Shown piece after piece: positions 1 to 64,000 of a stretch of DNA of 64,000 bases. The notes beneath the pieces are model-generated. The model worked only from the letters and a program-made list of their open reading frames with translations. It was not told the DNA's origin and ran no database searches. A program made the translations under genes and the position numbers. The stretch is from NCBI GenBank assembly GCA_963665095.1, contig OY762069.1, positions 896,001-960,000 of the forward strand. Reading direction: 5' to 3'. Each line of letters starts with the position of its first letter. Positions within the stretch are counted from its first letter, which is position 1. This DNA comes from an uncultured Desulfobacter sp. (GTDB taxonomy: Bacteria > Desulfobacterota > Desulfobacteria > Desulfobacterales > Desulfobacteraceae).

Positions 1-232
1 CAAGCTGAACCTCTAAGGAGCGCCCTGCTGTCATAAGGATTTCATCCAGCGCTTCCCTCAGCGTCCCTTTATGAAAGGCCCGGGATTTTGCCAGATCCAC
101 CAGTGCCTGGTTCATTTTACGGTGCTTACTCATACCCTGTTCCTGGGCGGCAACATATTTACCTTCCAGGGGCTGTCCCTTTTCATGCGGCTCCTGGTCA
201 CTCAATTTTCGGTCTATGGGTTTAGAGGCCAT
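1..232 (-). CDS. N-terminal part of a probable GAF-domain signalling protein (runs off the window)
   Basis: Hand translation from ATG at 232 (AGGAG RBS upstream): MASKPID...ALVDLAKSRAFHKGTLREALDEILMTAGRSLEVQL, open to the window edge; resembles a GAF N-terminal helix. Confidence 0.5.
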   Translation of the reverse strand, partial: MASKPIDRKLSDQEPHEKGQPLEGKYVAAQEQGMSKHRKMNQALVDLAKSRAFHKGTLREALDEILMTAGRSLEVQL

Positions 233-256
233 GAGATCACTCCTGATAAATATATG

Positions 257-1117
257 TCAGATATTGAGCCGGATGCCGTCCTGGTAGGCAATGCTCCTGG
301 ACCACCTGCCAATGGCGTCATCATTATTGGCTGCCATCATCAGCCGTTCAATACCAAATCCCATGCCTGCCCAGCACTCGGTAATGCCCCATGCCGGATC
401 CAGGGGGTGGGGGCCAATGGCACCGGAGGCAAGCTCGGTGTCGCTGGGCAGGTGGACTAAATCCAGGGTAGCCCCATAGACATCAGATGCCTCGGTTTCA
501 AACTGAACATCAGCGATCCCGGCTGCATCGGCCACACGGCCTGCCAGGTCCTTAAGCCTTTCCATTAATTTTTCAGGTGCCGGGTCAGGGGTTTCAGAAC
601 CCATTTCCACCAGGTTGAGCATGGTAAATTCGTTGTTGTGCCGGGCCCCGTCAGATTCCTTTCTGAAGCAGGATCCCATCTCAAAAAAGCGGATGGGTCT
701 TTGGGGGAGCCTTCCAAAATCAAGCATAAGACTGTACAGATTCGTGGCAAGCATGGGACGCAAACACTGCCGGTCATTGATCCAGAAGACCTGTTTGAAC
801 AACGGATGATCTACGGTAATGGTCATTTTTGCCAGGGCCGTTCTGGTAATAATGGTAGGGGTGTAAACCCTGGCAAAGCCCTCTTTCATGAGCAGATCAC
901 AAATCTTTTCTTTCATCACCTCAATCTGAGGTCGCAGGCTCTGGGTCAGAAAATGGGACAACTGTCCCCGGGCCTGTTTCACCATCTCTTTTTCAAGTTT
1001 CTGAAACGCCTGGTTTCTTTCTGCTGATGTGTGAAATGCAAGCGTCAAGGCATCGGAAGAGGCTTTCAGCTCTTTGAGACGGGCCGCCTGGGTCTGTGTC
1101 CATGCAAAAGTTGTCAA
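257..1117 (-). CDS. pylSc: Pyrrolysyl-tRNA synthetase, C-terminal catalytic subunit
   Basis: Class II aaRS motifs CLRPMLATNLY, FEMGSCFRKESDG, EFTMLNLVEMG, WAGMGFGIERL; TTG start with GGAGG RBS. Confidence 0.97.
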   Translation of the reverse strand: MTTFAWTQTQAARLKELKASSDALTLAFHTSAERNQAFQKLEKEMVKQARGQLSHFLTQSLRPQIEVMKEKICDLLMKEGFARVYTPTIITRTALAKMTITVDHPLFKQVFWINDRQCLRPMLATNLYSLMLDFGRLPQRPIRFFEMGSCFRKESDGARHNNEFTMLNLVEMGSETPDPAPEKLMERLKDLAGRVADAAGIADVQFETEASDVYGATLDLVHLPSDTELASGAIGPHPLDPAWGITECWAGMGFGIERLMMAANNDDAIGRWSRSIAYQDGIRLNI

Positions 1118-1137
1118 AAAAAGTCCCTCCCTTAAAC

Positions 1138-1971
1138 TTACGCTAATAGATTTACAGCCATGGCTGCCACCCCAAGTTCAAGCTTATCATGAACCAGGCG
1201 CGCCTTGATCCTGTCAAGCCAGCTGTCTGAAATTCCCAGAGGCACGCCCGGTGCGGCCACCCTCATCTGTTCCCCAATCAGATGGTCGGGGATGGTATGG
1301 GCGACAGGGGTTGCCTCCAAAACCAGGTTGACCTCGGTCAATGCCGTTGTCACATCTGTTGAAACCCGGATGTCCCGGTTTCCCCATGGGGTCTGAAGCC
1401 TGTTCTGCAACGCATTGGATATGTCCGGTTTGATGTCGTACAAAATAAGATCTGCCCCGAGGGACAAAAGCTTTTCAGCTGCGGATTCCCCCACAGGTCC
1501 GCACCCCATGACAAGCACAGCTTTATGTGCAAGCGTGCCGGCCATCAACTCCAGGGCCGAAGCATAGACCTGACCCGTCAGTATGGTATTGTCTGACACA
1601 ACCTTACTGCCCAGATTGATTCCCACAAACCGGTCATCATCTGCCATCATCACAGCGTCTGCCCCGCTTTCATACGCTCCGGCAAGACCTGAAACATCTG
1701 AATTTTCTGCTATGGATGCCGCAAACCCTAAATGGGACAAAATGGCACATACTGTTTCTGAAAACCGGGATATCTCCCCAAGGCCTGAGGTAACCGGTAC
1801 CACCTGAATGGTAAACCTTCGGGCCTGCTCATGCACCAGATTTTCATTCCTTTCCAGACAGTGGCAGGCAATCCCCAACAGGCTTTTACCGGTTGTCTCA
1901 ATCAACTGCCGGTCACAGGCCGCAAGGGCGTGTTCAATTGGCGTGATGTCTTTAGTTGTCAAACGGGTCAA
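1138..1971 (-). CDS. pylD: Pyrrolysine synthase (3-methylornithyl-N6-lysine dehydrogenase)
   Basis: MTRL start, VPVTSGLGEI, MADDDRF, Rossmann GCGPVG, HDKLELGVAAM; position in the pyl cluster. Confidence 0.95.
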   Translation of the reverse strand: MTRLTTKDITPIEHALAACDRQLIETTGKSLLGIACHCLERNENLVHEQARRFTIQVVPVTSGLGEISRFSETVCAILSHLGFAASIAENSDVSGLAGAYESGADAVMMADDDRFVGINLGSKVVSDNTILTGQVYASALELMAGTLAHKAVLVMGCGPVGESAAEKLLSLGADLILYDIKPDISNALQNRLQTPWGNRDIRVSTDVTTALTEVNLVLEATPVAHTIPDHLIGEQMRVAAPGVPLGISDSWLDRIKARLVHDKLELGVAAMAVNLLA

Positions 1972-3161
1972 ATGACAGTTGCCTCCTGGTTGGTTTTGAC
2001 AGCGATACTCTTTTTAATTAAACTGGCGGTCACTGCTTTTTTCTTTTCAATATCTTCAAAACTGCTGCCGGTATAAATCATGGTGGCCACCCATACCTCT
2101 TTGCCGGCAGAAAAACTGGTAATGGCCTCATCCGCGCCCAGGAATCCTTTGATCAACTTCAACGGCCCACGTTTACCCATGCACCCTTCACCCAGGATCT
2201 CCAACTGGTCCCCATCGACCCTTATATGTTCAACCACGGCGTGCCTGGCTTTATCTTTCCGGTTATAGACAGGAACGTTTCTGCCGGTAAAAAGAGAACC
2301 TAACGCCGCAACCATATTAAATCCTGAGGCGTGATATACCGCCATGGGGGTCTGGCTTGGAAACCGGGCGTCAATTTCAAGCAGTCTGAGTTCATCCTCA
2401 TGCAGAATCACCTCCAGATCCATGATCCCTCGCAACTGTATCTCTTCAGCAATGGTAACAGCCATCTGCTCAAAGCGCCGGATCAATTTTTCGGACAGTT
2501 TTGACGGTGCCAGCACCCGGCAGCAGTCCCACTCCCGGTCCATATCAAGATCTGTGACCTGGAGGGGAAGATAGTGGTTGGGCAACCCTATAATTTCAAT
2601 GGAGAAACTTGGGCCTGTAAGATACTCCTGGATAATCAGGTTCTCCGGCAGGTTCTCAGATAGATTCTCTGTATGGAGATCGGTTGAGAAAAAAGCATCC
2701 AAGGCAGGCCTGGATTCAAACACCCGGACGCCTTTGGACCCGCTGGCATTGTCCGGTTTGGATATCACAGGGAATTCACAGTCTGGCCAGTAACGGGGTG
2801 CCGGAAGCTTTAAAGTCTTGAACAACCGGTCTGATGCGCGTTTTGAACAGCTTAGGGAAAAGGCGGAAAGATCAAAGGCCAGGGGAATATCCATCTGCCT
2901 GGCCCATTCCCTGATATTGTTAAGGGCTGACAGGTCTTCCAGTGCCGGCAGAATCAAATCAATCGGGGGCAGGTTTTTTGGCATTTCAGGGCCGAAGTCA
3001 CTGTTAAACAGGCTGAAATCATATTGCACAAAGGCATCGCACAGACCCAATGCAGGCGGGTCAGGATCTTTATCCATTACAAGGGTATTCCATCCTGCTT
3101 TCCGGGCAAGGTAGGCAACTTCCACCCCCTGGAGCCTGCCGCCCACAATGGCCACTAACAT
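1968..3161 (-). CDS. pylC: 3-methylornithine--L-lysine ligase (ATP-grasp)
   Basis: VGGRLQGVEVAYLARKAG and EIDARFPSQTP motifs; overlaps pylB and pylD. Confidence 0.96.
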   Translation of the reverse strand: MLVAIVGGRLQGVEVAYLARKAGWNTLVMDKDPDPPALGLCDAFVQYDFSLFNSDFGPEMPKNLPPIDLILPALEDLSALNNIREWARQMDIPLAFDLSAFSLSCSKRASDRLFKTLKLPAPRYWPDCEFPVISKPDNASGSKGVRVFESRPALDAFFSTDLHTENLSENLPENLIIQEYLTGPSFSIEIIGLPNHYLPLQVTDLDMDREWDCCRVLAPSKLSEKLIRRFEQMAVTIAEEIQLRGIMDLEVILHEDELRLLEIDARFPSQTPMAVYHASGFNMVAALGSLFTGRNVPVYNRKDKARHAVVEHIRVDGDQLEILGEGCMGKRGPLKLIKGFLGADEAITSFSAGKEVWVATMIYTGSSFEDIEKKKAVTASLIKKSIAVKTNQEATVI

Positions 3162-4267
3162 GTCGTCTCCTCCCTGTCAAAGAGGTGTTTCTTGACCGTT
3201 GCCAGACGTTTCTCCACCCAGGTCTGGTAATCAAGAGGTGTTGCCGCCGTCAGTCCGCAGGCGTCAATGGCCGGCAGAATTTTTTCCAGGGACCGTCTGG
3301 ACAGATCAATGTCCAGACAGGGGTTTGCAACGCCGGAAAGCCCCTTCTCAGGCGGAACAATGGAGGTGACCACATTGGCCCCGGCTTTGAGTCGTGATTT
3401 AAGGCCGTCAAGGCCTCTGATATCCAGGGACGCCGGGATCAGCACATCCCCAAGCACCAGACGCATCACTGCAATAGTGACCAGCTCCCGGAGGTCACCG
3501 CCAAAGGGCTTGCCCCACATGGGGGTCTCCTCCTGGGGCACAAAGGTCATGGCCCGGGCCTGGTCCACCCCGAATGCCTTCATCCAGAGAATGGAGTCTG
3601 CAATATCTGCGACACGCTCCCCCACATGGAGCAAAATGCCTTCTTCCACCAGCATGCCGTTTTTTCTGGCATGGTGCTTGGCTTCAAGACGCTGGTAAAA
3701 ATCCTGGTTCACCCTGAGGTTACGGAAAAGGGATTTTGAGTGGGTCTCCTGGTAACAGGCGTACCAGGTGGCCCCTTTGCAGCCAAGCTGTGCCAGCACC
3801 TTTTCGGGCAGAAGACCCGGCGAGGCCATCACGGGAAGACCGGTTTGATGCCGGATCTGCTCCACAAGATTGATGAGGGGAGTAAATCCTGAAGCCCCAT
3901 TGTTGAACAACGCCGGATCCTCTCCCATGGTCAGATCAATGAGATGCACCCCGCTTTGGGCCATCTCAACGGCTGTTTCAATGATGCTTTCGGCACTTTT
4001 GCGATACCTGACAAGGCGTAAGTTCTCTTTACGGAAGCTGCAGAACCGGCAGTTGTTCCGGCAATGGGTGGAAAAGTAGATAAACCCGTATAAAAAAATC
4101 TGATTTTCAAAGTATCGGGCTCTGACAAAGCGGGCAGCCTCGAACAGGGCTTCAATCTGGGCGGGATCTTCAAGGCACAGCAGGTCCTCAATCTCTTCTT
4201 TTACCGGTGTGCCGCCGTTTTTCAGGCGGATGAGAAGGTCAGACAACCGCTGGTCTGTGAGTTTCAT
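3155..4267 (-). CDS. pylB: Methylornithine synthase (radical SAM)
   Basis: CRNNCRFC radical-SAM motif, HLIDLTMGEDP, IPASLD, GANVVTSIVPP. Confidence 0.96.
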   Translation of the reverse strand: MKLTDQRLSDLLIRLKNGGTPVKEEIEDLLCLEDPAQIEALFEAARFVRARYFENQIFLYGFIYFSTHCRNNCRFCSFRKENLRLVRYRKSAESIIETAVEMAQSGVHLIDLTMGEDPALFNNGASGFTPLINLVEQIRHQTGLPVMASPGLLPEKVLAQLGCKGATWYACYQETHSKSLFRNLRVNQDFYQRLEAKHHARKNGMLVEEGILLHVGERVADIADSILWMKAFGVDQARAMTFVPQEETPMWGKPFGGDLRELVTIAVMRLVLGDVLIPASLDIRGLDGLKSRLKAGANVVTSIVPPEKGLSGVANPCLDIDLSRRSLEKILPAIDACGLTAATPLDYQTWVEKRLATVKKHLFDREETTC

Positions 4268-4638
4268 GGGGTGTTCTTTTCCAGCATGCTGCCCTGGTGG
4301 CGTTTAAACAGGGTAGATGCGTATTTTTCAAGTTTCCACTCCGGCACGCCGCAGTTGGGGCAGACCGAGACAAACCACTTGTTTCTCAACCACCGTCCGG
4401 CCCGGCTGTTCATGGAGTTTTTGGCAATGAACACTTTACCGCAATGGGTGGTGATCCGGGCGGTCTGGGTAGCACCGCTGGTGCTGCTGGCAGGCCCGAG
4501 GATTTCAATGGACCGGATGCCGTGGAGCTGGCCTGTGCGGGAGGGCCACAGCTTGATCTTTTCAATCAGGTTGAACAGGCGCACCCGTTTTCGGATATAG
4601 CGTTTTTTTCCCGGTTTTTTGGGTTTCGGGTCTGTCAT
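4264..4638 (-). CDS. pylSn: Pyrrolysyl-tRNA synthetase, N-terminal tRNA-binding subunit
   Basis: KIKLWPSRTGQLHGI, THCG, NSRAGRWLRNK, CPNCGVPEWKLEKY. Confidence 0.95.
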   Translation of the reverse strand: MTDPKPKKPGKKRYIRKRVRLFNLIEKIKLWPSRTGQLHGIRSIEILGPASSTSGATQTARITTHCGKVFIAKNSMNSRAGRWLRNKWFVSVCPNCGVPEWKLEKYASTLFKRHQGSMLEKNTP

Positions 4639-4659
4639 GGTTTTGTTTCTGGGTTTTAG

Positions 4660-4710
4660 GCAGATGCTAAAAGGCTGCCTGGTTTACCAGGATGGCTTTT
4701 TAGCATCTGC
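4660..4710 (-). terminator. Long hairpin between pylT and pylSn (terminator or processing stem)
   Basis: GCAGATGCTAAAA...TTTTAGCATCTGC inverted repeat with inner CCTGG-TTTA-CCAGG. Confidence 0.5.
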
Positions 4711-4716
4711 CGGTTG

Positions 4717-4790
4717 TGGCGGAGAGCCCGGGAGTCGCACCCGGCTGCATGGATTTAGAGTCCATGTGATCCCAATCCGATCCACCCTCC
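4717..4790 (-). tRNA. pylT: tRNA-Pyl (anticodon CUA)
   Basis: Reverse complement folds as GGAGGGU-G-GAUC-GGAUUGG-GAUC-A-CAUGGA-CU-CUA-AA-UCCAUG-CAG-CCGGG-UGCGACU-CCCGG-GCUCUCC-G-CCA: 6-bp anticodon stem, 3-nt variable loop, single base between acceptor and D stems, encoded CCA. Confidence 0.97.
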
Positions 4791-4799
4791 ATATTCTGT

Positions 4800-4932
4800 T
4801 TGGACGGGAATTTGTCCAGATGCAAGGCGCAAGCAAGGTTGAAACTGCAAGCGTACTAAAGTACGTGAGGCCCGATTATATGATTTGGCAACTTTGTGCA
4901 GCAACGCCGCAGGTGGGTGAATTCCCGTTCAA
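4800..4932. repeat. ~133-bp intergenic element with terminal inverted repeats (REP/MITE-like)
   Basis: TTGGACGGGAATT ... AATTCCCGTTCAA (12/13 inverted match). Confidence 0.45.
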
Positions 4933-4935
4933 GCA

Positions 4936-7407
4936 CTATGCTTTGATTTTGCTGTTTGTTGGATCGTACATAGGCTTCAGGGAGACCTCTGCCGGATACA
5001 CCTTGTCGGCTATGGTGATTTCCCATTTCCCTTCGTCAATGTACGCCTGGGTTACAGGCTGTCCGTCACCGGTTTCAATCATGAACAGGCCAACAGCTCC
5101 GCCCAATGTCCAGCAGTAAGACCCGGTCCTGACGTATCCGGCTTTTTCACCGTTCCTGGTAATAATCTCAGCATGGAACAGCAGCGGATCCGGATCCAGC
5201 ACCTTGATCTGTGCCATACGCCGGGTCAACGGACCTTCAGCCTTTTTCTTCTCGCAGGCTTCCTTGCCGATGAAACCACCGGATTTGTTCATCTTGACGC
5301 AGAACCCCAAACCCACTTCAAAGGGATCATCGGTGTTGTCAATGTCATGGCCGTAGTCGCGGTAGCCTTTTTCCAGACGCAGACTGCCTAAAGCTTTCAA
5401 ACCGGCATGGGTCATGCCGAACTCTTTGCCCTTCTCCACAAGGATGTCGTAGATGTGAAGGGTGTGCTCCACAGGGATGTAAAGCTCGTATCCCAGCTCG
5501 CCCAGGTAGGTGATCCGCACACAGTAGGCCTTGCCGTAGCCGATGTTGATCTCTTCCACATGGCGGAAGGGAAAAGCCTCGTTGCTCATGTCCGCATCAG
5601 TGACCGCCTGCATCAGTTCCCGGGATTTGGGCCCCTGGATATTGATCTGGGAGTAGGCACCTGTCATGTCAGTGACAAAACAGTGGGCATCCGCTGGAAT
5701 ATGGCGTTTCAGCCAGGTCAGGGAGTGGCGCAGCATGGTGTCGGTGACCACTACCAAAAATTTCTCCTCCTCCAGTTTGGCAACAGTGAGGTCGGCTTCC
5801 ATCTTGCCCCGCTCATTGAGCCATGGGGTATAGGTGATCTGTCCCACAGGTCCGTTCACCTCGTTGGTGGACAGGTAGTCCAGGACTTTTCCGGCATCAC
5901 GCCCCTGGACCAGGAATTTGCACATAAAGGACATGTCCATGAGAATGACATTCTCACGGGCGGCTTTATGCTCTGCTTCCCAGTAGGCAAACCAGTCATC
6001 TTTATACCAGGAATGCGCTTTGATAACCGCCTCTTTACCCTCGGGCGCAAACCAGTCCGCACCTTCCCAGCCGCTGACCTCTTTGAAGTAGGCACCGGCA
6101 TTTTTCAGGCGGTCATAGATGGCAGAAGTCTTGGCACCCCTGGCCGTTTCCATGGGCTGGTAGGGATAGTGGCACTTGTACACCTTGCCCAAAGACTCAA
6201 CGGTTCTGTTCTTTCTGTACTCAATGTTGTTCTGGTAGGTGTGCAGACGGTCCATGTTGAAGCCTGTGATATCCACGCCGGGATCGCCGTCCAGGATCCA
6301 GTGGGCCATCATGCGGCCAAGGCCCGGTCCCATGATGATGCCGATGGAGTTCAGACCTGCGCACACAAAGTAGTTTTTCAGCTCCGGTGCCTCCCCAATA
6401 ATGGGGGAGAGGTCGGCGGTGAAACTTTCGGGGCCGCAGAAGAACTTCTTGATTCCCAGCTCCTTGGTCAGGGGTACACGGTCCATGGCGGTTTCAAGGA
6501 AGGGGCCCATGCGGTCCCAGTCCGGTTCGATCTCGCCGAATGAGAAGTCCTCAGGCACTTTTTTCAGCTTCCAGGGCGCGCATACCGGTTCAAACAGACC
6601 GATCATAAGCCCGCCCACCTCCTCACGGTAGTAACCGTAACGGGAGGGGTCTTCGAGAACCGGCATGTTCTTGGGCAGGTTGTCGATCTCTTCGGTGATC
6701 AGGTAGTAGTGCTCGGTGGACTGGTTGGGGATGTTGACACCGGCGGCATTTCCGAGCTGCCGTGCCCACATGCCGGCACAGTTCACAACGATTTCAGCCT
6801 GGATATCGCCCTTGTCGGTTTTAACCCCCACCACCTTGCCGTCTTTTTTAATGATGCCGGTGCAAGGGGTCTTTTCAATGATGTTCACGCCCTGCATTCT
6901 GGCGCCCTTGGCCAGGGCCATGGTGCCGTCAACCGGGTTGACCCGGCCGTCTTCCTTTACATAGAAGCCTGCTTCAAGGTCGCTGACTTCGGCTAAGGGG
7001 AAGAGGTCTTTTATCTCTTTGGGGGAGATTTCATGGACATCCACACCACAGTAGCGGTTGAATGTGGCAACACGGCGGAACTCTTCAAGACGATCCCGGT
7101 TGGAGGCGGCCTCAATGAAGCCGATGGGGGCGAACCCGCTGGAAAGACCTGTTTCAGCTTCCAGGCCGGCATAAAGATTGCGGCCGTACTTTCTCATGTC
7201 GGTCACGGTTTCAGACAGGGACCCAAAGGTGACCATGAGGCCTGCTGCGTGCCAGGTGGTGCCGGAGGTGAGTTCATCACGCTCCAGCAGGACCACGTCT
7301 TTGCAGCCCATATGCCCCAGGTGGTAGGCGATGGAGGTACCGATGATACCACCGCCGATGATCACCACCCTGGCATGTGAGGGCATAGTATTAGTAGTAT
7401 TTCCCAT
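4936..7407 (-). CDS. GcvT-family FAD-dependent oxidoreductase (dimethylglycine/sarcosine dehydrogenase-like)
   Basis: GGGIIG FAD motif, TSGTTWHAAGL, C-terminal GcvT domain (RITYLGELGYELY, SLRLEKGY). Confidence 0.9.
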   Translation of the reverse strand: MGNTTNTMPSHARVVIIGGGIIGTSIAYHLGHMGCKDVVLLERDELTSGTTWHAAGLMVTFGSLSETVTDMRKYGRNLYAGLEAETGLSSGFAPIGFIEAASNRDRLEEFRRVATFNRYCGVDVHEISPKEIKDLFPLAEVSDLEAGFYVKEDGRVNPVDGTMALAKGARMQGVNIIEKTPCTGIIKKDGKVVGVKTDKGDIQAEIVVNCAGMWARQLGNAAGVNIPNQSTEHYYLITEEIDNLPKNMPVLEDPSRYGYYREEVGGLMIGLFEPVCAPWKLKKVPEDFSFGEIEPDWDRMGPFLETAMDRVPLTKELGIKKFFCGPESFTADLSPIIGEAPELKNYFVCAGLNSIGIIMGPGLGRMMAHWILDGDPGVDITGFNMDRLHTYQNNIEYRKNRTVESLGKVYKCHYPYQPMETARGAKTSAIYDRLKNAGAYFKEVSGWEGADWFAPEGKEAVIKAHSWYKDDWFAYWEAEHKAARENVILMDMSFMCKFLVQGRDAGKVLDYLSTNEVNGPVGQITYTPWLNERGKMEADLTVAKLEEEKFLVVVTDTMLRHSLTWLKRHIPADAHCFVTDMTGAYSQINIQGPKSRELMQAVTDADMSNEAFPFRHVEEINIGYGKAYCVRITYLGELGYELYIPVEHTLHIYDILVEKGKEFGMTHAGLKALGSLRLEKGYRDYGHDIDNTDDPFEVGLGFCVKMNKSGGFIGKEACEKKKAEGPLTRRMAQIKVLDPDPLLFHAEIITRNGEKAGYVRTGSYCWTLGGAVGLFMIETGDGQPVTQAYIDEGKWEITIADKVYPAEVSLKPMYDPTNSKIKA

Positions 7408-7424
7408 TTATAATCCTTTAATAA

Positions 7425-8894
7425 CTATTCAATTCCCAACTCTTTTTCTGCTTCCACCACTATGGATCTGATCTTCTGAAGCACCTCTTCAGGCAACGGA
7501 TCAGGCGTATGGTTTTCTAAAATGAACTGCACCTTTTGCAACGCTCTTTCATATGCGTTGGTGGCGCCTCTCTTCTCCCAGGAAGCCCTCATTCTTCTGT
7601 CAATAAGTTCAGGGGCTGACTGGCTTCTCATATGGCTGTATGTGTGCTTGTGCATGAGAAAATCTCCGCCAGGTCCCACCTCCTTGATGGGGTCTAATGC
7701 AAGAGTCTCATCATTCACGGGAATTCCCATGACGGTATGTTTGATCATACGCGCAAACTCACAATCAAGAACCAGCTGACCAAAATCAAAGGTGATGCCG
7801 CTTTCAAGCATCCCCGGACCGTAAATCATATTGGCACCTGCCAATGCGGGTATCAGTCCGGTAAGAGTCTTTTCATGGCCAGTCTGGACATCGGATATTT
7901 TTGAATCGCCCTAGCCACCGGCAACATAGCTCGGCAGTGCATAGTACCGGGCCAGCCGGGCAACCGCCCCGCTGATCACAGCACACTCAGGGGTTCCAAC
8001 GCTTGCAGATGCAAGTTTAAGGTCCATGGCAGTGGTTGAACTGCCGTAGATCACCGGCGTTCCCTTACGGGTCAGCTGGGCCAGGGTAATGCCGGAAAGT
8101 ACTTCGGCATTGTGGTTCACAAGGGTCCCTGCCAGGGTAACCGGGGCAGTGCCGCCGGACATGGCCATGGACAGAATATTGCACACCACATTGTTCTTTG
8201 CAGACTCCATGATGATTTCGCAGCAGTCTGAAATCAGGGTCAAAGGGCTTACCGGGCAGGTGGTAAAGGAGACAAGGGGACGTTCCTTGAACTTCTTGAT
8301 CCCGCCGGCAATGGCATGGCCCATCTCAAGAATCTTGTTGAGGAACTTTCCATTCACCGGACCAAAGGCGCAGTGCTTGGTGGTGTTGGTCAGGTAGGCC
8401 TCGGCATTGTGCAGGGCAACGGCACCCTGATCCACGTCATGGGCACCCATGGCCTTTTCACAGAAATCGATCTCCGGCAGATAGTCGATGACCCTGGCGG
8501 AGTCCACCAGGTCTTTTTTGGTGGGTTCCCGGGGTTCGCCGGTGTAGGGGTCGTTGACCATGACCCCTTCGCTGAAGTTGGTAAAATGGACCCGGGTATT
8601 TTCCAGCACAATATCGTGCTTGGGGTCCCGCCCATACAAAATAACTTTGGGTGGTGCCGAACGGATGGCATCCTCCACCACATAGGGGGGAATCTTCACC
8701 CTCCTGGTGTCGTGGTCGACAATGGCCCCACCCTGTTCAAAGCACTCCCGGGCGGCCTGGTCTTCCACAAACACCCCGGTTTCGCTTAAGACTTCCAGGG
8801 TACCGTAGTGGATATCCTGAAGCTCGTCATCCGTGAGGATGTTGAGACTCAGGCCGGAACCAATCTGTCTGCCCGCATGCAGGTTTCGTTTCAT
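7425..8894 (-). CDS. mttB: Pyrrolysine-containing trimethylamine:corrinoid methyltransferase (in-frame amber at 7911-7913, ~489 aa)
   Basis: ORFs 7911..8951 and 7425..7844 are in one frame joined by TAG: ...PSYVAGG-(TAG)-GDSKISDVQTGHEKT...GANMIYGPGMLE; start MKRN at 8894 (alternative 8900). Confidence 0.93.
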
Positions 8895-9030
8895 GTGCAT
8901 TGTCCTTGTCTGTTGACGGTCAGATAATCGTCCCTGATTGAGGGAAAACACTGACCAGTTAAGCTTTGGCGGATTTTCCGCGATAATTCAGGTTGACTTT
9001 AGGATTTTTTCCAATTATTGTCAACCAGAA

Positions 9031-9043
9031 ATTGTCGAACAAT
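9031..9043. promoter_or_regulatory. Putative GntR/FadR-type operator
   Basis: Palindrome ATTGT-CGA-ACAAT in the divergent mttB/gntR intergenic region. Confidence 0.45.
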
Positions 9044-9178
9044 CTGGCACAGGGAGAAATCAATTACACCGGATCTAACCAGACCGAAAAAAACTTCAAG
9101 CCCTGGGAGAACAGATCATAAGCCGGCTGGAACGCCCCCCGTTCCAAGGCAGCTGTACCAGGGCAGAATGGAGATAAA

Positions 9179-9847
9179 ATGATAGTGACCCAGGAAGACC
9201 AGGCATACACTAAAATTAAAGTAGCCATCAGCAAAGGCTATATAAAAAAAGGAAGCAAACTCAAGGAGATCCCCTTGTCCAAGAGCCTTGACATGAGCAG
9301 GGCCACGGTCAAGGGTGCCATCAAACGGCTGGTATTTGAAGGATTGGCCGAGCATGTCCCTAACAAAGGGGTGAGTGTGGTCACGCCCACATTAGAGGAG
9401 ATCAACCAGACATTCCAGGTCAGGGCCCAGCTGGAGCAGATGGCAGTCACCCTGGCCCAGCCCAACCTTTTGCCCGAGGATTACCAGCGCCTGAAGGATC
9501 TGGTCCGCCAGGAGGCGGCACTGTTAAAAACCGGAGAGCTGGAAGGCTACTACGAGATCAATGACGCCTTTCATCTGCACATCGTTGAAAAATCCGGTAA
9601 CCAGGTCCTGGTGCAGTATGTAAGGGATCTGCTCCAGAGGACAAACATCTACCTGGTGCTGTTTGATCCCTTTTATCAGATAGTGGATATGAGCACCCAC
9701 TCTCCGGTTGAACACACGGAAATCCTTAAATTTATGGAAAACGGGGATACGGATGCCGCCGGCAAGGCCATGAAGCAGCACCTTGCCAGCACCGTCAGTG
9801 ACATAGATATGGATCTGCTCTATCCCAAAGATTATTTATCAGTATAA
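9179..9847 (+). CDS. GntR family (FCD) transcriptional regulator
   Basis: wHTH LSKSLDMSRATVKGAIKRLVFEGL; FCD INDAFHLHI...EHTEI. Confidence 0.93.
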   Translation: MIVTQEDQAYTKIKVAISKGYIKKGSKLKEIPLSKSLDMSRATVKGAIKRLVFEGLAEHVPNKGVSVVTPTLEEINQTFQVRAQLEQMAVTLAQPNLLPEDYQRLKDLVRQEAALLKTGELEGYYEINDAFHLHIVEKSGNQVLVQYVRDLLQRTNIYLVLFDPFYQIVDMSTHSPVEHTEILKFMENGDTDAAGKAMKQHLASTVSDIDMDLLYPKDYLSV

Positions 9848-9916
9848 GAAGGCCTTTCTTAACAGAAAGAAATCTGAAAAGCACATGAGCAACAAAATAA
9901 AGAGGAGTAAGTTACC

Positions 9917-11341
9917 ATGTTGGATATCCAACCGAAAATTCAGGTCATGACGCCGGACCAGATCCGGAAGGTGCACCAGGATGCCCTGAAAGTGCTCATC
10001 CGGACCGGGGTTCTTGTGGATGATCCCAAAGCCCGCCAGGTGTTTGAAAAAGCAGTGGGCCCCATAGGGGAGGACCACCGGGTTCGGATTCCCGAGGATC
10101 TGGTTCAATGGGCCATTGATGCGGCACCGTCTAAAATCAGCATCTATGATCGTTTTGGAGAACCCTGCTTTGATCTGGACGGCACTGGCAATGCAGACAC
10201 GGTTTTCGGCATCGGTGTCACCAACCTGCAGTACCAGGATCCCGCCACAGGAACCATTGCGCCTTTTACCCGGGCCAACATGGCAAGCACCGCAGGCCTC
10301 TGCAACAGCCTTGACGGGTTTGACTTTCTCTCCACTCCGGGCATTATTCAGGACATGCCGGCCATGGAGGCGGACCAATACGGCGTGCTGGAGATGATGG
10401 CCAACACCAAGAAACCAATTGTGATGCTGATCTCGGACTGGGAAGGGTTCATCCCGGCCCTGGCGCTTGCAGAACATTTAAGTCCCAATCTTTGCGAGCG
10501 ACCCTGGCTGATTCCCTATCTCAATCCAATTACGCCGTTGACTTTGAACACAGAGACGGCCATGAAGATGGAGGCGGCCATTGAACGGGGGCTTCCCATT
10601 ATCTTTTCCAACTACGGCATGTCCGGTGCCACCTGTCCCATCACCCCTGCCGGAACCCTGGTGCTTTTAACTGCTGAACTGCTCATGGGCCTTGTTTACA
10701 GCCAGCTGCTCAAGGAGGGCGCCCCCATTATCCTTGGCAGCCTGCCCGCTGCCTTTGACATGCGCCAGGCCGGCAGTTTTTACTCCCCGCACACCCTGCT
10801 GCTCAACCTGGCCTGTGCAGAAATGATGGCCCACTACGGCGTTCCCCACTGCGGCACTTCAGGCAGCAGCAATGGCTGGGGCGCGGATCTTCTGTCCGCC
10901 ACCACCCTTTGCACCAACCACATCACCAGCTGCCTGGGCAAGGTGGGCATGGTTCCCTTTGTGGGCGGCTGTTTTGACTCCATTGTCTTCTCCCCGGAGA
11001 TGGTGGTCTATGCCGATGATTTTATCTGCCAGTCCGAAACCTTTGCCCACGGCTTCTCTATAGATGATGAGATGGTGGGTCTGGACGACATTGATATGCT
11101 GGGGCCCAAGGGCAACTATCTGATGGCAGCGCTTACGGGGAAATTTTTTAAATCCTCCCAGTTCCCCACCAAAATCTGGCCCTTTCTCTCCATTGATAAA
11201 TGGAAAAAAAGAGAAGAACCAAGCGCGGCCCGGGTATTAAAGGAGAAAACCTGCCACCTGCTTGAGAATCTGACATTACCGGAGGATCACGAGGCGCTGC
11301 TGACCAAAGGAGAGTCCTTTTTAAAGAATAGAAAACATTGA
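9917..11341 (+). CDS. Non-pyrrolysine MttB-superfamily methyltransferase (quaternary amine/betaine type)
   Basis: MttB family motifs (GMSGATCPITPAGTLV, GAPIILG); no amber, HCGTSGSSN at the equivalent position. Confidence 0.85.
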   Translation: MLDIQPKIQVMTPDQIRKVHQDALKVLIRTGVLVDDPKARQVFEKAVGPIGEDHRVRIPEDLVQWAIDAAPSKISIYDRFGEPCFDLDGTGNADTVFGIGVTNLQYQDPATGTIAPFTRANMASTAGLCNSLDGFDFLSTPGIIQDMPAMEADQYGVLEMMANTKKPIVMLISDWEGFIPALALAEHLSPNLCERPWLIPYLNPITPLTLNTETAMKMEAAIERGLPIIFSNYGMSGATCPITPAGTLVLLTAELLMGLVYSQLLKEGAPIILGSLPAAFDMRQAGSFYSPHTLLLNLACAEMMAHYGVPHCGTSGSSNGWGADLLSATTLCTNHITSCLGKVGMVPFVGGCFDSIVFSPEMVVYADDFICQSETFAHGFSIDDEMVGLDDIDMLGPKGNYLMAALTGKFFKSSQFPTKIWPFLSIDKWKKREEPSAARVLKEKTCHLLENLTLPEDHEALLTKGESFLKNRKH

Positions 11342-14139
11342 AAAAAAAGATATACATCATTGCCTGCGCCGTCCTGGCCGTGGACATCCGCCGTATGGCG
11401 GACGAGCTGGGTCTTGACTGTGAGACGAGATTTCTGGAGGCCGGCCTGCACAACAATCCCAAATTGTTGCAGACCCGCCTCCAGGCCGCCATTGATGAAA
11501 TTTCAGCAAAAAATGACGGGGATCGGATCATTGTGGGGTACGGGGTCTGCGGTAAGGGCACCATCGGGGTCAGGGCACACGGGACCCCTTTGGTCATCCC
11601 CAAGGTGCATGACTGTATCTCCTTATTCCTGGGCGGCGACCGTGCCTATAAAGAGCAGTTCTGGAAAAATCCGGGCACCTATTATCTTTCTTCCGGCTGG
11701 TGTGATGAAAATTTTGAACCCATGTCCGAGAGAAGGCAGCGGGCCTGGTTTGGATCTGAAGAGTTCCGGTTTGATGACCTTGTCAAGACCCATGGGGAAA
11801 AAACAGCTGTCACCACATTTGAATTTCTGAACACCTGGCAGAAAAACTACAAACGGGTGGTCTTTATTGAAACCGGGGCTAAAAAGTCCGGAAGGTATGA
11901 AGCCTATGCAAAGGAGATGGCCCGGGAATACAACTGGGAATATGAAAAAATCCAGGGAGATCCGGGCCTGATACGAAAATTGCTGGCTGCGGACAAATCC
12001 ACCCGGGAGATTTTGCTGGTGCCCCCGGAACATGTCATTGAATTTGACGCCATTACCTCCACCTTGTCTGCCCATCCTGTCTGGGCGGACCAGGCTGTTT
12101 CCAAAGAATCTGAAAGCCTGGTTGTTGAATTATCCGGGGAGGCATCGGAACAGGCCCCAATGATCCGCTACGGCCTTGGCATTGATGCCGGCGGCACTTA
12201 CACCGATGCTGTTATTTACGATTTAAAGGAAAAAACAACCATCACCAAAGCCAAGGCGCTGACCACCCGGTGGGATTTTACCGTGGGCATTGATAACGCC
12301 CTGAAGCATCTGGATCAGGCGCATCTTGGCGCAGTGGAGCTGGTGGCGCTGTCCACCACCCTGGCCACCAATGCCATAGTGGAAAACGAAGGCCAGAAAA
12401 CCGGCATGATTCTTATGCCGCCCATGGGCCAGGCAGACAATATCGATTATGCCCCAAAGGCAGTGATCAAAGGCGCGCTGGATATCTCCGGCAGGGAAAA
12501 GGAATCCATTGATCCGGACCAGGTCCGGCGTATTGCGGATAAAATGGTTAAGACACAGGACGTTACAGCCTTTGCCGTGTCCGGATATGGCGGGGCCATT
12601 AACCCGGCCCATGAGCTGGCGGTCAAGGAGATCATCCAGGCCCACACCGGGTGCTTTGTCTCCTGCGGCCATGAGCTCTCCGATACCTTGAACTTCAAGA
12701 CCCGGGCGGTCACCGCCATGTTCAATGCCAGGATTATTCCCCGGCTTAAAAGCCTTTTGACGGATCTTGAAAACGTCATGAAAGATTTTAGCATCAAAGC
12801 CCCCGTGGTTGTGGTCAAGGGGGACGGCACACTGATGAGCAGCCACCTGGCCAAACAGCGGCCCGTGGAGACGGTGCTGTCCGGGCCGGCCGCTTCCGTG
12901 GCCGGGGCCAGACACCTGACAGGACTTGCCGATGCCCTGGTGGTGGACATGGGCGGCACCACAACCGATACCGCGGCCCTTTGCGACGGCCAGGTGAGCC
13001 TGAATGAAAAAGGCTCCACTGTGGGGGGACGGCGCACCCATGTCAAGGCTTTGGAGATCCGCACCGAAGGGTTGGGGGGAGACAGCATCATTGCTTTCCA
13101 GGCAGGTATGTTTACCCTTGGTCCCAGACGGGTGGCCCCGGTTTCCTGGATCGCCCATACCCAGCCCACAATCGAAAAAGCCCTGGGTTATTTAGGCAGC
13201 AACCTGAACCGGTTTTCGACATCCACCCGGAAAATGCAGATTGTGGCATTGACCGGCTCCCGAAAAAGGCTTTCCTTTACGCCCATGGAGGAGAAAATCC
13301 TTGGGCTGCTTCAGGAACGGCCCCTGAGCCTTGATGAACTGGTCATTAAAACCGGTGTGTATACAGATAAAACCCTGCCCCTGGACCGGCTGGAGGAAAA
13401 CTTTCTCATCCAGCGCTGCGGCCTTACGCCGACAGATTTGCTTCACATAACCGGTCAGTTTGTTAAATGGGATACCCCGGCAGCCCGAAAGATGGCCCAA
13501 TTTTTTGCCGATCTGTGCGGAAAAGAGACAACCGGGCTGATCAGCGACCTGCTTGATATGTGCACCCGAAGGCTTGCCACAGAGTTGTTGAAACGGCAGC
13601 TGGATGATCAGGTTAATCCTGAGAGCTTAGACACCTGCCCGGTATGCAGAATAATGATGGACAACCTTTTAGAGGAAAAGTCTAAGGATTTTAAGGTATC
13701 CGTCACCCTGAACCGACCGGTCATCGGCATTGGCGCCCCTATAAAATTCTTTCTTCCCCGGGCAGTCCGGTATCTGGGCACCCAGGCGGTTCTGCCGGAA
13801 AACGCCGACGTGGCCAATGCCATCGGCACCATTACCTCCAATGTGAGTATTAAAAAACAGCTCAGGATCATTCCCGGAACCATGGGGGGATTCACCGTGG
13901 AGGGCGTTGCAAACAGTCCCGGTTTTGTAGATTTTCAGGGTGCCGACCTTTTTGCCCGGGAAGCGCTTGCCCGGATCATCCGGGAACGGGCCCGCGAAGC
14001 CGGCTCTTCGGCCACCAGAGTGGATATTCAGGTCCAAGACCAGCTTTCCCATACCACGTCCGGGGGCGTCCTGTTCCTGGGTCGGATCCTTAAGGGCTCT
14101 TTGACAGGCCGGCCTGATCTTGTGATCAATGGGGAATGA
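11338..14139 (+). CDS. DUF1638 + hydantoinase/oxoprolinase-family fusion protein
   Basis: N-term GLHNNP, GYGVCG, HDCISLFLG; C-term GIDAGGTYTD, STTLATNA, SGPAAS, DMGGTTTD. Confidence 0.85.
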   Translation: MKKKIYIIACAVLAVDIRRMADELGLDCETRFLEAGLHNNPKLLQTRLQAAIDEISAKNDGDRIIVGYGVCGKGTIGVRAHGTPLVIPKVHDCISLFLGGDRAYKEQFWKNPGTYYLSSGWCDENFEPMSERRQRAWFGSEEFRFDDLVKTHGEKTAVTTFEFLNTWQKNYKRVVFIETGAKKSGRYEAYAKEMAREYNWEYEKIQGDPGLIRKLLAADKSTREILLVPPEHVIEFDAITSTLSAHPVWADQAVSKESESLVVELSGEASEQAPMIRYGLGIDAGGTYTDAVIYDLKEKTTITKAKALTTRWDFTVGIDNALKHLDQAHLGAVELVALSTTLATNAIVENEGQKTGMILMPPMGQADNIDYAPKAVIKGALDISGREKESIDPDQVRRIADKMVKTQDVTAFAVSGYGGAINPAHELAVKEIIQAHTGCFVSCGHELSDTLNFKTRAVTAMFNARIIPRLKSLLTDLENVMKDFSIKAPVVVVKGDGTLMSSHLAKQRPVETVLSGPAASVAGARHLTGLADALVVDMGGTTTDTAALCDGQVSLNEKGSTVGGRRTHVKALEIRTEGLGGDSIIAFQAGMFTLGPRRVAPVSWIAHTQPTIEKALGYLGSNLNRFSTSTRKMQIVALTGSRKRLSFTPMEEKILGLLQERPLSLDELVIKTGVYTDKTLPLDRLEENFLIQRCGLTPTDLLHITGQFVKWDTPAARKMAQFFADLCGKETTGLISDLLDMCTRRLATELLKRQLDDQVNPESLDTCPVCRIMMDNLLEEKSKDFKVSVTLNRPVIGIGAPIKFFLPRAVRYLGTQAVLPENADVANAIGTITSNVSIKKQLRIIPGTMGGFTVEGVANSPGFVDFQGADLFAREALARIIRERAREAGSSATRVDIQVQDQLSHTTSGGVLFLGRILKGSLTGRPDLVINGE

Positions 14140-14165
14140 GACGGTTCATCAGGATCTTTTTGAGA

Positions 14166-15560
14166 TTACAACCCGTCCAGAGGGCTTTTCACGCCTTTTC
14201 CACCGCGATTGAGGACATGAGTATAAATCATGGTTGTGGAAACATCTGCATGACCGAGCAGTTCCTGAACCGTGCGGATATCATAACCGCCTTCCAGAAG
14301 ATGTGTGGCAAAGCTGTGACGAAGGGCATGACAGTTCACTCGTTTGGCAATATTGGCCGCAGAAGCCGCCTTTTTTACCGCTTTTTGGAGACCGTTTTCG
14401 TGGATATGGTGGCGGCGGGTCTTTCCACTTTTGGGGTCAACCGAGAGCCGGCCGCTGGGGAAAACATACTGCCACGCCCACTCCTTCGGGGCATTGGGGG
14501 ATTTCCTTTCAAGCGCATAGGGAAGGGATACCCCGCCACAACCTTCTTCCAGGTCTTTCTCATGAACCTCGCGTACCTGCTCAAGATGCACCTGAAGCTC
14601 GCCGGCAAGCCGTTCCGGCAAAGGAACCACACGATCCTTTTTCCCTTTTCCGTCCCTGATAATAATCTGATGGTATTCAAAATCAAGATCCTGGACCCTG
14701 AGCCGGACACAGTCCATCAGCCGCATACCCGTGCCATAAAGCAGGGAGGCCATCAGCTTCTGCCGGCCCTCCATGTGGTCGAGCAGTCTTGCCACCTCAT
14801 TCCTGGTCAACACTACGGGCACCCGCCTGGGCCGTTTGGCACGTACAAAATCCCCGATATCGCCCAAAGGCTGTTTTAAAACCTTGTCATAAAAGAAGAC
14901 CAGGGCATTCAACGCCTGATTCTGAGTACTTACCGCAACATTTCTCTGAACAGCCAGGTGCTGGAGGAAACTGACAACCTCTGCACTGCCAAGCCCGGCC
15001 GGTGCCCGGTTGCCGCAAAACAGGATAAATCGCGCCACCCATGATTCATAAGACTGCTCAGTTCGTATGGAGTATCCTTTTGTCCGCAACTTCACCAGCA
15101 ACTGTTCCAGGATATCTGAATGGTGCTTCCTTACATCAGCAAGCTTTGAGTGTTTTATATTTGCCAGGTGATCAATGGTTTCCTTGGCCGAAGCAGTCAC
15201 GGCAACCGTGGGGTGGGTTTCTGTCAAAGAAACAGCTGAATCCATCCAGAATTTCCAGTCCACCTCCGGCAGCCAGGCCACACCCAGCATGGCAAACAAA
15301 TTCTGTATAGCATCGACCATCTGCCGGAACTGCCAGTCCTCGAGCCCCTTTGTTCTCCCCTGCTGTTCCAGGTAGGAAGCCACCTCTTCCGGTCCGTGTT
15401 CAGCCAGGCGAAGGTCAGGATATGCCTTGATATACTGCTCGGCCCGGATCACATACCACCTGGAGACATTACTTTTAATACCAATATGTTCCAGACGGTT
15501 TATGTAATTATCCCAAAACCGTTTTATCCCATTTTCCTGTGTTGATTTTCGCTGATTCAT
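14166..15560 (-). CDS. intI: Integron integrase (long form with N-terminal extension)
   Basis: [27 protein letters not shown] catalytic set plus the IntI-specific insert [23 protein letters not shown]...[11 protein letters not shown]; divergent from the cassette array. Confidence 0.96.
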
Positions 15561-15634
15561 GTGGTAGGTACCCCTTATATGTTTCAGGGCAATTTTTATT
15601 GTGTAAAATAATACACAAAGTTTTCTTTAATTTC

Positions 15635-15692
15635 AATAGGCAGAATCCGCCTATCACCATATCGGCCCATTCTGTCTATTTCACTGTTAGCT
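15635..15692 (+). other. attI site (core GTTAGCT at 15686-15692)
   Basis: GTTAGCT is complementary to the AGCTAAC inverse core ending cassette 1; lies just upstream of intI. Confidence 0.75.
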
Positions 15693-15708
15693 AATTCAGA
15701 GAGTAAGT

Positions 15709-16533
15709 ATGCCCATAATTATCAGGACAGCTTTCAATAATCAGGAATGGAGTGGTCACTGCCAACACGCAGACCGGGACAGGAGGCTGTTTCAATGCAA
15801 AAACGATGTTGTCAAAACAGGATATAAAATCAACAAAAAAGGGGTATGCCAAGCTACTTGTTGGGAATCTACATTATGCACGGAATATTGGTGGCAAAGT
15901 GCTGTAGGCGAGTTCAGCGAAAGAGCAGAAGGAAAAGCATATTTTGTTTATAGAGATATCGACAGCACATTAGTATTATGGGGTCGTTCAATAATCACAG
16001 AAAGAGACGGTAGCTATCTTTACTTCAAAAAGTTCACGCCACTGAACGAGAAAAAAGCAATTAAAGGCATTAGCTATAAGGAACTTGAAAGTATTGGTGT
16101 GCCAGGCTGGGGAGCAGGAACATTTAGGTACATTAGTGAGGAAACAGCAGATTTGCTAGACACAATCATTAAAGAAGGGAGCTACTATTTTGATGACCCA
16201 GCAGAACCTTTTTCTGATATCGAAGGCAGAAGAAATTTTAGAAAGCATTTGAAACTAGAAAGGTCGTCGCGCTTAGTTAAAGAGTTCAAAGCATCGCTAT
16301 CTAATTACAAGTGTGAAGTATGCGGATTCGATTTCGGTGAAAAATATGGGCAGCTTGGTTATGGTTTTATCGAGGCTCATCACAACAAACCACTTGCATC
16401 ATTAGAAAATCAAACAATAACGACTATTAACGATTTGTCAGCGTTGTGTTCAAACTGCCATAGAATGCTGCACCGAAGTAATCCGCCAATTAGCATCAAA
16501 GAGTTGGCGAAGTTAATGAAAGAACATAGCTAA
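15709..16533 (+). CDS. Cassette: HNH endonuclease (McrA-like C-terminus)
   Basis: CEVCGFDF, IEAHH, LCSNCHRMLH. Confidence 0.85.
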   Translation: MPIIIRTAFNNQEWSGHCQHADRDRRLFQCKNDVVKTGYKINKKGVCQATCWESTLCTEYWWQSAVGEFSERAEGKAYFVYRDIDSTLVLWGRSIITERDGSYLYFKKFTPLNEKKAIKGISYKELESIGVPGWGAGTFRYISEETADLLDTIIKEGSYYFDDPAEPFSDIEGRRNFRKHLKLERSSRLVKEFKASLSNYKCEVCGFDFGEKYGQLGYGFIEAHHNKPLASLENQTITTINDLSALCSNCHRMLHRSNPPISIKELAKLMKEHS

Positions 16534-16584
16534 CACGGCATTGCACCGGACTCGCGGAGCTCGCCGGTGAATTTAACGTTAGCT
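16528..16584 (+). repeat. attC (short type)
   Basis: AGCTAAC ... CACCGG/CCGGTG stem ... GTTAGCT. Confidence 0.85.
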
Positions 16585-16607
16585 CACAAAAAACAAAAGG
16601 AGAAGAA

Positions 16608-16970
16608 ATGAAAAAAGAAATTCAAATTGTTGTTAAAATAGATGTAAAAACTATTATTACCTCAATTTCAATATTAATGCTTGTTGTTGCTAGTTTATTG
16701 ATATTTAGAGAAGATATTGCTCATGCAAGAGAAGTGTATAAACGAAGCAATAATCCTATGGATTACCTGACAATAACTATGCAGAAAGATCAACAAAGTT
16801 TAACTGTAGTAAAACAAAACTTTGAACGTGAAGGAGGTCAATTGACACTTGAGCATCCTTTTGATGAAAGAAAAAATGTTCACCTTGATCTTTATGTGGA
16901 TGGAAACAAGAATACATTTTTTCGTATCCATTCTCGTAATGGGGTTATCTTTAAAAAGTTAATAGACTAA
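16608..16970 (+). CDS. Cassette: hypothetical membrane-anchored/secreted protein
   Basis: AAGGAG RBS, N-terminal hydrophobic helix, bounded by GTTAGCT/AGCTAAC. Confidence 0.65.
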   Translation: MKKEIQIVVKIDVKTIITSISILMLVVASLLIFREDIAHAREVYKRSNNPMDYLTITMQKDQQSLTVVKQNFEREGGQLTLEHPFDERKNVHLDLYVDGNKNTFFRIHSRNGVIFKKLID

Positions 16971-17045
16971 AAAGTTTTCCGGGGACATGATACTATTTTT
17001 GGCCAAGTGTTTTGGAAATAACGGCTTGAAAGTTAAAGATATTTT

Positions 17046-17177
17046 AGCTAACCAAACGCTTAACTTGACCGGGGGGGACTGAGCCGCTTTGAAATGATGT
17101 ATCTTCGATCAAAGATTTTGGTTTATTGAAAGCTTTTATCTGTTTGCCCCCCCCGGCAAGTTAGCTCCCCGATATAT
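17046..17177 (+). repeat. attC (long host type), followed by a GATATAT core
   Basis: AGCTAAC-CAAACG-CTTAACTTG-A-CCGGGGGGG ... CCCCCCCGG-CAAGTTAG-CTCCCC-GATATAT. Confidence 0.8.
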
Positions 17178-17342
17178 GGCTCAAGATTAACATGTCCTGC
17201 GATGAATCCCATTAGTATTGTTAAATCTGATGAGATTCGATTGGATTCAAGCATAGTGCAAGTGTGCAAGTATGCGTAACTTTGAAAATCATTATGGCTG
17301 ATAAGAAAATAGATCCATTGATCTTAAAAAACTGAGAGCTTT

Positions 17343-20369
<3,027 letters not shown>

Positions 20370-20380
20370 AGGCGGGAAAA

Positions 20381-22462
20381 ATGGCTGAAAATAAAGACCA
20401 GGCTAACAAGTTTGAGACGCTTCGTCAACAAGCCGAAGCGCTTATCAGAAATCAAACCGGTGTCATTCCAGAGACTCCTCCTGATATCCTCGACTTGATT
20501 CACGAACTCAGAATTCACCAGGCTGAACTCGAAATCCAGAATGAAGAGCTTCAGCGGGCACAACAGGAGATCTCTGACCTGCACAAGGAATACGAGAATT
20601 TATACGAGTTTGCACCGTGCGGTTACCTGACCCTCAATCATAAGGGCATCATCACCCACCTCAATCTGACAGGAAACCGCCTGCTTGATACACAACGAAA
20701 TCATGTGTCCAGAGTTGGGTTTTCACAATTCATTGATTTGGGGTGGAATGACGCCTACTTCTCTGCGCGTTCAAAGAGCGCCGAGACGGGCCGAAAGCAA
20801 AGCATCGAACTACCGATAAAAAGAAAAAATGACCCGCCTTTATGGGTTCAGGCCGAAATCCAGGCAGACCGCAACGAGGCGGATGAGGTTCTTCAATGGC
20901 GGATTGTGCTGTTGGACATCAGTGAAAAAAAGCAAGCGGTGGCAGCCCTTGAAAAAAGTGAAGCCAGATATCGCAAAATGATGGAGTCCATTTCCGACCC
21001 GCTGTATGTCTGCTCTCCAGATCAACGGGTTGAGTTCATAAATCCGGCAATGATTGAACGATTGGGAAGGGATGCCACCGGTGAAATTTGTTACCAGGCT
21101 ATTCACGACCTTGAGGAAACCTGCAATTGGTGCCCCTTTGATAAAGTCAGAAATGGAGAAACCATTGAAGAGAACATCGTCAGTCCTTTGGATAATCGAA
21201 ATTATCGCGCGACCCACATGCCGATTCTCAATGACGACCAGTCGGTTTCAAAGCTGACAATTTATAGAGACATCACGGATTTTCTAATGGCTCTGGAAGA
21301 GAAAGAAAAAGCCCAGGACAGATTGCAGCAGGCTCAGAAAATGGAATCCATCGGCAACCTGGCTGGCGGCGTTGCGCATGATTTCAACAATATATTATCC
21401 TCTGTCATCGGGTTTGCGGAACTTGCGCTCGACGATGTTGAACCCGGCAGCGCTTTAGAGGACAATTTGCATGAAATATACACAGCCGGGATAAGAGCCA
21501 AAGATATCGTCATGCAAATATTGACATTTGCCCGAAAAACCGACGAAAAGGTAAAGCCTGTCAGTATCGATAAAATTGCTAAAGACTCTCTCAGCTTGCT
21601 TCGGTCGTCCATACCCACTGATATTGAAATTGTTCAAAACATCAACACTGACGCATTGGTAGTTGGTAACCCATCCCTCTTACAGCAGGTGCTGTTAAAT
21701 CTTTCAAAGAACGCTGCGGACGCAATGGAAGATGATGGCGGCCGATTAGGAATAACTGTATCCGACGTTGCATTCGATGGAAAGGCTGCATCTGATCACG
21801 ACCTGTTAGGACCTGGTGACTATGTTCAAATAACCGTATCAGACACTGGGGTCGGCATCCCGCAGGATTCAATCCAATCTGTTTTTGAGCCGTACTATAC
21901 TACCAAAGGGTTAGGAAAAGGCACGGGCCTGGGGCTTGCTACCGTACACGGAACAGTAAAGAAATACGGTGGGGCGATTCATGTTGAAAGCCGATTAGGT
22001 GAAGGAACGAGTTTTACGGTTCTGTTGCCGGCCACCAAAAAGCGTGAGGCTACTAAACCGTATTTGCCTGAAGCACTGCCGAAAGGCAATGAAAGGATAC
22101 TGTTTGTGGATGACGAGTTGCCCATTGTGAAAATGTGCAGCCTGCTTCTTGAGCGTTTAGGTTATTCGGTGACAGCAAGAACCAGCAGCATAGAAGCGTT
22201 AGAACTGTTCCAAACGAAACCTGATGATTTCGATCTGGTCATAACTGATATGACGATGCCTGATCTGACCGGAGATAAACTGGCAGTTGAGTTGATGAAG
22301 ATTCGGCGGGATATTCCGGTGATTCTATGCACCGGCTACAGTAAAAAAATATCCGATGACACCGCCTCAGAAATAGGCATCAAGGCGTTCGCCTATAAAC
22401 CCATGGCTACGGCAGATTTAGCGAAAGCCATTCGGAAAGTGCTGGATGAAGCTAAAGGATAA
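20381..22462 (+). CDS. Cassette: PAS hybrid histidine kinase/response regulator
   Basis: LAGGVAHDFNN H-box, DTGVG and GTGLGL G-boxes, REC domain (VDDE, TDMTMP, KP). Confidence 0.93.
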   Translation: MAENKDQANKFETLRQQAEALIRNQTGVIPETPPDILDLIHELRIHQAELEIQNEELQRAQQEISDLHKEYENLYEFAPCGYLTLNHKGIITHLNLTGNRLLDTQRNHVSRVGFSQFIDLGWNDAYFSARSKSAETGRKQSIELPIKRKNDPPLWVQAEIQADRNEADEVLQWRIVLLDISEKKQAVAALEKSEARYRKMMESISDPLYVCSPDQRVEFINPAMIERLGRDATGEICYQAIHDLEETCNWCPFDKVRNGETIEENIVSPLDNRNYRATHMPILNDDQSVSKLTIYRDITDFLMALEEKEKAQDRLQQAQKMESIGNLAGGVAHDFNNILSSVIGFAELALDDVEPGSALEDNLHEIYTAGIRAKDIVMQILTFARKTDEKVKPVSIDKIAKDSLSLLRSSIPTDIEIVQNINTDALVVGNPSLLQQVLLNLSKNAADAMEDDGGRLGITVSDVAFDGKAASDHDLLGPGDYVQITVSDTGVGIPQDSIQSVFEPYYTTKGLGKGTGLGLATVHGTVKKYGGAIHVESRLGEGTSFTVLLPATKKREATKPYLPEALPKGNERILFVDDELPIVKMCSLLLERLGYSVTARTSSIEALELFQTKPDDFDLVITDMTMPDLTGDKLAVELMKIRRDIPVILCTGYSKKISDDTASEIGIKAFAYKPMATADLAKAIRKVLDEAKG

Positions 22463-22563
22463 AGTTGCACATAATTATCTTATTCTTGAGCTTTAAAGTC
22501 ATTAATTTTATCAACAATACCTGATGAATTGTGAAAGACTTAAAGCGATTACTATAAAATGCC

Positions 22564-22643
22564 ATATATCCAATCGGTCAACCGGACAACCAACCTTTCC
22601 GCTTCGCTACAAGGTTGGTTGCCGGTTACCTCAATCGTTGGCT
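22564..22643 (+). repeat. attC with atypical ATATATC inverse core
   Basis: ATATATC-CAATC-GGTCAACCGG-A-CAACCAACCTT ... AAGGTTGGTTG-CCGGTTACC-TCAATC-GTTGGCT. Confidence 0.8.
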
Positions 22644-22660
22644 TTACAAAAAGGAACTCA

Positions 22661-24019
22661 ATGAAAATTTCAACATTCAATGATGATTTAATAGGTTTAA
22701 GAAAATTTGCAAATCAACTTGAACGATTTATTAAAATTGAACATCAATATGTTGATGGAGGTCTGGTAATTGGCTTAAGCTCAAAATTTGGTTCCGGAAA
22801 AAGTACATTCTTTCAAATGTGGAAGGCCGCGCTACAAGATAATCAAGACGAAAATAAACCTTTAGTAATTTTTCTTAATGCTTGGGAAAGCGACTATTAT
22901 GGTGATCCATTGTTTGCAATTATTTCGTCCCTTGTCGACGGTTTAATAAATGAAGGGGATTCTAATTCAGCCAATAAAATCATAGATGCAGTAAAAGATG
23001 TAAGCTGGTTTTCCACAGCAATTGGTGGACAAATAGTCAAAAAGATAACCGGGATAGATCCAGTTGCCGCAGGAGATCTCGCGGAGAAAAAGAAGAAAGG
23101 ACGAGACAGCAAAGACAATTTATTTTCTGATTCATTTTCGATATACGAAGGCCGAAAAAAAGCAATGCATTCATTAAAAAAGGCCATAGAAGATTTCGTT
23201 GAAAAAAACACCCTTCAAATATTATTTTTAGTTGATGAATTAGATCGCTGTAGACCTGATTATGCTATATCGTACTTGGAAACGATTAAACATATTTTTG
23301 ACATTAAAGGTGCCGTTTTTTTATTGGCTGCAGACCGAAGACATCTTGAAAATTCTGCCAAAACTGCGTTCGGACCTGATCTTGATTTCGATGAGTATTA
23401 TCGTAAGTTTATTCACAGAGAAGTCTCTCTTCCACAAATTTCTGATTCAAGTTACAAGTCTATAGCCTCAAAGTACGTTAGATATTATCTTGAGGGAAAC
23501 GGAGCCAGGAAATGCATTATGGCACTTGATAGTAGCCGTATAGACAACATAGTTGAGCTTGTTGGAAGTTTTAAGCTAACTCCGAGACAGATCCAAGAAA
23601 TATTCAGAATGCTCGGGCATATATTTGATACAACCGAAGATCATGAAGGCCGTTTGCTTTGGTGTGTTGCAGTTGGTTCGATATTGATGTCAGTTTTAAA
23701 ACTTGCTGATTCAAAAATTTATAACTTGTTAGGGAGCCAGCAATTAGCCCCCCAAAAGGCGTTAGATTATTTCAAAGTTCAATTGAAAGATTCATACGCT
23801 GATTGGTGGTTTGAGCTTTGCCTTACTGGAGGAGGATTAAAGTTTAACGAAAACGAAACCCTTGAAACGATAATGAAACAAGTTGGCTTAATGAATGAAG
23901 AAAATGCAGTGGCTGCATCTGGGCATTTGGGGCAATGGTATAGCGGCTGGGGGCATCGATCATCCAATAGATTTAAACAAATTTATCAAAAAATTGAACA
24001 TATAGAGCAATGGAATTAG
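22661..24019 (+). CDS. Cassette: KAP family P-loop NTPase
   Basis: FGSGKST Walker A, NAWESD, VDELDRC Walker B, YYRKFI; true start MKIS after an AAGGA RBS. Confidence 0.88.
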   Translation: MKISTFNDDLIGLRKFANQLERFIKIEHQYVDGGLVIGLSSKFGSGKSTFFQMWKAALQDNQDENKPLVIFLNAWESDYYGDPLFAIISSLVDGLINEGDSNSANKIIDAVKDVSWFSTAIGGQIVKKITGIDPVAAGDLAEKKKKGRDSKDNLFSDSFSIYEGRKKAMHSLKKAIEDFVEKNTLQILFLVDELDRCRPDYAISYLETIKHIFDIKGAVFLLAADRRHLENSAKTAFGPDLDFDEYYRKFIHREVSLPQISDSSYKSIASKYVRYYLEGNGARKCIMALDSSRIDNIVELVGSFKLTPRQIQEIFRMLGHIFDTTEDHEGRLLWCVAVGSILMSVLKLADSKIYNLLGSQQLAPQKALDYFKVQLKDSYADWWFELCLTGGGLKFNENETLETIMKQVGLMNEENAVAASGHLGQWYSGWGHRSSNRFKQIYQKIEHIEQWN

Positions 24020-24020
24020 A

Positions 24021-24331
24021 AGCCAATTAGGATAGGACTCCCCATCATCTGATTCGGGGTCGGGCCAAGCTAATAAGCTGAAATTTAAATGAATAGTCTT
24101 TAAAAACGCCCTCAAAACTGTCTTAAATGAATGTTTTTGGGGGCAAAATTGACATTTTAAGAGGATTAAAACCCGCTCGAGTCCTACCAAAAATTAATAA
24201 TCGCCGAACAAGCCAATGAACCCGACCGGGCTTACTGCGCGGCTTTTCGAAGGTGTCTGGTTAATGAAAATTTAAACTTTTACCTGGGCTTCTGCGGTTT
24301 AAAAGCCCGGCGGGTTATCTATACGTTATGT
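24021..24331 (+). repeat. attC (long type) split by a ~180-bp insert after AGCCA
   Basis: AGCCAA complements the cassette's GTTGGCT; attC body AACAAGCC...GTTATGT at 24207-24331. Confidence 0.7.
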
Positions 24332-24345
24332 GCAAAAATCACAAA

Positions 24346-24747
24346 ATGGAAATATTCAAAAAAATAGTAAGAGCTTTTTCAATTTTTATTTTGATAACAT
24401 CTATTTCAGTTTTGTTTGATAATAAGATATGGGAATATAATATTTTGTTTTTCTCAAATCTGATTAATTCAAAATATATTTTATTAGCTTTAACGAGTTC
24501 CTCAATTATAATATCGTTGGTTTTTCGTTTATATCATGGAATGATTATGTCAACTCACTTGAAGGACTCAGAAGATGCTCATAAGATTTCATTTTTTGGA
24601 ATGACCAATGTGGCTCACTACCCTAGTATATTGAATTCTATAGGGCTAAAAGCACGAAGAGAAATGATCTATTGGAATACAACAATTGTCATTTTATTGT
24701 TTAGTGCAGCGTTCATCATTGGAAAAGTGTTGGCAGAAATCACATAA
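24346..24747 (+). CDS. Cassette: hypothetical membrane protein
   Basis: Three hydrophobic segments; bounded by GTTATGT/ACATAAC. Confidence 0.6.
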   Translation: MEIFKKIVRAFSIFILITSISVLFDNKIWEYNILFFSNLINSKYILLALTSSSIIISLVFRLYHGMIMSTHLKDSEDAHKISFFGMTNVAHYPSILNSIGLKARREMIYWNTTIVILLFSAAFIIGKVLAEIT

Positions 24748-25049
24748 CCAATAAGGATTGATGCGACCTGACAAGGTCGCTTTCAATCCATTGTTCAAGA
24801 AGCCCGGGTTTCATATGGGTAAAGATTGATTGTGGTGCAGGCGGGGTAGGCAAGCACAGGGTGGAAATTGATAAAAAGTGCTTGCCGGTATGCTTTAACT
24901 TTTCAATTTTGAATAATTTTGACGTCGTTCTTTGAAAAACAGGACAGGTTCAGGGTTCGTTTTTCGGCCGCAGGACGTACTCGTCCCTGACGGTTCAGAA
25001 AACCGTTAAAAAACATGTATCCTAAAACCCGTTCCCTTTACGTTGAAGC

Positions 25050-26150
25050 CTATCCGAACCCAAAATCAGGCAACGGTAAGGGGCGGATATAGTAGATGTG
25101 ACATCTGAGCTTGAGGCCCGCCCCGCATTCCGGGCAAATTGGCTTTGGCGAAGATTTGGGTGTTTCTATAGGCCGCTGTTCTTTGAACCCCAGGGTTGAC
25201 TGGATAAGTGAACGGATTCGTTCAAGCGGGATGGAAGATCCCGGTCCCATGAAGCCATAATATCGGATTTTCATAAATCCTGTGGGCAGGACATGCTGAA
25301 GGAACCTGCGCATAAATTCCATTGTATCAAGGGTCATTTTCCGCAGGCGCCGGCTGCCGGGCTTTTTATAATGGAACATCACCTTCTGCTGATCGTAATG
25401 GATAATCCGGTAGTCGGAAATCGCCACTTTGAACACATAGGGGGCCAGGTATTTGATACTGTGGTGACTGGAAACGGCCTGGGAATTTACGTTGAACGGC
25501 TTTGACCAGACGTCCGGAGCAATACTTTGAAGTATTCCGGCCGTATTCAGCTGGGTTTTAAGCTTTGCTCTGAACACCTTGGACATGGCTTTGACCGGAG
25601 CGAAGAAGGCCGGACGGCAGGGATGCCATTTGCCGTCGGTCCGGGAATATGCTCCGCCGGGAACAACATAATGGATGTGCGGATGATACTGCATGGTCCG
25701 TCCCCAGGTGTGAAGGACTCCAAAAAAGCCGGGCAGATCACCGCCGATGAATTTGCTGTCCCTGGCAAAGGCTTTAAGTGTCTGTGAGGATGCCGCAAAC
25801 AGTGCCGCATAGGCCTCCTTCTGGTTGCTTCGAAACAGAGCGCGCAATTGTTCCGGGATGGTAAATGTTATCAGAAAATGAGGGCCCGGCAGTTGTCGTT
25901 CCAGCTGCCGGTCACGCCACTGGCGGGTTTTATGGTACTGGCATATGGGGCAGTGACGGTTTCCACAGGAACGAAAACCGAAATGTATCCGGCCGCAGCC
26001 GGTACAATCATAGACCACCAGGCCGCAGGCAGACGTCCGGCAGGAAATGATTGCCTTCAAGGCTTTTATGTGATTTTTTGGAATGCGGGTTTTATACCGA
26101 TGGAGGTATTCCCGGGCTGACCGGGCAAAAATGTTTTGAATGGCTCCCAT
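25050..26150 (-). CDS. IS91-like HUH/Y2 rolling-circle transposase
   Basis: Zn domain SCGNRHCPIC, LHTWG, HPHIH (HUH), YLAPY (Y2), FLQHVLP, IRYYG. Confidence 0.92.
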   Translation of the reverse strand: MGAIQNIFARSAREYLHRYKTRIPKNHIKALKAIISCRTSACGLVVYDCTGCGRIHFGFRSCGNRHCPICQYHKTRQWRDRQLERQLPGPHFLITFTIPEQLRALFRSNQKEAYAALFAASSQTLKAFARDSKFIGGDLPGFFGVLHTWGRTMQYHPHIHYVVPGGAYSRTDGKWHPCRPAFFAPVKAMSKVFRAKLKTQLNTAGILQSIAPDVWSKPFNVNSQAVSSHHSIKYLAPYVFKVAISDYRIIHYDQQKVMFHYKKPGSRRLRKMTLDTMEFMRRFLQHVLPTGFMKIRYYGFMGPGSSIPLERIRSLIQSTLGFKEQRPIETPKSSPKPICPECGAGLKLRCHIYYIRPLPLPDFGFG

Positions 26151-26152
26151 GG

Positions 26153-27022
26153 CTACACCTCCTTCATCAGATCATTGATAAGTCCGCAGGCGTGTTCATG
26201 CCCCTGGGTGGTCAGATGCAGGTAAACCATGGTGGTGGTCAGACTGCTGTGGCCCAGATACTGCTGGATGCGCCGGATGTTGACACCTGCTTCGAGCAGA
26301 TGGGTGGCGTAGCTGTGGCGAAGGGTGTGGATGGTGACCCGTTTTGTGATGGGCAAAGAGGTCAGTGTCTGTCTCAGGGCTCCCCTGACGGAATTGCTCC
26401 TCATGGGTTCTTCTGCTGTTGAGGCTTCTTTGCCGTTGCGTCCAAGTTTTGGAAAGATCAGTTTGGGGTTGCGATGGGTGGCCCAGTATTCACGCAGAAT
26501 AAAAAGTGTCTTTTCAGGCAGCGGCACGTATCGGTCCTTTGCGCCTTTGCCCCGATGGACATGGATGAACATGCGCTGGCTGTCAATGTCCCTGACCTGG
26601 AGGCTCAATCCCTCATTGAGCCTGAGACCGCAGGAGTAGACAGTGGTCAGGTAGGCTTTGTTCCAGGGTGTCCGGACAGCAGTAAGAATGGACTTAACCT
26701 CGTTAATACTGAGTACGGATGGTAACCGCTGTTCCCGTTTGGCATTAATCAGGGCAAGCGTATGCCAGTCCCGCTGCAGCACATTGATGAAGAAGAACTT
26801 TATGCCGCTGTAGCAGATACGCATGGTGGCGGCAGACCATTGATCAACGTTTTTGCGATGGAGAAAATAATCCTGCAGTTCCCGCTCGGTGATTTCATCA
26901 GGGGTTTTGCCGAAGAAATCGACCAGCATACGGATAGCGCGGGTGTAGTTCTTTTGAGTGGAAGTGCTCATCCCGGCAAGTTGCAGGGCCCTCATTGATT
27001 GTTGATAATAATCGCTCATCAT
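26153..27022 (-). CDS. Tyrosine recombinase (N-terminal SAM-like domain, no IntI insert)
   Basis: [33 protein letters not shown]; start MMSDYY after AAGGAG. Confidence 0.92.
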
Positions 27023-27154
27023 ACCGTCTCCTTTCATGTGAAGGGTTAATTGGATTGGCGTCCAGATACGATACGATGAAAATGACGGGCAATGCAACTT
27101 GCCGATTTTATTAATTAGAGTAGTTGTTTGGCTGCCGCGTAGCGGCTTACTTGA

Positions 27155-29065
27155 ATCGGGATAGGACTCCCCATCACTGAGGAGCCCTCCCACACCACCC
27201 GGCATACGGATCACGTACCAAGGCGGTTCGGCTGATTTCGGAAATCAGTTCCCGGGCAGATATAATCCTTTTTTGACAAAATACATTTCAGGCATGGCAA
27301 TGGCCACCCACTTGATTTTGCTCATGTGCCAGTACTTTTTACGGGCGTTACCGCAAAGCATGGCGTCCCCATGCGAAATACCAAGTTTTTCCAGGTTACG
27401 AACCCTGGTTCCAGGGTTTTTCCATTGTTTCCAGACAAGACTTCTCAGCCGTCGCAGTATCCAGACCTTGAGTTCTTTCAGAAAATAGAGGGTTTCCGTG
27501 AGCCGGAAATAACCCCACCATCCACGAATGTACTGGTTCAAGTCCTGAATCACCTGCCACAGGCTTTTGCCCCGTTTACGGCTGGTTAATTCCCGGACCT
27601 TGTCCTTGAACCGTTTCATGCTCTTGGCGTGAATCCGGATCTTGGACTGCCCACACATTTGAAAATATGTGAATCCTAAGAATTTGCTCAGCCAGGGTCT
27701 GCTGACAGCACTTTTCTCCTGGTTTACTTTGAGCTTGAGTTTCACCGTCAGAAACCGGGTGATACTCTCCATAACCCTTTCGGCAGCCTTGCGGCTTTTG
27801 CAGAAAATCATAAAATCATCGGCATACCGAACATACCGGTGGCCTCGTTTCTCCAACTCTTTATCCAGTTCATCCAGGACAATATTGGACAGCAGCGGAG
27901 AAAGAGGACCTCCCTGGGGAGTCCCTTCTTCTGTAGGCACCGTGACGCCCGAGACCAGCACACCAGACCTCAGATATTGTCGTATTACCTTCAATACGCG
28001 CTTATCTTTTATTCTTCTGGCGAGTCTGCTCATCAGGCGGTCGTGCGAAACTCGGTCAAAAAATTTCGACAGGTCCATATCAACGACATAGGTATAACCT
28101 TCAACCATGTACCTTTTACCCTGCATTACCGCATCGTGTGCGGATCTGCCGGGCCTGAACCCATAACTGTGTTCAGAGAAAAAGGGGTCCCAGATCTGTT
28201 CCAGGACCTGGGATATGGCCTGTTGAATAAACCGGTCAAGCACCGTGGGTATTCCAAGTAAACGGATTCCGCCGTCTGGTTTGGGGATTTCCTTCCTTTT
28301 AACCGGTAGCGGTTTGTGCCTGCCGTTAAGCAGGTCTTGTTTGATTTCATGCCAGTGCTTTGCAAGGTAGCTGCCAAGCTGGCTGGTTTTCATACCATCC
28401 ACCCCAGGGGCACCCTTGTTTGCACAGACATGTTTCCATGCCAGGATAATGTTGTTGCGTTCAAGGATCATCTCCATTAACCGGGCATTGTTTCCCAGAC
28501 GTTCGGCAATTTGTGACGCTGGAAACAGTTCCATCTGCTGTGGCGATCTGTTCACAAGTACACATCTCCTATTTGTCGTTATCATTTACCCGGACCATTC
28601 GGCCCGGGCACCGTTCAGGCCTTCACCGGGGTGAGTCCTCCCTGGTTTGCAGGGCTCGTTTCCTCCGCCTACTATGCCTTCTGCTGACTTCTCCCATGCG
28701 GTCAGAGTCGGTTACCCGCCCCTCAGCCGTTACGGCACATGGGAGATCTCCCGGGGTAAACACGTGTCTTTCAGTACGTGAATGCCGGATTTACGGACAT
28801 ACCCTGTAATGGATAGAGGACTTCACCTTGTTGTGCAGGCTCGTCCCGGTATGTGCGCCTTATATCCGATTCCTGTACGTCATCCCGTACTTTTGCGGTA
28901 CCTTGCCTCAGCAAGGCGGCTTCCTTCCGAAGCACCGTCACCGGTACCCCGTTGCACTACCACTACACCCTTCGCCTCCATCCGGCTGGGCCTAAGACTT
29001 GCCAAACGCATTGAAATCGTTTACGTTTGACTCACTTTTAAGAACACGTGCCGTGCCCGGCACAC
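27155..29065 (-). mobile_element. Group IIC-attC intron, full length
   Basis: 5' GTGTG, 3' domain V/VI ending CCTATCCCGAT; insertion site TTTGT|TCAAG on the bottom strand. Confidence 0.92.
27245..28585 (-). CDS. ltrA: Group II intron reverse transcriptase/maturase (class C-like, no endonuclease)
   Basis: GAPGVDG, GTPQGGPLSP, VRYADDF, maturase GWWGYF. Confidence 0.93.
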   Translation of the reverse strand: MITTNRRCVLVNRSPQQMELFPASQIAERLGNNARLMEMILERNNIILAWKHVCANKGAPGVDGMKTSQLGSYLAKHWHEIKQDLLNGRHKPLPVKRKEIPKPDGGIRLLGIPTVLDRFIQQAISQVLEQIWDPFFSEHSYGFRPGRSAHDAVMQGKRYMVEGYTYVVDMDLSKFFDRVSHDRLMSRLARRIKDKRVLKVIRQYLRSGVLVSGVTVPTEEGTPQGGPLSPLLSNIVLDELDKELEKRGHRYVRYADDFMIFCKSRKAAERVMESITRFLTVKLKLKVNQEKSAVSRPWLSKFLGFTYFQMCGQSKIRIHAKSMKRFKDKVRELTSRKRGKSLWQVIQDLNQYIRGWWGYFRLTETLYFLKELKVWILRRLRSLVWKQWKNPGTRVRNLEKLGISHGDAMLCGNARKKYWHMSKIKWVAIAMPEMYFVKKGLYLPGN

Positions 29066-29190
29066 ACAAAACGCTGGAGCGGGACCAGGCTTACTGCGCG
29101 GCCTTTCGGGAGTTCCTGGTTCAGGAAAATTTAAACTTTTGTCGGAGTTTTTGGGGTTTAAAAGCCTGGCCCCTCAGCTCCCCGTTGTGG
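29066..29190 (+). repeat. attC body (long host type)
   Basis: ACAAAACGCTGGAG...CCAGGC...GCCTGGCCCCTCAGCTCCCC-GTTGTGG; closely similar to 60384-60508 and 43514-43626. Confidence 0.85.
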
Positions 29191-29258
29191 GTTAAAAACC
29201 AACGTGATACAGAAAAAGACATATTGAAAATCATGTCACCCGGTGCTATATTGTTGTT

Positions 29259-29627
29259 ATGCGAAAATTAATGACAAAGCACTTTGCGAAATGGGCTTCA
29301 AAGCAAAAAATACTGATCGATGACTTGGAAACAGCATTGGAAGAAGTCGGTAGTGGAAATTACGAAGCAAATTTGGGCGGACACATTTACAAAAAAAGAA
29401 TTCGGTTCCCTGGTCAAGGCAAAAGCGGTAGTGGAAGAACGATTGTTTGCTATAAAAAAGGGAGCAGAATTATTTTCATCCATGGATTCTCAAAAAATGA
29501 AAAATCAAACCTTTCACCCAAAGAGCTATTTGTCTTCAAGGAACTTGCTAAAATTTTACTTTCATTTTCTGAAAGGGAAATTGATATAGCAGTCCAAAAT
29601 GGTGATTTAAAAGAGGTGGCAACATGA
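29259..29627 (+). CDS. Cassette: type II TA toxin, RelE/ParE family
   Basis: ANLGGHIYKKRI, GKSGSGRTI, FSKNEKSNL; overlaps the HTH antitoxin gene. Confidence 0.88.
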   Translation: MRKLMTKHFAKWASKQKILIDDLETALEEVGSGNYEANLGGHIYKKRIRFPGQGKSGSGRTIVCYKKGSRIIFIHGFSKNEKSNLSPKELFVFKELAKILLSFSEREIDIAVQNGDLKEVAT

Positions 29628-29929
29628 GAAAATCAATTTCAGATTCAATTACCGAAACCGTAAGGGACTTAAATAAAAGTGGGCTTGTGGATGACATTAC
29701 TTTAAGAAATATTGAAAAATTATGTCTTCCAGAAGTTAAAGACTATTCCCCCAAAAACATAACCGAAATCCGAAAAAGATTTAATTTAAGCCAAGCTGCG
29801 TTAGCAAGCGTTTTCAATATTAGTACCTCTACTGTACAGAAGTGGGAACAGGGGAATAAAAAACCTACAGGAGCCTCAAGGAAATTGTTGGATATCATGG
29901 AAAGAAAAGGCTTAGAGGCTTTAATATAA
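29624..29929 (+). CDS. Cassette: Xre/HTH antitoxin
   Basis: LSQAALASVFNISTSTVQKWEQG. Confidence 0.88.
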   Translation: MRKSISDSITETVRDLNKSGLVDDITLRNIEKLCLPEVKDYSPKNITEIRKRFNLSQAALASVFNISTSTVQKWEQGNKKPTGASRKLLDIMERKGLEALI

Positions 29930-30245
29930 CTCGCACAACAAAATAAGGATTAGTAACCGTGCTGAGGCACGAAGCTCGGTACTAATCCTTTGGTTCAAGA
30001 AGCCGCGGGTGTATAGGGGGAAAGGTTACCGGTTTTCTGGATGGGTTAATGATCAGGTCTGATGAAAACTTAAAAAACGGCCTTTCTTTTGATGTGAAAA
30101 CCAGAAGTCCGGCCGATTTTCAGTTGTTAAAACCCGGTTCAAAACCTTAGGTATCTGCAATATTGCGCACGAATAGCGCAACATGCCTGGTGATAGATCA
30201 GGCTGTTTGTAAAAAAGGCCCAAACCGGGTCAAAAAAATGTGCAG

Positions 30246-31331
30246 TTACCGGGGTTTGCCCCGGGATTCAGGTTTTACAAAGAAAATGAATTTCAAATCA
30301 TGTCCGCAATGGCTGCATTTAATGCCGGGGATTGCAGGCTCCCGGATTTCAGTAAAAAGCGCAATAATGTCATGGATGAATGAGATCAGTTCACGGATTT
30401 TTTCAATGGGTAATGCACTGTTGGGATTAAGAAATCCATAATGCCGGATTTTCATAAATCCCTTGGGAAGAACATGTTGCAAGAACCTTCTGATAAATTC
30501 CATGGCATCCAGAGCCATGGTTTTCCATTTTTTCTTTTCACGATCCTTGTACGAAAATTTAATGACACCATTTTCAATGCTTTTGATGCGGTTATTGGAG
30601 ATGGCCACCCGGAAAACATATCTTGAAAGATATCGCAGGCAATTTTGTCCCTGCCCCACTGATTGGCTGTCAATCACCCACTGCTGTTTCCAGACGGCCG
30701 GATCAATTTTGTTGAGCAGTCCGGCTTTTTTCATCGCATTCTTGAATTTGGCTTTGAAAATAATCTCCAAGGGTTTTGTGTGAACAAATAAATCCTGCCT
30801 GGAAGCAAGCCATAGGTTTTTACCGGATAAAGCACCACCGGGGATGATCAGATGTAAATGGGGGTGATACTGGAGCATGCCGCCCCATGTGTGGAGACCG
30901 GCCAGGTATCCAATTTGGTCCGATCCGACAAACCGCTTGTCTTGTGCTAATTTTTTCAATGCTTTATTGGTGCATGAAAACAGGGCGCTGTAGGTTTGTC
31001 TTTGATGTGATCTTACAACGTCCCGAAGACCTTGCGGCAGTGTGATCGTTAACAAAAAATAGTGAGTCGGCAGCAATTTTTTCATTTGCTGAACAAGCCA
31101 TTGATCTGCTTTACTCTGTTGACAGTTGGGGCAATGGCGGTTGTCGCAGCAGCAGTGGATCAGATGCAGATTTTTGCAGTCGCTGCATTCATACACCATT
31201 GTACCAAAGGAGCCGCTTCGGCACTGAATGATATCCCGGATGGTTTTTTTATGGGCCTTGGGCATTCGATCCCCATAAAGTGCCATATATTGGGCGCCAT
31301 ACATCTGAAAGATTTTTTGAATGGCGCTCAT
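30246..31331 (-). CDS. IS91-like HUH/Y2 transposase
   Basis: NRHCPNC, LHTWG, HPHLH, YLSRY, FLQHVLP. Confidence 0.92.
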   Translation of the reverse strand: MSAIQKIFQMYGAQYMALYGDRMPKAHKKTIRDIIQCRSGSFGTMVYECSDCKNLHLIHCCCDNRHCPNCQQSKADQWLVQQMKKLLPTHYFLLTITLPQGLRDVVRSHQRQTYSALFSCTNKALKKLAQDKRFVGSDQIGYLAGLHTWGGMLQYHPHLHLIIPGGALSGKNLWLASRQDLFVHTKPLEIIFKAKFKNAMKKAGLLNKIDPAVWKQQWVIDSQSVGQGQNCLRYLSRYVFRVAISNNRIKSIENGVIKFSYKDREKKKWKTMALDAMEFIRRFLQHVLPKGFMKIRHYGFLNPNSALPIEKIRELISFIHDIIALFTEIREPAIPGIKCSHCGHDLKFIFFVKPESRGKPR

Positions 31332-32203
31332 GACAACACCCCCTGCATGACTTTGGAAACCCTGTCATTGGAATCAACCCGGGCCTGTGTGGTCACATGC
31401 AGATAAATCATGGTACTTTTAAGGGTTTTATGACCCAATATTTTTTGAACATGCCGTATGGGGATATTGGCTTCGAGCAGATGAGTTGCATAGGCATGGC
31501 GGAATACATGAGGGTGGACATGTTTTTTAAACTTCATGCGTTTTAAAGTGGATCGTAAAACGCCTTGAACACCACTTTGGCTCACATGATTTTCGGCATA
31601 TTGGGCATCTTTACCGCCATTGCGGCCCAGGGCAGGGAAAATCCATTTAGAATTGCGATGGGTTTTATAGTAGTCTCGCAAAGCCGACAGGGTTATTGGG
31701 GGTAAGGGGACGGTCCTGTCCCGGAAACCCTTTCCTCCGTGAATATGCACAAGTCCCCTGTCAGAAAGGATATCCTTGACCTGAAGCGTTGTTGCTTCCC
31801 TCAAACGCAGGCCCATGGAATATAAGGTCAAATAAAATGTATAACTTTGTACGGTGGGAAGGGCATATATAATTTTCCTGACTTCCTCCAGGCTCAGAAT
31901 AGTTGGTAAGGTCTCCTCGCGCTTCCATTGGATTTCGTTGAAAAGGTTCCAGGATCTGACCAGGGTTCTGCTGAAAAAATGTTGGATGCCGGAATAACTG
32001 ATACGCAGTGTGGCTGCACTCCAGCCAAGTTCGTTTTGACAGCTAAGCCAATATTGACGCAGCTGTTCTTCGCTGATATCTTCTAAGGGTTGATTGTAAA
32101 ACCGCTGCAGCTTTAAAACTGCGCCGGTATAGGATTGAATGCTGCGGTCAGCATATCCTGCTAACTGGAGGTCTTCTTTAAAACGTTTGATTAATTTGCT
32201 CGT
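31328..32203 (-). CDS. Tyrosine recombinase with ACG (probably mutated ATG) start
   Basis: Frame is open from ACG at 32203 (AAGGA RBS): SKLIKRFKEDLQLAGYADRSIQSY...; YSMGLR, HVFRHAYATHLL, STMIY. Confidence 0.8.
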   Translation of the reverse strand, partial: TSKLIKRFKEDLQLAGYADRSIQSYTGAVLKLQRFYNQPLEDISEEQLRQYWLSCQNELGWSAATLRISYSGIQHFFSRTLVRSWNLFNEIQWKREETLPTILSLEEVRKIIYALPTVQSYTFYLTLYSMGLRLREATTLQVKDILSDRGLVHIHGGKGFRDRTVPLPPITLSALRDYYKTHRNSKWIFPALGRNGGKDAQYAENHVSQSGVQGVLRSTLKRMKFKKHVHPHVFRHAYATHLLEANIPIRHVQKILGHKTLKSTMIYLHVTTQARVDSNDRVSKVMQGVLS

Positions 32204-32328
32204 GGTATCTTCCTTTCTTCTTTAACCTTGTCGGGCGGAAGATACCGACCTGCAAACCGGTAATTAGAAGATACCATGAGCAATGTAATTGAACAATGCT
32301 GCGAGGCGGAGCCTGCGCGTAGCGCTTA

Positions 32329-32453
32329 CTTGAACAAGCCGTTGCAGCCGATCCGGGGTTCTAGCGGCTTTTTGAAAGTGCTCGGTTTTCGAAAATGTTT
32401 GGCTTTTACAATCTGCTCGGCACAAGCCCCGGGCGGCTGAACTACACGTTATA
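32329..32453 (+). repeat. attC (long host type)
   Basis: CTTGAAC-AAGCC-GTTGCAGCCG...CGGCTGAAC-TACAC-GTTATA; similar to 40293-40400. Confidence 0.85.
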
Positions 32454-34707
32454 GTGCGACACGATGTTGCATGATTGTATGTATAGGAGGTAAATGTAAG
32501 ACACTGAATATACTCGGTGTATCCCCACCGGTTCCCTAGGTGAGCGTGCTATCGTTGCGCTGATGACGGGGTGCGAAGCCTCACCGACAATGTACCGAAT
32601 CGGGTTTGAATGGCGACAGGAGAACCCCTCCGGAAATCCCATCCGGTTAAGGGCTAGGGTCGGACAATATGGCAAGATTAATCGAAGAGCTTTAAGCGCC
32701 GTCAGTGAGCGCCTAACCTACTGGGATTAACAGGTTATATGTATACTTCCCTGCGTTTGTATACATGAACAGGATGCAAGTCTTCTAACTGCTTGCACGG
32801 GATCTTAAGTTTCATCGGCGTAGAGGCCTGCCTAAGTTGTCCATTAAGAGCAATCATGTGGAACGTGGAAACGTTGTCACTCCCCATGTGCAATACATGG
32901 AAAGCTAACCGCAAGGCAAGCCTGTGGAGGGGCAGCAGTAAGAATTCGGAAAAAAGCAAACGCCGTTTTGTAATGAAACGGATAGAGCATGAAACATGGC
33001 TCACGTAAAACCCAAAACCTTCGATTTTGGAGACATGCGTGCAGACGTCCGATTGGTGTTGACTTGCGAGAGAATTTGGAGAACCGCTTAAGATGGGAAA
33101 GCAAATGACGGCTTCGGCTGGTGCACCTGTCGACTCTGCTAAGAAATGGGCATCCATTGTTTGGAACAAAGCCCGGGCTGAAGTTAGAAGGCTGCAAATG
33201 CGTATCGCAAAGGCTGTAAAGGAAGAAAGATGGGGCAAAGTCAAAGCCCTTCAGTACTTACTTACTCATTCGTTCTACGCCAAGGCCTTGGCTGTCAAAC
33301 GAGTGACCTCAAATAAAGGGAAAAAGACTCCAGGCGTAGACGGTGTTTTATGGAAAGGCGCCCGAGCCAAATGGCAGGCTGTTTTCAGCCTGCAAAGACG
33401 AGGTTATAGACCGCAACCGCTAAGGCGGATTTATATCCCCAAAAAAAACGGTAAGAAACGTCCTTTAAGCATTCCAACAATGCTTTGCAGAGCTATGCAG
33501 GCGCTGTTCAAGTTAGCCTTGGCCCCAGTAGCGGAGACCATAGGAGATCGTAATTCTTACGGCTTCCGTGAAGGCCGCAGTTGTGCAGATGCAATTGCAG
33601 CAGCGTTCAATGCACTCTCCAAGCCTAATTCGGCTACATGGATATTGGAAGCGGACATCAAAGGGTGTTATGACAACATCAGTCAGGAATGGATGTTGGA
33701 AAATATCCCCATGGACAAAGTCGTTCTTAAAAAGTGGTTGACGGCAGGGTATGTGGAAGACGGCAAGCTATACCCTTCGCGCAAAGGAACCCCACAGGGC
33801 GGGATTATCAGTCCCACCTTGTCGAATTTAACCCTCGACGGACTGGAAAAAGCCGTTCATGATGCAGTTCCCCGCCGATGCAGGGTTAATTTTGTTCGAT
33901 ATGCAGATGACTTTATCGTCACAGGCAAGTCCAAACGCCTGCTCGAAGAACAGGTCAAACCCGCAGTCGAAGCGTTTCTAACTGAACGTGGTCTATCATT
34001 ATCTGAAGAAAAGACCATGATCACGCATATAACAGACGGATTTACGTTCCTTGGCCAAACTTTTCGAAAAACCGGAAATGTACTGCACATCACCCCGGCA
34101 AAAAAGGGAGTTCTCGCCTTTAAAGAAAAGCTCAGTGAACTGATCCATAAACATGCCGGCGGTCCATTGGAACCATTGGTCAAAAAGTTAAACCAGACCC
34201 TCCGGGGTTGGGGAAACTATCACCGGCACGTAGTCTCATCGGAAACATTTTCTCTTATTGATACGTTTGTTTACGAACAGCTGTGGAGAATGATTAAAAA
34301 GCGTCACCGGAAGAAATCCTCAAAATGGTTGAAAAACCGTTACTGGACTGACGGAAAACACAAGTGGATATTCACTGTCAAGAGCCGAAATAAAAAAGGG
34401 CCTTGCAGATATCACGTCATTCACCTAATTTCACTAGGGATAAAACGATATATCAAAATTAAAGCAGATGCAAATCCATATGATCCCGAATACAGCTATT
34501 ATTTCTGGCGTAGACGGAATCAAAAGGAGTCACGGTTACTCCCTACGCTGTCAGCCAGGGAATACCGCCAAACGCAAGCTGCATGAGGTAAACAGCCGGG
34601 GCGTCCCACAAGGTCGTCCTTTATAAACGCTTGAGCCGTATGACGGGAAACTGTCACGTACGGTTCTTAGGGGGGAAAGGGGCAGAGATGCCCCTGACCT
34701 ACCCGAT
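32454..34707 (+). mobile_element. Group II intron (second lineage), full length, inserted after the sixth base of the attC core
   Basis: 5' GTGCG; domain V GAGCCGTATGACGGGAAACTGTCACGTACGGTTC; 3' CCTACCCGAT; removal gives GTTATA|CA, complementary to TGTATAAC at 36243-36250. Confidence 0.92.
33093..34586 (+). CDS. ltrA: Group II intron RT/maturase (CL-like N-terminus, no HNH domain)
   Basis: VRRLQMRIAKA, TPGVDG, GTPQGGIISP, VRYADDF, LRGWGNYH. Confidence 0.93.
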   Translation: MGKQMTASAGAPVDSAKKWASIVWNKARAEVRRLQMRIAKAVKEERWGKVKALQYLLTHSFYAKALAVKRVTSNKGKKTPGVDGVLWKGARAKWQAVFSLQRRGYRPQPLRRIYIPKKNGKKRPLSIPTMLCRAMQALFKLALAPVAETIGDRNSYGFREGRSCADAIAAAFNALSKPNSATWILEADIKGCYDNISQEWMLENIPMDKVVLKKWLTAGYVEDGKLYPSRKGTPQGGIISPTLSNLTLDGLEKAVHDAVPRRCRVNFVRYADDFIVTGKSKRLLEEQVKPAVEAFLTERGLSLSEEKTMITHITDGFTFLGQTFRKTGNVLHITPAKKGVLAFKEKLSELIHKHAGGPLEPLVKKLNQTLRGWGNYHRHVVSSETFSLIDTFVYEQLWRMIKKRHRKKSSKWLKNRYWTDGKHKWIFTVKSRNKKGPCRYHVIHLISLGIKRYIKIKADANPYDPEYSYYFWRRRNQKESRLLPTLSAREYRQTQAA

Positions 34708-34741
34708 CAATAGATATGTTAAATAAAATTGGAGCAAACAA

Positions 34742-36214
34742 ATGGAAGAGCAAAAAACACATAGGCTGTGGGTTCCTGTTGAATTCAGTCAAGAATGGCT
34801 TGAGTGTGATACTTCTACGATAGATGATATATCCCCTTCATGGATTGACAGAAGGGAAATCCTTCAAACTAACTCAAAAGAATATCAGGAATTTATTACC
34901 GAACTCAAACGTGAACATGCAATTGAGACCGGAATTGTAGAACGAATGTACGATCTTGAAAAAGGCATAACTGAGACATTTATCAAAAAAGGGTTTGTTG
35001 AATCATACATTAGTCATAATGATACAAACGTTCCAGTTCCGAAATTGCTTTCTCATTTATCCGATCATCTTGATGCAGTTGATTTTGTCTTTGATGTAGT
35101 TAAAGAAAATAGAGATTTAACAATTGGTTTTATAAAAGAACTTCATGCACTCGTAACTCGTAACCAGGAGTATGCCGAAGGAAGAGACCAATTTGGCAGT
35201 AGAACTAAAATAGATCTGAGAAAAGGTGCTTTCAAAATCCTTGAAAATAATCCAACTCGTGAAGATGGAACTAAAATATTATATTGTCCACCTGATCATG
35301 TTCAGGCCGAAATGGATAATCTGATTTCTATTTACAATGATGCCGAGAATAAAAACATCCATCCATTAATTTGTGCTACCTGGTTTCACCATGCATTCAC
35401 TACAATTCACCCATTTCAAGATGGCAATGGTCGTATTGCAAGACTAATTGCAAGTTTGATTTTGATTAAACATGGCCTTTTTCCTTTTACAGTTCTAAGA
35501 GAAGAGGCCAAAGCTAAATATATTGATGCTCTTGAAAAGGCCGATGCACATGAATTTCAACCTCTAATAGACTATTTTGCCGAAGTCCAAAAAAGACATA
35601 TTGAAAAGGCTCTAAATCTAAAAGAGGTTTCAAGCTCATCATTTGATGAAGTAGCAGATATATTTTCAGGCAAGATTGAGAATTGGCAAAAGAAAAAGGT
35701 TGCTGAGAGAGAGAAACTGCTTGATAAAGCCAGAATAGATGTTTTTAACTTTTGCCTCAAACATTTGAATCAGATTTCTGATCAACTTAGCGCCAAACTC
35801 AATGGAAATGCGAACATTACTATTCAAAAATGTTCCCCAGATAAGGATGAAAGACAAGATTTTTATTATGGTCAAATAATTAAATACGCTAAGAAACATG
35901 ATTACTATTTTAACAGGAATTTTCCAAAGGGTTGGTTAACTTTTAGAGTTGAATTAGCAGAAAATAAAAAATATCAACTTTGTGTTACTATCCACCACTA
36001 TGGCTATGAGGATAGCACCTTAGCTATTGGAGCATTTCTTGAATATTTGATACCTCATGAAAGCAATGATCGAATAGACGAAGCCCTTCCCTTAGAAATT
36101 AAACCTCATGTTATTTCCCTGACTGGAGATATAATGACGAAAGAAAAGAACATCGCAGTTTTTATAAAAAATGCAGTTACCTTAACTATGGCTCAAATTG
36201 CAAGTGAACTATAG
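34742..36214 (+). CDS. Cassette: Fic family protein with C-terminal extension
   Basis: Canonical HPFQDGNGRIAR. Confidence 0.92.
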   Translation: MEEQKTHRLWVPVEFSQEWLECDTSTIDDISPSWIDRREILQTNSKEYQEFITELKREHAIETGIVERMYDLEKGITETFIKKGFVESYISHNDTNVPVPKLLSHLSDHLDAVDFVFDVVKENRDLTIGFIKELHALVTRNQEYAEGRDQFGSRTKIDLRKGAFKILENNPTREDGTKILYCPPDHVQAEMDNLISIYNDAENKNIHPLICATWFHHAFTTIHPFQDGNGRIARLIASLILIKHGLFPFTVLREEAKAKYIDALEKADAHEFQPLIDYFAEVQKRHIEKALNLKEVSSSSFDEVADIFSGKIENWQKKKVAEREKLLDKARIDVFNFCLKHLNQISDQLSAKLNGNANITIQKCSPDKDERQDFYYGQIIKYAKKHDYYFNRNFPKGWLTFRVELAENKKYQLCVTIHHYGYEDSTLAIGAFLEYLIPHESNDRIDEALPLEIKPHVISLTGDIMTKEKNIAVFIKNAVTLTMAQIASEL

Positions 36215-36241
36215 CGAACTATGAAAAGAAGAGAGCAATAA

Positions 36242-37396
36242 ATGTATAACAAGGTTATGTACGATATCGAGCACTGCCGACGCGGAGAATTTGGCACCCA
36301 CTGGGAGCTATGCGACACATGCGGCCACCTTGAAAAAGGATACAACTCCTGCCGAAACCGCCATTGTCCGGGTTGAAACAATATCGCCCGTCACAGATGG
36401 GTGACGGCCAGGATCAACGATCTGCTTCCGGTGTCCTATCACCACTGCGTTTTCACATTGCCGGATATCTTCAACCCTTTGTGCCGGTTCAACCGGCGGG
36501 TAATGTATGACCTGTTGTTTGAAAGCGCCTCCCAGACCCTGCTGGAATTCGGGGAGAATCCAAAGCGTCTTGGAGCCAAGATCGGGTTCTACGGTATCCT
36601 CCACACCTGGGGCGGCAAACTCTGGCTGCATCCCCACATCCATTTCATTGTCACTGCAGGCGGAATAAACACTTATGGGGAATGGGTGGAGCCCAAGTAC
36701 AGCTCAACATTCCTGTTTCCGGTCAAAGCGCTTTCAAATGTATTCAGGGCAAAGTTCCTTAACGGCCTTATTGCAGCCCACGGTCGAGGACGATTAAACA
36801 TCCCGGATGAACTGGCTCATTTTTCAAAACCCTGCGCATTCAGGCAATGGCTGTACCATACCGCTCCAAAAGACTGGGTGGTATATTCCAAACCACCATT
36901 CTCAGGTCCAGCCGAAGTCGTTAAATATATCGGTAGATACACCCATTCAACAGCCATCAGCAACAACAGGATTATATCCGTTAACAACGAGACTGTGGAG
37001 TTCTGGTTTAAAAACACCCGGAATAAATCCAAGTGGGAAACAACTTCTTTACCGGTAATGAGCTTCATTGATCGTTTCCTTTTGCATGTTCTTCCAAAAC
37101 ACTTTCATCGGATCAGATATTATGGGTTTCTGGCCAACGGGCAGGCAGGGCGAAATATATCGGAAATACGCCAGGCATTGAATGACCGGGATACCCCTGA
37201 TCCTGAACCCCTGAAAGAACAGACGCCTCAATGCCCGGCCTGCGGCAAAGGGAACATGATAACGATCCTGGTGCTGGACGGTCATGGCAACGTGGTGAAA
37301 GACGACTTACCAAAAACCAAGGCCAAGCAAATTCCGGCTAAATCAGGGGAACCATTAAAAGCTTTACTTTGGAAACAATTACCGATATCAAAATAG
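36242..37396 (+). pseudogene. Element C: 5'-truncated IS91-like transposase with in-frame TGA (36374-36376)
   Basis: ...YNSCRNRHCPG*...LHTWG, HPHIH, YIGRY; begins at the Fic cassette inverse core GTATAAC. Confidence 0.8.
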
Positions 37397-37613
37397 GCAG
37401 TTCCCTGTCAGGGACTCGTATCGGCAATCCGCTCCGGTACCAGGTTTTTCGGCTCTTTTTCAAGCCTGACCGGATAAAATAGAAGGAAGAATCTTAATGC
37501 TCACTCAATTTTACCAGGCAAATTTTAAAATCTGTGCTGTTAAATCTAAGTTTGAAAAAAAGGATTCCCCTGCTTTTACCCAAGAAATCAACTGCGAGGC
37601 TTCGACCCGGTTA

Positions 37614-37702
37614 ATGTAACAAAGAGTTGAAGACGGAAAAATACCCGCCGGGTTTTACGTTGTTTTTGGGTTATAATTTTTCCGCTTAACTCAACGTTGC
37701 AC
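37614..37702 (+). repeat. attC
   Basis: ATGTAAC-AAAGA-GTTGAAG-A-CGGAAAAA...TTTTTCCG-CTTAAC-TCAAC-GTTGCAC. Confidence 0.75.
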
Positions 37703-37737
37703 TAAAGAACACTATACCTGTATTGCTGAGAACATAT

Positions 37738-38538
37738 ATGAATGATTCTGAAATTACTTTTGAATTAAAAGGTTGGAGTGGTGTTGCAGTTGTCGTAGGT
37801 CTTATCATTTTCGGGTTGGTGGGGCATCATTATATGTACAACTACAACCCGGAATTGGAGGAATTGACCCAAGCTTTGCAGTCGGATGATCCATCAGTGA
37901 TCGGAAAGGCTTTGTACGAATCAGGTAGGTTTACGATGGGCAAGGGGCATAAGCTCATTCCCTACATTCTGCCTCACCTTAGCGACGATAGAGATTTGCC
38001 TGAAAAGTTGAAACAAAAGATTATTAAAGGGATCCAATCCACATCCGGCAGCATTCCAGGAGTAGAATCAGATTTAGGGGGAATTTTTAGCATTGGTTTC
38101 ACTGCAGCACTAACGCTTCAAAGCTTGGTAATAAAGGATGTGGAAAATAAGCGATGGATCGGCGGTAAATATCGAGCTCTAATTGTTGAATATATCCTTG
38201 ATGAGATTGGGCCATATAGCGATGAATTCATATTAAAAAATGGACTCTGGGCGGTAAATCAAATTCATGATGAGAGGTTGGTTCCATTTTGGTTTCAATG
38301 TCTGGAAATAGAGTCTGAATCCATTCGGTCACCAGCCCTTTCCGGATTATATTACTATATCTACGATAGAAACCATGGTTTATTTACATGGCATCCAGAA
38401 AAGGAAATCGACGCAAATATGATTGAAAATCTGAAATCTTGCTTATTTGATAATTCTGAGCTTGTGCGCAGATCTGCATCGCTTGTGACGAATGCGTTAG
38501 CTGAGGCCGGTTTGGATGTAATGGGTATAGACAACTAA
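37738..38538 (+). CDS. Cassette: membrane-anchored hypothetical protein, HEAT-repeat-like
   Basis: N-terminal TM helix; helical motifs LQSDDPSV..AL, ESESIR, DNSELVRRSA. Confidence 0.55.
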   Translation: MNDSEITFELKGWSGVAVVVGLIIFGLVGHHYMYNYNPELEELTQALQSDDPSVIGKALYESGRFTMGKGHKLIPYILPHLSDDRDLPEKLKQKIIKGIQSTSGSIPGVESDLGGIFSIGFTAALTLQSLVIKDVENKRWIGGKYRALIVEYILDEIGPYSDEFILKNGLWAVNQIHDERLVPFWFQCLEIESESIRSPALSGLYYYIYDRNHGLFTWHPEKEIDANMIENLKSCLFDNSELVRRSASLVTNALAEAGLDVMGIDN

Positions 38539-38545
38539 AATAATT

Positions 38546-38607
38546 GCATAACCAGGGCATAAAGGGCAACGGCAAAAAACCGCCGTGCCTTATGCCTGCC
38601 GTTATAG
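38546..38607 (+). repeat. attC (short type)
   Basis: GCATAAC-CAGGGCATAAAGGGCA...TGCCTTATGCCTGCC-GTTATAG. Confidence 0.85.
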
Positions 38608-38626
38608 CTAAAATGGAGATCGTGAC

Positions 38627-39481
38627 TTGAATAACAAAGAGATACATGTAGATTTACTGTTTCCGGATCTAAATTGGGATGAAGTTAAAATACATGTAGC
38701 TCAAAAGGCAGGTCAAACCCGTCCAATTGATGTATTCACAAAAAGTTTTGATGAATGGCAAAATAATTGGAATGGAGATTTTCATTCCAATCACTGCTGG
38801 AATAGAAAGTATATATTCTCAATTATTGAAATACCCAATGAGCCTGATCGATGGCTGTTTGGGGGCATTTTTCAGGTTCTCTCCCACGAACCAGGGACGT
38901 CTTCGGATAAAAAAGGCGTATTTTATAAAGTGAAACTGAGCCAATATGGAGACTCTCTTATTGGACGCCTAATAATCCGATGGATAAAAGATGCGAGGGC
39001 GAAAGGTCGTAAGCCTGAAGGTATGCTATCAAGTATGTCTGTGGCAGAAATTTTGCCGGAGTCCTACATAGGAGAGGATTTCCCTGGTTATGCAAACATA
39101 AATCACAATTACGCAATATTAGAAAAATTATGGAATGATTCCAAACCAGATTGGGTAGCAGCATTAATGCACTGCCAAGGAGTGTATTTAATAACGGACA
39201 CCAATACTGGTTTACGCTATGTTGGGTCCGCCTATGGTGAAGAAGGTATCTGGTCAAGGTGGGGAACCTATTTTCAGACAGGGGGTCACGGCAATAATAA
39301 ATTGTTGAAAAAGCACCTTAGTGGCGAAAATAAGGGGGTTAATTATGCAAGGGAGTATTTCCAAATTAGCCTGTTAGAGCAAGCGTCTTCGCGTGATAAT
39401 GAGCAGTATATAATAAAAAGAGAAAGTTATTGGAAAGAAGTCTTGCTTTCTCGTAGCGAGTACGGTCTTAATGACAACTGA
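38627..39481 (+). CDS. Cassette: GIY-YIG nuclease family protein
   Basis: GVYLITD...YVGSAYGEEGIWSRW, RESYWK, YGLNDN. Confidence 0.88.
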   Translation: MNNKEIHVDLLFPDLNWDEVKIHVAQKAGQTRPIDVFTKSFDEWQNNWNGDFHSNHCWNRKYIFSIIEIPNEPDRWLFGGIFQVLSHEPGTSSDKKGVFYKVKLSQYGDSLIGRLIIRWIKDARAKGRKPEGMLSSMSVAEILPESYIGEDFPGYANINHNYAILEKLWNDSKPDWVAALMHCQGVYLITDTNTGLRYVGSAYGEEGIWSRWGTYFQTGGHGNNKLLKKHLSGENKGVNYAREYFQISLLEQASSRDNEQYIIKRESYWKEVLLSRSEYGLNDN

Positions 39482-39486
39482 TGAGG

Positions 39487-40400
39487 CTATAACAAAACGC
39501 TGCTCGTGCCCAGATAAATCCGAATCGTTGGGATTCCACGGAATAGGAGGATGAAACTCGATATTGTTACCCAGTGGGTGAAAGTCCCACATGAGCAAAG
39601 CATAGCCGGCAGCTCATTAGTGAAATCCACAGGCAAAACTGGTAACGGAAGTCTGATGCTGGATGGAACAAGATTGCAGGCTCTGTACTGAGCCCCGAAA
39701 AATGTATAGTTGTGGTCCACTAGGATAAACCCTGCTTGCAGGGGGAAAGCCGACGCATTGTAGCGTGACGGAAGGCAGCAGACTTACAGATGCTATGGCA
39801 AGCCTGTAAGTCACCACCGGGGTCTTCGACCAGGGCATGTTCTCAAAGGGGTAGCTCAGGAACTGGGGAGAGCCGGTTGGTTCCTTGCAGAAACAGAACG
39901 GTATCAGGAGTTCCAGCCATGGGCAAAATCCCGGCATCTGTATGGAAACCCTATCCTGCAGATGAGTTCACCACTGGTGAAGACACAAACGTTAAAGCAG
40001 GGCAATACGCCACGAAAGCCTGGAAGCACTGGCTTGGCCGAAGGCACCGAAACGGTAAACTTAACTTCAAGAAGTTTAGCAGACTTCTTAATTGGTACCC
40101 ATTACCGCGGCCTCGAATTGTTCACAATATCTAAAAGGACCTGCAGGGCAGCAAAGTTATGCGCCGATCAGGGTGTCGCCTGATTGGTTGACGGCTCGGT
40201 AAAAAGAGCCTGAATCGAGGAACCGTATGAGGGAAATCTTCACGTACGGATCTGTGGGGAGGGCGTCGGGTAACCGATGCCTTTACCCGGAAGGCCGACC
40301 CGGGGTTCTATCGGCTTTTCGAAAGTCCTTGGTTTTCGAAAAACCTTGGCTTTTACAATCTGCTCGGCCAAGCCACGGGCGGCTGAACTACACGTTATGT
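39487..40400 (+). repeat. attC (long type) split by a group II intron in its left arm
   Basis: CTATAAC-AAAACGCTG | intron | GCCGACCCGGGG...CGGCTGAACTACAC-GTTATGT. Confidence 0.8.
39506..40292 (+). mobile_element. Group II intron (third lineage), internally deleted
   Basis: 5' GTGCCCAG; only the RT C-terminal remnant (PLPRPRIVHNI); domain V GAACCGTATGAGGGAAATCTTCACGTACGGATCT; 3' end approximate. Confidence 0.8.
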
Positions 40401-40467
40401 GGCCTGAGATCATCAACGTAATTGAATACAAAAGCATGTAAGTAAAAATAAATTTATTGGAGGTATC

Positions 40468-40938
40468 ATGAAAAAAAAACTAACGGTATTTATTTTGATT
40501 CTTTTTACATCAGTAGCATCGGCACAGGATTTTTCATCTCTTTTTCCATTTGAAAAATTTTCGAAGTGGATGAATTCAACTCCTCTTAAGGGTTATCAGG
40601 CGGCTGGTGTAGATGATATGTCTACCGATACATCTGTTTCAGACAGAAAATATCGAGCAATTTTCACTGGTAATCAGGGAATGATTAATGTCCAACTCAG
40701 TCAAGGAAAATTTTTTGATGATTATAAGCACAGCAACGATTTCAAAAATGTAAAGCCTTTTAATAAAAAAGGATTTGAAACAGTATACCTCAGCAAGTCC
40801 CAAATGCCTATGTCTCTTATTAGGGTAAAAATTCCTAAATACAAAGCGACATTCTCGATTATGGCGTCACCCAAAAAAGATAAAAAGACAATGGAAACCT
40901 TACTTGAACAAATAGAACTTTATAGATATATAAAATAA
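40468..40938 (+). CDS. Cassette: secreted hypothetical protein
   Basis: GGAGG RBS; signal peptide MKKKLTVFILILFTSVASA|QD. Confidence 0.7.
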   Translation: MKKKLTVFILILFTSVASAQDFSSLFPFEKFSKWMNSTPLKGYQAAGVDDMSTDTSVSDRKYRAIFTGNQGMINVQLSQGKFFDDYKHSNDFKNVKPFNKKGFETVYLSKSQMPMSLIRVKIPKYKATFSIMASPKKDKKTMETLLEQIELYRYIK

Positions 40939-41005
40939 TTCTCTTATTTTATTATGCAACATCTAAACATATTCTATTATGGAATTTATAAAAAGAGAAC
41001 TTCAC

Positions 41006-41065
41006 ACATAACCATAAAAATCCAGCGGACGCAAAAAGACGCGCCGCTGATTTTTGGCGTTATCA
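41006..41065 (+). repeat. attC (short type)
   Basis: ACATAAC-CATAAAAATCCAGCGG...CCGCTGATTTTTGGC-GTTATCA. Confidence 0.85.
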
Positions 41066-41118
41066 TTTAAAACCATCTCCATCTTGACTCGAATACGTCA
41101 ATGGCGTATTGCTGTATT

Positions 41119-41432
41119 ATGGAATTCATTGAAACATCAATATTTACAAAGCAAGTCCTGAAGCTACTACCTGACTCAAGTTATCGAATATTGCAATCTA
41201 CTTTGATGTTAAATCCAGGTGCAGGGGCAATGATTAAAGGAAGTGGAGGGATTCGCAAAATTCGTTTGAAGTTACCTGGTTCAGGCAAAGGGGGGCGTTA
41301 CGGGTGATTTATTATTTCGATCAACCTGAAACGATTTACATGCTATTCATGTACAAGAAAAACGAACAAGAAGATTTAACCCCTGAACAAGTCAAAATCT
41401 TGAAAAAAGCATTAAAGGAGAATTTATTATGA
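41119..41432 (+). pseudogene. RelE/HigB-family toxin, frameshifted at a G-tract
   Basis: MEFIETSIF...GSGGIRKIR...GSGK, then shifted frame RVIYYFD...YKKNEQEDLTPEQ ending at TGA overlapping the antitoxin ATG. Confidence 0.8.
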
Positions 41433-41719
41433 GAAACGAAGATTTTGATATGTTGCTTTCGAGCATAAAAGAAGCTGGCGATATAAAAAGCGGAAAAAAG
41501 AAACCAAGTAGAGTTTTTGAGATTGACCCCCCTGAAATTAAAATGGTTCGAAAAACTTTGAGTGTTTCACAATCGGAATTTGCCATGATGATAGGAGTGA
41601 GCGTAAGAACGCTTCAAAATTGGGAACAAGGAAGAAGGAAACCCGAAGGTCCTGCAAAAGCCTTGTTACGTATTGCCTCGAAAAATCCCAGAGCGGTACT
41701 TGAGGCCCTTCATGTTTGA
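41429..41719 (+). CDS. Cassette: HTH antitoxin (HigA/NadS-like)
   Basis: SQSEFAMMIGVSVRTLQNWEQGRRKPEGPAKALL. Confidence 0.88.
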   Translation: MRNEDFDMLLSSIKEAGDIKSGKKKPSRVFEIDPPEIKMVRKTLSVSQSEFAMMIGVSVRTLQNWEQGRRKPEGPAKALLRIASKNPRAVLEALHV

Positions 41720-41729
41720 TAAAAAATTA

Positions 41730-43626
41730 TGATAACAATACGCTCGTCGTGCCCAGATAAATCCGAATCGTTGGGATTCAACCGGACAGGAGGATGAAAT
41801 TCGATAATGTTACCCAGTGGGTGTAAGTCCCACATGAACAAAGCTTAGCCGGCAGTTCATTAGTGAAATCCACAGGCAAAGCCGGAGACGGAGGTCTGAA
41901 GCTGGATGGAACAAGATTGCAGGCTCTGCACTGAGCCCCGAAAAATGTATAGTTGTGGTCCATAAGGATAAACCCTGAAAGTGCGGGGGGAAAGCCGACG
42001 CATTCCAGCGTGACGGAAGGCAGCAGACTTACAGGCGCTATGGCAAGCCTGGGAGTCACCATCGGGGTCTTAGACCAGGGCATGTTCTCAAAGGGGTAGC
42101 TCGGGAACTGGGGAGGTCCGAATGCCTCCTTTTGCAGAAACGGTAAGGTGGATACCGTCCGGAAGGTAAAACACCTGAGGCAGCAGGAATCTCTCACTCC
42201 TGATGCTTGAAAAAGAAAAGTGGGAGGAAAATAAGGTACCGGGGGAGGATAGTTAATAGCGAACGAGCCTGGGAAGGACATTCGGAAGTCTTAGCTGATC
42301 ATAATACTGATGTTCAGGGGGGAATAAAACCCGAACGGCAAGGCGGGGAAGTGGTGCCCGAAGCGACCCGCTGAAGGAAAGGAGAGGCAGGGTATAACGT
42401 TTTTCCGGCAGGAACTATGGGAGACTCCCAGAGGTCACAAACCATATCAACGGACAGCCGGGAAATTGCGTCGCAGACAGCTATGAAATCCAAGGGAAAC
42501 ACAAAAGAACGGATAGCCGAACCTCTACCGATACTGGTGCCGGAGTCGTCGCTTGTCCATATCAGGACAATGGCAAAACAGGACCTACAGATGACGTTTA
42601 CATCTCTGGTCCACAAAGTTGACCTGTTCCTGCTGAATAAATCGTTTCGACAGTTGTGTAAAAACAGTGCCACCGGAGTAGACAAGGTCACGGTGGACAA
42701 GGGACCCCCCAGGGTGGAGTGATTTCGCCGGTACTCAGTAATATATTCCTGCACTATGTGCTGGACGACTGGTTTGCAAAAGTGGTTCAACCCCGGTTGA
42801 AGGGTAAAAGCTTTCTGATCAGGTTTGCCGATGACTTCATCGTCGGACTGCAGCTGGAATCAGATGCCAAAAGATTGTTGGAAGTTTTGCCAAGGCGGTT
42901 CAACCGCTACACTCTTGAACTTCATCCGAAAAAGACACGCCTGATTGCATTCGGAAAACCGGCCCGGAAGGGAAAGCCACAGGGGACGTTCGATTTCCTC
43001 GGGTTCACGTATTACTGGGGCAAAAGCCTTAAAGGCTACTGGGTGATCAAGAAGAAAACCACCCGCAAAAGGCGCAATCGGTTCATGCGGATGCTGTGGA
43101 GCTGGTGCAAGAAGCACAGGCATGACCCTATACGCGGTCAGCAGGAAACCTTGTGCAGCAAGTTGATGGGATTTTATCAATATTTCGGAGTACGGAGCAA
43201 TTTTAAGGTGCTGGAGGAGGTGTACGAATATGCTGCCACAGCCTGGAAACATTGGCTTGGCCAAAGGCATAGGAACGGGATATTGAACTACAAAAAGTTC
43301 AGCAGACTTCTAACCGGACATCCCCTGCCCAGGCCCCGGATTGTTCACAATATCTGAAAGGCTGCAAGGGCAGCAAAGTTATGCGCCAATCGGGGTGTCG
43401 CCTGATTGGTCGATGGCCCGGTAAAAGGGCCGGAGTCGAGGAACCGTACGAGGGAAATCTTCACGTACGGGTCTGTGGGGAGGGCGTCGGGTAACCGATG
43501 CCTTTACCCGGAAGAGGGGCCAGGCTTACTGCGCGGCCTTTCTAAAGTCCCTGGTTCAGGAAGATTAAACTTTTTATCGGAAGTTTTGGGGTTTAAAAAG
43601 CCTGGCCCCTCAAGTCCTCGTTATGC
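41730..43626 (+). repeat. attC (long type) split by a group II intron in its left arm
   Basis: TGATAAC-AATACGCTC | intron | GAGGGGCCAGGCTTACTGCG...GCCTGGCCCCTC...GTTATGC. Confidence 0.8.
41749..43513 (+). mobile_element. Group II intron (third lineage) with deleted/frameshifted RT
   Basis: 5' GTGCCCAG near-identical to the 39506 copy; RT pieces 42417-42722 (ATGVDKVT) and 42719-43357 (IRFADDF). Confidence 0.85.
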
Positions 43627-43656
43627 ACCTACAAATCGAAACGAAAGAACATCATT

Positions 43657-44046
43657 GTGAAAATTGAACACATTGCACTTTGGACCGCAGACCTCGAACG
43701 TTCTCGTAGTTTTTACGTTGAATTTTTCGGTGCGAAGTCGAATGAAAAATATGAGAATAAGGAGACGGGTTTTTCTTCATACTTTCTGAGTTTTGGTTCG
43801 GGGTGTAGATTAGAAATTATGAACATGGCAGATCAAAGTAAATGTGAAGATAGTTTTGAAGAAAAGCATTTTGGGATTTCACACTTTGCCATTTCGGTTG
43901 GTTCGAAACAGGATGTTGATGAATTAACATTGTCTTTGGGTGAAAGAGGTTTCACTGTTGCGAGTCATCCTAGAAAAACGGGTGATGGTTATTATGAATC
44001 AGTAGTTCTTGATCCCGACGGTAATAGAATAGAGATAACAGAATAA
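43657..44046 (+). CDS. Cassette: VOC/glyoxalase family protein
   Basis: IEHIALW, HFAISVG, TGDGYYESVVLDPDGNRIE. Confidence 0.9.
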   Translation: MKIEHIALWTADLERSRSFYVEFFGAKSNEKYENKETGFSSYFLSFGSGCRLEIMNMADQSKCEDSFEEKHFGISHFAISVGSKQDVDELTLSLGERGFTVASHPRKTGDGYYESVVLDPDGNRIEITE

Positions 44047-44132
44047 AAAACGCGCATGAAGCGCGGCGTTATACGTAAGCAAAAATTAACTCCGAATTAT
44101 TCAAAAAAAGAGCAATAAAATGATAAAAAAAA

Positions 44133-44522
44133 ATGAGCAGATGGGGTGTTGGGCCAATTTTCGCTTCGTTATCAATCAGTTACGGGTTAATAATGTTATT
44201 AATCAGTAAATATTATCAACCTTTGTTTCAATTCTGTTTTATACCGTATTGGTTACTGCGGGTAGTAGGAATTCTATTCATTATAATCGGCACATTATTT
44301 TTTATCATTTCAGTAAAAGCCGTTATGCAAGCCTACAATTCAGATAAACTTGTCACTAAAGGTGTATATCAGTTTTGTCGCCATCCACTATACACATCAT
44401 GGGGCGTTTTTATTGTTCCTGGAATTGTATTTTTGGCAAATAGTTGGTTAGGGATGACAGCTCCTATATTTATGTATTTTTTGTTACGGAAATTAGTGAC
44501 AAAAAAAGAAAATAGACCCTAA
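44133..44522 (+). CDS. Cassette: isoprenylcysteine carboxyl methyltransferase-family membrane protein (probably C-truncated)
   Basis: LVTKGVYQFCRHPLY; ends abruptly at KKEN. Confidence 0.7.
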   Translation: MSRWGVGPIFASLSISYGLIMLLISKYYQPLFQFCFIPYWLLRVVGILFIIIGTLFFIISVKAVMQAYNSDKLVTKGVYQFCRHPLYTSWGVFIVPGIVFLANSWLGMTAPIFMYFLLRKLVTKKENRP

Positions 44523-44695
44523 CAATGGAGACGCACTTTTAAATATTGCTCAGTCTTTTTGTGAAAGAGGCGAAAACGAAAAAGCTTGGGAATATCTTAA
44601 AAAAGCTCAAAATCTGAATATTGAAATTCATCCTGAGATGTTAAAAGAAATGAAAGCTACTTGCCCAAACAATTAACAATGAGATCCAACCTGCC

Positions 44696-44771
44696 TCATA
44701 ACACGGACCGCCGGGGGCGAGCTCCGGTTCCCTTCGCTGCGTTCGGCGGTCCCTGAACTCCAAGGTTATAT
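44696..44771 (+). repeat. Degenerate attC
   Basis: TCATAAC-AC-GGACCGCCG...CGGCGGTCC-CTGAAC-TCCAAG-GTTATAT; left L box appears deleted. Confidence 0.6.
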
Positions 44772-44786
44772 TTCAAAGGAGAAACA

Positions 44787-45299
44787 ATGGCAGTACCAGC
44801 AAACAAAGAGGAATTATTAAAAGCAATCCAAACAAATTATAAAAAATTGAAAGATGACCTCATAAGTATCCCTTCAGAATTAACTGAAACACAGGAAATG
44901 GAAGGGCATGTTAAAAACACCCAAATGAGTATATGTAATTTGATGGCTTATCTTATTGGCTGGGGCAATCTTGTTCTTAAATGGCACAAAATTTATTCCG
45001 GTGGTTCTATGCCTGATTTACCCGAGACCGGATTCAAAATGAACGAAATGGGAAGATTGGCTCAGAAATTTTATAAAGATTACGAGAATGACAATTTTGA
45101 GTCTCTTCTCAAGCAATATGATGAAGTTGTATCAAAAATTCTTGATTTAATAGAAAGTCTTGATAACAAGTATCTTTACGAAATAGACTGGTATAAAAAG
45201 TATCCTTTTGGCAGAATGATTCAATTTAACACTTCCTCGCCGTACGCCAATGCTCGCGCAAGGATACGTAAATGGAAAAAAGCAAAAGGCATATCATAA
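44787..45299 (+). CDS. Cassette: ClbS/DfsB (DUF1706) four-helix bundle protein
   Basis: 170 aa, MAVPANKEELL, AYLIGW (Tyr55), PETGFK, GRMIQFNTSSPYANAR.R.RKW. Confidence 0.85.
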   Translation: MAVPANKEELLKAIQTNYKKLKDDLISIPSELTETQEMEGHVKNTQMSICNLMAYLIGWGNLVLKWHKIYSGGSMPDLPETGFKMNEMGRLAQKFYKDYENDNFESLLKQYDEVVSKILDLIESLDNKYLYEIDWYKKYPFGRMIQFNTSSPYANARARIRKWKKAKGIS

Positions 45300-45322
45300 A
45301 ATAAAAGAAAACAAGGATAAAA

Positions 45323-45583
45323 ATGAATAAAACGTGTCAAAGTTGCGGAATGCCAATGAAACGAGACCCAAAATCTGGTGGTACTAACGCTGATGGAAGC
45401 AAAAATGAAATGTATTGTAGTTATTGCTATCAATCAGGAAAATTTACCCAACCTGATATTACAACACCAGAACAAATGCAGGATTTTTGTGTGGAAAAAA
45501 TGAAAGAAATGGGCTTCCCAAGAATAATTGGTAGGTTTTTCACTCGCAATGTTCCAAAACTTGAAAGATGGAAAGAAAAATAA
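45323..45583 (+). CDS. Cassette: zinc-ribbon domain protein
   Basis: CQSCGMPM, GTNADGS, YCSYCY, PKLERW. Confidence 0.85.
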   Translation: MNKTCQSCGMPMKRDPKSGGTNADGSKNEMYCSYCYQSGKFTQPDITTPEQMQDFCVEKMKEMGFPRIIGRFFTRNVPKLERWKEK

Positions 45584-45585
45584 AA

Positions 45586-45646
45586 ATATAACCAATCGTT
45601 TGATAGGGCCGCTCCTATCGTCGCGCCCTTCAACTCCGCGTTAGCC
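45586..45646 (+). repeat. attC (short type)
   Basis: ATATAAC...TTGATAGGGC...GCCCTTCAA...GTTAGCC. Confidence 0.8.
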
Positions 45647-45684
45647 CCCCAAACACCGAAGTGAACTAAAAAAATGGAAATACA

Positions 45685-46080
45685 ATGAAACCAAATGAAT
45701 TATCACCATGTTTTTGCACAAATGATGTAGATAACTGTCGCCAATTTTATACCAAATATTTTGCGGCAAAAATTATTTTTGATTGTGGTTGGTACGTAAA
45801 TTTAAGCTTTGGAGAAGATGGCCCAACGATCCAGTTCATGCAACCGCAAGAAGATATGCCAACATATGGCGGGACAGGCATCACGCTCAATTTTAAAGTC
45901 GAAAATGTAGATGCTGAATATAATCGGTTAATTGATGCGGGCTTTCAAATAGCAATGCCTTTGGAAGACCATCCTTGGGGCGATAGAGGATTTTCTGTAA
46001 TTGATCCCATTGGTAATTCTGTTTATATCTATTCAGACAGAGAACCAACAGAAGAGTTTAAGCAATATTATAAGGGCTAA
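45685..46080 (+). CDS. Cassette: VOC/glyoxalase family protein
   Basis: FDCGWYV, NVDAEY, DHPWGDRGFSVIDPIGN. Confidence 0.88.
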   Translation: MKPNELSPCFCTNDVDNCRQFYTKYFAAKIIFDCGWYVNLSFGEDGPTIQFMQPQEDMPTYGGTGITLNFKVENVDAEYNRLIDAGFQIAMPLEDHPWGDRGFSVIDPIGNSVYIYSDREPTEEFKQYYKG

Positions 46081-46206
46081 CAAAGCCGCTGAACCCGACC
46101 GGGCTTATCTGCACGGCGTTTTGAAGCTGGTTGGTTAATGAAATTTTGAACTTTTTACTGGAGCTGGTGTGGTTTTAACGCCCGGCCGGTTAGCTCCCCG
46201 TTGGGG
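46075..46206 (+). repeat. attC (long host type)
   Basis: GGCTAAC-AAAGCCGCTGAACCCGACCGGGC...GCCCGGCCGGTTAGCTCCCC-GTTGGGG; similar to 24207-24331. Confidence 0.85.
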
Positions 46207-47211
46207 GTGCGACACGAGGTCGCATTATTGGCTGTTTGGCGGGCCAGTCGGTCCTGACCAAACCCGGCATTCTCCTGCCGGTACCCTATGTGGCATGCGG
46301 TTACCGGTGCATCCGGCAACGGTGTGAAGCCCAACCGACAAAGTACCGAATTCCGCAGGTGCGGAAGGGGTGGAAGCCGTGAGGCGGATACCCTCCTGGA
46401 AGCCTCATTCCGGGTGAGGGCAAGGGTTTGAATGATATGGTCAAATTAATTGAATGTTCCGTAAGTACCGTCAGGGAGAACAAGCTAAAGAGGCTGGTAA
46501 CCTTGGACCAAAAGGTGAGCGGTCAGGTTGCAGGTTTCTTAGCTGCCTGCACGTAGATGTTGCGCCGCCGGTGCTTAAGGACAGGCCTAAGTCATCCATT
46601 AATTGGCAATAATGTGGAACGTGGAAAGTCGGCCATGTCCCTATGGATAAGATGATCCTCACCAAATGTCTGGCTGCAGGGTTTATGGAAAATGGTAAGC
46701 TCTTTCCAACAGGTCGGGGGACACCCCAGGGAGGCATTGCCTCCCCGATACTTGCCAACATGGTTCTGGACGGCATTGAAGAAACTGCTAAATCCGTTGC
46801 ACCTGTCAGAGACCGGCGTAACGGTAAGGACATCAGTTCTAAAATCAACGTTGTCCGGTACACTGATGACTTCATCGTTACCGGTGCCACCCGGGAACTT
46901 CTTGAAGATAAGGTCAAACCGGCAATAATCAGCTTTCTTTCGGAACGGGATCTTTCCCTGTGATGCCAATCCTTTTGATCCGGAACACCAACAATACTTC
47001 CGGACAAGACGTGTGAAACCTAAGATGATCCCAGTCACAGCTGCCGAGGAAATATGTGATGGAATAACTGTAAATTTCAGTATTGGCAAGGGAAAACAGT
47101 CGGGCGGCCCCGCAAGGCTTAGTCTTAGAAATGCTTGAGCCGTATGACGGGAAACTGTCATGTACGGTTCTGAGGGGGGAAAGGAACTGTAAAGTTCCTG
47201 ACCTACCCGAT
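46207..47211 (+). mobile_element. Group II intron (second lineage), internally deleted
   Basis: 5' GTGCG, RT fragment 46643-46963 (GTPQGG, VRYTDDF), domain V/VI, 3' CCTACCCGAT. Confidence 0.88.
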
Positions 47212-47280
47212 CGTTAAAAACCAACGGGATGCAAAAAAAGGCATATTGTAAATAGTATCACTCGGTGCTATATTATAGTC

Positions 47281-47649
47281 ATGCGAAAATTAATGACAAA
47301 GCACTTTGTGAAATGGGCTTCAAAGCAAAAAATACCAATCAATAATTTAGAAACAGCATTGGAAGAAGTCGGTAGCGGAAATTACGAAGCAAATTTGGGT
47401 GGTCACATTTACAAAAAAAGAATTCGTTTCCCTGGTCAAGGCAAAAGAGGTAGTGGAAGAACGATTGTTTGCTATGAAAAAGGAAGTAGAATCATTTTTA
47501 TCCATGGTTTCTCAAAAAATGAAAAATCAAACCTTTCACCCAAAGAGCTATTTGTCTTCAAGGAACTCGCTAAAATTTTACTTTCTTTTTCTGAAAGTGA
47601 AATTGATATAGCGGTCCAAAATGGTGATTTAAAAGAGGTGGCAACATGA
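47281..47649 (+). CDS. Cassette: RelE/ParE toxin (duplicate of 29259-29627)
   Basis: Near-identical protein. Confidence 0.88.
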   Translation: MRKLMTKHFVKWASKQKIPINNLETALEEVGSGNYEANLGGHIYKKRIRFPGQGKRGSGRTIVCYEKGSRIIFIHGFSKNEKSNLSPKELFVFKELAKILLSFSESEIDIAVQNGDLKEVAT

Positions 47650-47951
47650 GAAAATCAATTTCAGATTCAATAACGGAAACCGTAAGGGACTTAAATAAAA
47701 GTGGCCTTGTGGATGACATCACTCTAAGAAATATAGAAAAATTATGTCTTCCGGAAGTTAAAGACTATTCCCCAAAAAAAATAACCGAAATTAGAAAAAA
47801 ATTTAATTTAAGCCAAGCCGCATTAGCAAGCGTTTTCAATATTAGCACCTCTACTGTACAGAAATGGGAACAGGGTAATAAAAAACCTACAGGAGCCTCA
47901 AGGAAATTGTTGGATATCATGGAAAGAAAAGGCTTAGAGGCTTTAATATAA
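47646..47951 (+). CDS. Cassette: HTH antitoxin (duplicate of 29624-29929)
   Basis: Differs by two residues. Confidence 0.88.
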   Translation: MRKSISDSITETVRDLNKSGLVDDITLRNIEKLCLPEVKDYSPKKITEIRKKFNLSQAALASVFNISTSTVQKWEQGNKKPTGASRKLLDIMERKGLEALI

Positions 47952-47960
47952 ATTCGCACA

Positions 47961-48609
47961 ATAGGGGCAGGACTCCCCATTACTGAGGAGCCCTCCCACA
48001 CCATCCGGCATACGGATCTCGTACCAAGGCGGTTCGGCTGGTATGAATAAAATCAGTTGTAGGTTATCCCACCGATTTTATCGGGTTTTGGGCAAAGTCT
48101 TGCTATGGAAATTTCGGCCACTGCCGCATTATTCCCATAAAATCCTTTTACTTACTCACCACAACCATTTACCCAAGCCATTCGGCCCGGGTACCGTTCA
48201 GGCCTTCATCGGGGTGAGGCCTCCGGGTGTACTTCTCCCATGCGGTCAGGACCAGTTACCCGGCCCTCAGCCAATCCGGCACATGGGAGATCTCCCGGGG
48301 TAAACACGTGTCTTTCAGTACGTGAATGCCGGATTTACGGACATACCCTGTAATGGATAGAGGACTTCACCTTGTTGTGCAGGCTCGTCCAGGTATGTGC
48401 GCCTTATATCCGATTCCTGTACGTCATCCCGTACCTTCGTGGTACCTTGCCTCAGCAAGGCGGCTTCCTCCCGAAGCACCGTCACCGGTACCCCGTTGCA
48501 CTACCACTACACCCTTCGCCTCCATCCGGCTGGGTCTAAGACTTGCCAAAGGCATTGAAATCGTTTACGTTTGACTCACTTTTAAGAACACGTGCCGTGC
48601 CCGGCACAC
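47961..48609 (-). mobile_element. ORF-less group IIC-attC intron inserted at GCACA|AC
   Basis: Both ends match intron 27155-29065; no RT; attC resumes at 48610-48708. Confidence 0.88.
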
Positions 48610-49773
48610 ACAAAACGCTTCAGGTCGAAAGACCTTGGTTTCTGAAAAGAATTTAATTCGGGGAAGTCCTTGGTTTTAGTCTCCGGGCGGCTGAGCTCCC
48701 CGTTCTCGGTGCGACACGAGGTCGCATTATTGGCTGTTTGGCGGGCCAGTCGGTCCTGACCAAACCCGGCATTCTCCTGCCGGTACCATAGGTGGCATGC
48801 GGTTCCCGGTGCATCCGGCAACGGTGTGAAGCCCAAACGACAAAGTACCGAATTCCGCAGCTGCGGAAGGGGTGGAAGCCGTGAGGCGGATACCCTCCTG
48901 GAAGCCTCAATCCGGGTGAGGGCAAGGGTTTGGATGATATGGTCAAAGTAGTTGAATGTTCCGTAAGTACCGTCAGGGAGAACAAGCTAAAGAGGCTGGT
49001 AAGCTTGGACCAAAAGGTGAGCGGTCAGGTTGCAGGTTTCGGAACTGGCTGCACGGAGATGTTGCGCCGCCGGTGCTTAAGGGCAGACCTAAGTCATCCA
49101 TAAATTGGCAATAATGCGGAACGTGGAAACCCCGTATCTTCGCCGGGAGTATTCGGCAGGTGAAACCGTAAGGCACACTGATGGAGGTGCGGGCGTAAGA
49201 TCCAGGAAAAAGCGAATGCCGTCTTGTAATGAGATGGATACGGATTGAGGCGTATATCCCCAACATTACCCGGCCCGAAAGGGAACTGACGTCCTGCGGG
49301 TGTGACTACAGACACACCCGGGCAGGTGTTTCTTTGTGAGAGAGTTTGGAGAATCTTTGAGGATGGGAAAGCAAATGACGGCAATGGCTGGTGCGCCCAT
49401 CAGCAGCTTTACGCTGTTAAAAGACTGTAGATACGTATCGCAAAGGTTGTTAAAGTAGCACACGGGATATACGCCAGAGGTTCTTTCAAAAGGATGCATT
49501 TTCTTTTGACTCGGAAAAAGAACAGTACTTTCCGAGAGAATGCTCAAGGACATATGCTATGAATTAACTGTAAATTTCATTATTGTCAGGGCCGTCTTGA
49601 AAATGCAGCCAAATCCCCGGTTTGAAAATGTATGTTCTTAGCTGGTTTTTCTTCTCTTAAAAATCAAATTTAAAAATTTCGTCTTCTTCATTTTTTTCCT
49701 TTCTTTGCCCTCTGCTTTTTTCCGTACATACTGATCTTATTCATGTCTGATTTGAATCGGAGGCAATATGTAG

Positions 49774-50340
49774 ATGGGACTACTCAAGAAAAGAAGGTGC
49801 CGAAATTGTAGAAGATTATTCGCTCCTAATCCAAGAAATATAGACTCTCAAAAATACTGTTCCAGATCTGAGTGCAGAAAAGCCAGCAAAAGGTGCAGCC
49901 AGAAAAAATGGCTGAACAAGCCTGAAAATCGAAACTACTTTTGTGGGCCTGCCCATGTTGAACGTGTTCAGGAATGGAGAAAGAAGAATCCCGGATATTG
50001 GAAGAAGACCAAAAGCCCAGATACGTTACAAGACTCGATATGTCCCCAACAGGCTGAAAATAAACAGGATTCAACGCAATTCATGGACAATGCGTTACAA
50101 GATTTCTTACGGGCGCAACCTCCTGTCATTATAGGGTTAATCGCCAACTTTACAGGCAGTGCGTTACAAGATGACATCGCTTCCACGCTCCTTCGTATGA
50201 AAAAATACGGGCAAGACATTTTATGTTCACAACCCCAAAAAGAAGGAGAGCAAAATGATTGCAAAGGCCCCCATTTTACCATCCAGGGTTCGAAAAACAC
50301 CCCAAAGCTTCAGTTGGATCGATCATCGCCTGGTGCGTGA
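49774..50340 (+). CDS. IS21 passenger: Cys-rich hypothetical protein
   Basis: CRNC...YCSRSEC. Confidence 0.65.
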   Translation: MGLLKKRRCRNCRRLFAPNPRNIDSQKYCSRSECRKASKRCSQKKWLNKPENRNYFCGPAHVERVQEWRKKNPGYWKKTKSPDTLQDSICPQQAENKQDSTQFMDNALQDFLRAQPPVIIGLIANFTGSALQDDIASTLLRMKKYGQDILCSQPQKEGEQNDCKGPHFTIQGSKNTPKLQLDRSSPGA

Positions 50341-50641
50341 ACGGCACATTGACAGGTGTACACACTCCCAGTCCGCCCTATATCTGTTTCTGGTGTGTGT
50401 GGCCGACAGTCAAGGCATCAGCTACTATGGAGATAAGGCGATCATGGATCGGCTGTGCATGGATTCTGATGGCCTGAAGACAGCACGTTCCGGGTTAATA
50501 CAGAATGGGCTGATTGCCTGGCAGAGACCTATTTACCAGGTGCTTGCCCTTGACCCTGCTCCTGGTAAATCAAAACGGCACGGCTCCATGCTGCGTCTTT
50601 CAGATATTCTAAAAGCAGCAGCGGAGGGCAACCATGATTGA
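50255..50641 (+). CDS. IS21 passenger: small HTH-like protein
   Basis: FSWIDHRL, LYLFLVCVAD, SYYGD; overlaps the istA start. Confidence 0.6.
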   Translation: MIAKAPILPSRVRKTPQSFSWIDHRLVRERHIDRCTHSQSALYLFLVCVADSQGISYYGDKAIMDRLCMDSDGLKTARSGLIQNGLIAWQRPIYQVLALDPAPGKSKRHGSMLRLSDILKAAAEGNHD

Positions 50642-51608
50642 TTACGAAACCTATGTTCAAATCAGAAATTACTTTACCCGAGACGGCCTGACATACAGCC
50701 AGATTGCCAATGCCCTTGATCTGGACCCCAGGACAGTTGCCAGGTGGGCCAACCTGAAAAGGTACCAGCCCAGACAGTCAGCCCCCAGAGAAAGCAAGCT
50801 TGATCCGTATAAGAACGCCATCCTGCATATGCTTGAAAAACATCCCTACAGTTCCCGCCAGATATTTCAACGAATCACCCAGGATGGTTTTGCCGGGGGC
50901 ATCACCATTGTTGAGGATTATGTCAGGAAGGTGCGGCCGCCCAAAACAAAGGCGTATTTGAAACTGAGTTTTGCTCCGGGTGAAGCTGCCCAGGTGGACT
51001 GGGGTTCTTATAGTACAGTAAGGGTGGGCAACACGACCCGGCGGTTGAGCTTTTTTGTGATGGTGATGTGCCACAGCCGCATGATGTACGTTGAGTTCAC
51101 GGTCTCCCAGACCATGGAGCATTTTTTAGGCTGCCACCAGAATGCATTTGAGTTTTTTGGAAAGGTGCCGGAAAAGGTCATGGTGGACAATCTCAAATCC
51201 GCTGTTCTAAAAAGACTGCTGGGGAAAGCCCCGGTCTTCAACCCCAGATACCTTGATTTTGCAGATTATTACGGATTTACAATTGTTCCCTGTAATGTGC
51301 GCAAGGGTAATGAAAAAGGCCGGGTTGAAAATGCTGTGGGCTATGTCAAAAAGAATCTGCTCAACGGTCTTGAAATCCCTGATTTTAAGATCATGGAGCC
51401 CACCTGCAAACACTGGCTTGATACTGTCGCCAATGTCAGAACCCACGGAGAGACCGGTCAAAAGCCCGCATGAGAATGATCACAAAAAATCATGGAAAAA
51501 TTAAAGATAATTTGCAAGATATGCCAGGGATGAGGCAGAAGCTCCCCCGTTTATCTCGCAAATAATCAATGGAACTTCTGCCCCTATTACCCTAACAGGG
51601 CAGGAGAT

Positions 51609-52184
51609 ATGCTATCAGAACTTATTAAAAACAAAAATCTTTTTTTCCATCTTTACGAAATCGATAAAAATACAGCAAAACAGTACAGACAGTTGCCTTG
51701 TCCGCATTGTGGAGGCCCCTTATATTTCAGCAATTACATGCGCAAGCCCCGGGGAGAGCCTGAGGGCGTGCCGGAGGAATTCTTTATTCAGTTCAGCCTA
51801 TGTTGTGGAACCGAAGGGTGTCGCAAAAGATTGATGCCGCCGTCCTGCCGTTTTCTGGGGAGAAAAGTCTACTGGTTTGCAGTTATTCTGTGTGTTTTAA
51901 CAGACTGGCAAAATACCAATGAAAAAATCACCGTTTATGATTTGTCCATACGAACTGGCATTAGCCGGAACACAATAAACCGCTGGCTTGCCTTTTTTCA
52001 GGATACATTTCCAGTGAGCCGAACCTGGCGAAGGCTTCGGGGGCAGATATCCGCTGGTGTCAGTAACAGCCGTCTGCCGTCAAGTTTCATCAATTATTGC
52101 CGGGCGGTGAAATCCAACGCCGAAAACGCACTTGTATCAAGCCTGATAATCTTATCAGGCGGGTCCAAAATCAGGGCCGGATAA
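51609..52184 (+). CDS. Transposon accessory protein (Zn finger + HTH)
   Basis: CPHCGG, CCGTEGC, GISRNTINRW. Confidence 0.65.
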   Translation: MLSELIKNKNLFFHLYEIDKNTAKQYRQLPCPHCGGPLYFSNYMRKPRGEPEGVPEEFFIQFSLCCGTEGCRKRLMPPSCRFLGRKVYWFAVILCVLTDWQNTNEKITVYDLSIRTGISRNTINRWLAFFQDTFPVSRTWRRLRGQISAGVSNSRLPSSFINYCRAVKSNAENALVSSLIILSGGSKIRAG

Positions 52185-52290
52185 TCTCGCGCAGAGGATG
52201 AACATAGACAAATATATGCAGGCTGTTTTACCACCTGATTTCAGACGTTGATCCGAAATTTTAACCTGAAATTAAAAAGGAGCCTGATTT

Positions 52291-53736
52291 ATGAGTGGTA
52301 AAACACAGCACCCGGCAGACCTGTGGGCATTATTTCGCTTTTCGGTTATCGGCGGTTTACTGGCACGCCCTCCGGCAAAGGGAGAGTTGCAAAATGAACT
52401 GACCCGGCTCGCAGGTCAAATCTATTCTCATCCTGTGACGAACAAACCGACCTGTTTTCATTTTTCCACAATTGAGGCCTGGTATTACAGGGCAAAAAAT
52501 TGCCAGGACCCAATTCTGGCTCTGGGCCGTAAAGTTCGTTCAGATATGGGCAAATCCACAGCATTGAATGCTGAATTGATCCGCCTTCTTGGTGTCCAGT
52601 ACAACACTTATCCGCAATGGAGCTATCAGCTTCATTGCGACAACCTGGCAGCTGAAATCGCTGAACAGGGCCTGTGTGAGAATCCGCCGTCCTATGCAAG
52701 TGTGAGAAGGCGTATGGTTGAACGGGGTTGGAGAAAAAAGGCTTCCAAGAACAAAAATCAAACATCCGGACAGAAATCAGCTTTTAAGCGATTAGAAACG
52801 TATGAAGTCCGTAGTTATGAAACCGAAAACATCCATGAATTATGGCATCTGGACTTTCACGAATGCAGCAGGCGCGTGGTGGACGAAAAAGGTCAGTGGC
52901 ATACGCCCAAGGCATTGTGCATTCTTGATGATCGCTCCCGTCTGTGTTGTCATATTCAATGGTATTTGAATGAAACGGCAGAGGTTTTGATCCACGGCTT
53001 GTCCCAGGCGTTTTACAAAAGAGGGCTTCCCAGAGCCTTGATGACAGATAATGGTTCTGCCATGATTGCTCATGAAACCGGCAACGGACTTAAACGATTG
53101 GGCGTCAGTCATGAGACCACGTTGCCATACTCGCCCTATCAAAATGGGAAGCAGGAAGCCTTTTGGGGTACACTTGAAGGCCGTTTGATCGCCATGCTGA
53201 GCCGGATGGATTCTTTGACCCTGGTATATTTAAATCAGGTCTCCCAGGCCTGGATCGAGATGGAATACAACAAGTCAACCCATGATGAAATTCATATGTC
53301 GCCATTGCAATGCGCCCTTGACGGCAAGGATGTGTCACGTCCTGCACCGGAACCTGAACAGCTTCAATTTTCGTTTACAGCCTGTGAATCCAGAAAACAG
53401 CGTCTGTCCGATGGTACCATCTCTTTGATGGGCATCCGGTTTGAAATCCCTTCACGGTTTAATCATATCCAGCGTCTTCATGTCTGTTTTTGCTCCTGGG
53501 ATAAATCGGTTGCCTGGCTGATAGATAAACGAACCGGAAATAAGCTTGCCGCAATTTATCCCCAGGACAAGACAAAGAATGCTTCAGCAATCCGTCGTAT
53601 CAAATCCACTCCGGATGAAATTAACCCTGGCCATGAAACCCTGTCCGGATCAGAACCGGCCCTGCTTAAAAAGCTCTTGTCCGATTATGCAGCAACCGGA
53701 ATGCCTTGTGCCTACTTGCCAATGGAGGAAAAGTGA
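52291..53736 (+). CDS. DDE (rve) transposase/integrase
   Basis: LWHLD, LDDRSR, TDNGS, QNGKQE. Confidence 0.88.
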   Translation: MSGKTQHPADLWALFRFSVIGGLLARPPAKGELQNELTRLAGQIYSHPVTNKPTCFHFSTIEAWYYRAKNCQDPILALGRKVRSDMGKSTALNAELIRLLGVQYNTYPQWSYQLHCDNLAAEIAEQGLCENPPSYASVRRRMVERGWRKKASKNKNQTSGQKSAFKRLETYEVRSYETENIHELWHLDFHECSRRVVDEKGQWHTPKALCILDDRSRLCCHIQWYLNETAEVLIHGLSQAFYKRGLPRALMTDNGSAMIAHETGNGLKRLGVSHETTLPYSPYQNGKQEAFWGTLEGRLIAMLSRMDSLTLVYLNQVSQAWIEMEYNKSTHDEIHMSPLQCALDGKDVSRPAPEPEQLQFSFTACESRKQRLSDGTISLMGIRFEIPSRFNHIQRLHVCFCSWDKSVAWLIDKRTGNKLAAIYPQDKTKNASAIRRIKSTPDEINPGHETLSGSEPALLKKLLSDYAATGMPCAYLPMEEK

Positions 53737-54560
53737 TGAACAGCAAACGATTATTGGCTTATTATGGATTGAAGTACAATCCTTTTTTACCAAATATTCC
53801 TGTGGACTCATTATGGCATCCACCCCGGATGGAGGCATTTATTACACGCCTTGAAAATATGACCATGAACGGTGGATTTGCATTAATCGCCGGTGAACCC
53901 GGTCTTGGCAAATCCAAGACACTACAGGCGATTGCCCATCAGCTTGGCAAGCTTGATGAAGTCGTTGTCGGCGTTATGGAGCGCCCCCAAAGCAGCGTGG
54001 CCGATTTCTATCGGGAAATGGGGACACTGTTTGGTGTCAATTTGAGTCCGGCCAACCGTTACGGAGGGTTCAAAGATCTGCGGCAACGATGGAAAAATCA
54101 TATTAAAACAACCCTGTTCAGACCCGTCCTGCTCATTGATGAGGCTCAGGAAATGCTTACCGGATGCCTGAATGAGCTTCGGTTGCTCAACAGTATGGAT
54201 TTTGACTCCCAGAATTTATTGACCACCATTATCTGTGGTGATACCCGGCTGCCGGAACGGTTCAGAACCAGTGCATTGGTAGCCCTGGGGAGTCGACTCC
54301 GGTTCCGGTTAAAATTGGATCCTTATACCCGGGAAGAATTGTTGGATTATATAGCGCATTGCCTAAATCAGGCCGGAGCTCCTCAACTCATGACAAAACC
54401 TTTAATCACCGCTTTGGTAGAGCACTGTACAGGAAACTTACGGGTCCTCAATAATATGTCGGCAGAACTGCTTGAAGTGGGCGTTCAAAGAGAGCTGCCG
54501 CAACTGGATGAGAAACTTTTCATAGAGCTTTTTTCACTGAAACCGTCGCCAACCAGATAA
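53736..54560 (+). CDS. ExeA-family AAA ATPase (transposition helper)
   Basis: YGLKYNPF, GEPGLGKS, LIDEAQ, GNLR. Confidence 0.88.
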   Translation: MNSKRLLAYYGLKYNPFLPNIPVDSLWHPPRMEAFITRLENMTMNGGFALIAGEPGLGKSKTLQAIAHQLGKLDEVVVGVMERPQSSVADFYREMGTLFGVNLSPANRYGGFKDLRQRWKNHIKTTLFRPVLLIDEAQEMLTGCLNELRLLNSMDFDSQNLLTTIICGDTRLPERFRTSALVALGSRLRFRLKLDPYTREELLDYIAHCLNQAGAPQLMTKPLITALVEHCTGNLRVLNNMSAELLEVGVQRELPQLDEKLFIELFSLKPSPTR

Positions 54561-54571
54561 GAGGTATAAAA

Positions 54572-54814
54572 ATGACAATCAATGAAACACAACTTGAAAA
54601 AACAATGGCTGAAATTGTCGACGAGCTGGGCAATCTGGTCATGGAGTTGATCCTTGTCAGTTTAAAAAAAATAAACTCGGAAAATCATCTTTTGACAGAA
54701 TTGCTGGAGATCAAACAAGAGGAACAAAGAGAAAATGAATTTTATGGTTTTGGTGAAACGGAGCCGGGACATCCTGGGGAGGAAACCCGGCAAGGGATAG
54801 CCAAAAGCAGGTAG
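54572..54814 (+). CDS. Small acidic hypothetical protein
   Basis: GAGG RBS, follows the ATPase; GC hairpin downstream. Confidence 0.5.
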   Translation: MTINETQLEKTMAEIVDELGNLVMELILVSLKKINSENHLLTELLEIKQEEQRENEFYGFGETEPGHPGEETRQGIAKSR

Positions 54815-55645
54815 CATTGAATAATGCGCCGGGGGAAGCGGGGTTGACCTGCTTCCCCTTTCTGTATTATTCAAGCTTTCCTGCTCATGCCTTAAAAAAC
54901 CCAATAAAATCAGTCGGAGCGCAGCGACATCTGCTAATCATTGAAAATACAGTTATGCCTTTCCCTGATTTATCCTGATTGTCGCTCCATTGATTATCGT
55001 GCTTCCTCTCAGCAGAGATGTATGCCCTGGAATTGCCCCACCTATACCCTCTGCCGTCAGAACCCTATGATATCGGTGTGGTAAAGCAGGTACGGGCTTC
55101 AAGACAGTACAGGGTAGTCATCGATACAAATGCTTACACAGTACCCGCCCAGCTGGCAGGGGTGGCTTTGACTGCCAAGCTTTACCCTGATCGGATCTGC
55201 TTTTACCATGAAGACAAGTTGGTTGCCCGCCATGTCAGATCCTATGGCCGCAAAAACGACCTTGAAGATCCTGATCACTCTAAAATCCTTTTGAGCCAGC
55301 GCAAAAAGGCCAGAGACCAGGCAATTTATATGCGTTTTTTAAGCCTCTCTGACAAGGCCCGGGAGTATTACAGGCAATTGCAGAACAGGCGGCTTAACGC
55401 CTCCCATCATGTACGGCAAATCGTGGCCTTGAGTGAAATCTACTCCCGGGAACAAGTTGCCATGGCCATTGAAGATGCCTTTAAGTTCTCTGCATTCTCA
55501 TGTGAATACATCGCCAACCTCCTTGAGCAGCGGGTTCGGTCTCCCCAGGAGCCCGGAGCCCTGCATGTTACACATAAAGCAGATTTACTGAACCTGACAA
55601 TCCAGGAGCCTGATCTTAATATTTATACCGCCATAGGAGATAAAA

Positions 55646-56380
55646 ATGCCTGATCTTGAGAAATGCCTGTCCCACTTAAAACTACCTTATATCAGGGAAA
55701 ACTATGAGTCAGTGGCTACCCTGGCTGCCCAGAAGCAATGGAGCCACGTTCAATATCTATCAGAGCTTGCCAGGCATGAATCACTACTGCGCCATGATAA
55801 AACCATCCAGCGCCGTATCCGTATGGCCAAGTTCCCGGTAATCAAAACCCTGGACCAGTTCAACTGGTCATGGCCCAGAAAAATCAATCAGGCTCAGATC
55901 CAGAATCTGTTCAGACTCAAGTTCATTGAAGAAAAGGGTAACATTATCGTGATCGGCCCGGTCGGTGTTGGGAAAACACATATTGCGACTGCTTTAGGTT
56001 ACCAGGCCTGCCTGAAAAACCATACGGTTCTGTTCTCTTCTGCCATTGATATCGTCAACAATCTGGTGGCAGCCCAGAAGGCGGGTCAGTTAAAGCAGGA
56101 ACTGAGAAAATACCTCAAGCCAACTTTGTTGATCATGGATGAACTGGGCTACCTGCCCATTGACAAGATTGGGGCAGACCTGTTGTTCCAAATTATCAGT
56201 CAGCGCTATGAGCAAGGAGCCATCATAATAACCACAAACCGGGTGTTCAAAGATTGGCCGGAGATCTTCAACAATGACATGACATTAACATCAGCTTTGC
56301 TGGACAGGCTTCTTCACCACACCGAGCCTGTGGTCATTGAGGGTAAGAGTTTTAGAATGAAAGATGTGACGGAAGAATAA
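55646..56380 (+). CDS. istB: IS21 helper ATPase
   Basis: GPVGVGKTH, IMDELGYLP, LLDRLLHH. Confidence 0.93.
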   Translation: MPDLEKCLSHLKLPYIRENYESVATLAAQKQWSHVQYLSELARHESLLRHDKTIQRRIRMAKFPVIKTLDQFNWSWPRKINQAQIQNLFRLKFIEEKGNIIVIGPVGVGKTHIATALGYQACLKNHTVLFSSAIDIVNNLVAAQKAGQLKQELRKYLKPTLLIMDELGYLPIDKIGADLLFQIISQRYEQGAIIITTNRVFKDWPEIFNNDMTLTSALLDRLLHHTEPVVIEGKSFRMKDVTEE

Positions 56381-56654
56381 CAAAGCCGAGGCCGGTCTAC
56401 ATGCATCTGGAGGCCGGCCCTTTAATCGCCTACATTTTTAAACCGGGAGATTTATGACATGTTCACGCCCCGCCTGACAATTATTGCTGAAACAACCGGA
56501 CGGCCCCGCAAGGCTTAGTCTTAGAAATGCTTGAGCCGTATGACGGGAAACTGTCACGTACGGTTCTGAGGGGGCCTGGGGTAGATAACTACCCCCGGCT
56601 ACCCGATCCTAAAAACACCATTGACAATAGTATCAATATTAGTATCATATAGAC

Positions 56655-56915
56655 ATGGGCCAAATAGAAAAGCTATTAAATGAAATTTCCAATAATCCAG
56701 CCAATGTAAAATTTACAGATCTATGCAGGGTCTGTGAACATTATTTTGGAAAGGCTCGTCAATCTGGTAGCAGTCATCGAATATATAAAACCCCGTGGCA
56801 AGGTGACCCTCGGGTAAATATTCAGAACAACAAGGGAAAAGCAAAAGCCTATCAAGTTAAGCAAGTGATCAAGGCTATTGAAAGATTGGAGGTAGGAAGT
56901 GACACTACAAAATGA
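56655..56915 (+). CDS. Cassette: HicA-like toxin
   Basis: GSSHRIYKTPWQGDPRVNIQ, KAYQVKQV. Confidence 0.85.
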   Translation: MGQIEKLLNEISNNPANVKFTDLCRVCEHYFGKARQSGSSHRIYKTPWQGDPRVNIQNNKGKAKAYQVKQVIKAIERLEVGSDTTK

Positions 56916-57228
56916 TCATTATACATATAGGGTTACTTGGTCTCCCGAGGACGAAGAATATATCGGCTTATGCGTGGAATTCCCAAGTTTAAGCTGGCTG
57001 GCCAAATCTCCTGAGTCTGCATTAAAAGGTATTCGTAAGACGGTAGAGTCGGTCATTCAAGACATGAAAGACAATGATGAAAAAATTCCCCAACCAATCG
57101 CTTCAAAAAATTATAGTGGTAAATTTATGGTTCGTGTTCCACCCGAAGTTCATAGAAGTTTAGCGATCCAAGCAGCAGAATCAGGGGTAAGTATAAATAG
57201 GCTCGTTAGTTCTCGTCTCAGTCAATAA
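56899..57228 (+). CDS. Cassette: HicB-family antitoxin
   Basis: YRVTWS.ED.EY, YSGKFMVRVPPEVH, GVSINRL. Confidence 0.88.
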   Translation: MTLQNDHYTYRVTWSPEDEEYIGLCVEFPSLSWLAKSPESALKGIRKTVESVIQDMKDNDEKIPQPIASKNYSGKFMVRVPPEVHRSLAIQAAESGVSINRLVSSRLSQ

Positions 57229-57462
57229 TATTGGCACAATAGGGATAGGACTCCCCATTACTGAGGAGCCCTCCTACACCACCCGGCATACGGATCTCGT
57301 ACCAAGGCGGTTCGGCTGGTATGAATTAAATCAGTTGTAGGTTATCCCACCGATTTTATCGGGTTTTGGGCAAAGTCTTGCTATAGAAATTTCGGCCACT
57401 GCCGCATTATTCGTAAGCGTTTAAAGGACCCCATCTACAAATCATTAAAATGACATGAGAAG

Positions 57463-57825
57463 ATGAGCCAACTTTTAATGGAGGCCCATCATATGTCAGA
57501 AACAGAGAAGAAAAACCAAAAACTAACCCAGTTCTGGAAGTACCACATTAAACAATGGTCTGAATCGGGTATGTCCCAAAATGCATACTGCAGGCAAAAT
57601 GATTTAAGACCCAATCAATTTACATACTGGAAAATGAAATTCAAAAGCCAGGCACTTGTTCCAGAATTCGTCCAGGTCCCTTCAACGCAGATCAGCCAGG
57701 CGCTAAGCCTTTCTGAACGAAAAGGCTTAGCGTTGAATACAGATAACGGATTTCAGATCGAAATACCGGATGGCTTTTCCCAAACAACCCTGGCCCAGGT
57801 GCTTCAAGTATTGAGGCGGTGCTGA
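57463..57825 (+). CDS. tnpA: IS66 accessory protein TnpA
   Basis: WSESGMSQNAYC...FTYW. Confidence 0.85.
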   Translation: MSQLLMEAHHMSETEKKNQKLTQFWKYHIKQWSESGMSQNAYCRQNDLRPNQFTYWKMKFKSQALVPEFVQVPSTQISQALSLSERKGLALNTDNGFQIEIPDGFSQTTLAQVLQVLRRC

Positions 57826-58178
57826 TGTTTTCTTCCACCCAGAATTTAAAAATTCATATCGCACTTGGAAACACTGATATGCGCAAGGCCATTGATGGGC
57901 TATCCATACTTGTGAGCGAAAAATTAAATTTGGATCCATTTTCGGGACACATGTTTGTATTCTGTAACCGGAAACGGAATATATTGAAAATCCTGTATTG
58001 GGATCGCAATGGATTCTGTCTTTGGCACAAGCGCTTGGAAAAGGATTATTTCCAATGGCCCAAGTCAAAAGAACAGATTTTGACCATCGGAGCAAAAGAG
58101 CTTTCCTGGCTGATGGACGGACTTTCTATTCGTCAGGAAAAAGCACATAAATCATTAAAATATTCGGCTGTTTTTTGA
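57819..58178 (+). CDS. tnpB: IS66 accessory protein TnpB
   Basis: TDMRKAIDGL, KILYWDRNGF, KRLE. Confidence 0.92.
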   Translation: MLMFSSTQNLKIHIALGNTDMRKAIDGLSILVSEKLNLDPFSGHMFVFCNRKRNILKILYWDRNGFCLWHKRLEKDYFQWPKSKEQILTIGAKELSWLMDGLSIRQEKAHKSLKYSAVF

Positions 58179-58223
58179 TCATAAAAACTGGTGAAAACCG
58201 CGTGGTTATGGTATATACAACGC

Positions 58224-59816
58224 ATGAATAAAGAGGCTTTTGCAGACATAAATGACGTTGAGAAATTAAAAGAAATGATGGCTTGTTTTGTCAATGATTT
58301 TTCAGATAGAGAGCACAATTATAAAGCCGAAATCAAAATTCTCAACGAACAGATTAAAAGCCTTCGGGACCAACTTTTTGGTAAAAAGACAGAAAAAATC
58401 CATAAGGATGACGGTCAACTATCCCTTTTCGATACTTTTGAGCCGGAAACTCCCATATTGGACGAACCCGAAGATATCAGCGTGCCTGCCCATAATCGAA
58501 AGAAGCCAGGGTGCAGGCCTTTGCCTGAAAACCTTCCACGGGTTGAAGTGATCCACGATCTGACCGAGGAAGAAAAAATATGTGCCTGTGGCTGCATGAA
58601 ATCCCGTTGCGGCAAAGAAGAATCTGAACAGCTTGAAATTATTCCGGCACAAGTGAGAGTAATCAGAAACATTCGTTATAAATACGCTTGCAAAAACTGC
58701 GAAGGTGTTGACGATGATGGGCCAACAGTGTCCATTGCCAGAATGCCGGAACAAATGATCCCCAAGAGCATCGCAACCCCAGGGCTTTTGGCCCATATCC
58801 TGACAGCCAAATTTGCAGATGCTTTACCCTTCTACCGGCAGGAAAAACAGTTTAACCGAATTGGAGTAGACATCCACAGGTCCAATATGTGCAATTGGGC
58901 TATGAAAGTGGCCCAGGCCTGTGAGATCCTGCTGGAATATATGAGGGATGAAATCCTTAAAGGCCCAGTGATAAATATTGACGAAACAACAGTCCAGGTT
59001 CTTAAAGAACCCAAACGGTCAAAATGCTATATGTGGGTGTTCAAAGGAGGGGCACCGGATAATCCCATTATTCTGTTCCAGTATCACGCAACTCGATCCG
59101 GGGATGTTGCCCGGAATTTTTTGAACGATTATCAAGGTATTGTCCAGACGGATGGCTATGCTGGCTATGACTTTCTTGATCATATCGTGGGAATTATTCA
59201 TATTGCGTGTTGGGTACACGCACGTCGAAAGTTCATGGCTGTGTCCAAAGCTGCCGGAAATAAAAATGGCAACCCGACGGGAATCGCAGGCAAAGCCCTG
59301 AAGTACATCAGCAAGTTATATAAAATAGAGAAAGAGGCCAAAGAACTTGGTTTGTCTGCTGAGGGACTTTACCGGAAAAGACAGGAACTATCCTTGCCTA
59401 TCCTTGATGAATTTAAAAAATGGTTGGATGCTCAAGTTGAAAAGGTACCGCCCAAAAGTCTTCTTGGTAAAGCCATTAACTACACCCTTAATCAATGGCA
59501 TAGATTGGTTCTGTATACGGCAAGTGGTCTGGTAATGCCGGATAATAATGTAGTCGAAAATGCCATAAGACCCTTTGTGGTGGGCAGAAAAAATTGGTTG
59601 TTTTCATGTACACCTGCGGGCGCCGATGCCAGTGCCTGCATTTACAGCCTGATCGAAACAGCCAAGGCCAATGGACTTGAACCTTACTGGTACCTCAAAT
59701 TTCTCTTTGAAAATTTACCGGAAGCCATGACAGAGGACGAATTCAAAGCCTTGATGCCACAAAACGTAGATAAACATTTGCTGGAATCCAACTATACAAC
59801 ACCCCGTCAGGCTTAA
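58224..59816 (+). CDS. tnpC: IS66 transposase TnpC
   Basis: LPFYRQ, IDETT, TDGYAGY, CWVHARRKF, DNNVVENAIR. Confidence 0.93.
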   Translation: MNKEAFADINDVEKLKEMMACFVNDFSDREHNYKAEIKILNEQIKSLRDQLFGKKTEKIHKDDGQLSLFDTFEPETPILDEPEDISVPAHNRKKPGCRPLPENLPRVEVIHDLTEEEKICACGCMKSRCGKEESEQLEIIPAQVRVIRNIRYKYACKNCEGVDDDGPTVSIARMPEQMIPKSIATPGLLAHILTAKFADALPFYRQEKQFNRIGVDIHRSNMCNWAMKVAQACEILLEYMRDEILKGPVINIDETTVQVLKEPKRSKCYMWVFKGGAPDNPIILFQYHATRSGDVARNFLNDYQGIVQTDGYAGYDFLDHIVGIIHIACWVHARRKFMAVSKAAGNKNGNPTGIAGKALKYISKLYKIEKEAKELGLSAEGLYRKRQELSLPILDEFKKWLDAQVEKVPPKSLLGKAINYTLNQWHRLVLYTASGLVMPDNNVVENAIRPFVVGRKNWLFSCTPAGADASACIYSLIETAKANGLEPYWYLKFLFENLPEAMTEDEFKALMPQNVDKHLLESNYTTPRQA

Positions 59817-60383
59817 AAAGGTGCGGTTGATACACCGCTTACCATTATTCCCATAAAATCCTTCTACTTACTCACCACAACCATTTACCCAAGCCATTCG
59901 GCCCGGGTACCGTTCAGGCCTTCATCGGGGTGAGGCCTCCGGGTGTACTTCTCCCATGCCAGGGAGGCCCGGCTCGTTTCCTCCGACTACTATGCCCTCT
60001 GCTGACTTCTCCCATGCGGTCAGGACCAGTTACCCGGCCCTCAGCCAATCCGGCACATGGGAGATCTCCCGGGGTAAACACGTGTCTTTCAGTACGTGAA
60101 TGCCGGATTTACGGACATACCCTGTAATGGATAGAGGACTTCACCTTGTTGTGCAGGCTCGTCCCGGTATGTGCGCCTTATATCCGATTCCTGTACGTCA
60201 CCCCGTACCTTCGTGGTACCTTGCCTCAGCAAGGCGGCTTCCTCCCGAAGCACCGTCACCGATACCCCGTTGCACTACCACTACGCCCTTCGCCTCCATC
60301 CGGCTGGGCCTAAGACTTGTCAAATGCTTTAAAATTCATTACATTTGACTCACTTTTAAGCTCACGTGCCGTGCCCGGCACAC

Positions 60384-60508
60384 ACAAATCGCTGGAGAGG
60401 GACCAGGCTTACTGCGCGGCCTTTCGGGAGGGCCTGGTTCAGGAAATTTTATCTTTTTATCGGGAGTTTTTGGGTTTAAAAGCCTGGCCCCTCAGCTCCC
60501 CGTTAACT
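60384..60508 (+). repeat. attC body (long host type)
   Basis: Near-identical to 29066-29190; ends GTTAACT. Confidence 0.85.
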
Positions 60509-60557
60509 CCCCTAAAAAAAACTTGCTCCCAAATCGGAAACGTCTTATATTGATTTT

Positions 60558-60851
60558 ATGAGAGTGATCTCCAGAAAAATGATAAAAGAATTTTGGGAAA
60601 TCCATCCTGATGCAGAACAGCAGCTTCGAGCATGGTATACGAAAACCAAATTGGCCAAGTGGAAGTCACCTTCTGATATTAAAAATGATTACAGAAATGC
60701 GAGTTTTGTCGCTAATAATCGTGTGGTTTTTAATATCAAGGGGAATAATTATCGGTTAATTTCGGCTATCAATTACGAGTTCGGTATTGTTTACATTCGT
60801 TTTGTTGGCACTCACAAGGAATATGATAAAATTGATGCAACATTAATATGA
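60558..60851 (+). CDS. higB: Cassette: HigB toxin
   Basis: MRVIS, RVVFNIKGNNYRLI, FVGTHKEYD. Confidence 0.9.
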   Translation: MRVISRKMIKEFWEIHPDAEQQLRAWYTKTKLAKWKSPSDIKNDYRNASFVANNRVVFNIKGNNYRLISAINYEFGIVYIRFVGTHKEYDKIDATLI

Positions 60852-60860
60852 GGGCAAACA

Positions 60861-61232
60861 ATGGAAATAAAACCAATTAAAACTGAAAACGACTATCTTA
60901 ACGCATTAAATGAAATTGAAAAAATAATTGATGCAAAGAAAGACACTCCTGAAGGGGATAAACTCGACATCTTGGTTACGCTTGTTGAAGCATATGAAGA
61001 AAATAACTATCCGATTCTCCCTCCTGATCCGGTAGAGGCAATTATACATCAAATGGAAAGCCAGGGGCTATCACGAAAAGATCTTGAGCCTTTAATCGGA
61101 TCAAGAGCCAGAGTGTCTGAAATTTTAAATAGAAAAAGATCCTTGTCGCTCAACATGATAAGAAAACTGCAAAAAGGACTAGGGATATCAGCAGAAATAC
61201 TGGTCACGCCTTATCAACTTGAAGCTTCATGA
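60861..61232 (+). CDS. higA: Cassette: HigA antitoxin
   Basis: IKPIKTENDY, PDPVEAI, SRARVSEILNRKRSLSLNMIR. Confidence 0.9.
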   Translation: MEIKPIKTENDYLNALNEIEKIIDAKKDTPEGDKLDILVTLVEAYEENNYPILPPDPVEAIIHQMESQGLSRKDLEPLIGSRARVSEILNRKRSLSLNMIRKLQKGLGISAEILVTPYQLEAS

Positions 61233-62289
61233 TTTTGAAAAATATGAATTAACACTTAGAAGGTCCCTAATTGTCAATAAATAAAATAATCGTGTCGAAA
61301 TCAAAGGGCTGCCTTTCTTTCTTTACCTTCACGTTCAAGGTGTTCCCTGTTTTTTGAACCCGGTACTGACTTGTATTTCATATCCGGAGACAGAAAAATT
61401 CTGCACCAAACACTTATTGAGGATCAACCACCGGTGGTCAAAGGGTTGCCATTGAATAATTTCAACGGTCCTTTGCCTGGCAGCTGCAGCAGTTCCAAAT
61501 TTGCTGCGTCCTAGAAACTGTAATGTTCCCTTATGCCGTCCTATTCAAAACCGGCCTGGTCATAAAAAATATGCCAGAGTTAGTTGCGGGATCGGGGGAG
61601 GAGCAGAACCTGATCAAAAAAACTATGGGTATAAGAGCCCGGCGGATGTCCAATCAAAACAGTTGGCTGTGGTAATGGCAGAGTATGGACAGTGAACATG
61701 CTCAAAGCATATAGGGTTTGTCCCCTGTATAACCATACCGGCTGCACGAACAATAACGCCAGTTAGGCTCTCGGGATCATCCGCCGCCTCTTTAGCCGAC
61801 GGCTAAAAATGCTTTCATATCAAAAACCTTTCTGGTTTTCAGCATATGATAAACGGCCCGGCCAAGTTTGTGGGCCAGGATGGACAGTGCTTTTCCCTTG
61901 CCATGTTTATTGCACAGTTTGTTGTAATATTTTTGCCCGGGTTCATTGCCCTTGAGGAACAGTTGTGCGGCTTGGGAAAAAGACCAACGCAAATGTGCAT
62001 TACCGATTTTCTTCCCGGAAGAACCATATTTTTTGCCGTTGGATTCTTTGGCGCATTTAACAAGCCTGGAGTATGAACCAAAATTCTGGACTCTGGGGAA
62101 TCGACTGATAACATTCTCCCTGTTTTTAGGCCTGTTGGAAATCCGTCCCAAAGTCTCCTGCAAATTATACTGGCTGGCTGTATTTTGAGCATGGGTAAAA
62201 AGCTCTGCACGTTTTCGCATAAAGTAGTTTCTTCTACGCATTAAATCCCTGGTTGAGCGCATGTGGGAAGGATAGGCGTATGCGGTAGG

Positions 62290-63813
62290 TATAATGGACC
62301 CCGAAATTTGAACCAGTTGCTAAGGTACATATGAGGTGATAAAAACCCGGTTCAAATTTGTACCGAAAAAGGAGGTCCATGAGAAAAAATTATACCGGAA
62401 AGTTCAAAGCTAAAGTTGTAGTTGATGTGATTCGAGAAAATGAAACTCTTGCGGAGTTGTCATCCAAATACCAGGTTCATCGAACTATGTTAAACAGATG
62501 GAAGAAAGAAGCGATAGAGGGTCTTCCGACGTTGTTTTCATCAGCGAAAAAGAAAAGCCCAAATGATACTCAGAATCTAATAGACGAATTATATAAGAAA
62601 ATCGGTCAGCTCGAAGTTGAGAATGACTGGTTAAAAAAAAAGGTTAATACAATCAATCTCTGACAGAAGGGGGTTGATAGATAAACAACATCCTTCCATC
62701 AGCATTAACCGGCAGTGTGAACTGCTTCAGGTTTCAAAAGGGGCGTTGTATTACAGGCCGGTAGCCATAAGCCCGTATACATTAACCCTTATGGATCTGC
62801 TTGATGAGCAGCATACCAAAACCCCCTTTTATGGAAGCCGTAGGCTTACAGCCTGGCTGAACAATATGGGGTATCCGGTAAGCAGGAAACGAGTACAGCG
62901 CCTGATGAAGCTGATGAGAATAGAAGCGATTTACCCAGGACCTAAAACAACAAGGAGGGATGAAAGCCATAAAGTTTACCCCTATTTGCTGAAAAATGCC
63001 GTAATTGACAGGCCAGATCAGGTATGGAGTACAGATATCACATACATTAGAATTGGAAACGGATTTATGTACTTATTGGCGGTTATGGATTGGTTTAGCA
63101 GATATGTCCTTTCATGGCGCCTCAGTAACACCCTTGAGAATACATTTTGTATTGAGGCCCTTGAGGAGGCATTGATTGTATCGACACCTGAGATTTTCAA
63201 CACTGACCAGGGTAGTCAGTTCACTTCATTAAAATTTTTGAAGATACTCCAGGCTAAAAACATCAAAATCAGCATGGATTCAAAGGGCAGAGCCTTGGAC
63301 AACGTTTTTGTGGAACGGCTGTGGAGAACGATTAAATACGAAGAAGTCTATTTGAAGGACTACAGAACGGTAAGAGAGGCTCAGCAATCGTTAAAAGCGT
63401 TTATCGGGTTTTATAATCGGGAGAGACTTCATTCAGCCCTGGGGTATAAGGTGCCGTTTTCGGTCTATCGAGCGGCTTAAAGGAAAGGCCTGATGCCTCC
63501 GGCGGCCCTACGGGGTATTGATTTCGCGCTAAGGCGCGAGGATTTAACGCATTAAGGACAAAAACATGGGGGAAGGACAGCATACATTAAACGTATACTG
63601 CCCCCATGTCTTCGTCGCCAGCCACGGCGCTCAGGTTGCTTCCCAGCATTGCCCTATCCTCCGGGTTGGCGGCGGGAGGATAACATAGCGGTATTAAATA
63701 TCAAGAAAAATATGCCGGAAAAGAGGGTCTTTAACAGGCTGATTCGAAATTAGAAACAGAGAAAATGTAGCTTAAAAAACGTTAAAATCGGTCTTGACAT
63801 GGGGTCCACTTCA
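62290..63813 (+). mobile_element. IS3-family element
   Basis: IRs TATAATGGACCCC / GGGGTCCACTTCA, AGG duplication. Confidence 0.85.
62379..63480 (+). CDS. IS3 transposase OrfA (62379-62663) / OrfB, with a probable -1 frameshift at A9G (~62633-62642)
   Basis: OrfA HTH; OrfB WSTDITY, TDQGSQF, DNVFVERLWRTIKYE. Confidence 0.9.
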
Positions 63814-64000
63814 AGGAATTAATTTGCCCCGGAGCAAAGAGGCTATTTTAAGAGAATCAATCTTGTCATTTTTGCTTTTGCCGCCATGAATGGCACGCAT
63901 ATACAGCGCATGTCCCAAGATGAAAGGAATTTTTTCTTCAGCACACAAGTCTGCCAGGAGTTTAGGAGATAAGTCTCTCGGGATCGCTGAACGCCTTTAT

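Follow-up and report, generated by a model that had tools for sequence, protein, structure and literature searches.

How did group II introns come to stand, in sense orientation, directly behind three different attC sites of one integron in an uncultured Desulfobacter sp., and do they find these sites by sequence or by structure? Reviews present attC targeting as a speciality of class C introns. Our window, the whole 64,000-nt stretch of contig OY762069.1 that was analyzed, holds a cassette array headed by an integrase gene that is divergent from it, with the first attC at 16528 (Table 1). A previous sequence-only reading had placed three sense introns just past the attC GTT core, and we confirmed their 5′ ends (GTGCG) at 32454, 46207, and 48709, which lie 6, 7, and 7 nt from the G of the core, directly behind GTTATA, GTTGGGG, and GTTCTCG, respectively. 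Rfam recovers group II domain I (at 32513, 46263, and 48765) and domains V/VI (at 34631, 47135, and 56531), all on the + strand. In our L-box pairing test attC sites 1 and 2 score 7/7; site 3 scores only 4/7, because a reverse-oriented intron interrupts its R″, but by eye its L boxes pair at 6/7.

Table 1. Positions in the window of the integron, the three introns, and their pairing elements
Feature	Position	Strand	Remarks
Integron integrase gene (tyrosine recombinase)	14166..15560	-	Heads cassette array; Pfam Phage_integrase + SAM_4
attC site 1	32329..32453	+	R′ core GTTATA (32448-32453) = IBS1; L boxes pair 7/7
Intron 1	32454..34707	+	2254 nt; intact group II intron of IIB1/CL1 type; Rfam, intron-free joint 32453-34708
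Candidate EBS2 of intron 1	32705..32710	+	2/6 with own site; covariation across relatives
EBS1 of intron 1	32784..32789	+	TCTAAC, pairs 5/6 with GTTATA; top signal of unbiased window scan
RT/maturase of intron 1	33093..34586	+	497 aa with YADD motif; endonuclease domain not detected
Fic-domain cassette	34708..36250	+	Intron 1 at its 5′ end
attC site 2	46075..46206	+	GTTGGGG at 46200-46206; L boxes 7/7
Intron 2	46207..47211	+	1005 nt; internal deletion leaves domain I, an RT fragment, and domains V-VI
EBS1 of intron 2	46538-46543	+	CTTAGC
RelE/HTH toxin-antitoxin cassette	47212..47961	+	Behind intron 2
attC site 3	48613..48708	+	GTTCTCG at 48702-48708; reverse-oriented intron splits R″
Intron 3	48709..56607	+	ORF-less form with IS21-type transposase/ATPase genes inside
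EBS1 of intron 3	49040-49045	+	CGGAAC
HicB-containing cassette	56608..57239	+	Behind intron 3

Only intron 1 is intact. Both of its ends are fixed because an intron-free allele, seen in a contig of run X3 (kind of run unspecified), joins 32453 to 34708, unambiguously skipping 2254 nt with GT..AT ends. Intron 2 passes straight from domain I into an RT fragment and is probably nonfunctional. Intron 3 consists of a match to an ORF-less form of ~1 kb (998 nt at position 2927565 of the genome) plus ~7 kb of IS21-type genes. Because domain I is 95% identical between introns 2 and 3 but only 66% identical between introns 1 and 2, the three represent two subfamilies. When domain I was folded as a single sequence, z was 0.16, and this result was set aside.

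The RT of intron 1 contains the Pfam domains RVT_N, RVT_1, and GIIM, and no HNH domain was matched in its 497 aa, in keeping with the earlier description of an RT with a CL-like N-terminus that lacks HNH. It scores 547 bits against the CL1 maturase of T.el4h, which is also its best PDB match (6ME0; E = 3e-163), versus 133 bits against the best class C RT. The T.el4h RT, at 562 aa, is longer than that of intron 1 and has an endonuclease. T.el4h is classified as IIB1/CL1 in the available part of PMC8643678, and from its sequence the RT of intron 1 is likewise CL1/IIB1-like, apparently endonuclease-less, and not class C. In our RT trees, both of them quick searches without bootstrap and with the full reference set of intron classes left out, it falls far from the window's own class C-type RT, and the 26 RT rows from motif-bearing or attC-flanked members form a single clade (SH-aLRT 96); in the tree that includes long branches, the two subclades are not resolved as one. 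An RPLSIP motif is present in 41 of 41 RT rows of intron 1's subclade and in 2 of 35 other rows. At the RNA level, the GUGYG...AY ends and domains V-VI expected of IIB1/CL1 introns are represented by the GT..AT joint and an Rfam match (RF00029), and domain I is recognized by the model D1D4-7, versus D1D4-3 in class C-type introns.

A flank-blind survey of insertion sites revealed that 100 of 110 distinct relatives start 3 to 7 nt after a GTT, versus 1208 of 14957 background positions (8%). L boxes pairing at ≥6/7 were found at 63 of 95 testable sites versus 47 of 1361 control GTTs, and the other 32 of the 95 fall below 6/7 in this home-made test, a heuristic for attC. When integrase genes were sought beside the low-scoring sites as a test for attI, one short match was obtained, beside a good attC. 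The relatives thus lie mostly at attC, and this, together with the RT scores and the separation from the class C-type RT in the tree, sustains the earlier proposal of an independent, non-class-C lineage on the attC top strand. That the copies could be mislabelled or inverted IIC-attC introns, or stand at these positions by chance, is scarcely credible: the RT scores, the tree, and the GTT survey refute it, and both the differing domain I model and the presence of a 6-nt EBS1 with an EBS2 (see below) speak against it.

Pairing elements were sought by an unbiased scan of every domain I window against every exon window in 64 introns. The top signal was that of EBS1 against positions -6 to -1 (4.78 of 6, permuted 2.92), and an EBS1-IBS1 pairing of the ~6 bp expected scores ≥4.5 of 6 in 55 of the 64 introns. 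EBS2-IBS2 pairing, with EBS2 in the ID multibranch loop, is weak but above the null (3.06 versus 2.50), reaching ≥4/5 in only 18 of the 64. The EBS1 value was attained in 0 of 5000 within-register permutations and that of EBS2 in 0 of 2000, counts that overstate the significance because related introns are not independent. A trinucleotide AAC in EBS1 tracks the insertion register: it occupies positions 4-6 in 30/30 "+6" introns, 3-5 in 23/23 "+5" introns, 2-4 in the "+4" introns (n = 2), and 1-3 in the one "+3" intron. In the family of introns 2 and 3, EBS1 and target vary together (CTCAAC with GTTGTG or GTTGGG, CGTAAC and CCTAAC with GTTATG, and CGGAAC with GTTTCT), and introns 2 and 3 themselves, 7 nt after the G, pair better when shifted by one base (4.5 versus 2.5 and 3.5). 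Two members away from attC have matching altered EBS1 sequences (L081, 6/6, with EBS2 at 5/5; L114, 5/6). Among 22 complete introns, the candidate EBS3 can pair in 13 (7/8 where the candidate is G, 5/11 where it is C). The EBS2a-IBS2a pair typical of IIB1 introns left no covariation at -12 to -15; the available text of PMC8643678 notes that this pair can be absent in introns targeting single-stranded DNA. The "structure-guided" strategy of the sequence-only reading accordingly cannot be kept as worded, since the differing flanks are matched by differing EBS1 loops and the register shifts with EBS1, with weaker EBS2 pairing, as in ordinary IIB homing.

We infer, with a probability of roughly 0.8, that a single IIB1/CL1 lineage is specialized on the R′ core of attC and targets it via EBS1 pairing. 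Sequence comparison shows that EBS1, with its AAC, pairs with the top-strand GTT and neighboring bases, that the place of AAC within it sets the insertion point between +3 and +6, and that EBS2 pairs, more weakly, with the L′ end and the spacer. The integrase crossover is at G/TT. As insertion is 3′ of this crossover, the intron would become attached to the next cassette as its 5′ end, and the upstream attC keeps its GTT and L boxes. The intron would then be transcribed along with the array, could splice out of the cassette mRNA, and might be moved by the integrase together with its cassette; the ORF-less forms of ~1 kb would probably be mobilized in trans. In a by-eye comparison covering the window's cassettes, the Fic cassette's own R″ (36243-36250), read as its reverse complement, proved identical to the rejoined GTTATA-CA (8/8); an automatic search for such matches between rejoined exons and the R″ boxes downstream gave none for 15 introns. 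The RelE/HTH cassette has an intron-free paralogue beginning at ~29184.

Because pairing alone is too weak for specificity (21,036 genome sites pair with EBS1/EBS2 of intron 1 as well as its real site does), near-exclusive use of attC would need a further determinant, which may be a hairpin, a protein contact, or selection. Under a hairpin reading, which we consider possible but would not favor, targeting would depend on the attC hairpin as a second, essential determinant: the RNP would be drawn to folded or extruded attC, as it is in IIC-attC introns, and EBS1 would only set the register. Sites pairing as well as two of the real ones number 304 and 1841 in the genome, with no more than 3 and 2 of them, respectively, being perfect attC-like sites, and despite such unspecific pairing all six 5′ ends of the lineage genome-wide lie directly after an attC-like site (one with ATT for GTT). 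The weak EBS2 and absent EBS2a fit this reading, as does the GTT-less member L113, which sits behind a strong hairpin, and the same speculation appears in the available part of PMC7923331. However, no stable fold lies upstream of the retargeted L081 and L114 (-4.0 and -4.1 kcal/mol), the window's three attC sites are, on both strands, no more stably folded than shuffled sequences (z, -0.05 to -0.51), and a folded top strand would presumably occupy the GTT and the L′ end needed by EBS1 and EBS2. Recognition of the attC hairpin or its extruded single strand is not reported for any IIB intron in the cited literature.

Selection offers another explanation, which we judge unlikely: insertion would occur at many EBS-matching sites, and purifying selection acting on insertions within genes, plus integrase-driven spread of cassettes that carry the intron, would produce the attC enrichment. 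Insertion in R′ does look harmless for the upstream site, and cassettes evidently move. In a same-genus genome (G403), the Fic cassette (96%) is found without the intron behind a different attC, and an intron of intron 3's family has the same 3′ junction with the HicB cassette but another attC upstream. Nevertheless, the AAC of EBS1 is kept across RTs only ~50-70% identical, which argues for tuning to GTT over a long time; an intron that splices would be tolerated in a sense gene, and retargeted members do occur in coding-like flanks; and neutral intergenic sites should also have been targets. As an extension of targeting via EBS1, we tentatively picture the CL1 lineage as a convergent integron parasite with two keys, sliding EBS1-GTT pairing and recognition of the attC hairpin or extruded strand, which by landing past the crossover would become integrase-spread cassette cargo while the site is kept working.

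The lineage can be compared with described systems as far as the available portions of the papers go. Group IIC-attC introns, represented by S.ma.I2 and its relatives (PMC3001079, PMC4424553), are likewise endonuclease-less and attC-targeting, but they belong to class C, enter the bottom strand within R″ (TTGT/T), so that they run against the cassettes and part a gene from its attC, and depend on the hairpin with a 3-4 bp EBS1 and no EBS2; the present introns are CL1, occupy the top strand within R′ or directly behind it, and have a 6-nt EBS1 plus EBS2. The window's array holds both kinds. T.el4h and EcI5 (PMC8643678) share the RT class, targeting by base pairing, and the IIB1-type EBS1/EBS2 layout, with EBS2 three nt past the ID(iv) 5′ branch; unlike them, the present lineage lacks EBS2a covariation, pairs weakly through EBS2, and targets a repeated recombination site rather than one homing gene. 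The earlier premise that known attC-specific introns are class C and on the bottom strand is incomplete, given a CL1 case (PMC7923331) and the introns of classes CL1 and E mentioned for Shewanella integrons (PMC9229058). The latter are also non-class-C introns within cassette arrays; their insertion point, strand, and targeting are not stated in the available text. The former, UHB.I2, described by Sonbol and Siam (2021) from a soda-lake metagenome, is an IIB1/CL1 intron that, like intron 1, has a CL1 RT without endonuclease and stands in sense orientation right behind an attC. Inspected by eye, the published sequence of UHB.I2 shows an Id3 loop of 11 nt that carries AAC in the "+5" position, and its RT contains RPLSIP; UHB.I2 probably belongs to the same lineage. 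The available text presents it as an isolated example whose exons show "no sequence conservation" and speculates on a role of structure; neither a lineage nor a link between EBS1 and the core nor a sliding register is described there. Thus, one probable member was already published without this mechanism.

Since a cross-phylum CL1 clade appears to use base pairing to reach attC on the opposite strand, attC targeting would have arisen on at least two occasions and in different ways. The four EBS1 registers, retargeted outliers, and ORF-less derivatives form a natural series for asking whether IIB introns use DNA structure, and the model predicts both a route by which introns travel within cassettes and a programmable intron without endonuclease, able to tag integron arrays. 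The lineage is widespread but barely described, and it seems environmental. Among the top plasmid matches there was no close full-length relative (the best 25 rows are 52-55% identical), and nine plasmid records have their best place at 60-80%. Eight viral matches to the intron 5′-end DNA pattern were dismissed as chance, the three whose 5′-end motif was inspected being without RT or EBS1 loop, and an internal intron motif had 0 viral matches. RNA run X17 contains a 2204-nt contig of a relative in which neither splicing nor expression is visible. Replication-strand bias is uninformative: four of the six genome copies are in sense on leading-strand sequence, with two arrays running each way.

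On the sequence evidence, the three sense-orientation introns at attC cores in the window (introns 1 to 3) represent a real feature: a distinct CL1 group II intron lineage that targets the top-strand core of these integron recombination sites mainly by base pairing. Searches with the RT recovered 41 genome loci. Of the close relatives among them (>=68% identity), 14 have a 5' end, and each of these 14 begins after GTT. By eye, no attC lies upstream of the 13 more distant relatives with a flank (43 to 52% identity), 11 of which are hosted by one coding motif, which we take to be HSDxGxQ of the IS3 transposase. A related CL1-like clade from Bacillota (loci L019 to L030, L035, and L037) occupies one motif of apparent IS3-family transposase genes. 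A flank-blind survey with an intron-internal motif yielded at least 121 metagenome stretches and, with the genome loci, at least 148 motif matches; 25 lacked a 5' end, 8 were duplicates, and 5 had <12 nt of exon, so 110 introns remained among the matches listed. GTT lies 3 to 7 nt before the start of 100 of these 110 (background, 8%), bearing out the sequence-only reading, which had proposed top-strand insertion just after this core. Counted in nucleotides after the G of GTT, their registers are +3 (n = 2), +4 (n = 8), +5 (n = 45), +6 (n = 43), and +7 (n = 2). Pairing of the L boxes at >=6/7 positions was seen at 63/95 testable sites among the matches listed versus 47/1,361 control GTTs, so that the survey of homologue sites places the lineage mainly at attC. 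By eye, the 10 listed introns lacking GTT comprise three at variant cores in attC-like sites, one after a strong hairpin, two after the 3' end of another intron, and four elsewhere. Loci L161 and L179, which start immediately 3' of another group II intron and show poor EBS1 pairing, may be products of tandem insertion into a single site or of recombination. Named hosts include Desulfobacteraceae, Desulfocapsa, Syntrophobacteraceae, Thiotrichaceae, and "Ca. Aminicenantes"; six further copies, every one after GTT, occur in 3 of 24 same-genus genomes. Many +5 members (metagenome loci in L068 to L188) begin with TCGCG or TTGCG and end with GGT, not GTGCG...GAT.

Main features of the integron region (window coordinates unless marked G000, the source genome)
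Feature	Position	Strand	Remark
Integron integrase gene	14166-15560	-	Heads long cassette array
Intron 1	start 32454	+	Preceded by GTTATA; intact, 2,254 nt
Intron 2	start 46207	+	Preceded by GTTGGGG; internal deletion
Intron 3	start 48709	+	Preceded by GTTCTCG; ORF-less form, IS21-type genes as filling
Second sense-strand intron family	39507-40292, 41750-43513; G000 5173630, 1625522	+ (window)	Rfam D1D4-6
Reverse-oriented introns	27155-29063, 47962-48613, 57240-60388	-	Rfam D1D4-3

The RT of intron 1 contains RVT_N, RVT_1, and GIIM domains, and a domain search gave no match to HNH. Among solved structures, its best match is the T.el4h maturase (547 bits; IIB1/CL1 in the accessible text of PMC8643678), versus 141 bits for LtrA and 133 for the best class C RT. 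A quick tree of 76 rows placed it inside a 41-row clade (support, 100), distant from the class C-type RT of the window. For a second tree, 36 rows (long-branch, fragmentary, and redundant or unlabelled closely related sequences) were removed and the RT of L202, a member of the intron 2/3 family, was added. Here the motif-bearing or attC-flanked members, 26 rows in all, group as a single clade (SH-aLRT, 96) in which L202 is sister to the intron 1 subclade; both trees are without bootstrap values. The earlier assignment to a CL-like, non-class-C RT without HNH thus stands.

The ends of intron 1 are defined by one contig of X3, a sequencing run of unknown kind, in which 32453 is joined exactly to 34708. 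The downstream Fic cassette is present without the intron in the same-genus genome G403 (96% identity), 3' of a different attC, and its own R'' is the reverse complement of the rejoined exons (GTTATA followed by CA). An attC-like site precedes all six lineage 5' ends in the source genome. Domain I is 95% identical between introns 2 and 3 and 66% between introns 1 and 2. The only two +7 junctions among the 110 introns listed are those of introns 2 (46200-46206) and 3 (48702-48708), both of which show better EBS1 pairing when shifted by one base. The RelE cassette's own R'' and an intron-free paralogue suggest that the intron 2 junction carries one extra base, with which both +7 junctions are compatible.

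Comparison of each 6-nt domain I window with each exon window in 64 introns with full domain I gave its top signal for the Id3 loop against exon positions -6 to -1 (4.78 of 6; permuted, 2.92). Within-register permutation gave 4.47 and reached 4.78 in 0/5,000 trials; because the introns compared are related to one another, significance is overstated by all of the pairing counts given here. The position of AAC in EBS1, which pairs with GTT, predicts the insertion point in 30/30 +6, 23/23 +5, and all three +4/+3 introns. Members of the intron 2/3 family are nearly identical, and the EBS1 bases that differ among them vary in step with the target. Two lineage members located away from attC carry an altered EBS1 that pairs with the respective flank at 6/6 and 5/6 positions. 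Covariation of EBS2, at the place given for IIB1 introns in the accessible text of PMC8643678, is weak (3.06 versus 2.50; >=4/5 pairs in 18/64 introns); none was seen for EBS2a in the 64 introns, and a candidate EBS3 base pairs in 13 of 22 complete introns. The sequence-only reading had inferred a structure-guided strategy; as the main mechanism, this gives way here to EBS1 pairing, which sets the register.

Pairing leaves much of the specificity to be explained: 21,036 source-genome sites pair with EBS1 plus EBS2 of intron 1 as well as the real site does, with no perfect attC-like site in a 1-in-10 sample, and two family members have 304 and 1,841 such sites, of which just 3 and 2 are perfectly attC-like. 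Since equally pairing sites are numerous and few are attC-like, a further factor restricts insertions to attC; this may be the hairpin, a protein that contacts the L' region, or selection combined with cassette transport. Cassette shuffling after insertion would swap IBS2 and retain most of IBS1, which may account for the weak EBS2 signal.

Comparison of the sequences establishes the class, strand, and site of the lineage and the control of its register by EBS1. The integrase crossover in the attC core is G/TT; as insertion is 3' of it, the intron would reside in the downstream cassette, be spliced from array transcripts, and be moved with that cassette by the integrase. A HicB cassette with an identical 3' junction sits behind different attC sites in the source genome and G403, a pattern compatible with integrase transport and also with repeated insertion. 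ORF-less forms of 998 to 1,003 nt recur and may be mobilised in trans. Insertion itself would proceed by reverse splicing into the single-stranded top strand, primed at the fork, as is general for endonuclease-less introns (PMC4424553, accessible text).

In its accessible text, PMC7923331 describes UHB.I2, a CL1/IIB1 sense-orientation intron immediately 3' of attC, notes no exon conservation, and speculates on a role of structure. UHB.I2 is probably a lineage member already in print; it differs in that the link of EBS1 to the core is absent from that description. CL1 and E introns are mentioned in Shewanella integrons (PMC9229058, accessible text). We found no description of an EBS1-programmed attC intron lineage in the literature searched, outside of which lie subscription papers, including the original surveys of IIC-attC introns, the class C introns known from attC (described in the accessible text of PMC3001079 and PMC4424553).

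The cassette array carries toxin-antitoxin, glyoxalase, and Fic genes, plus genes of unknown kind, and an Rfam scan of the window recovered three group II intron kinds: D1D4-7 (+, introns 1 to 3), D1D4-6 (+), and D1D4-3 (-). The D1D4-3 introns split R'' boxes, as IIC-attC introns do, whereas introns 1 to 3 are CL1 and lie on the top strand at the attC core. One D1D4-3 RT (27245-28585) is intact, with best plasmid matches just 52 to 56% identical. The D1D4-6 family, which we would guess to be class E-like, inserts inside attC directly 3' of R'' and its spacer, a flank common to four genome 5' ends. Elements with an IS91-like transposase and a tyrosine recombinase (about 24750-27154 and 29940-32335) terminate precisely at R'' boxes, in one case that of the attC preceding intron 1. 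A pyrrolysine insertion element lies at 7814-7913 (-), within a trimethylamine methyltransferase gene region.
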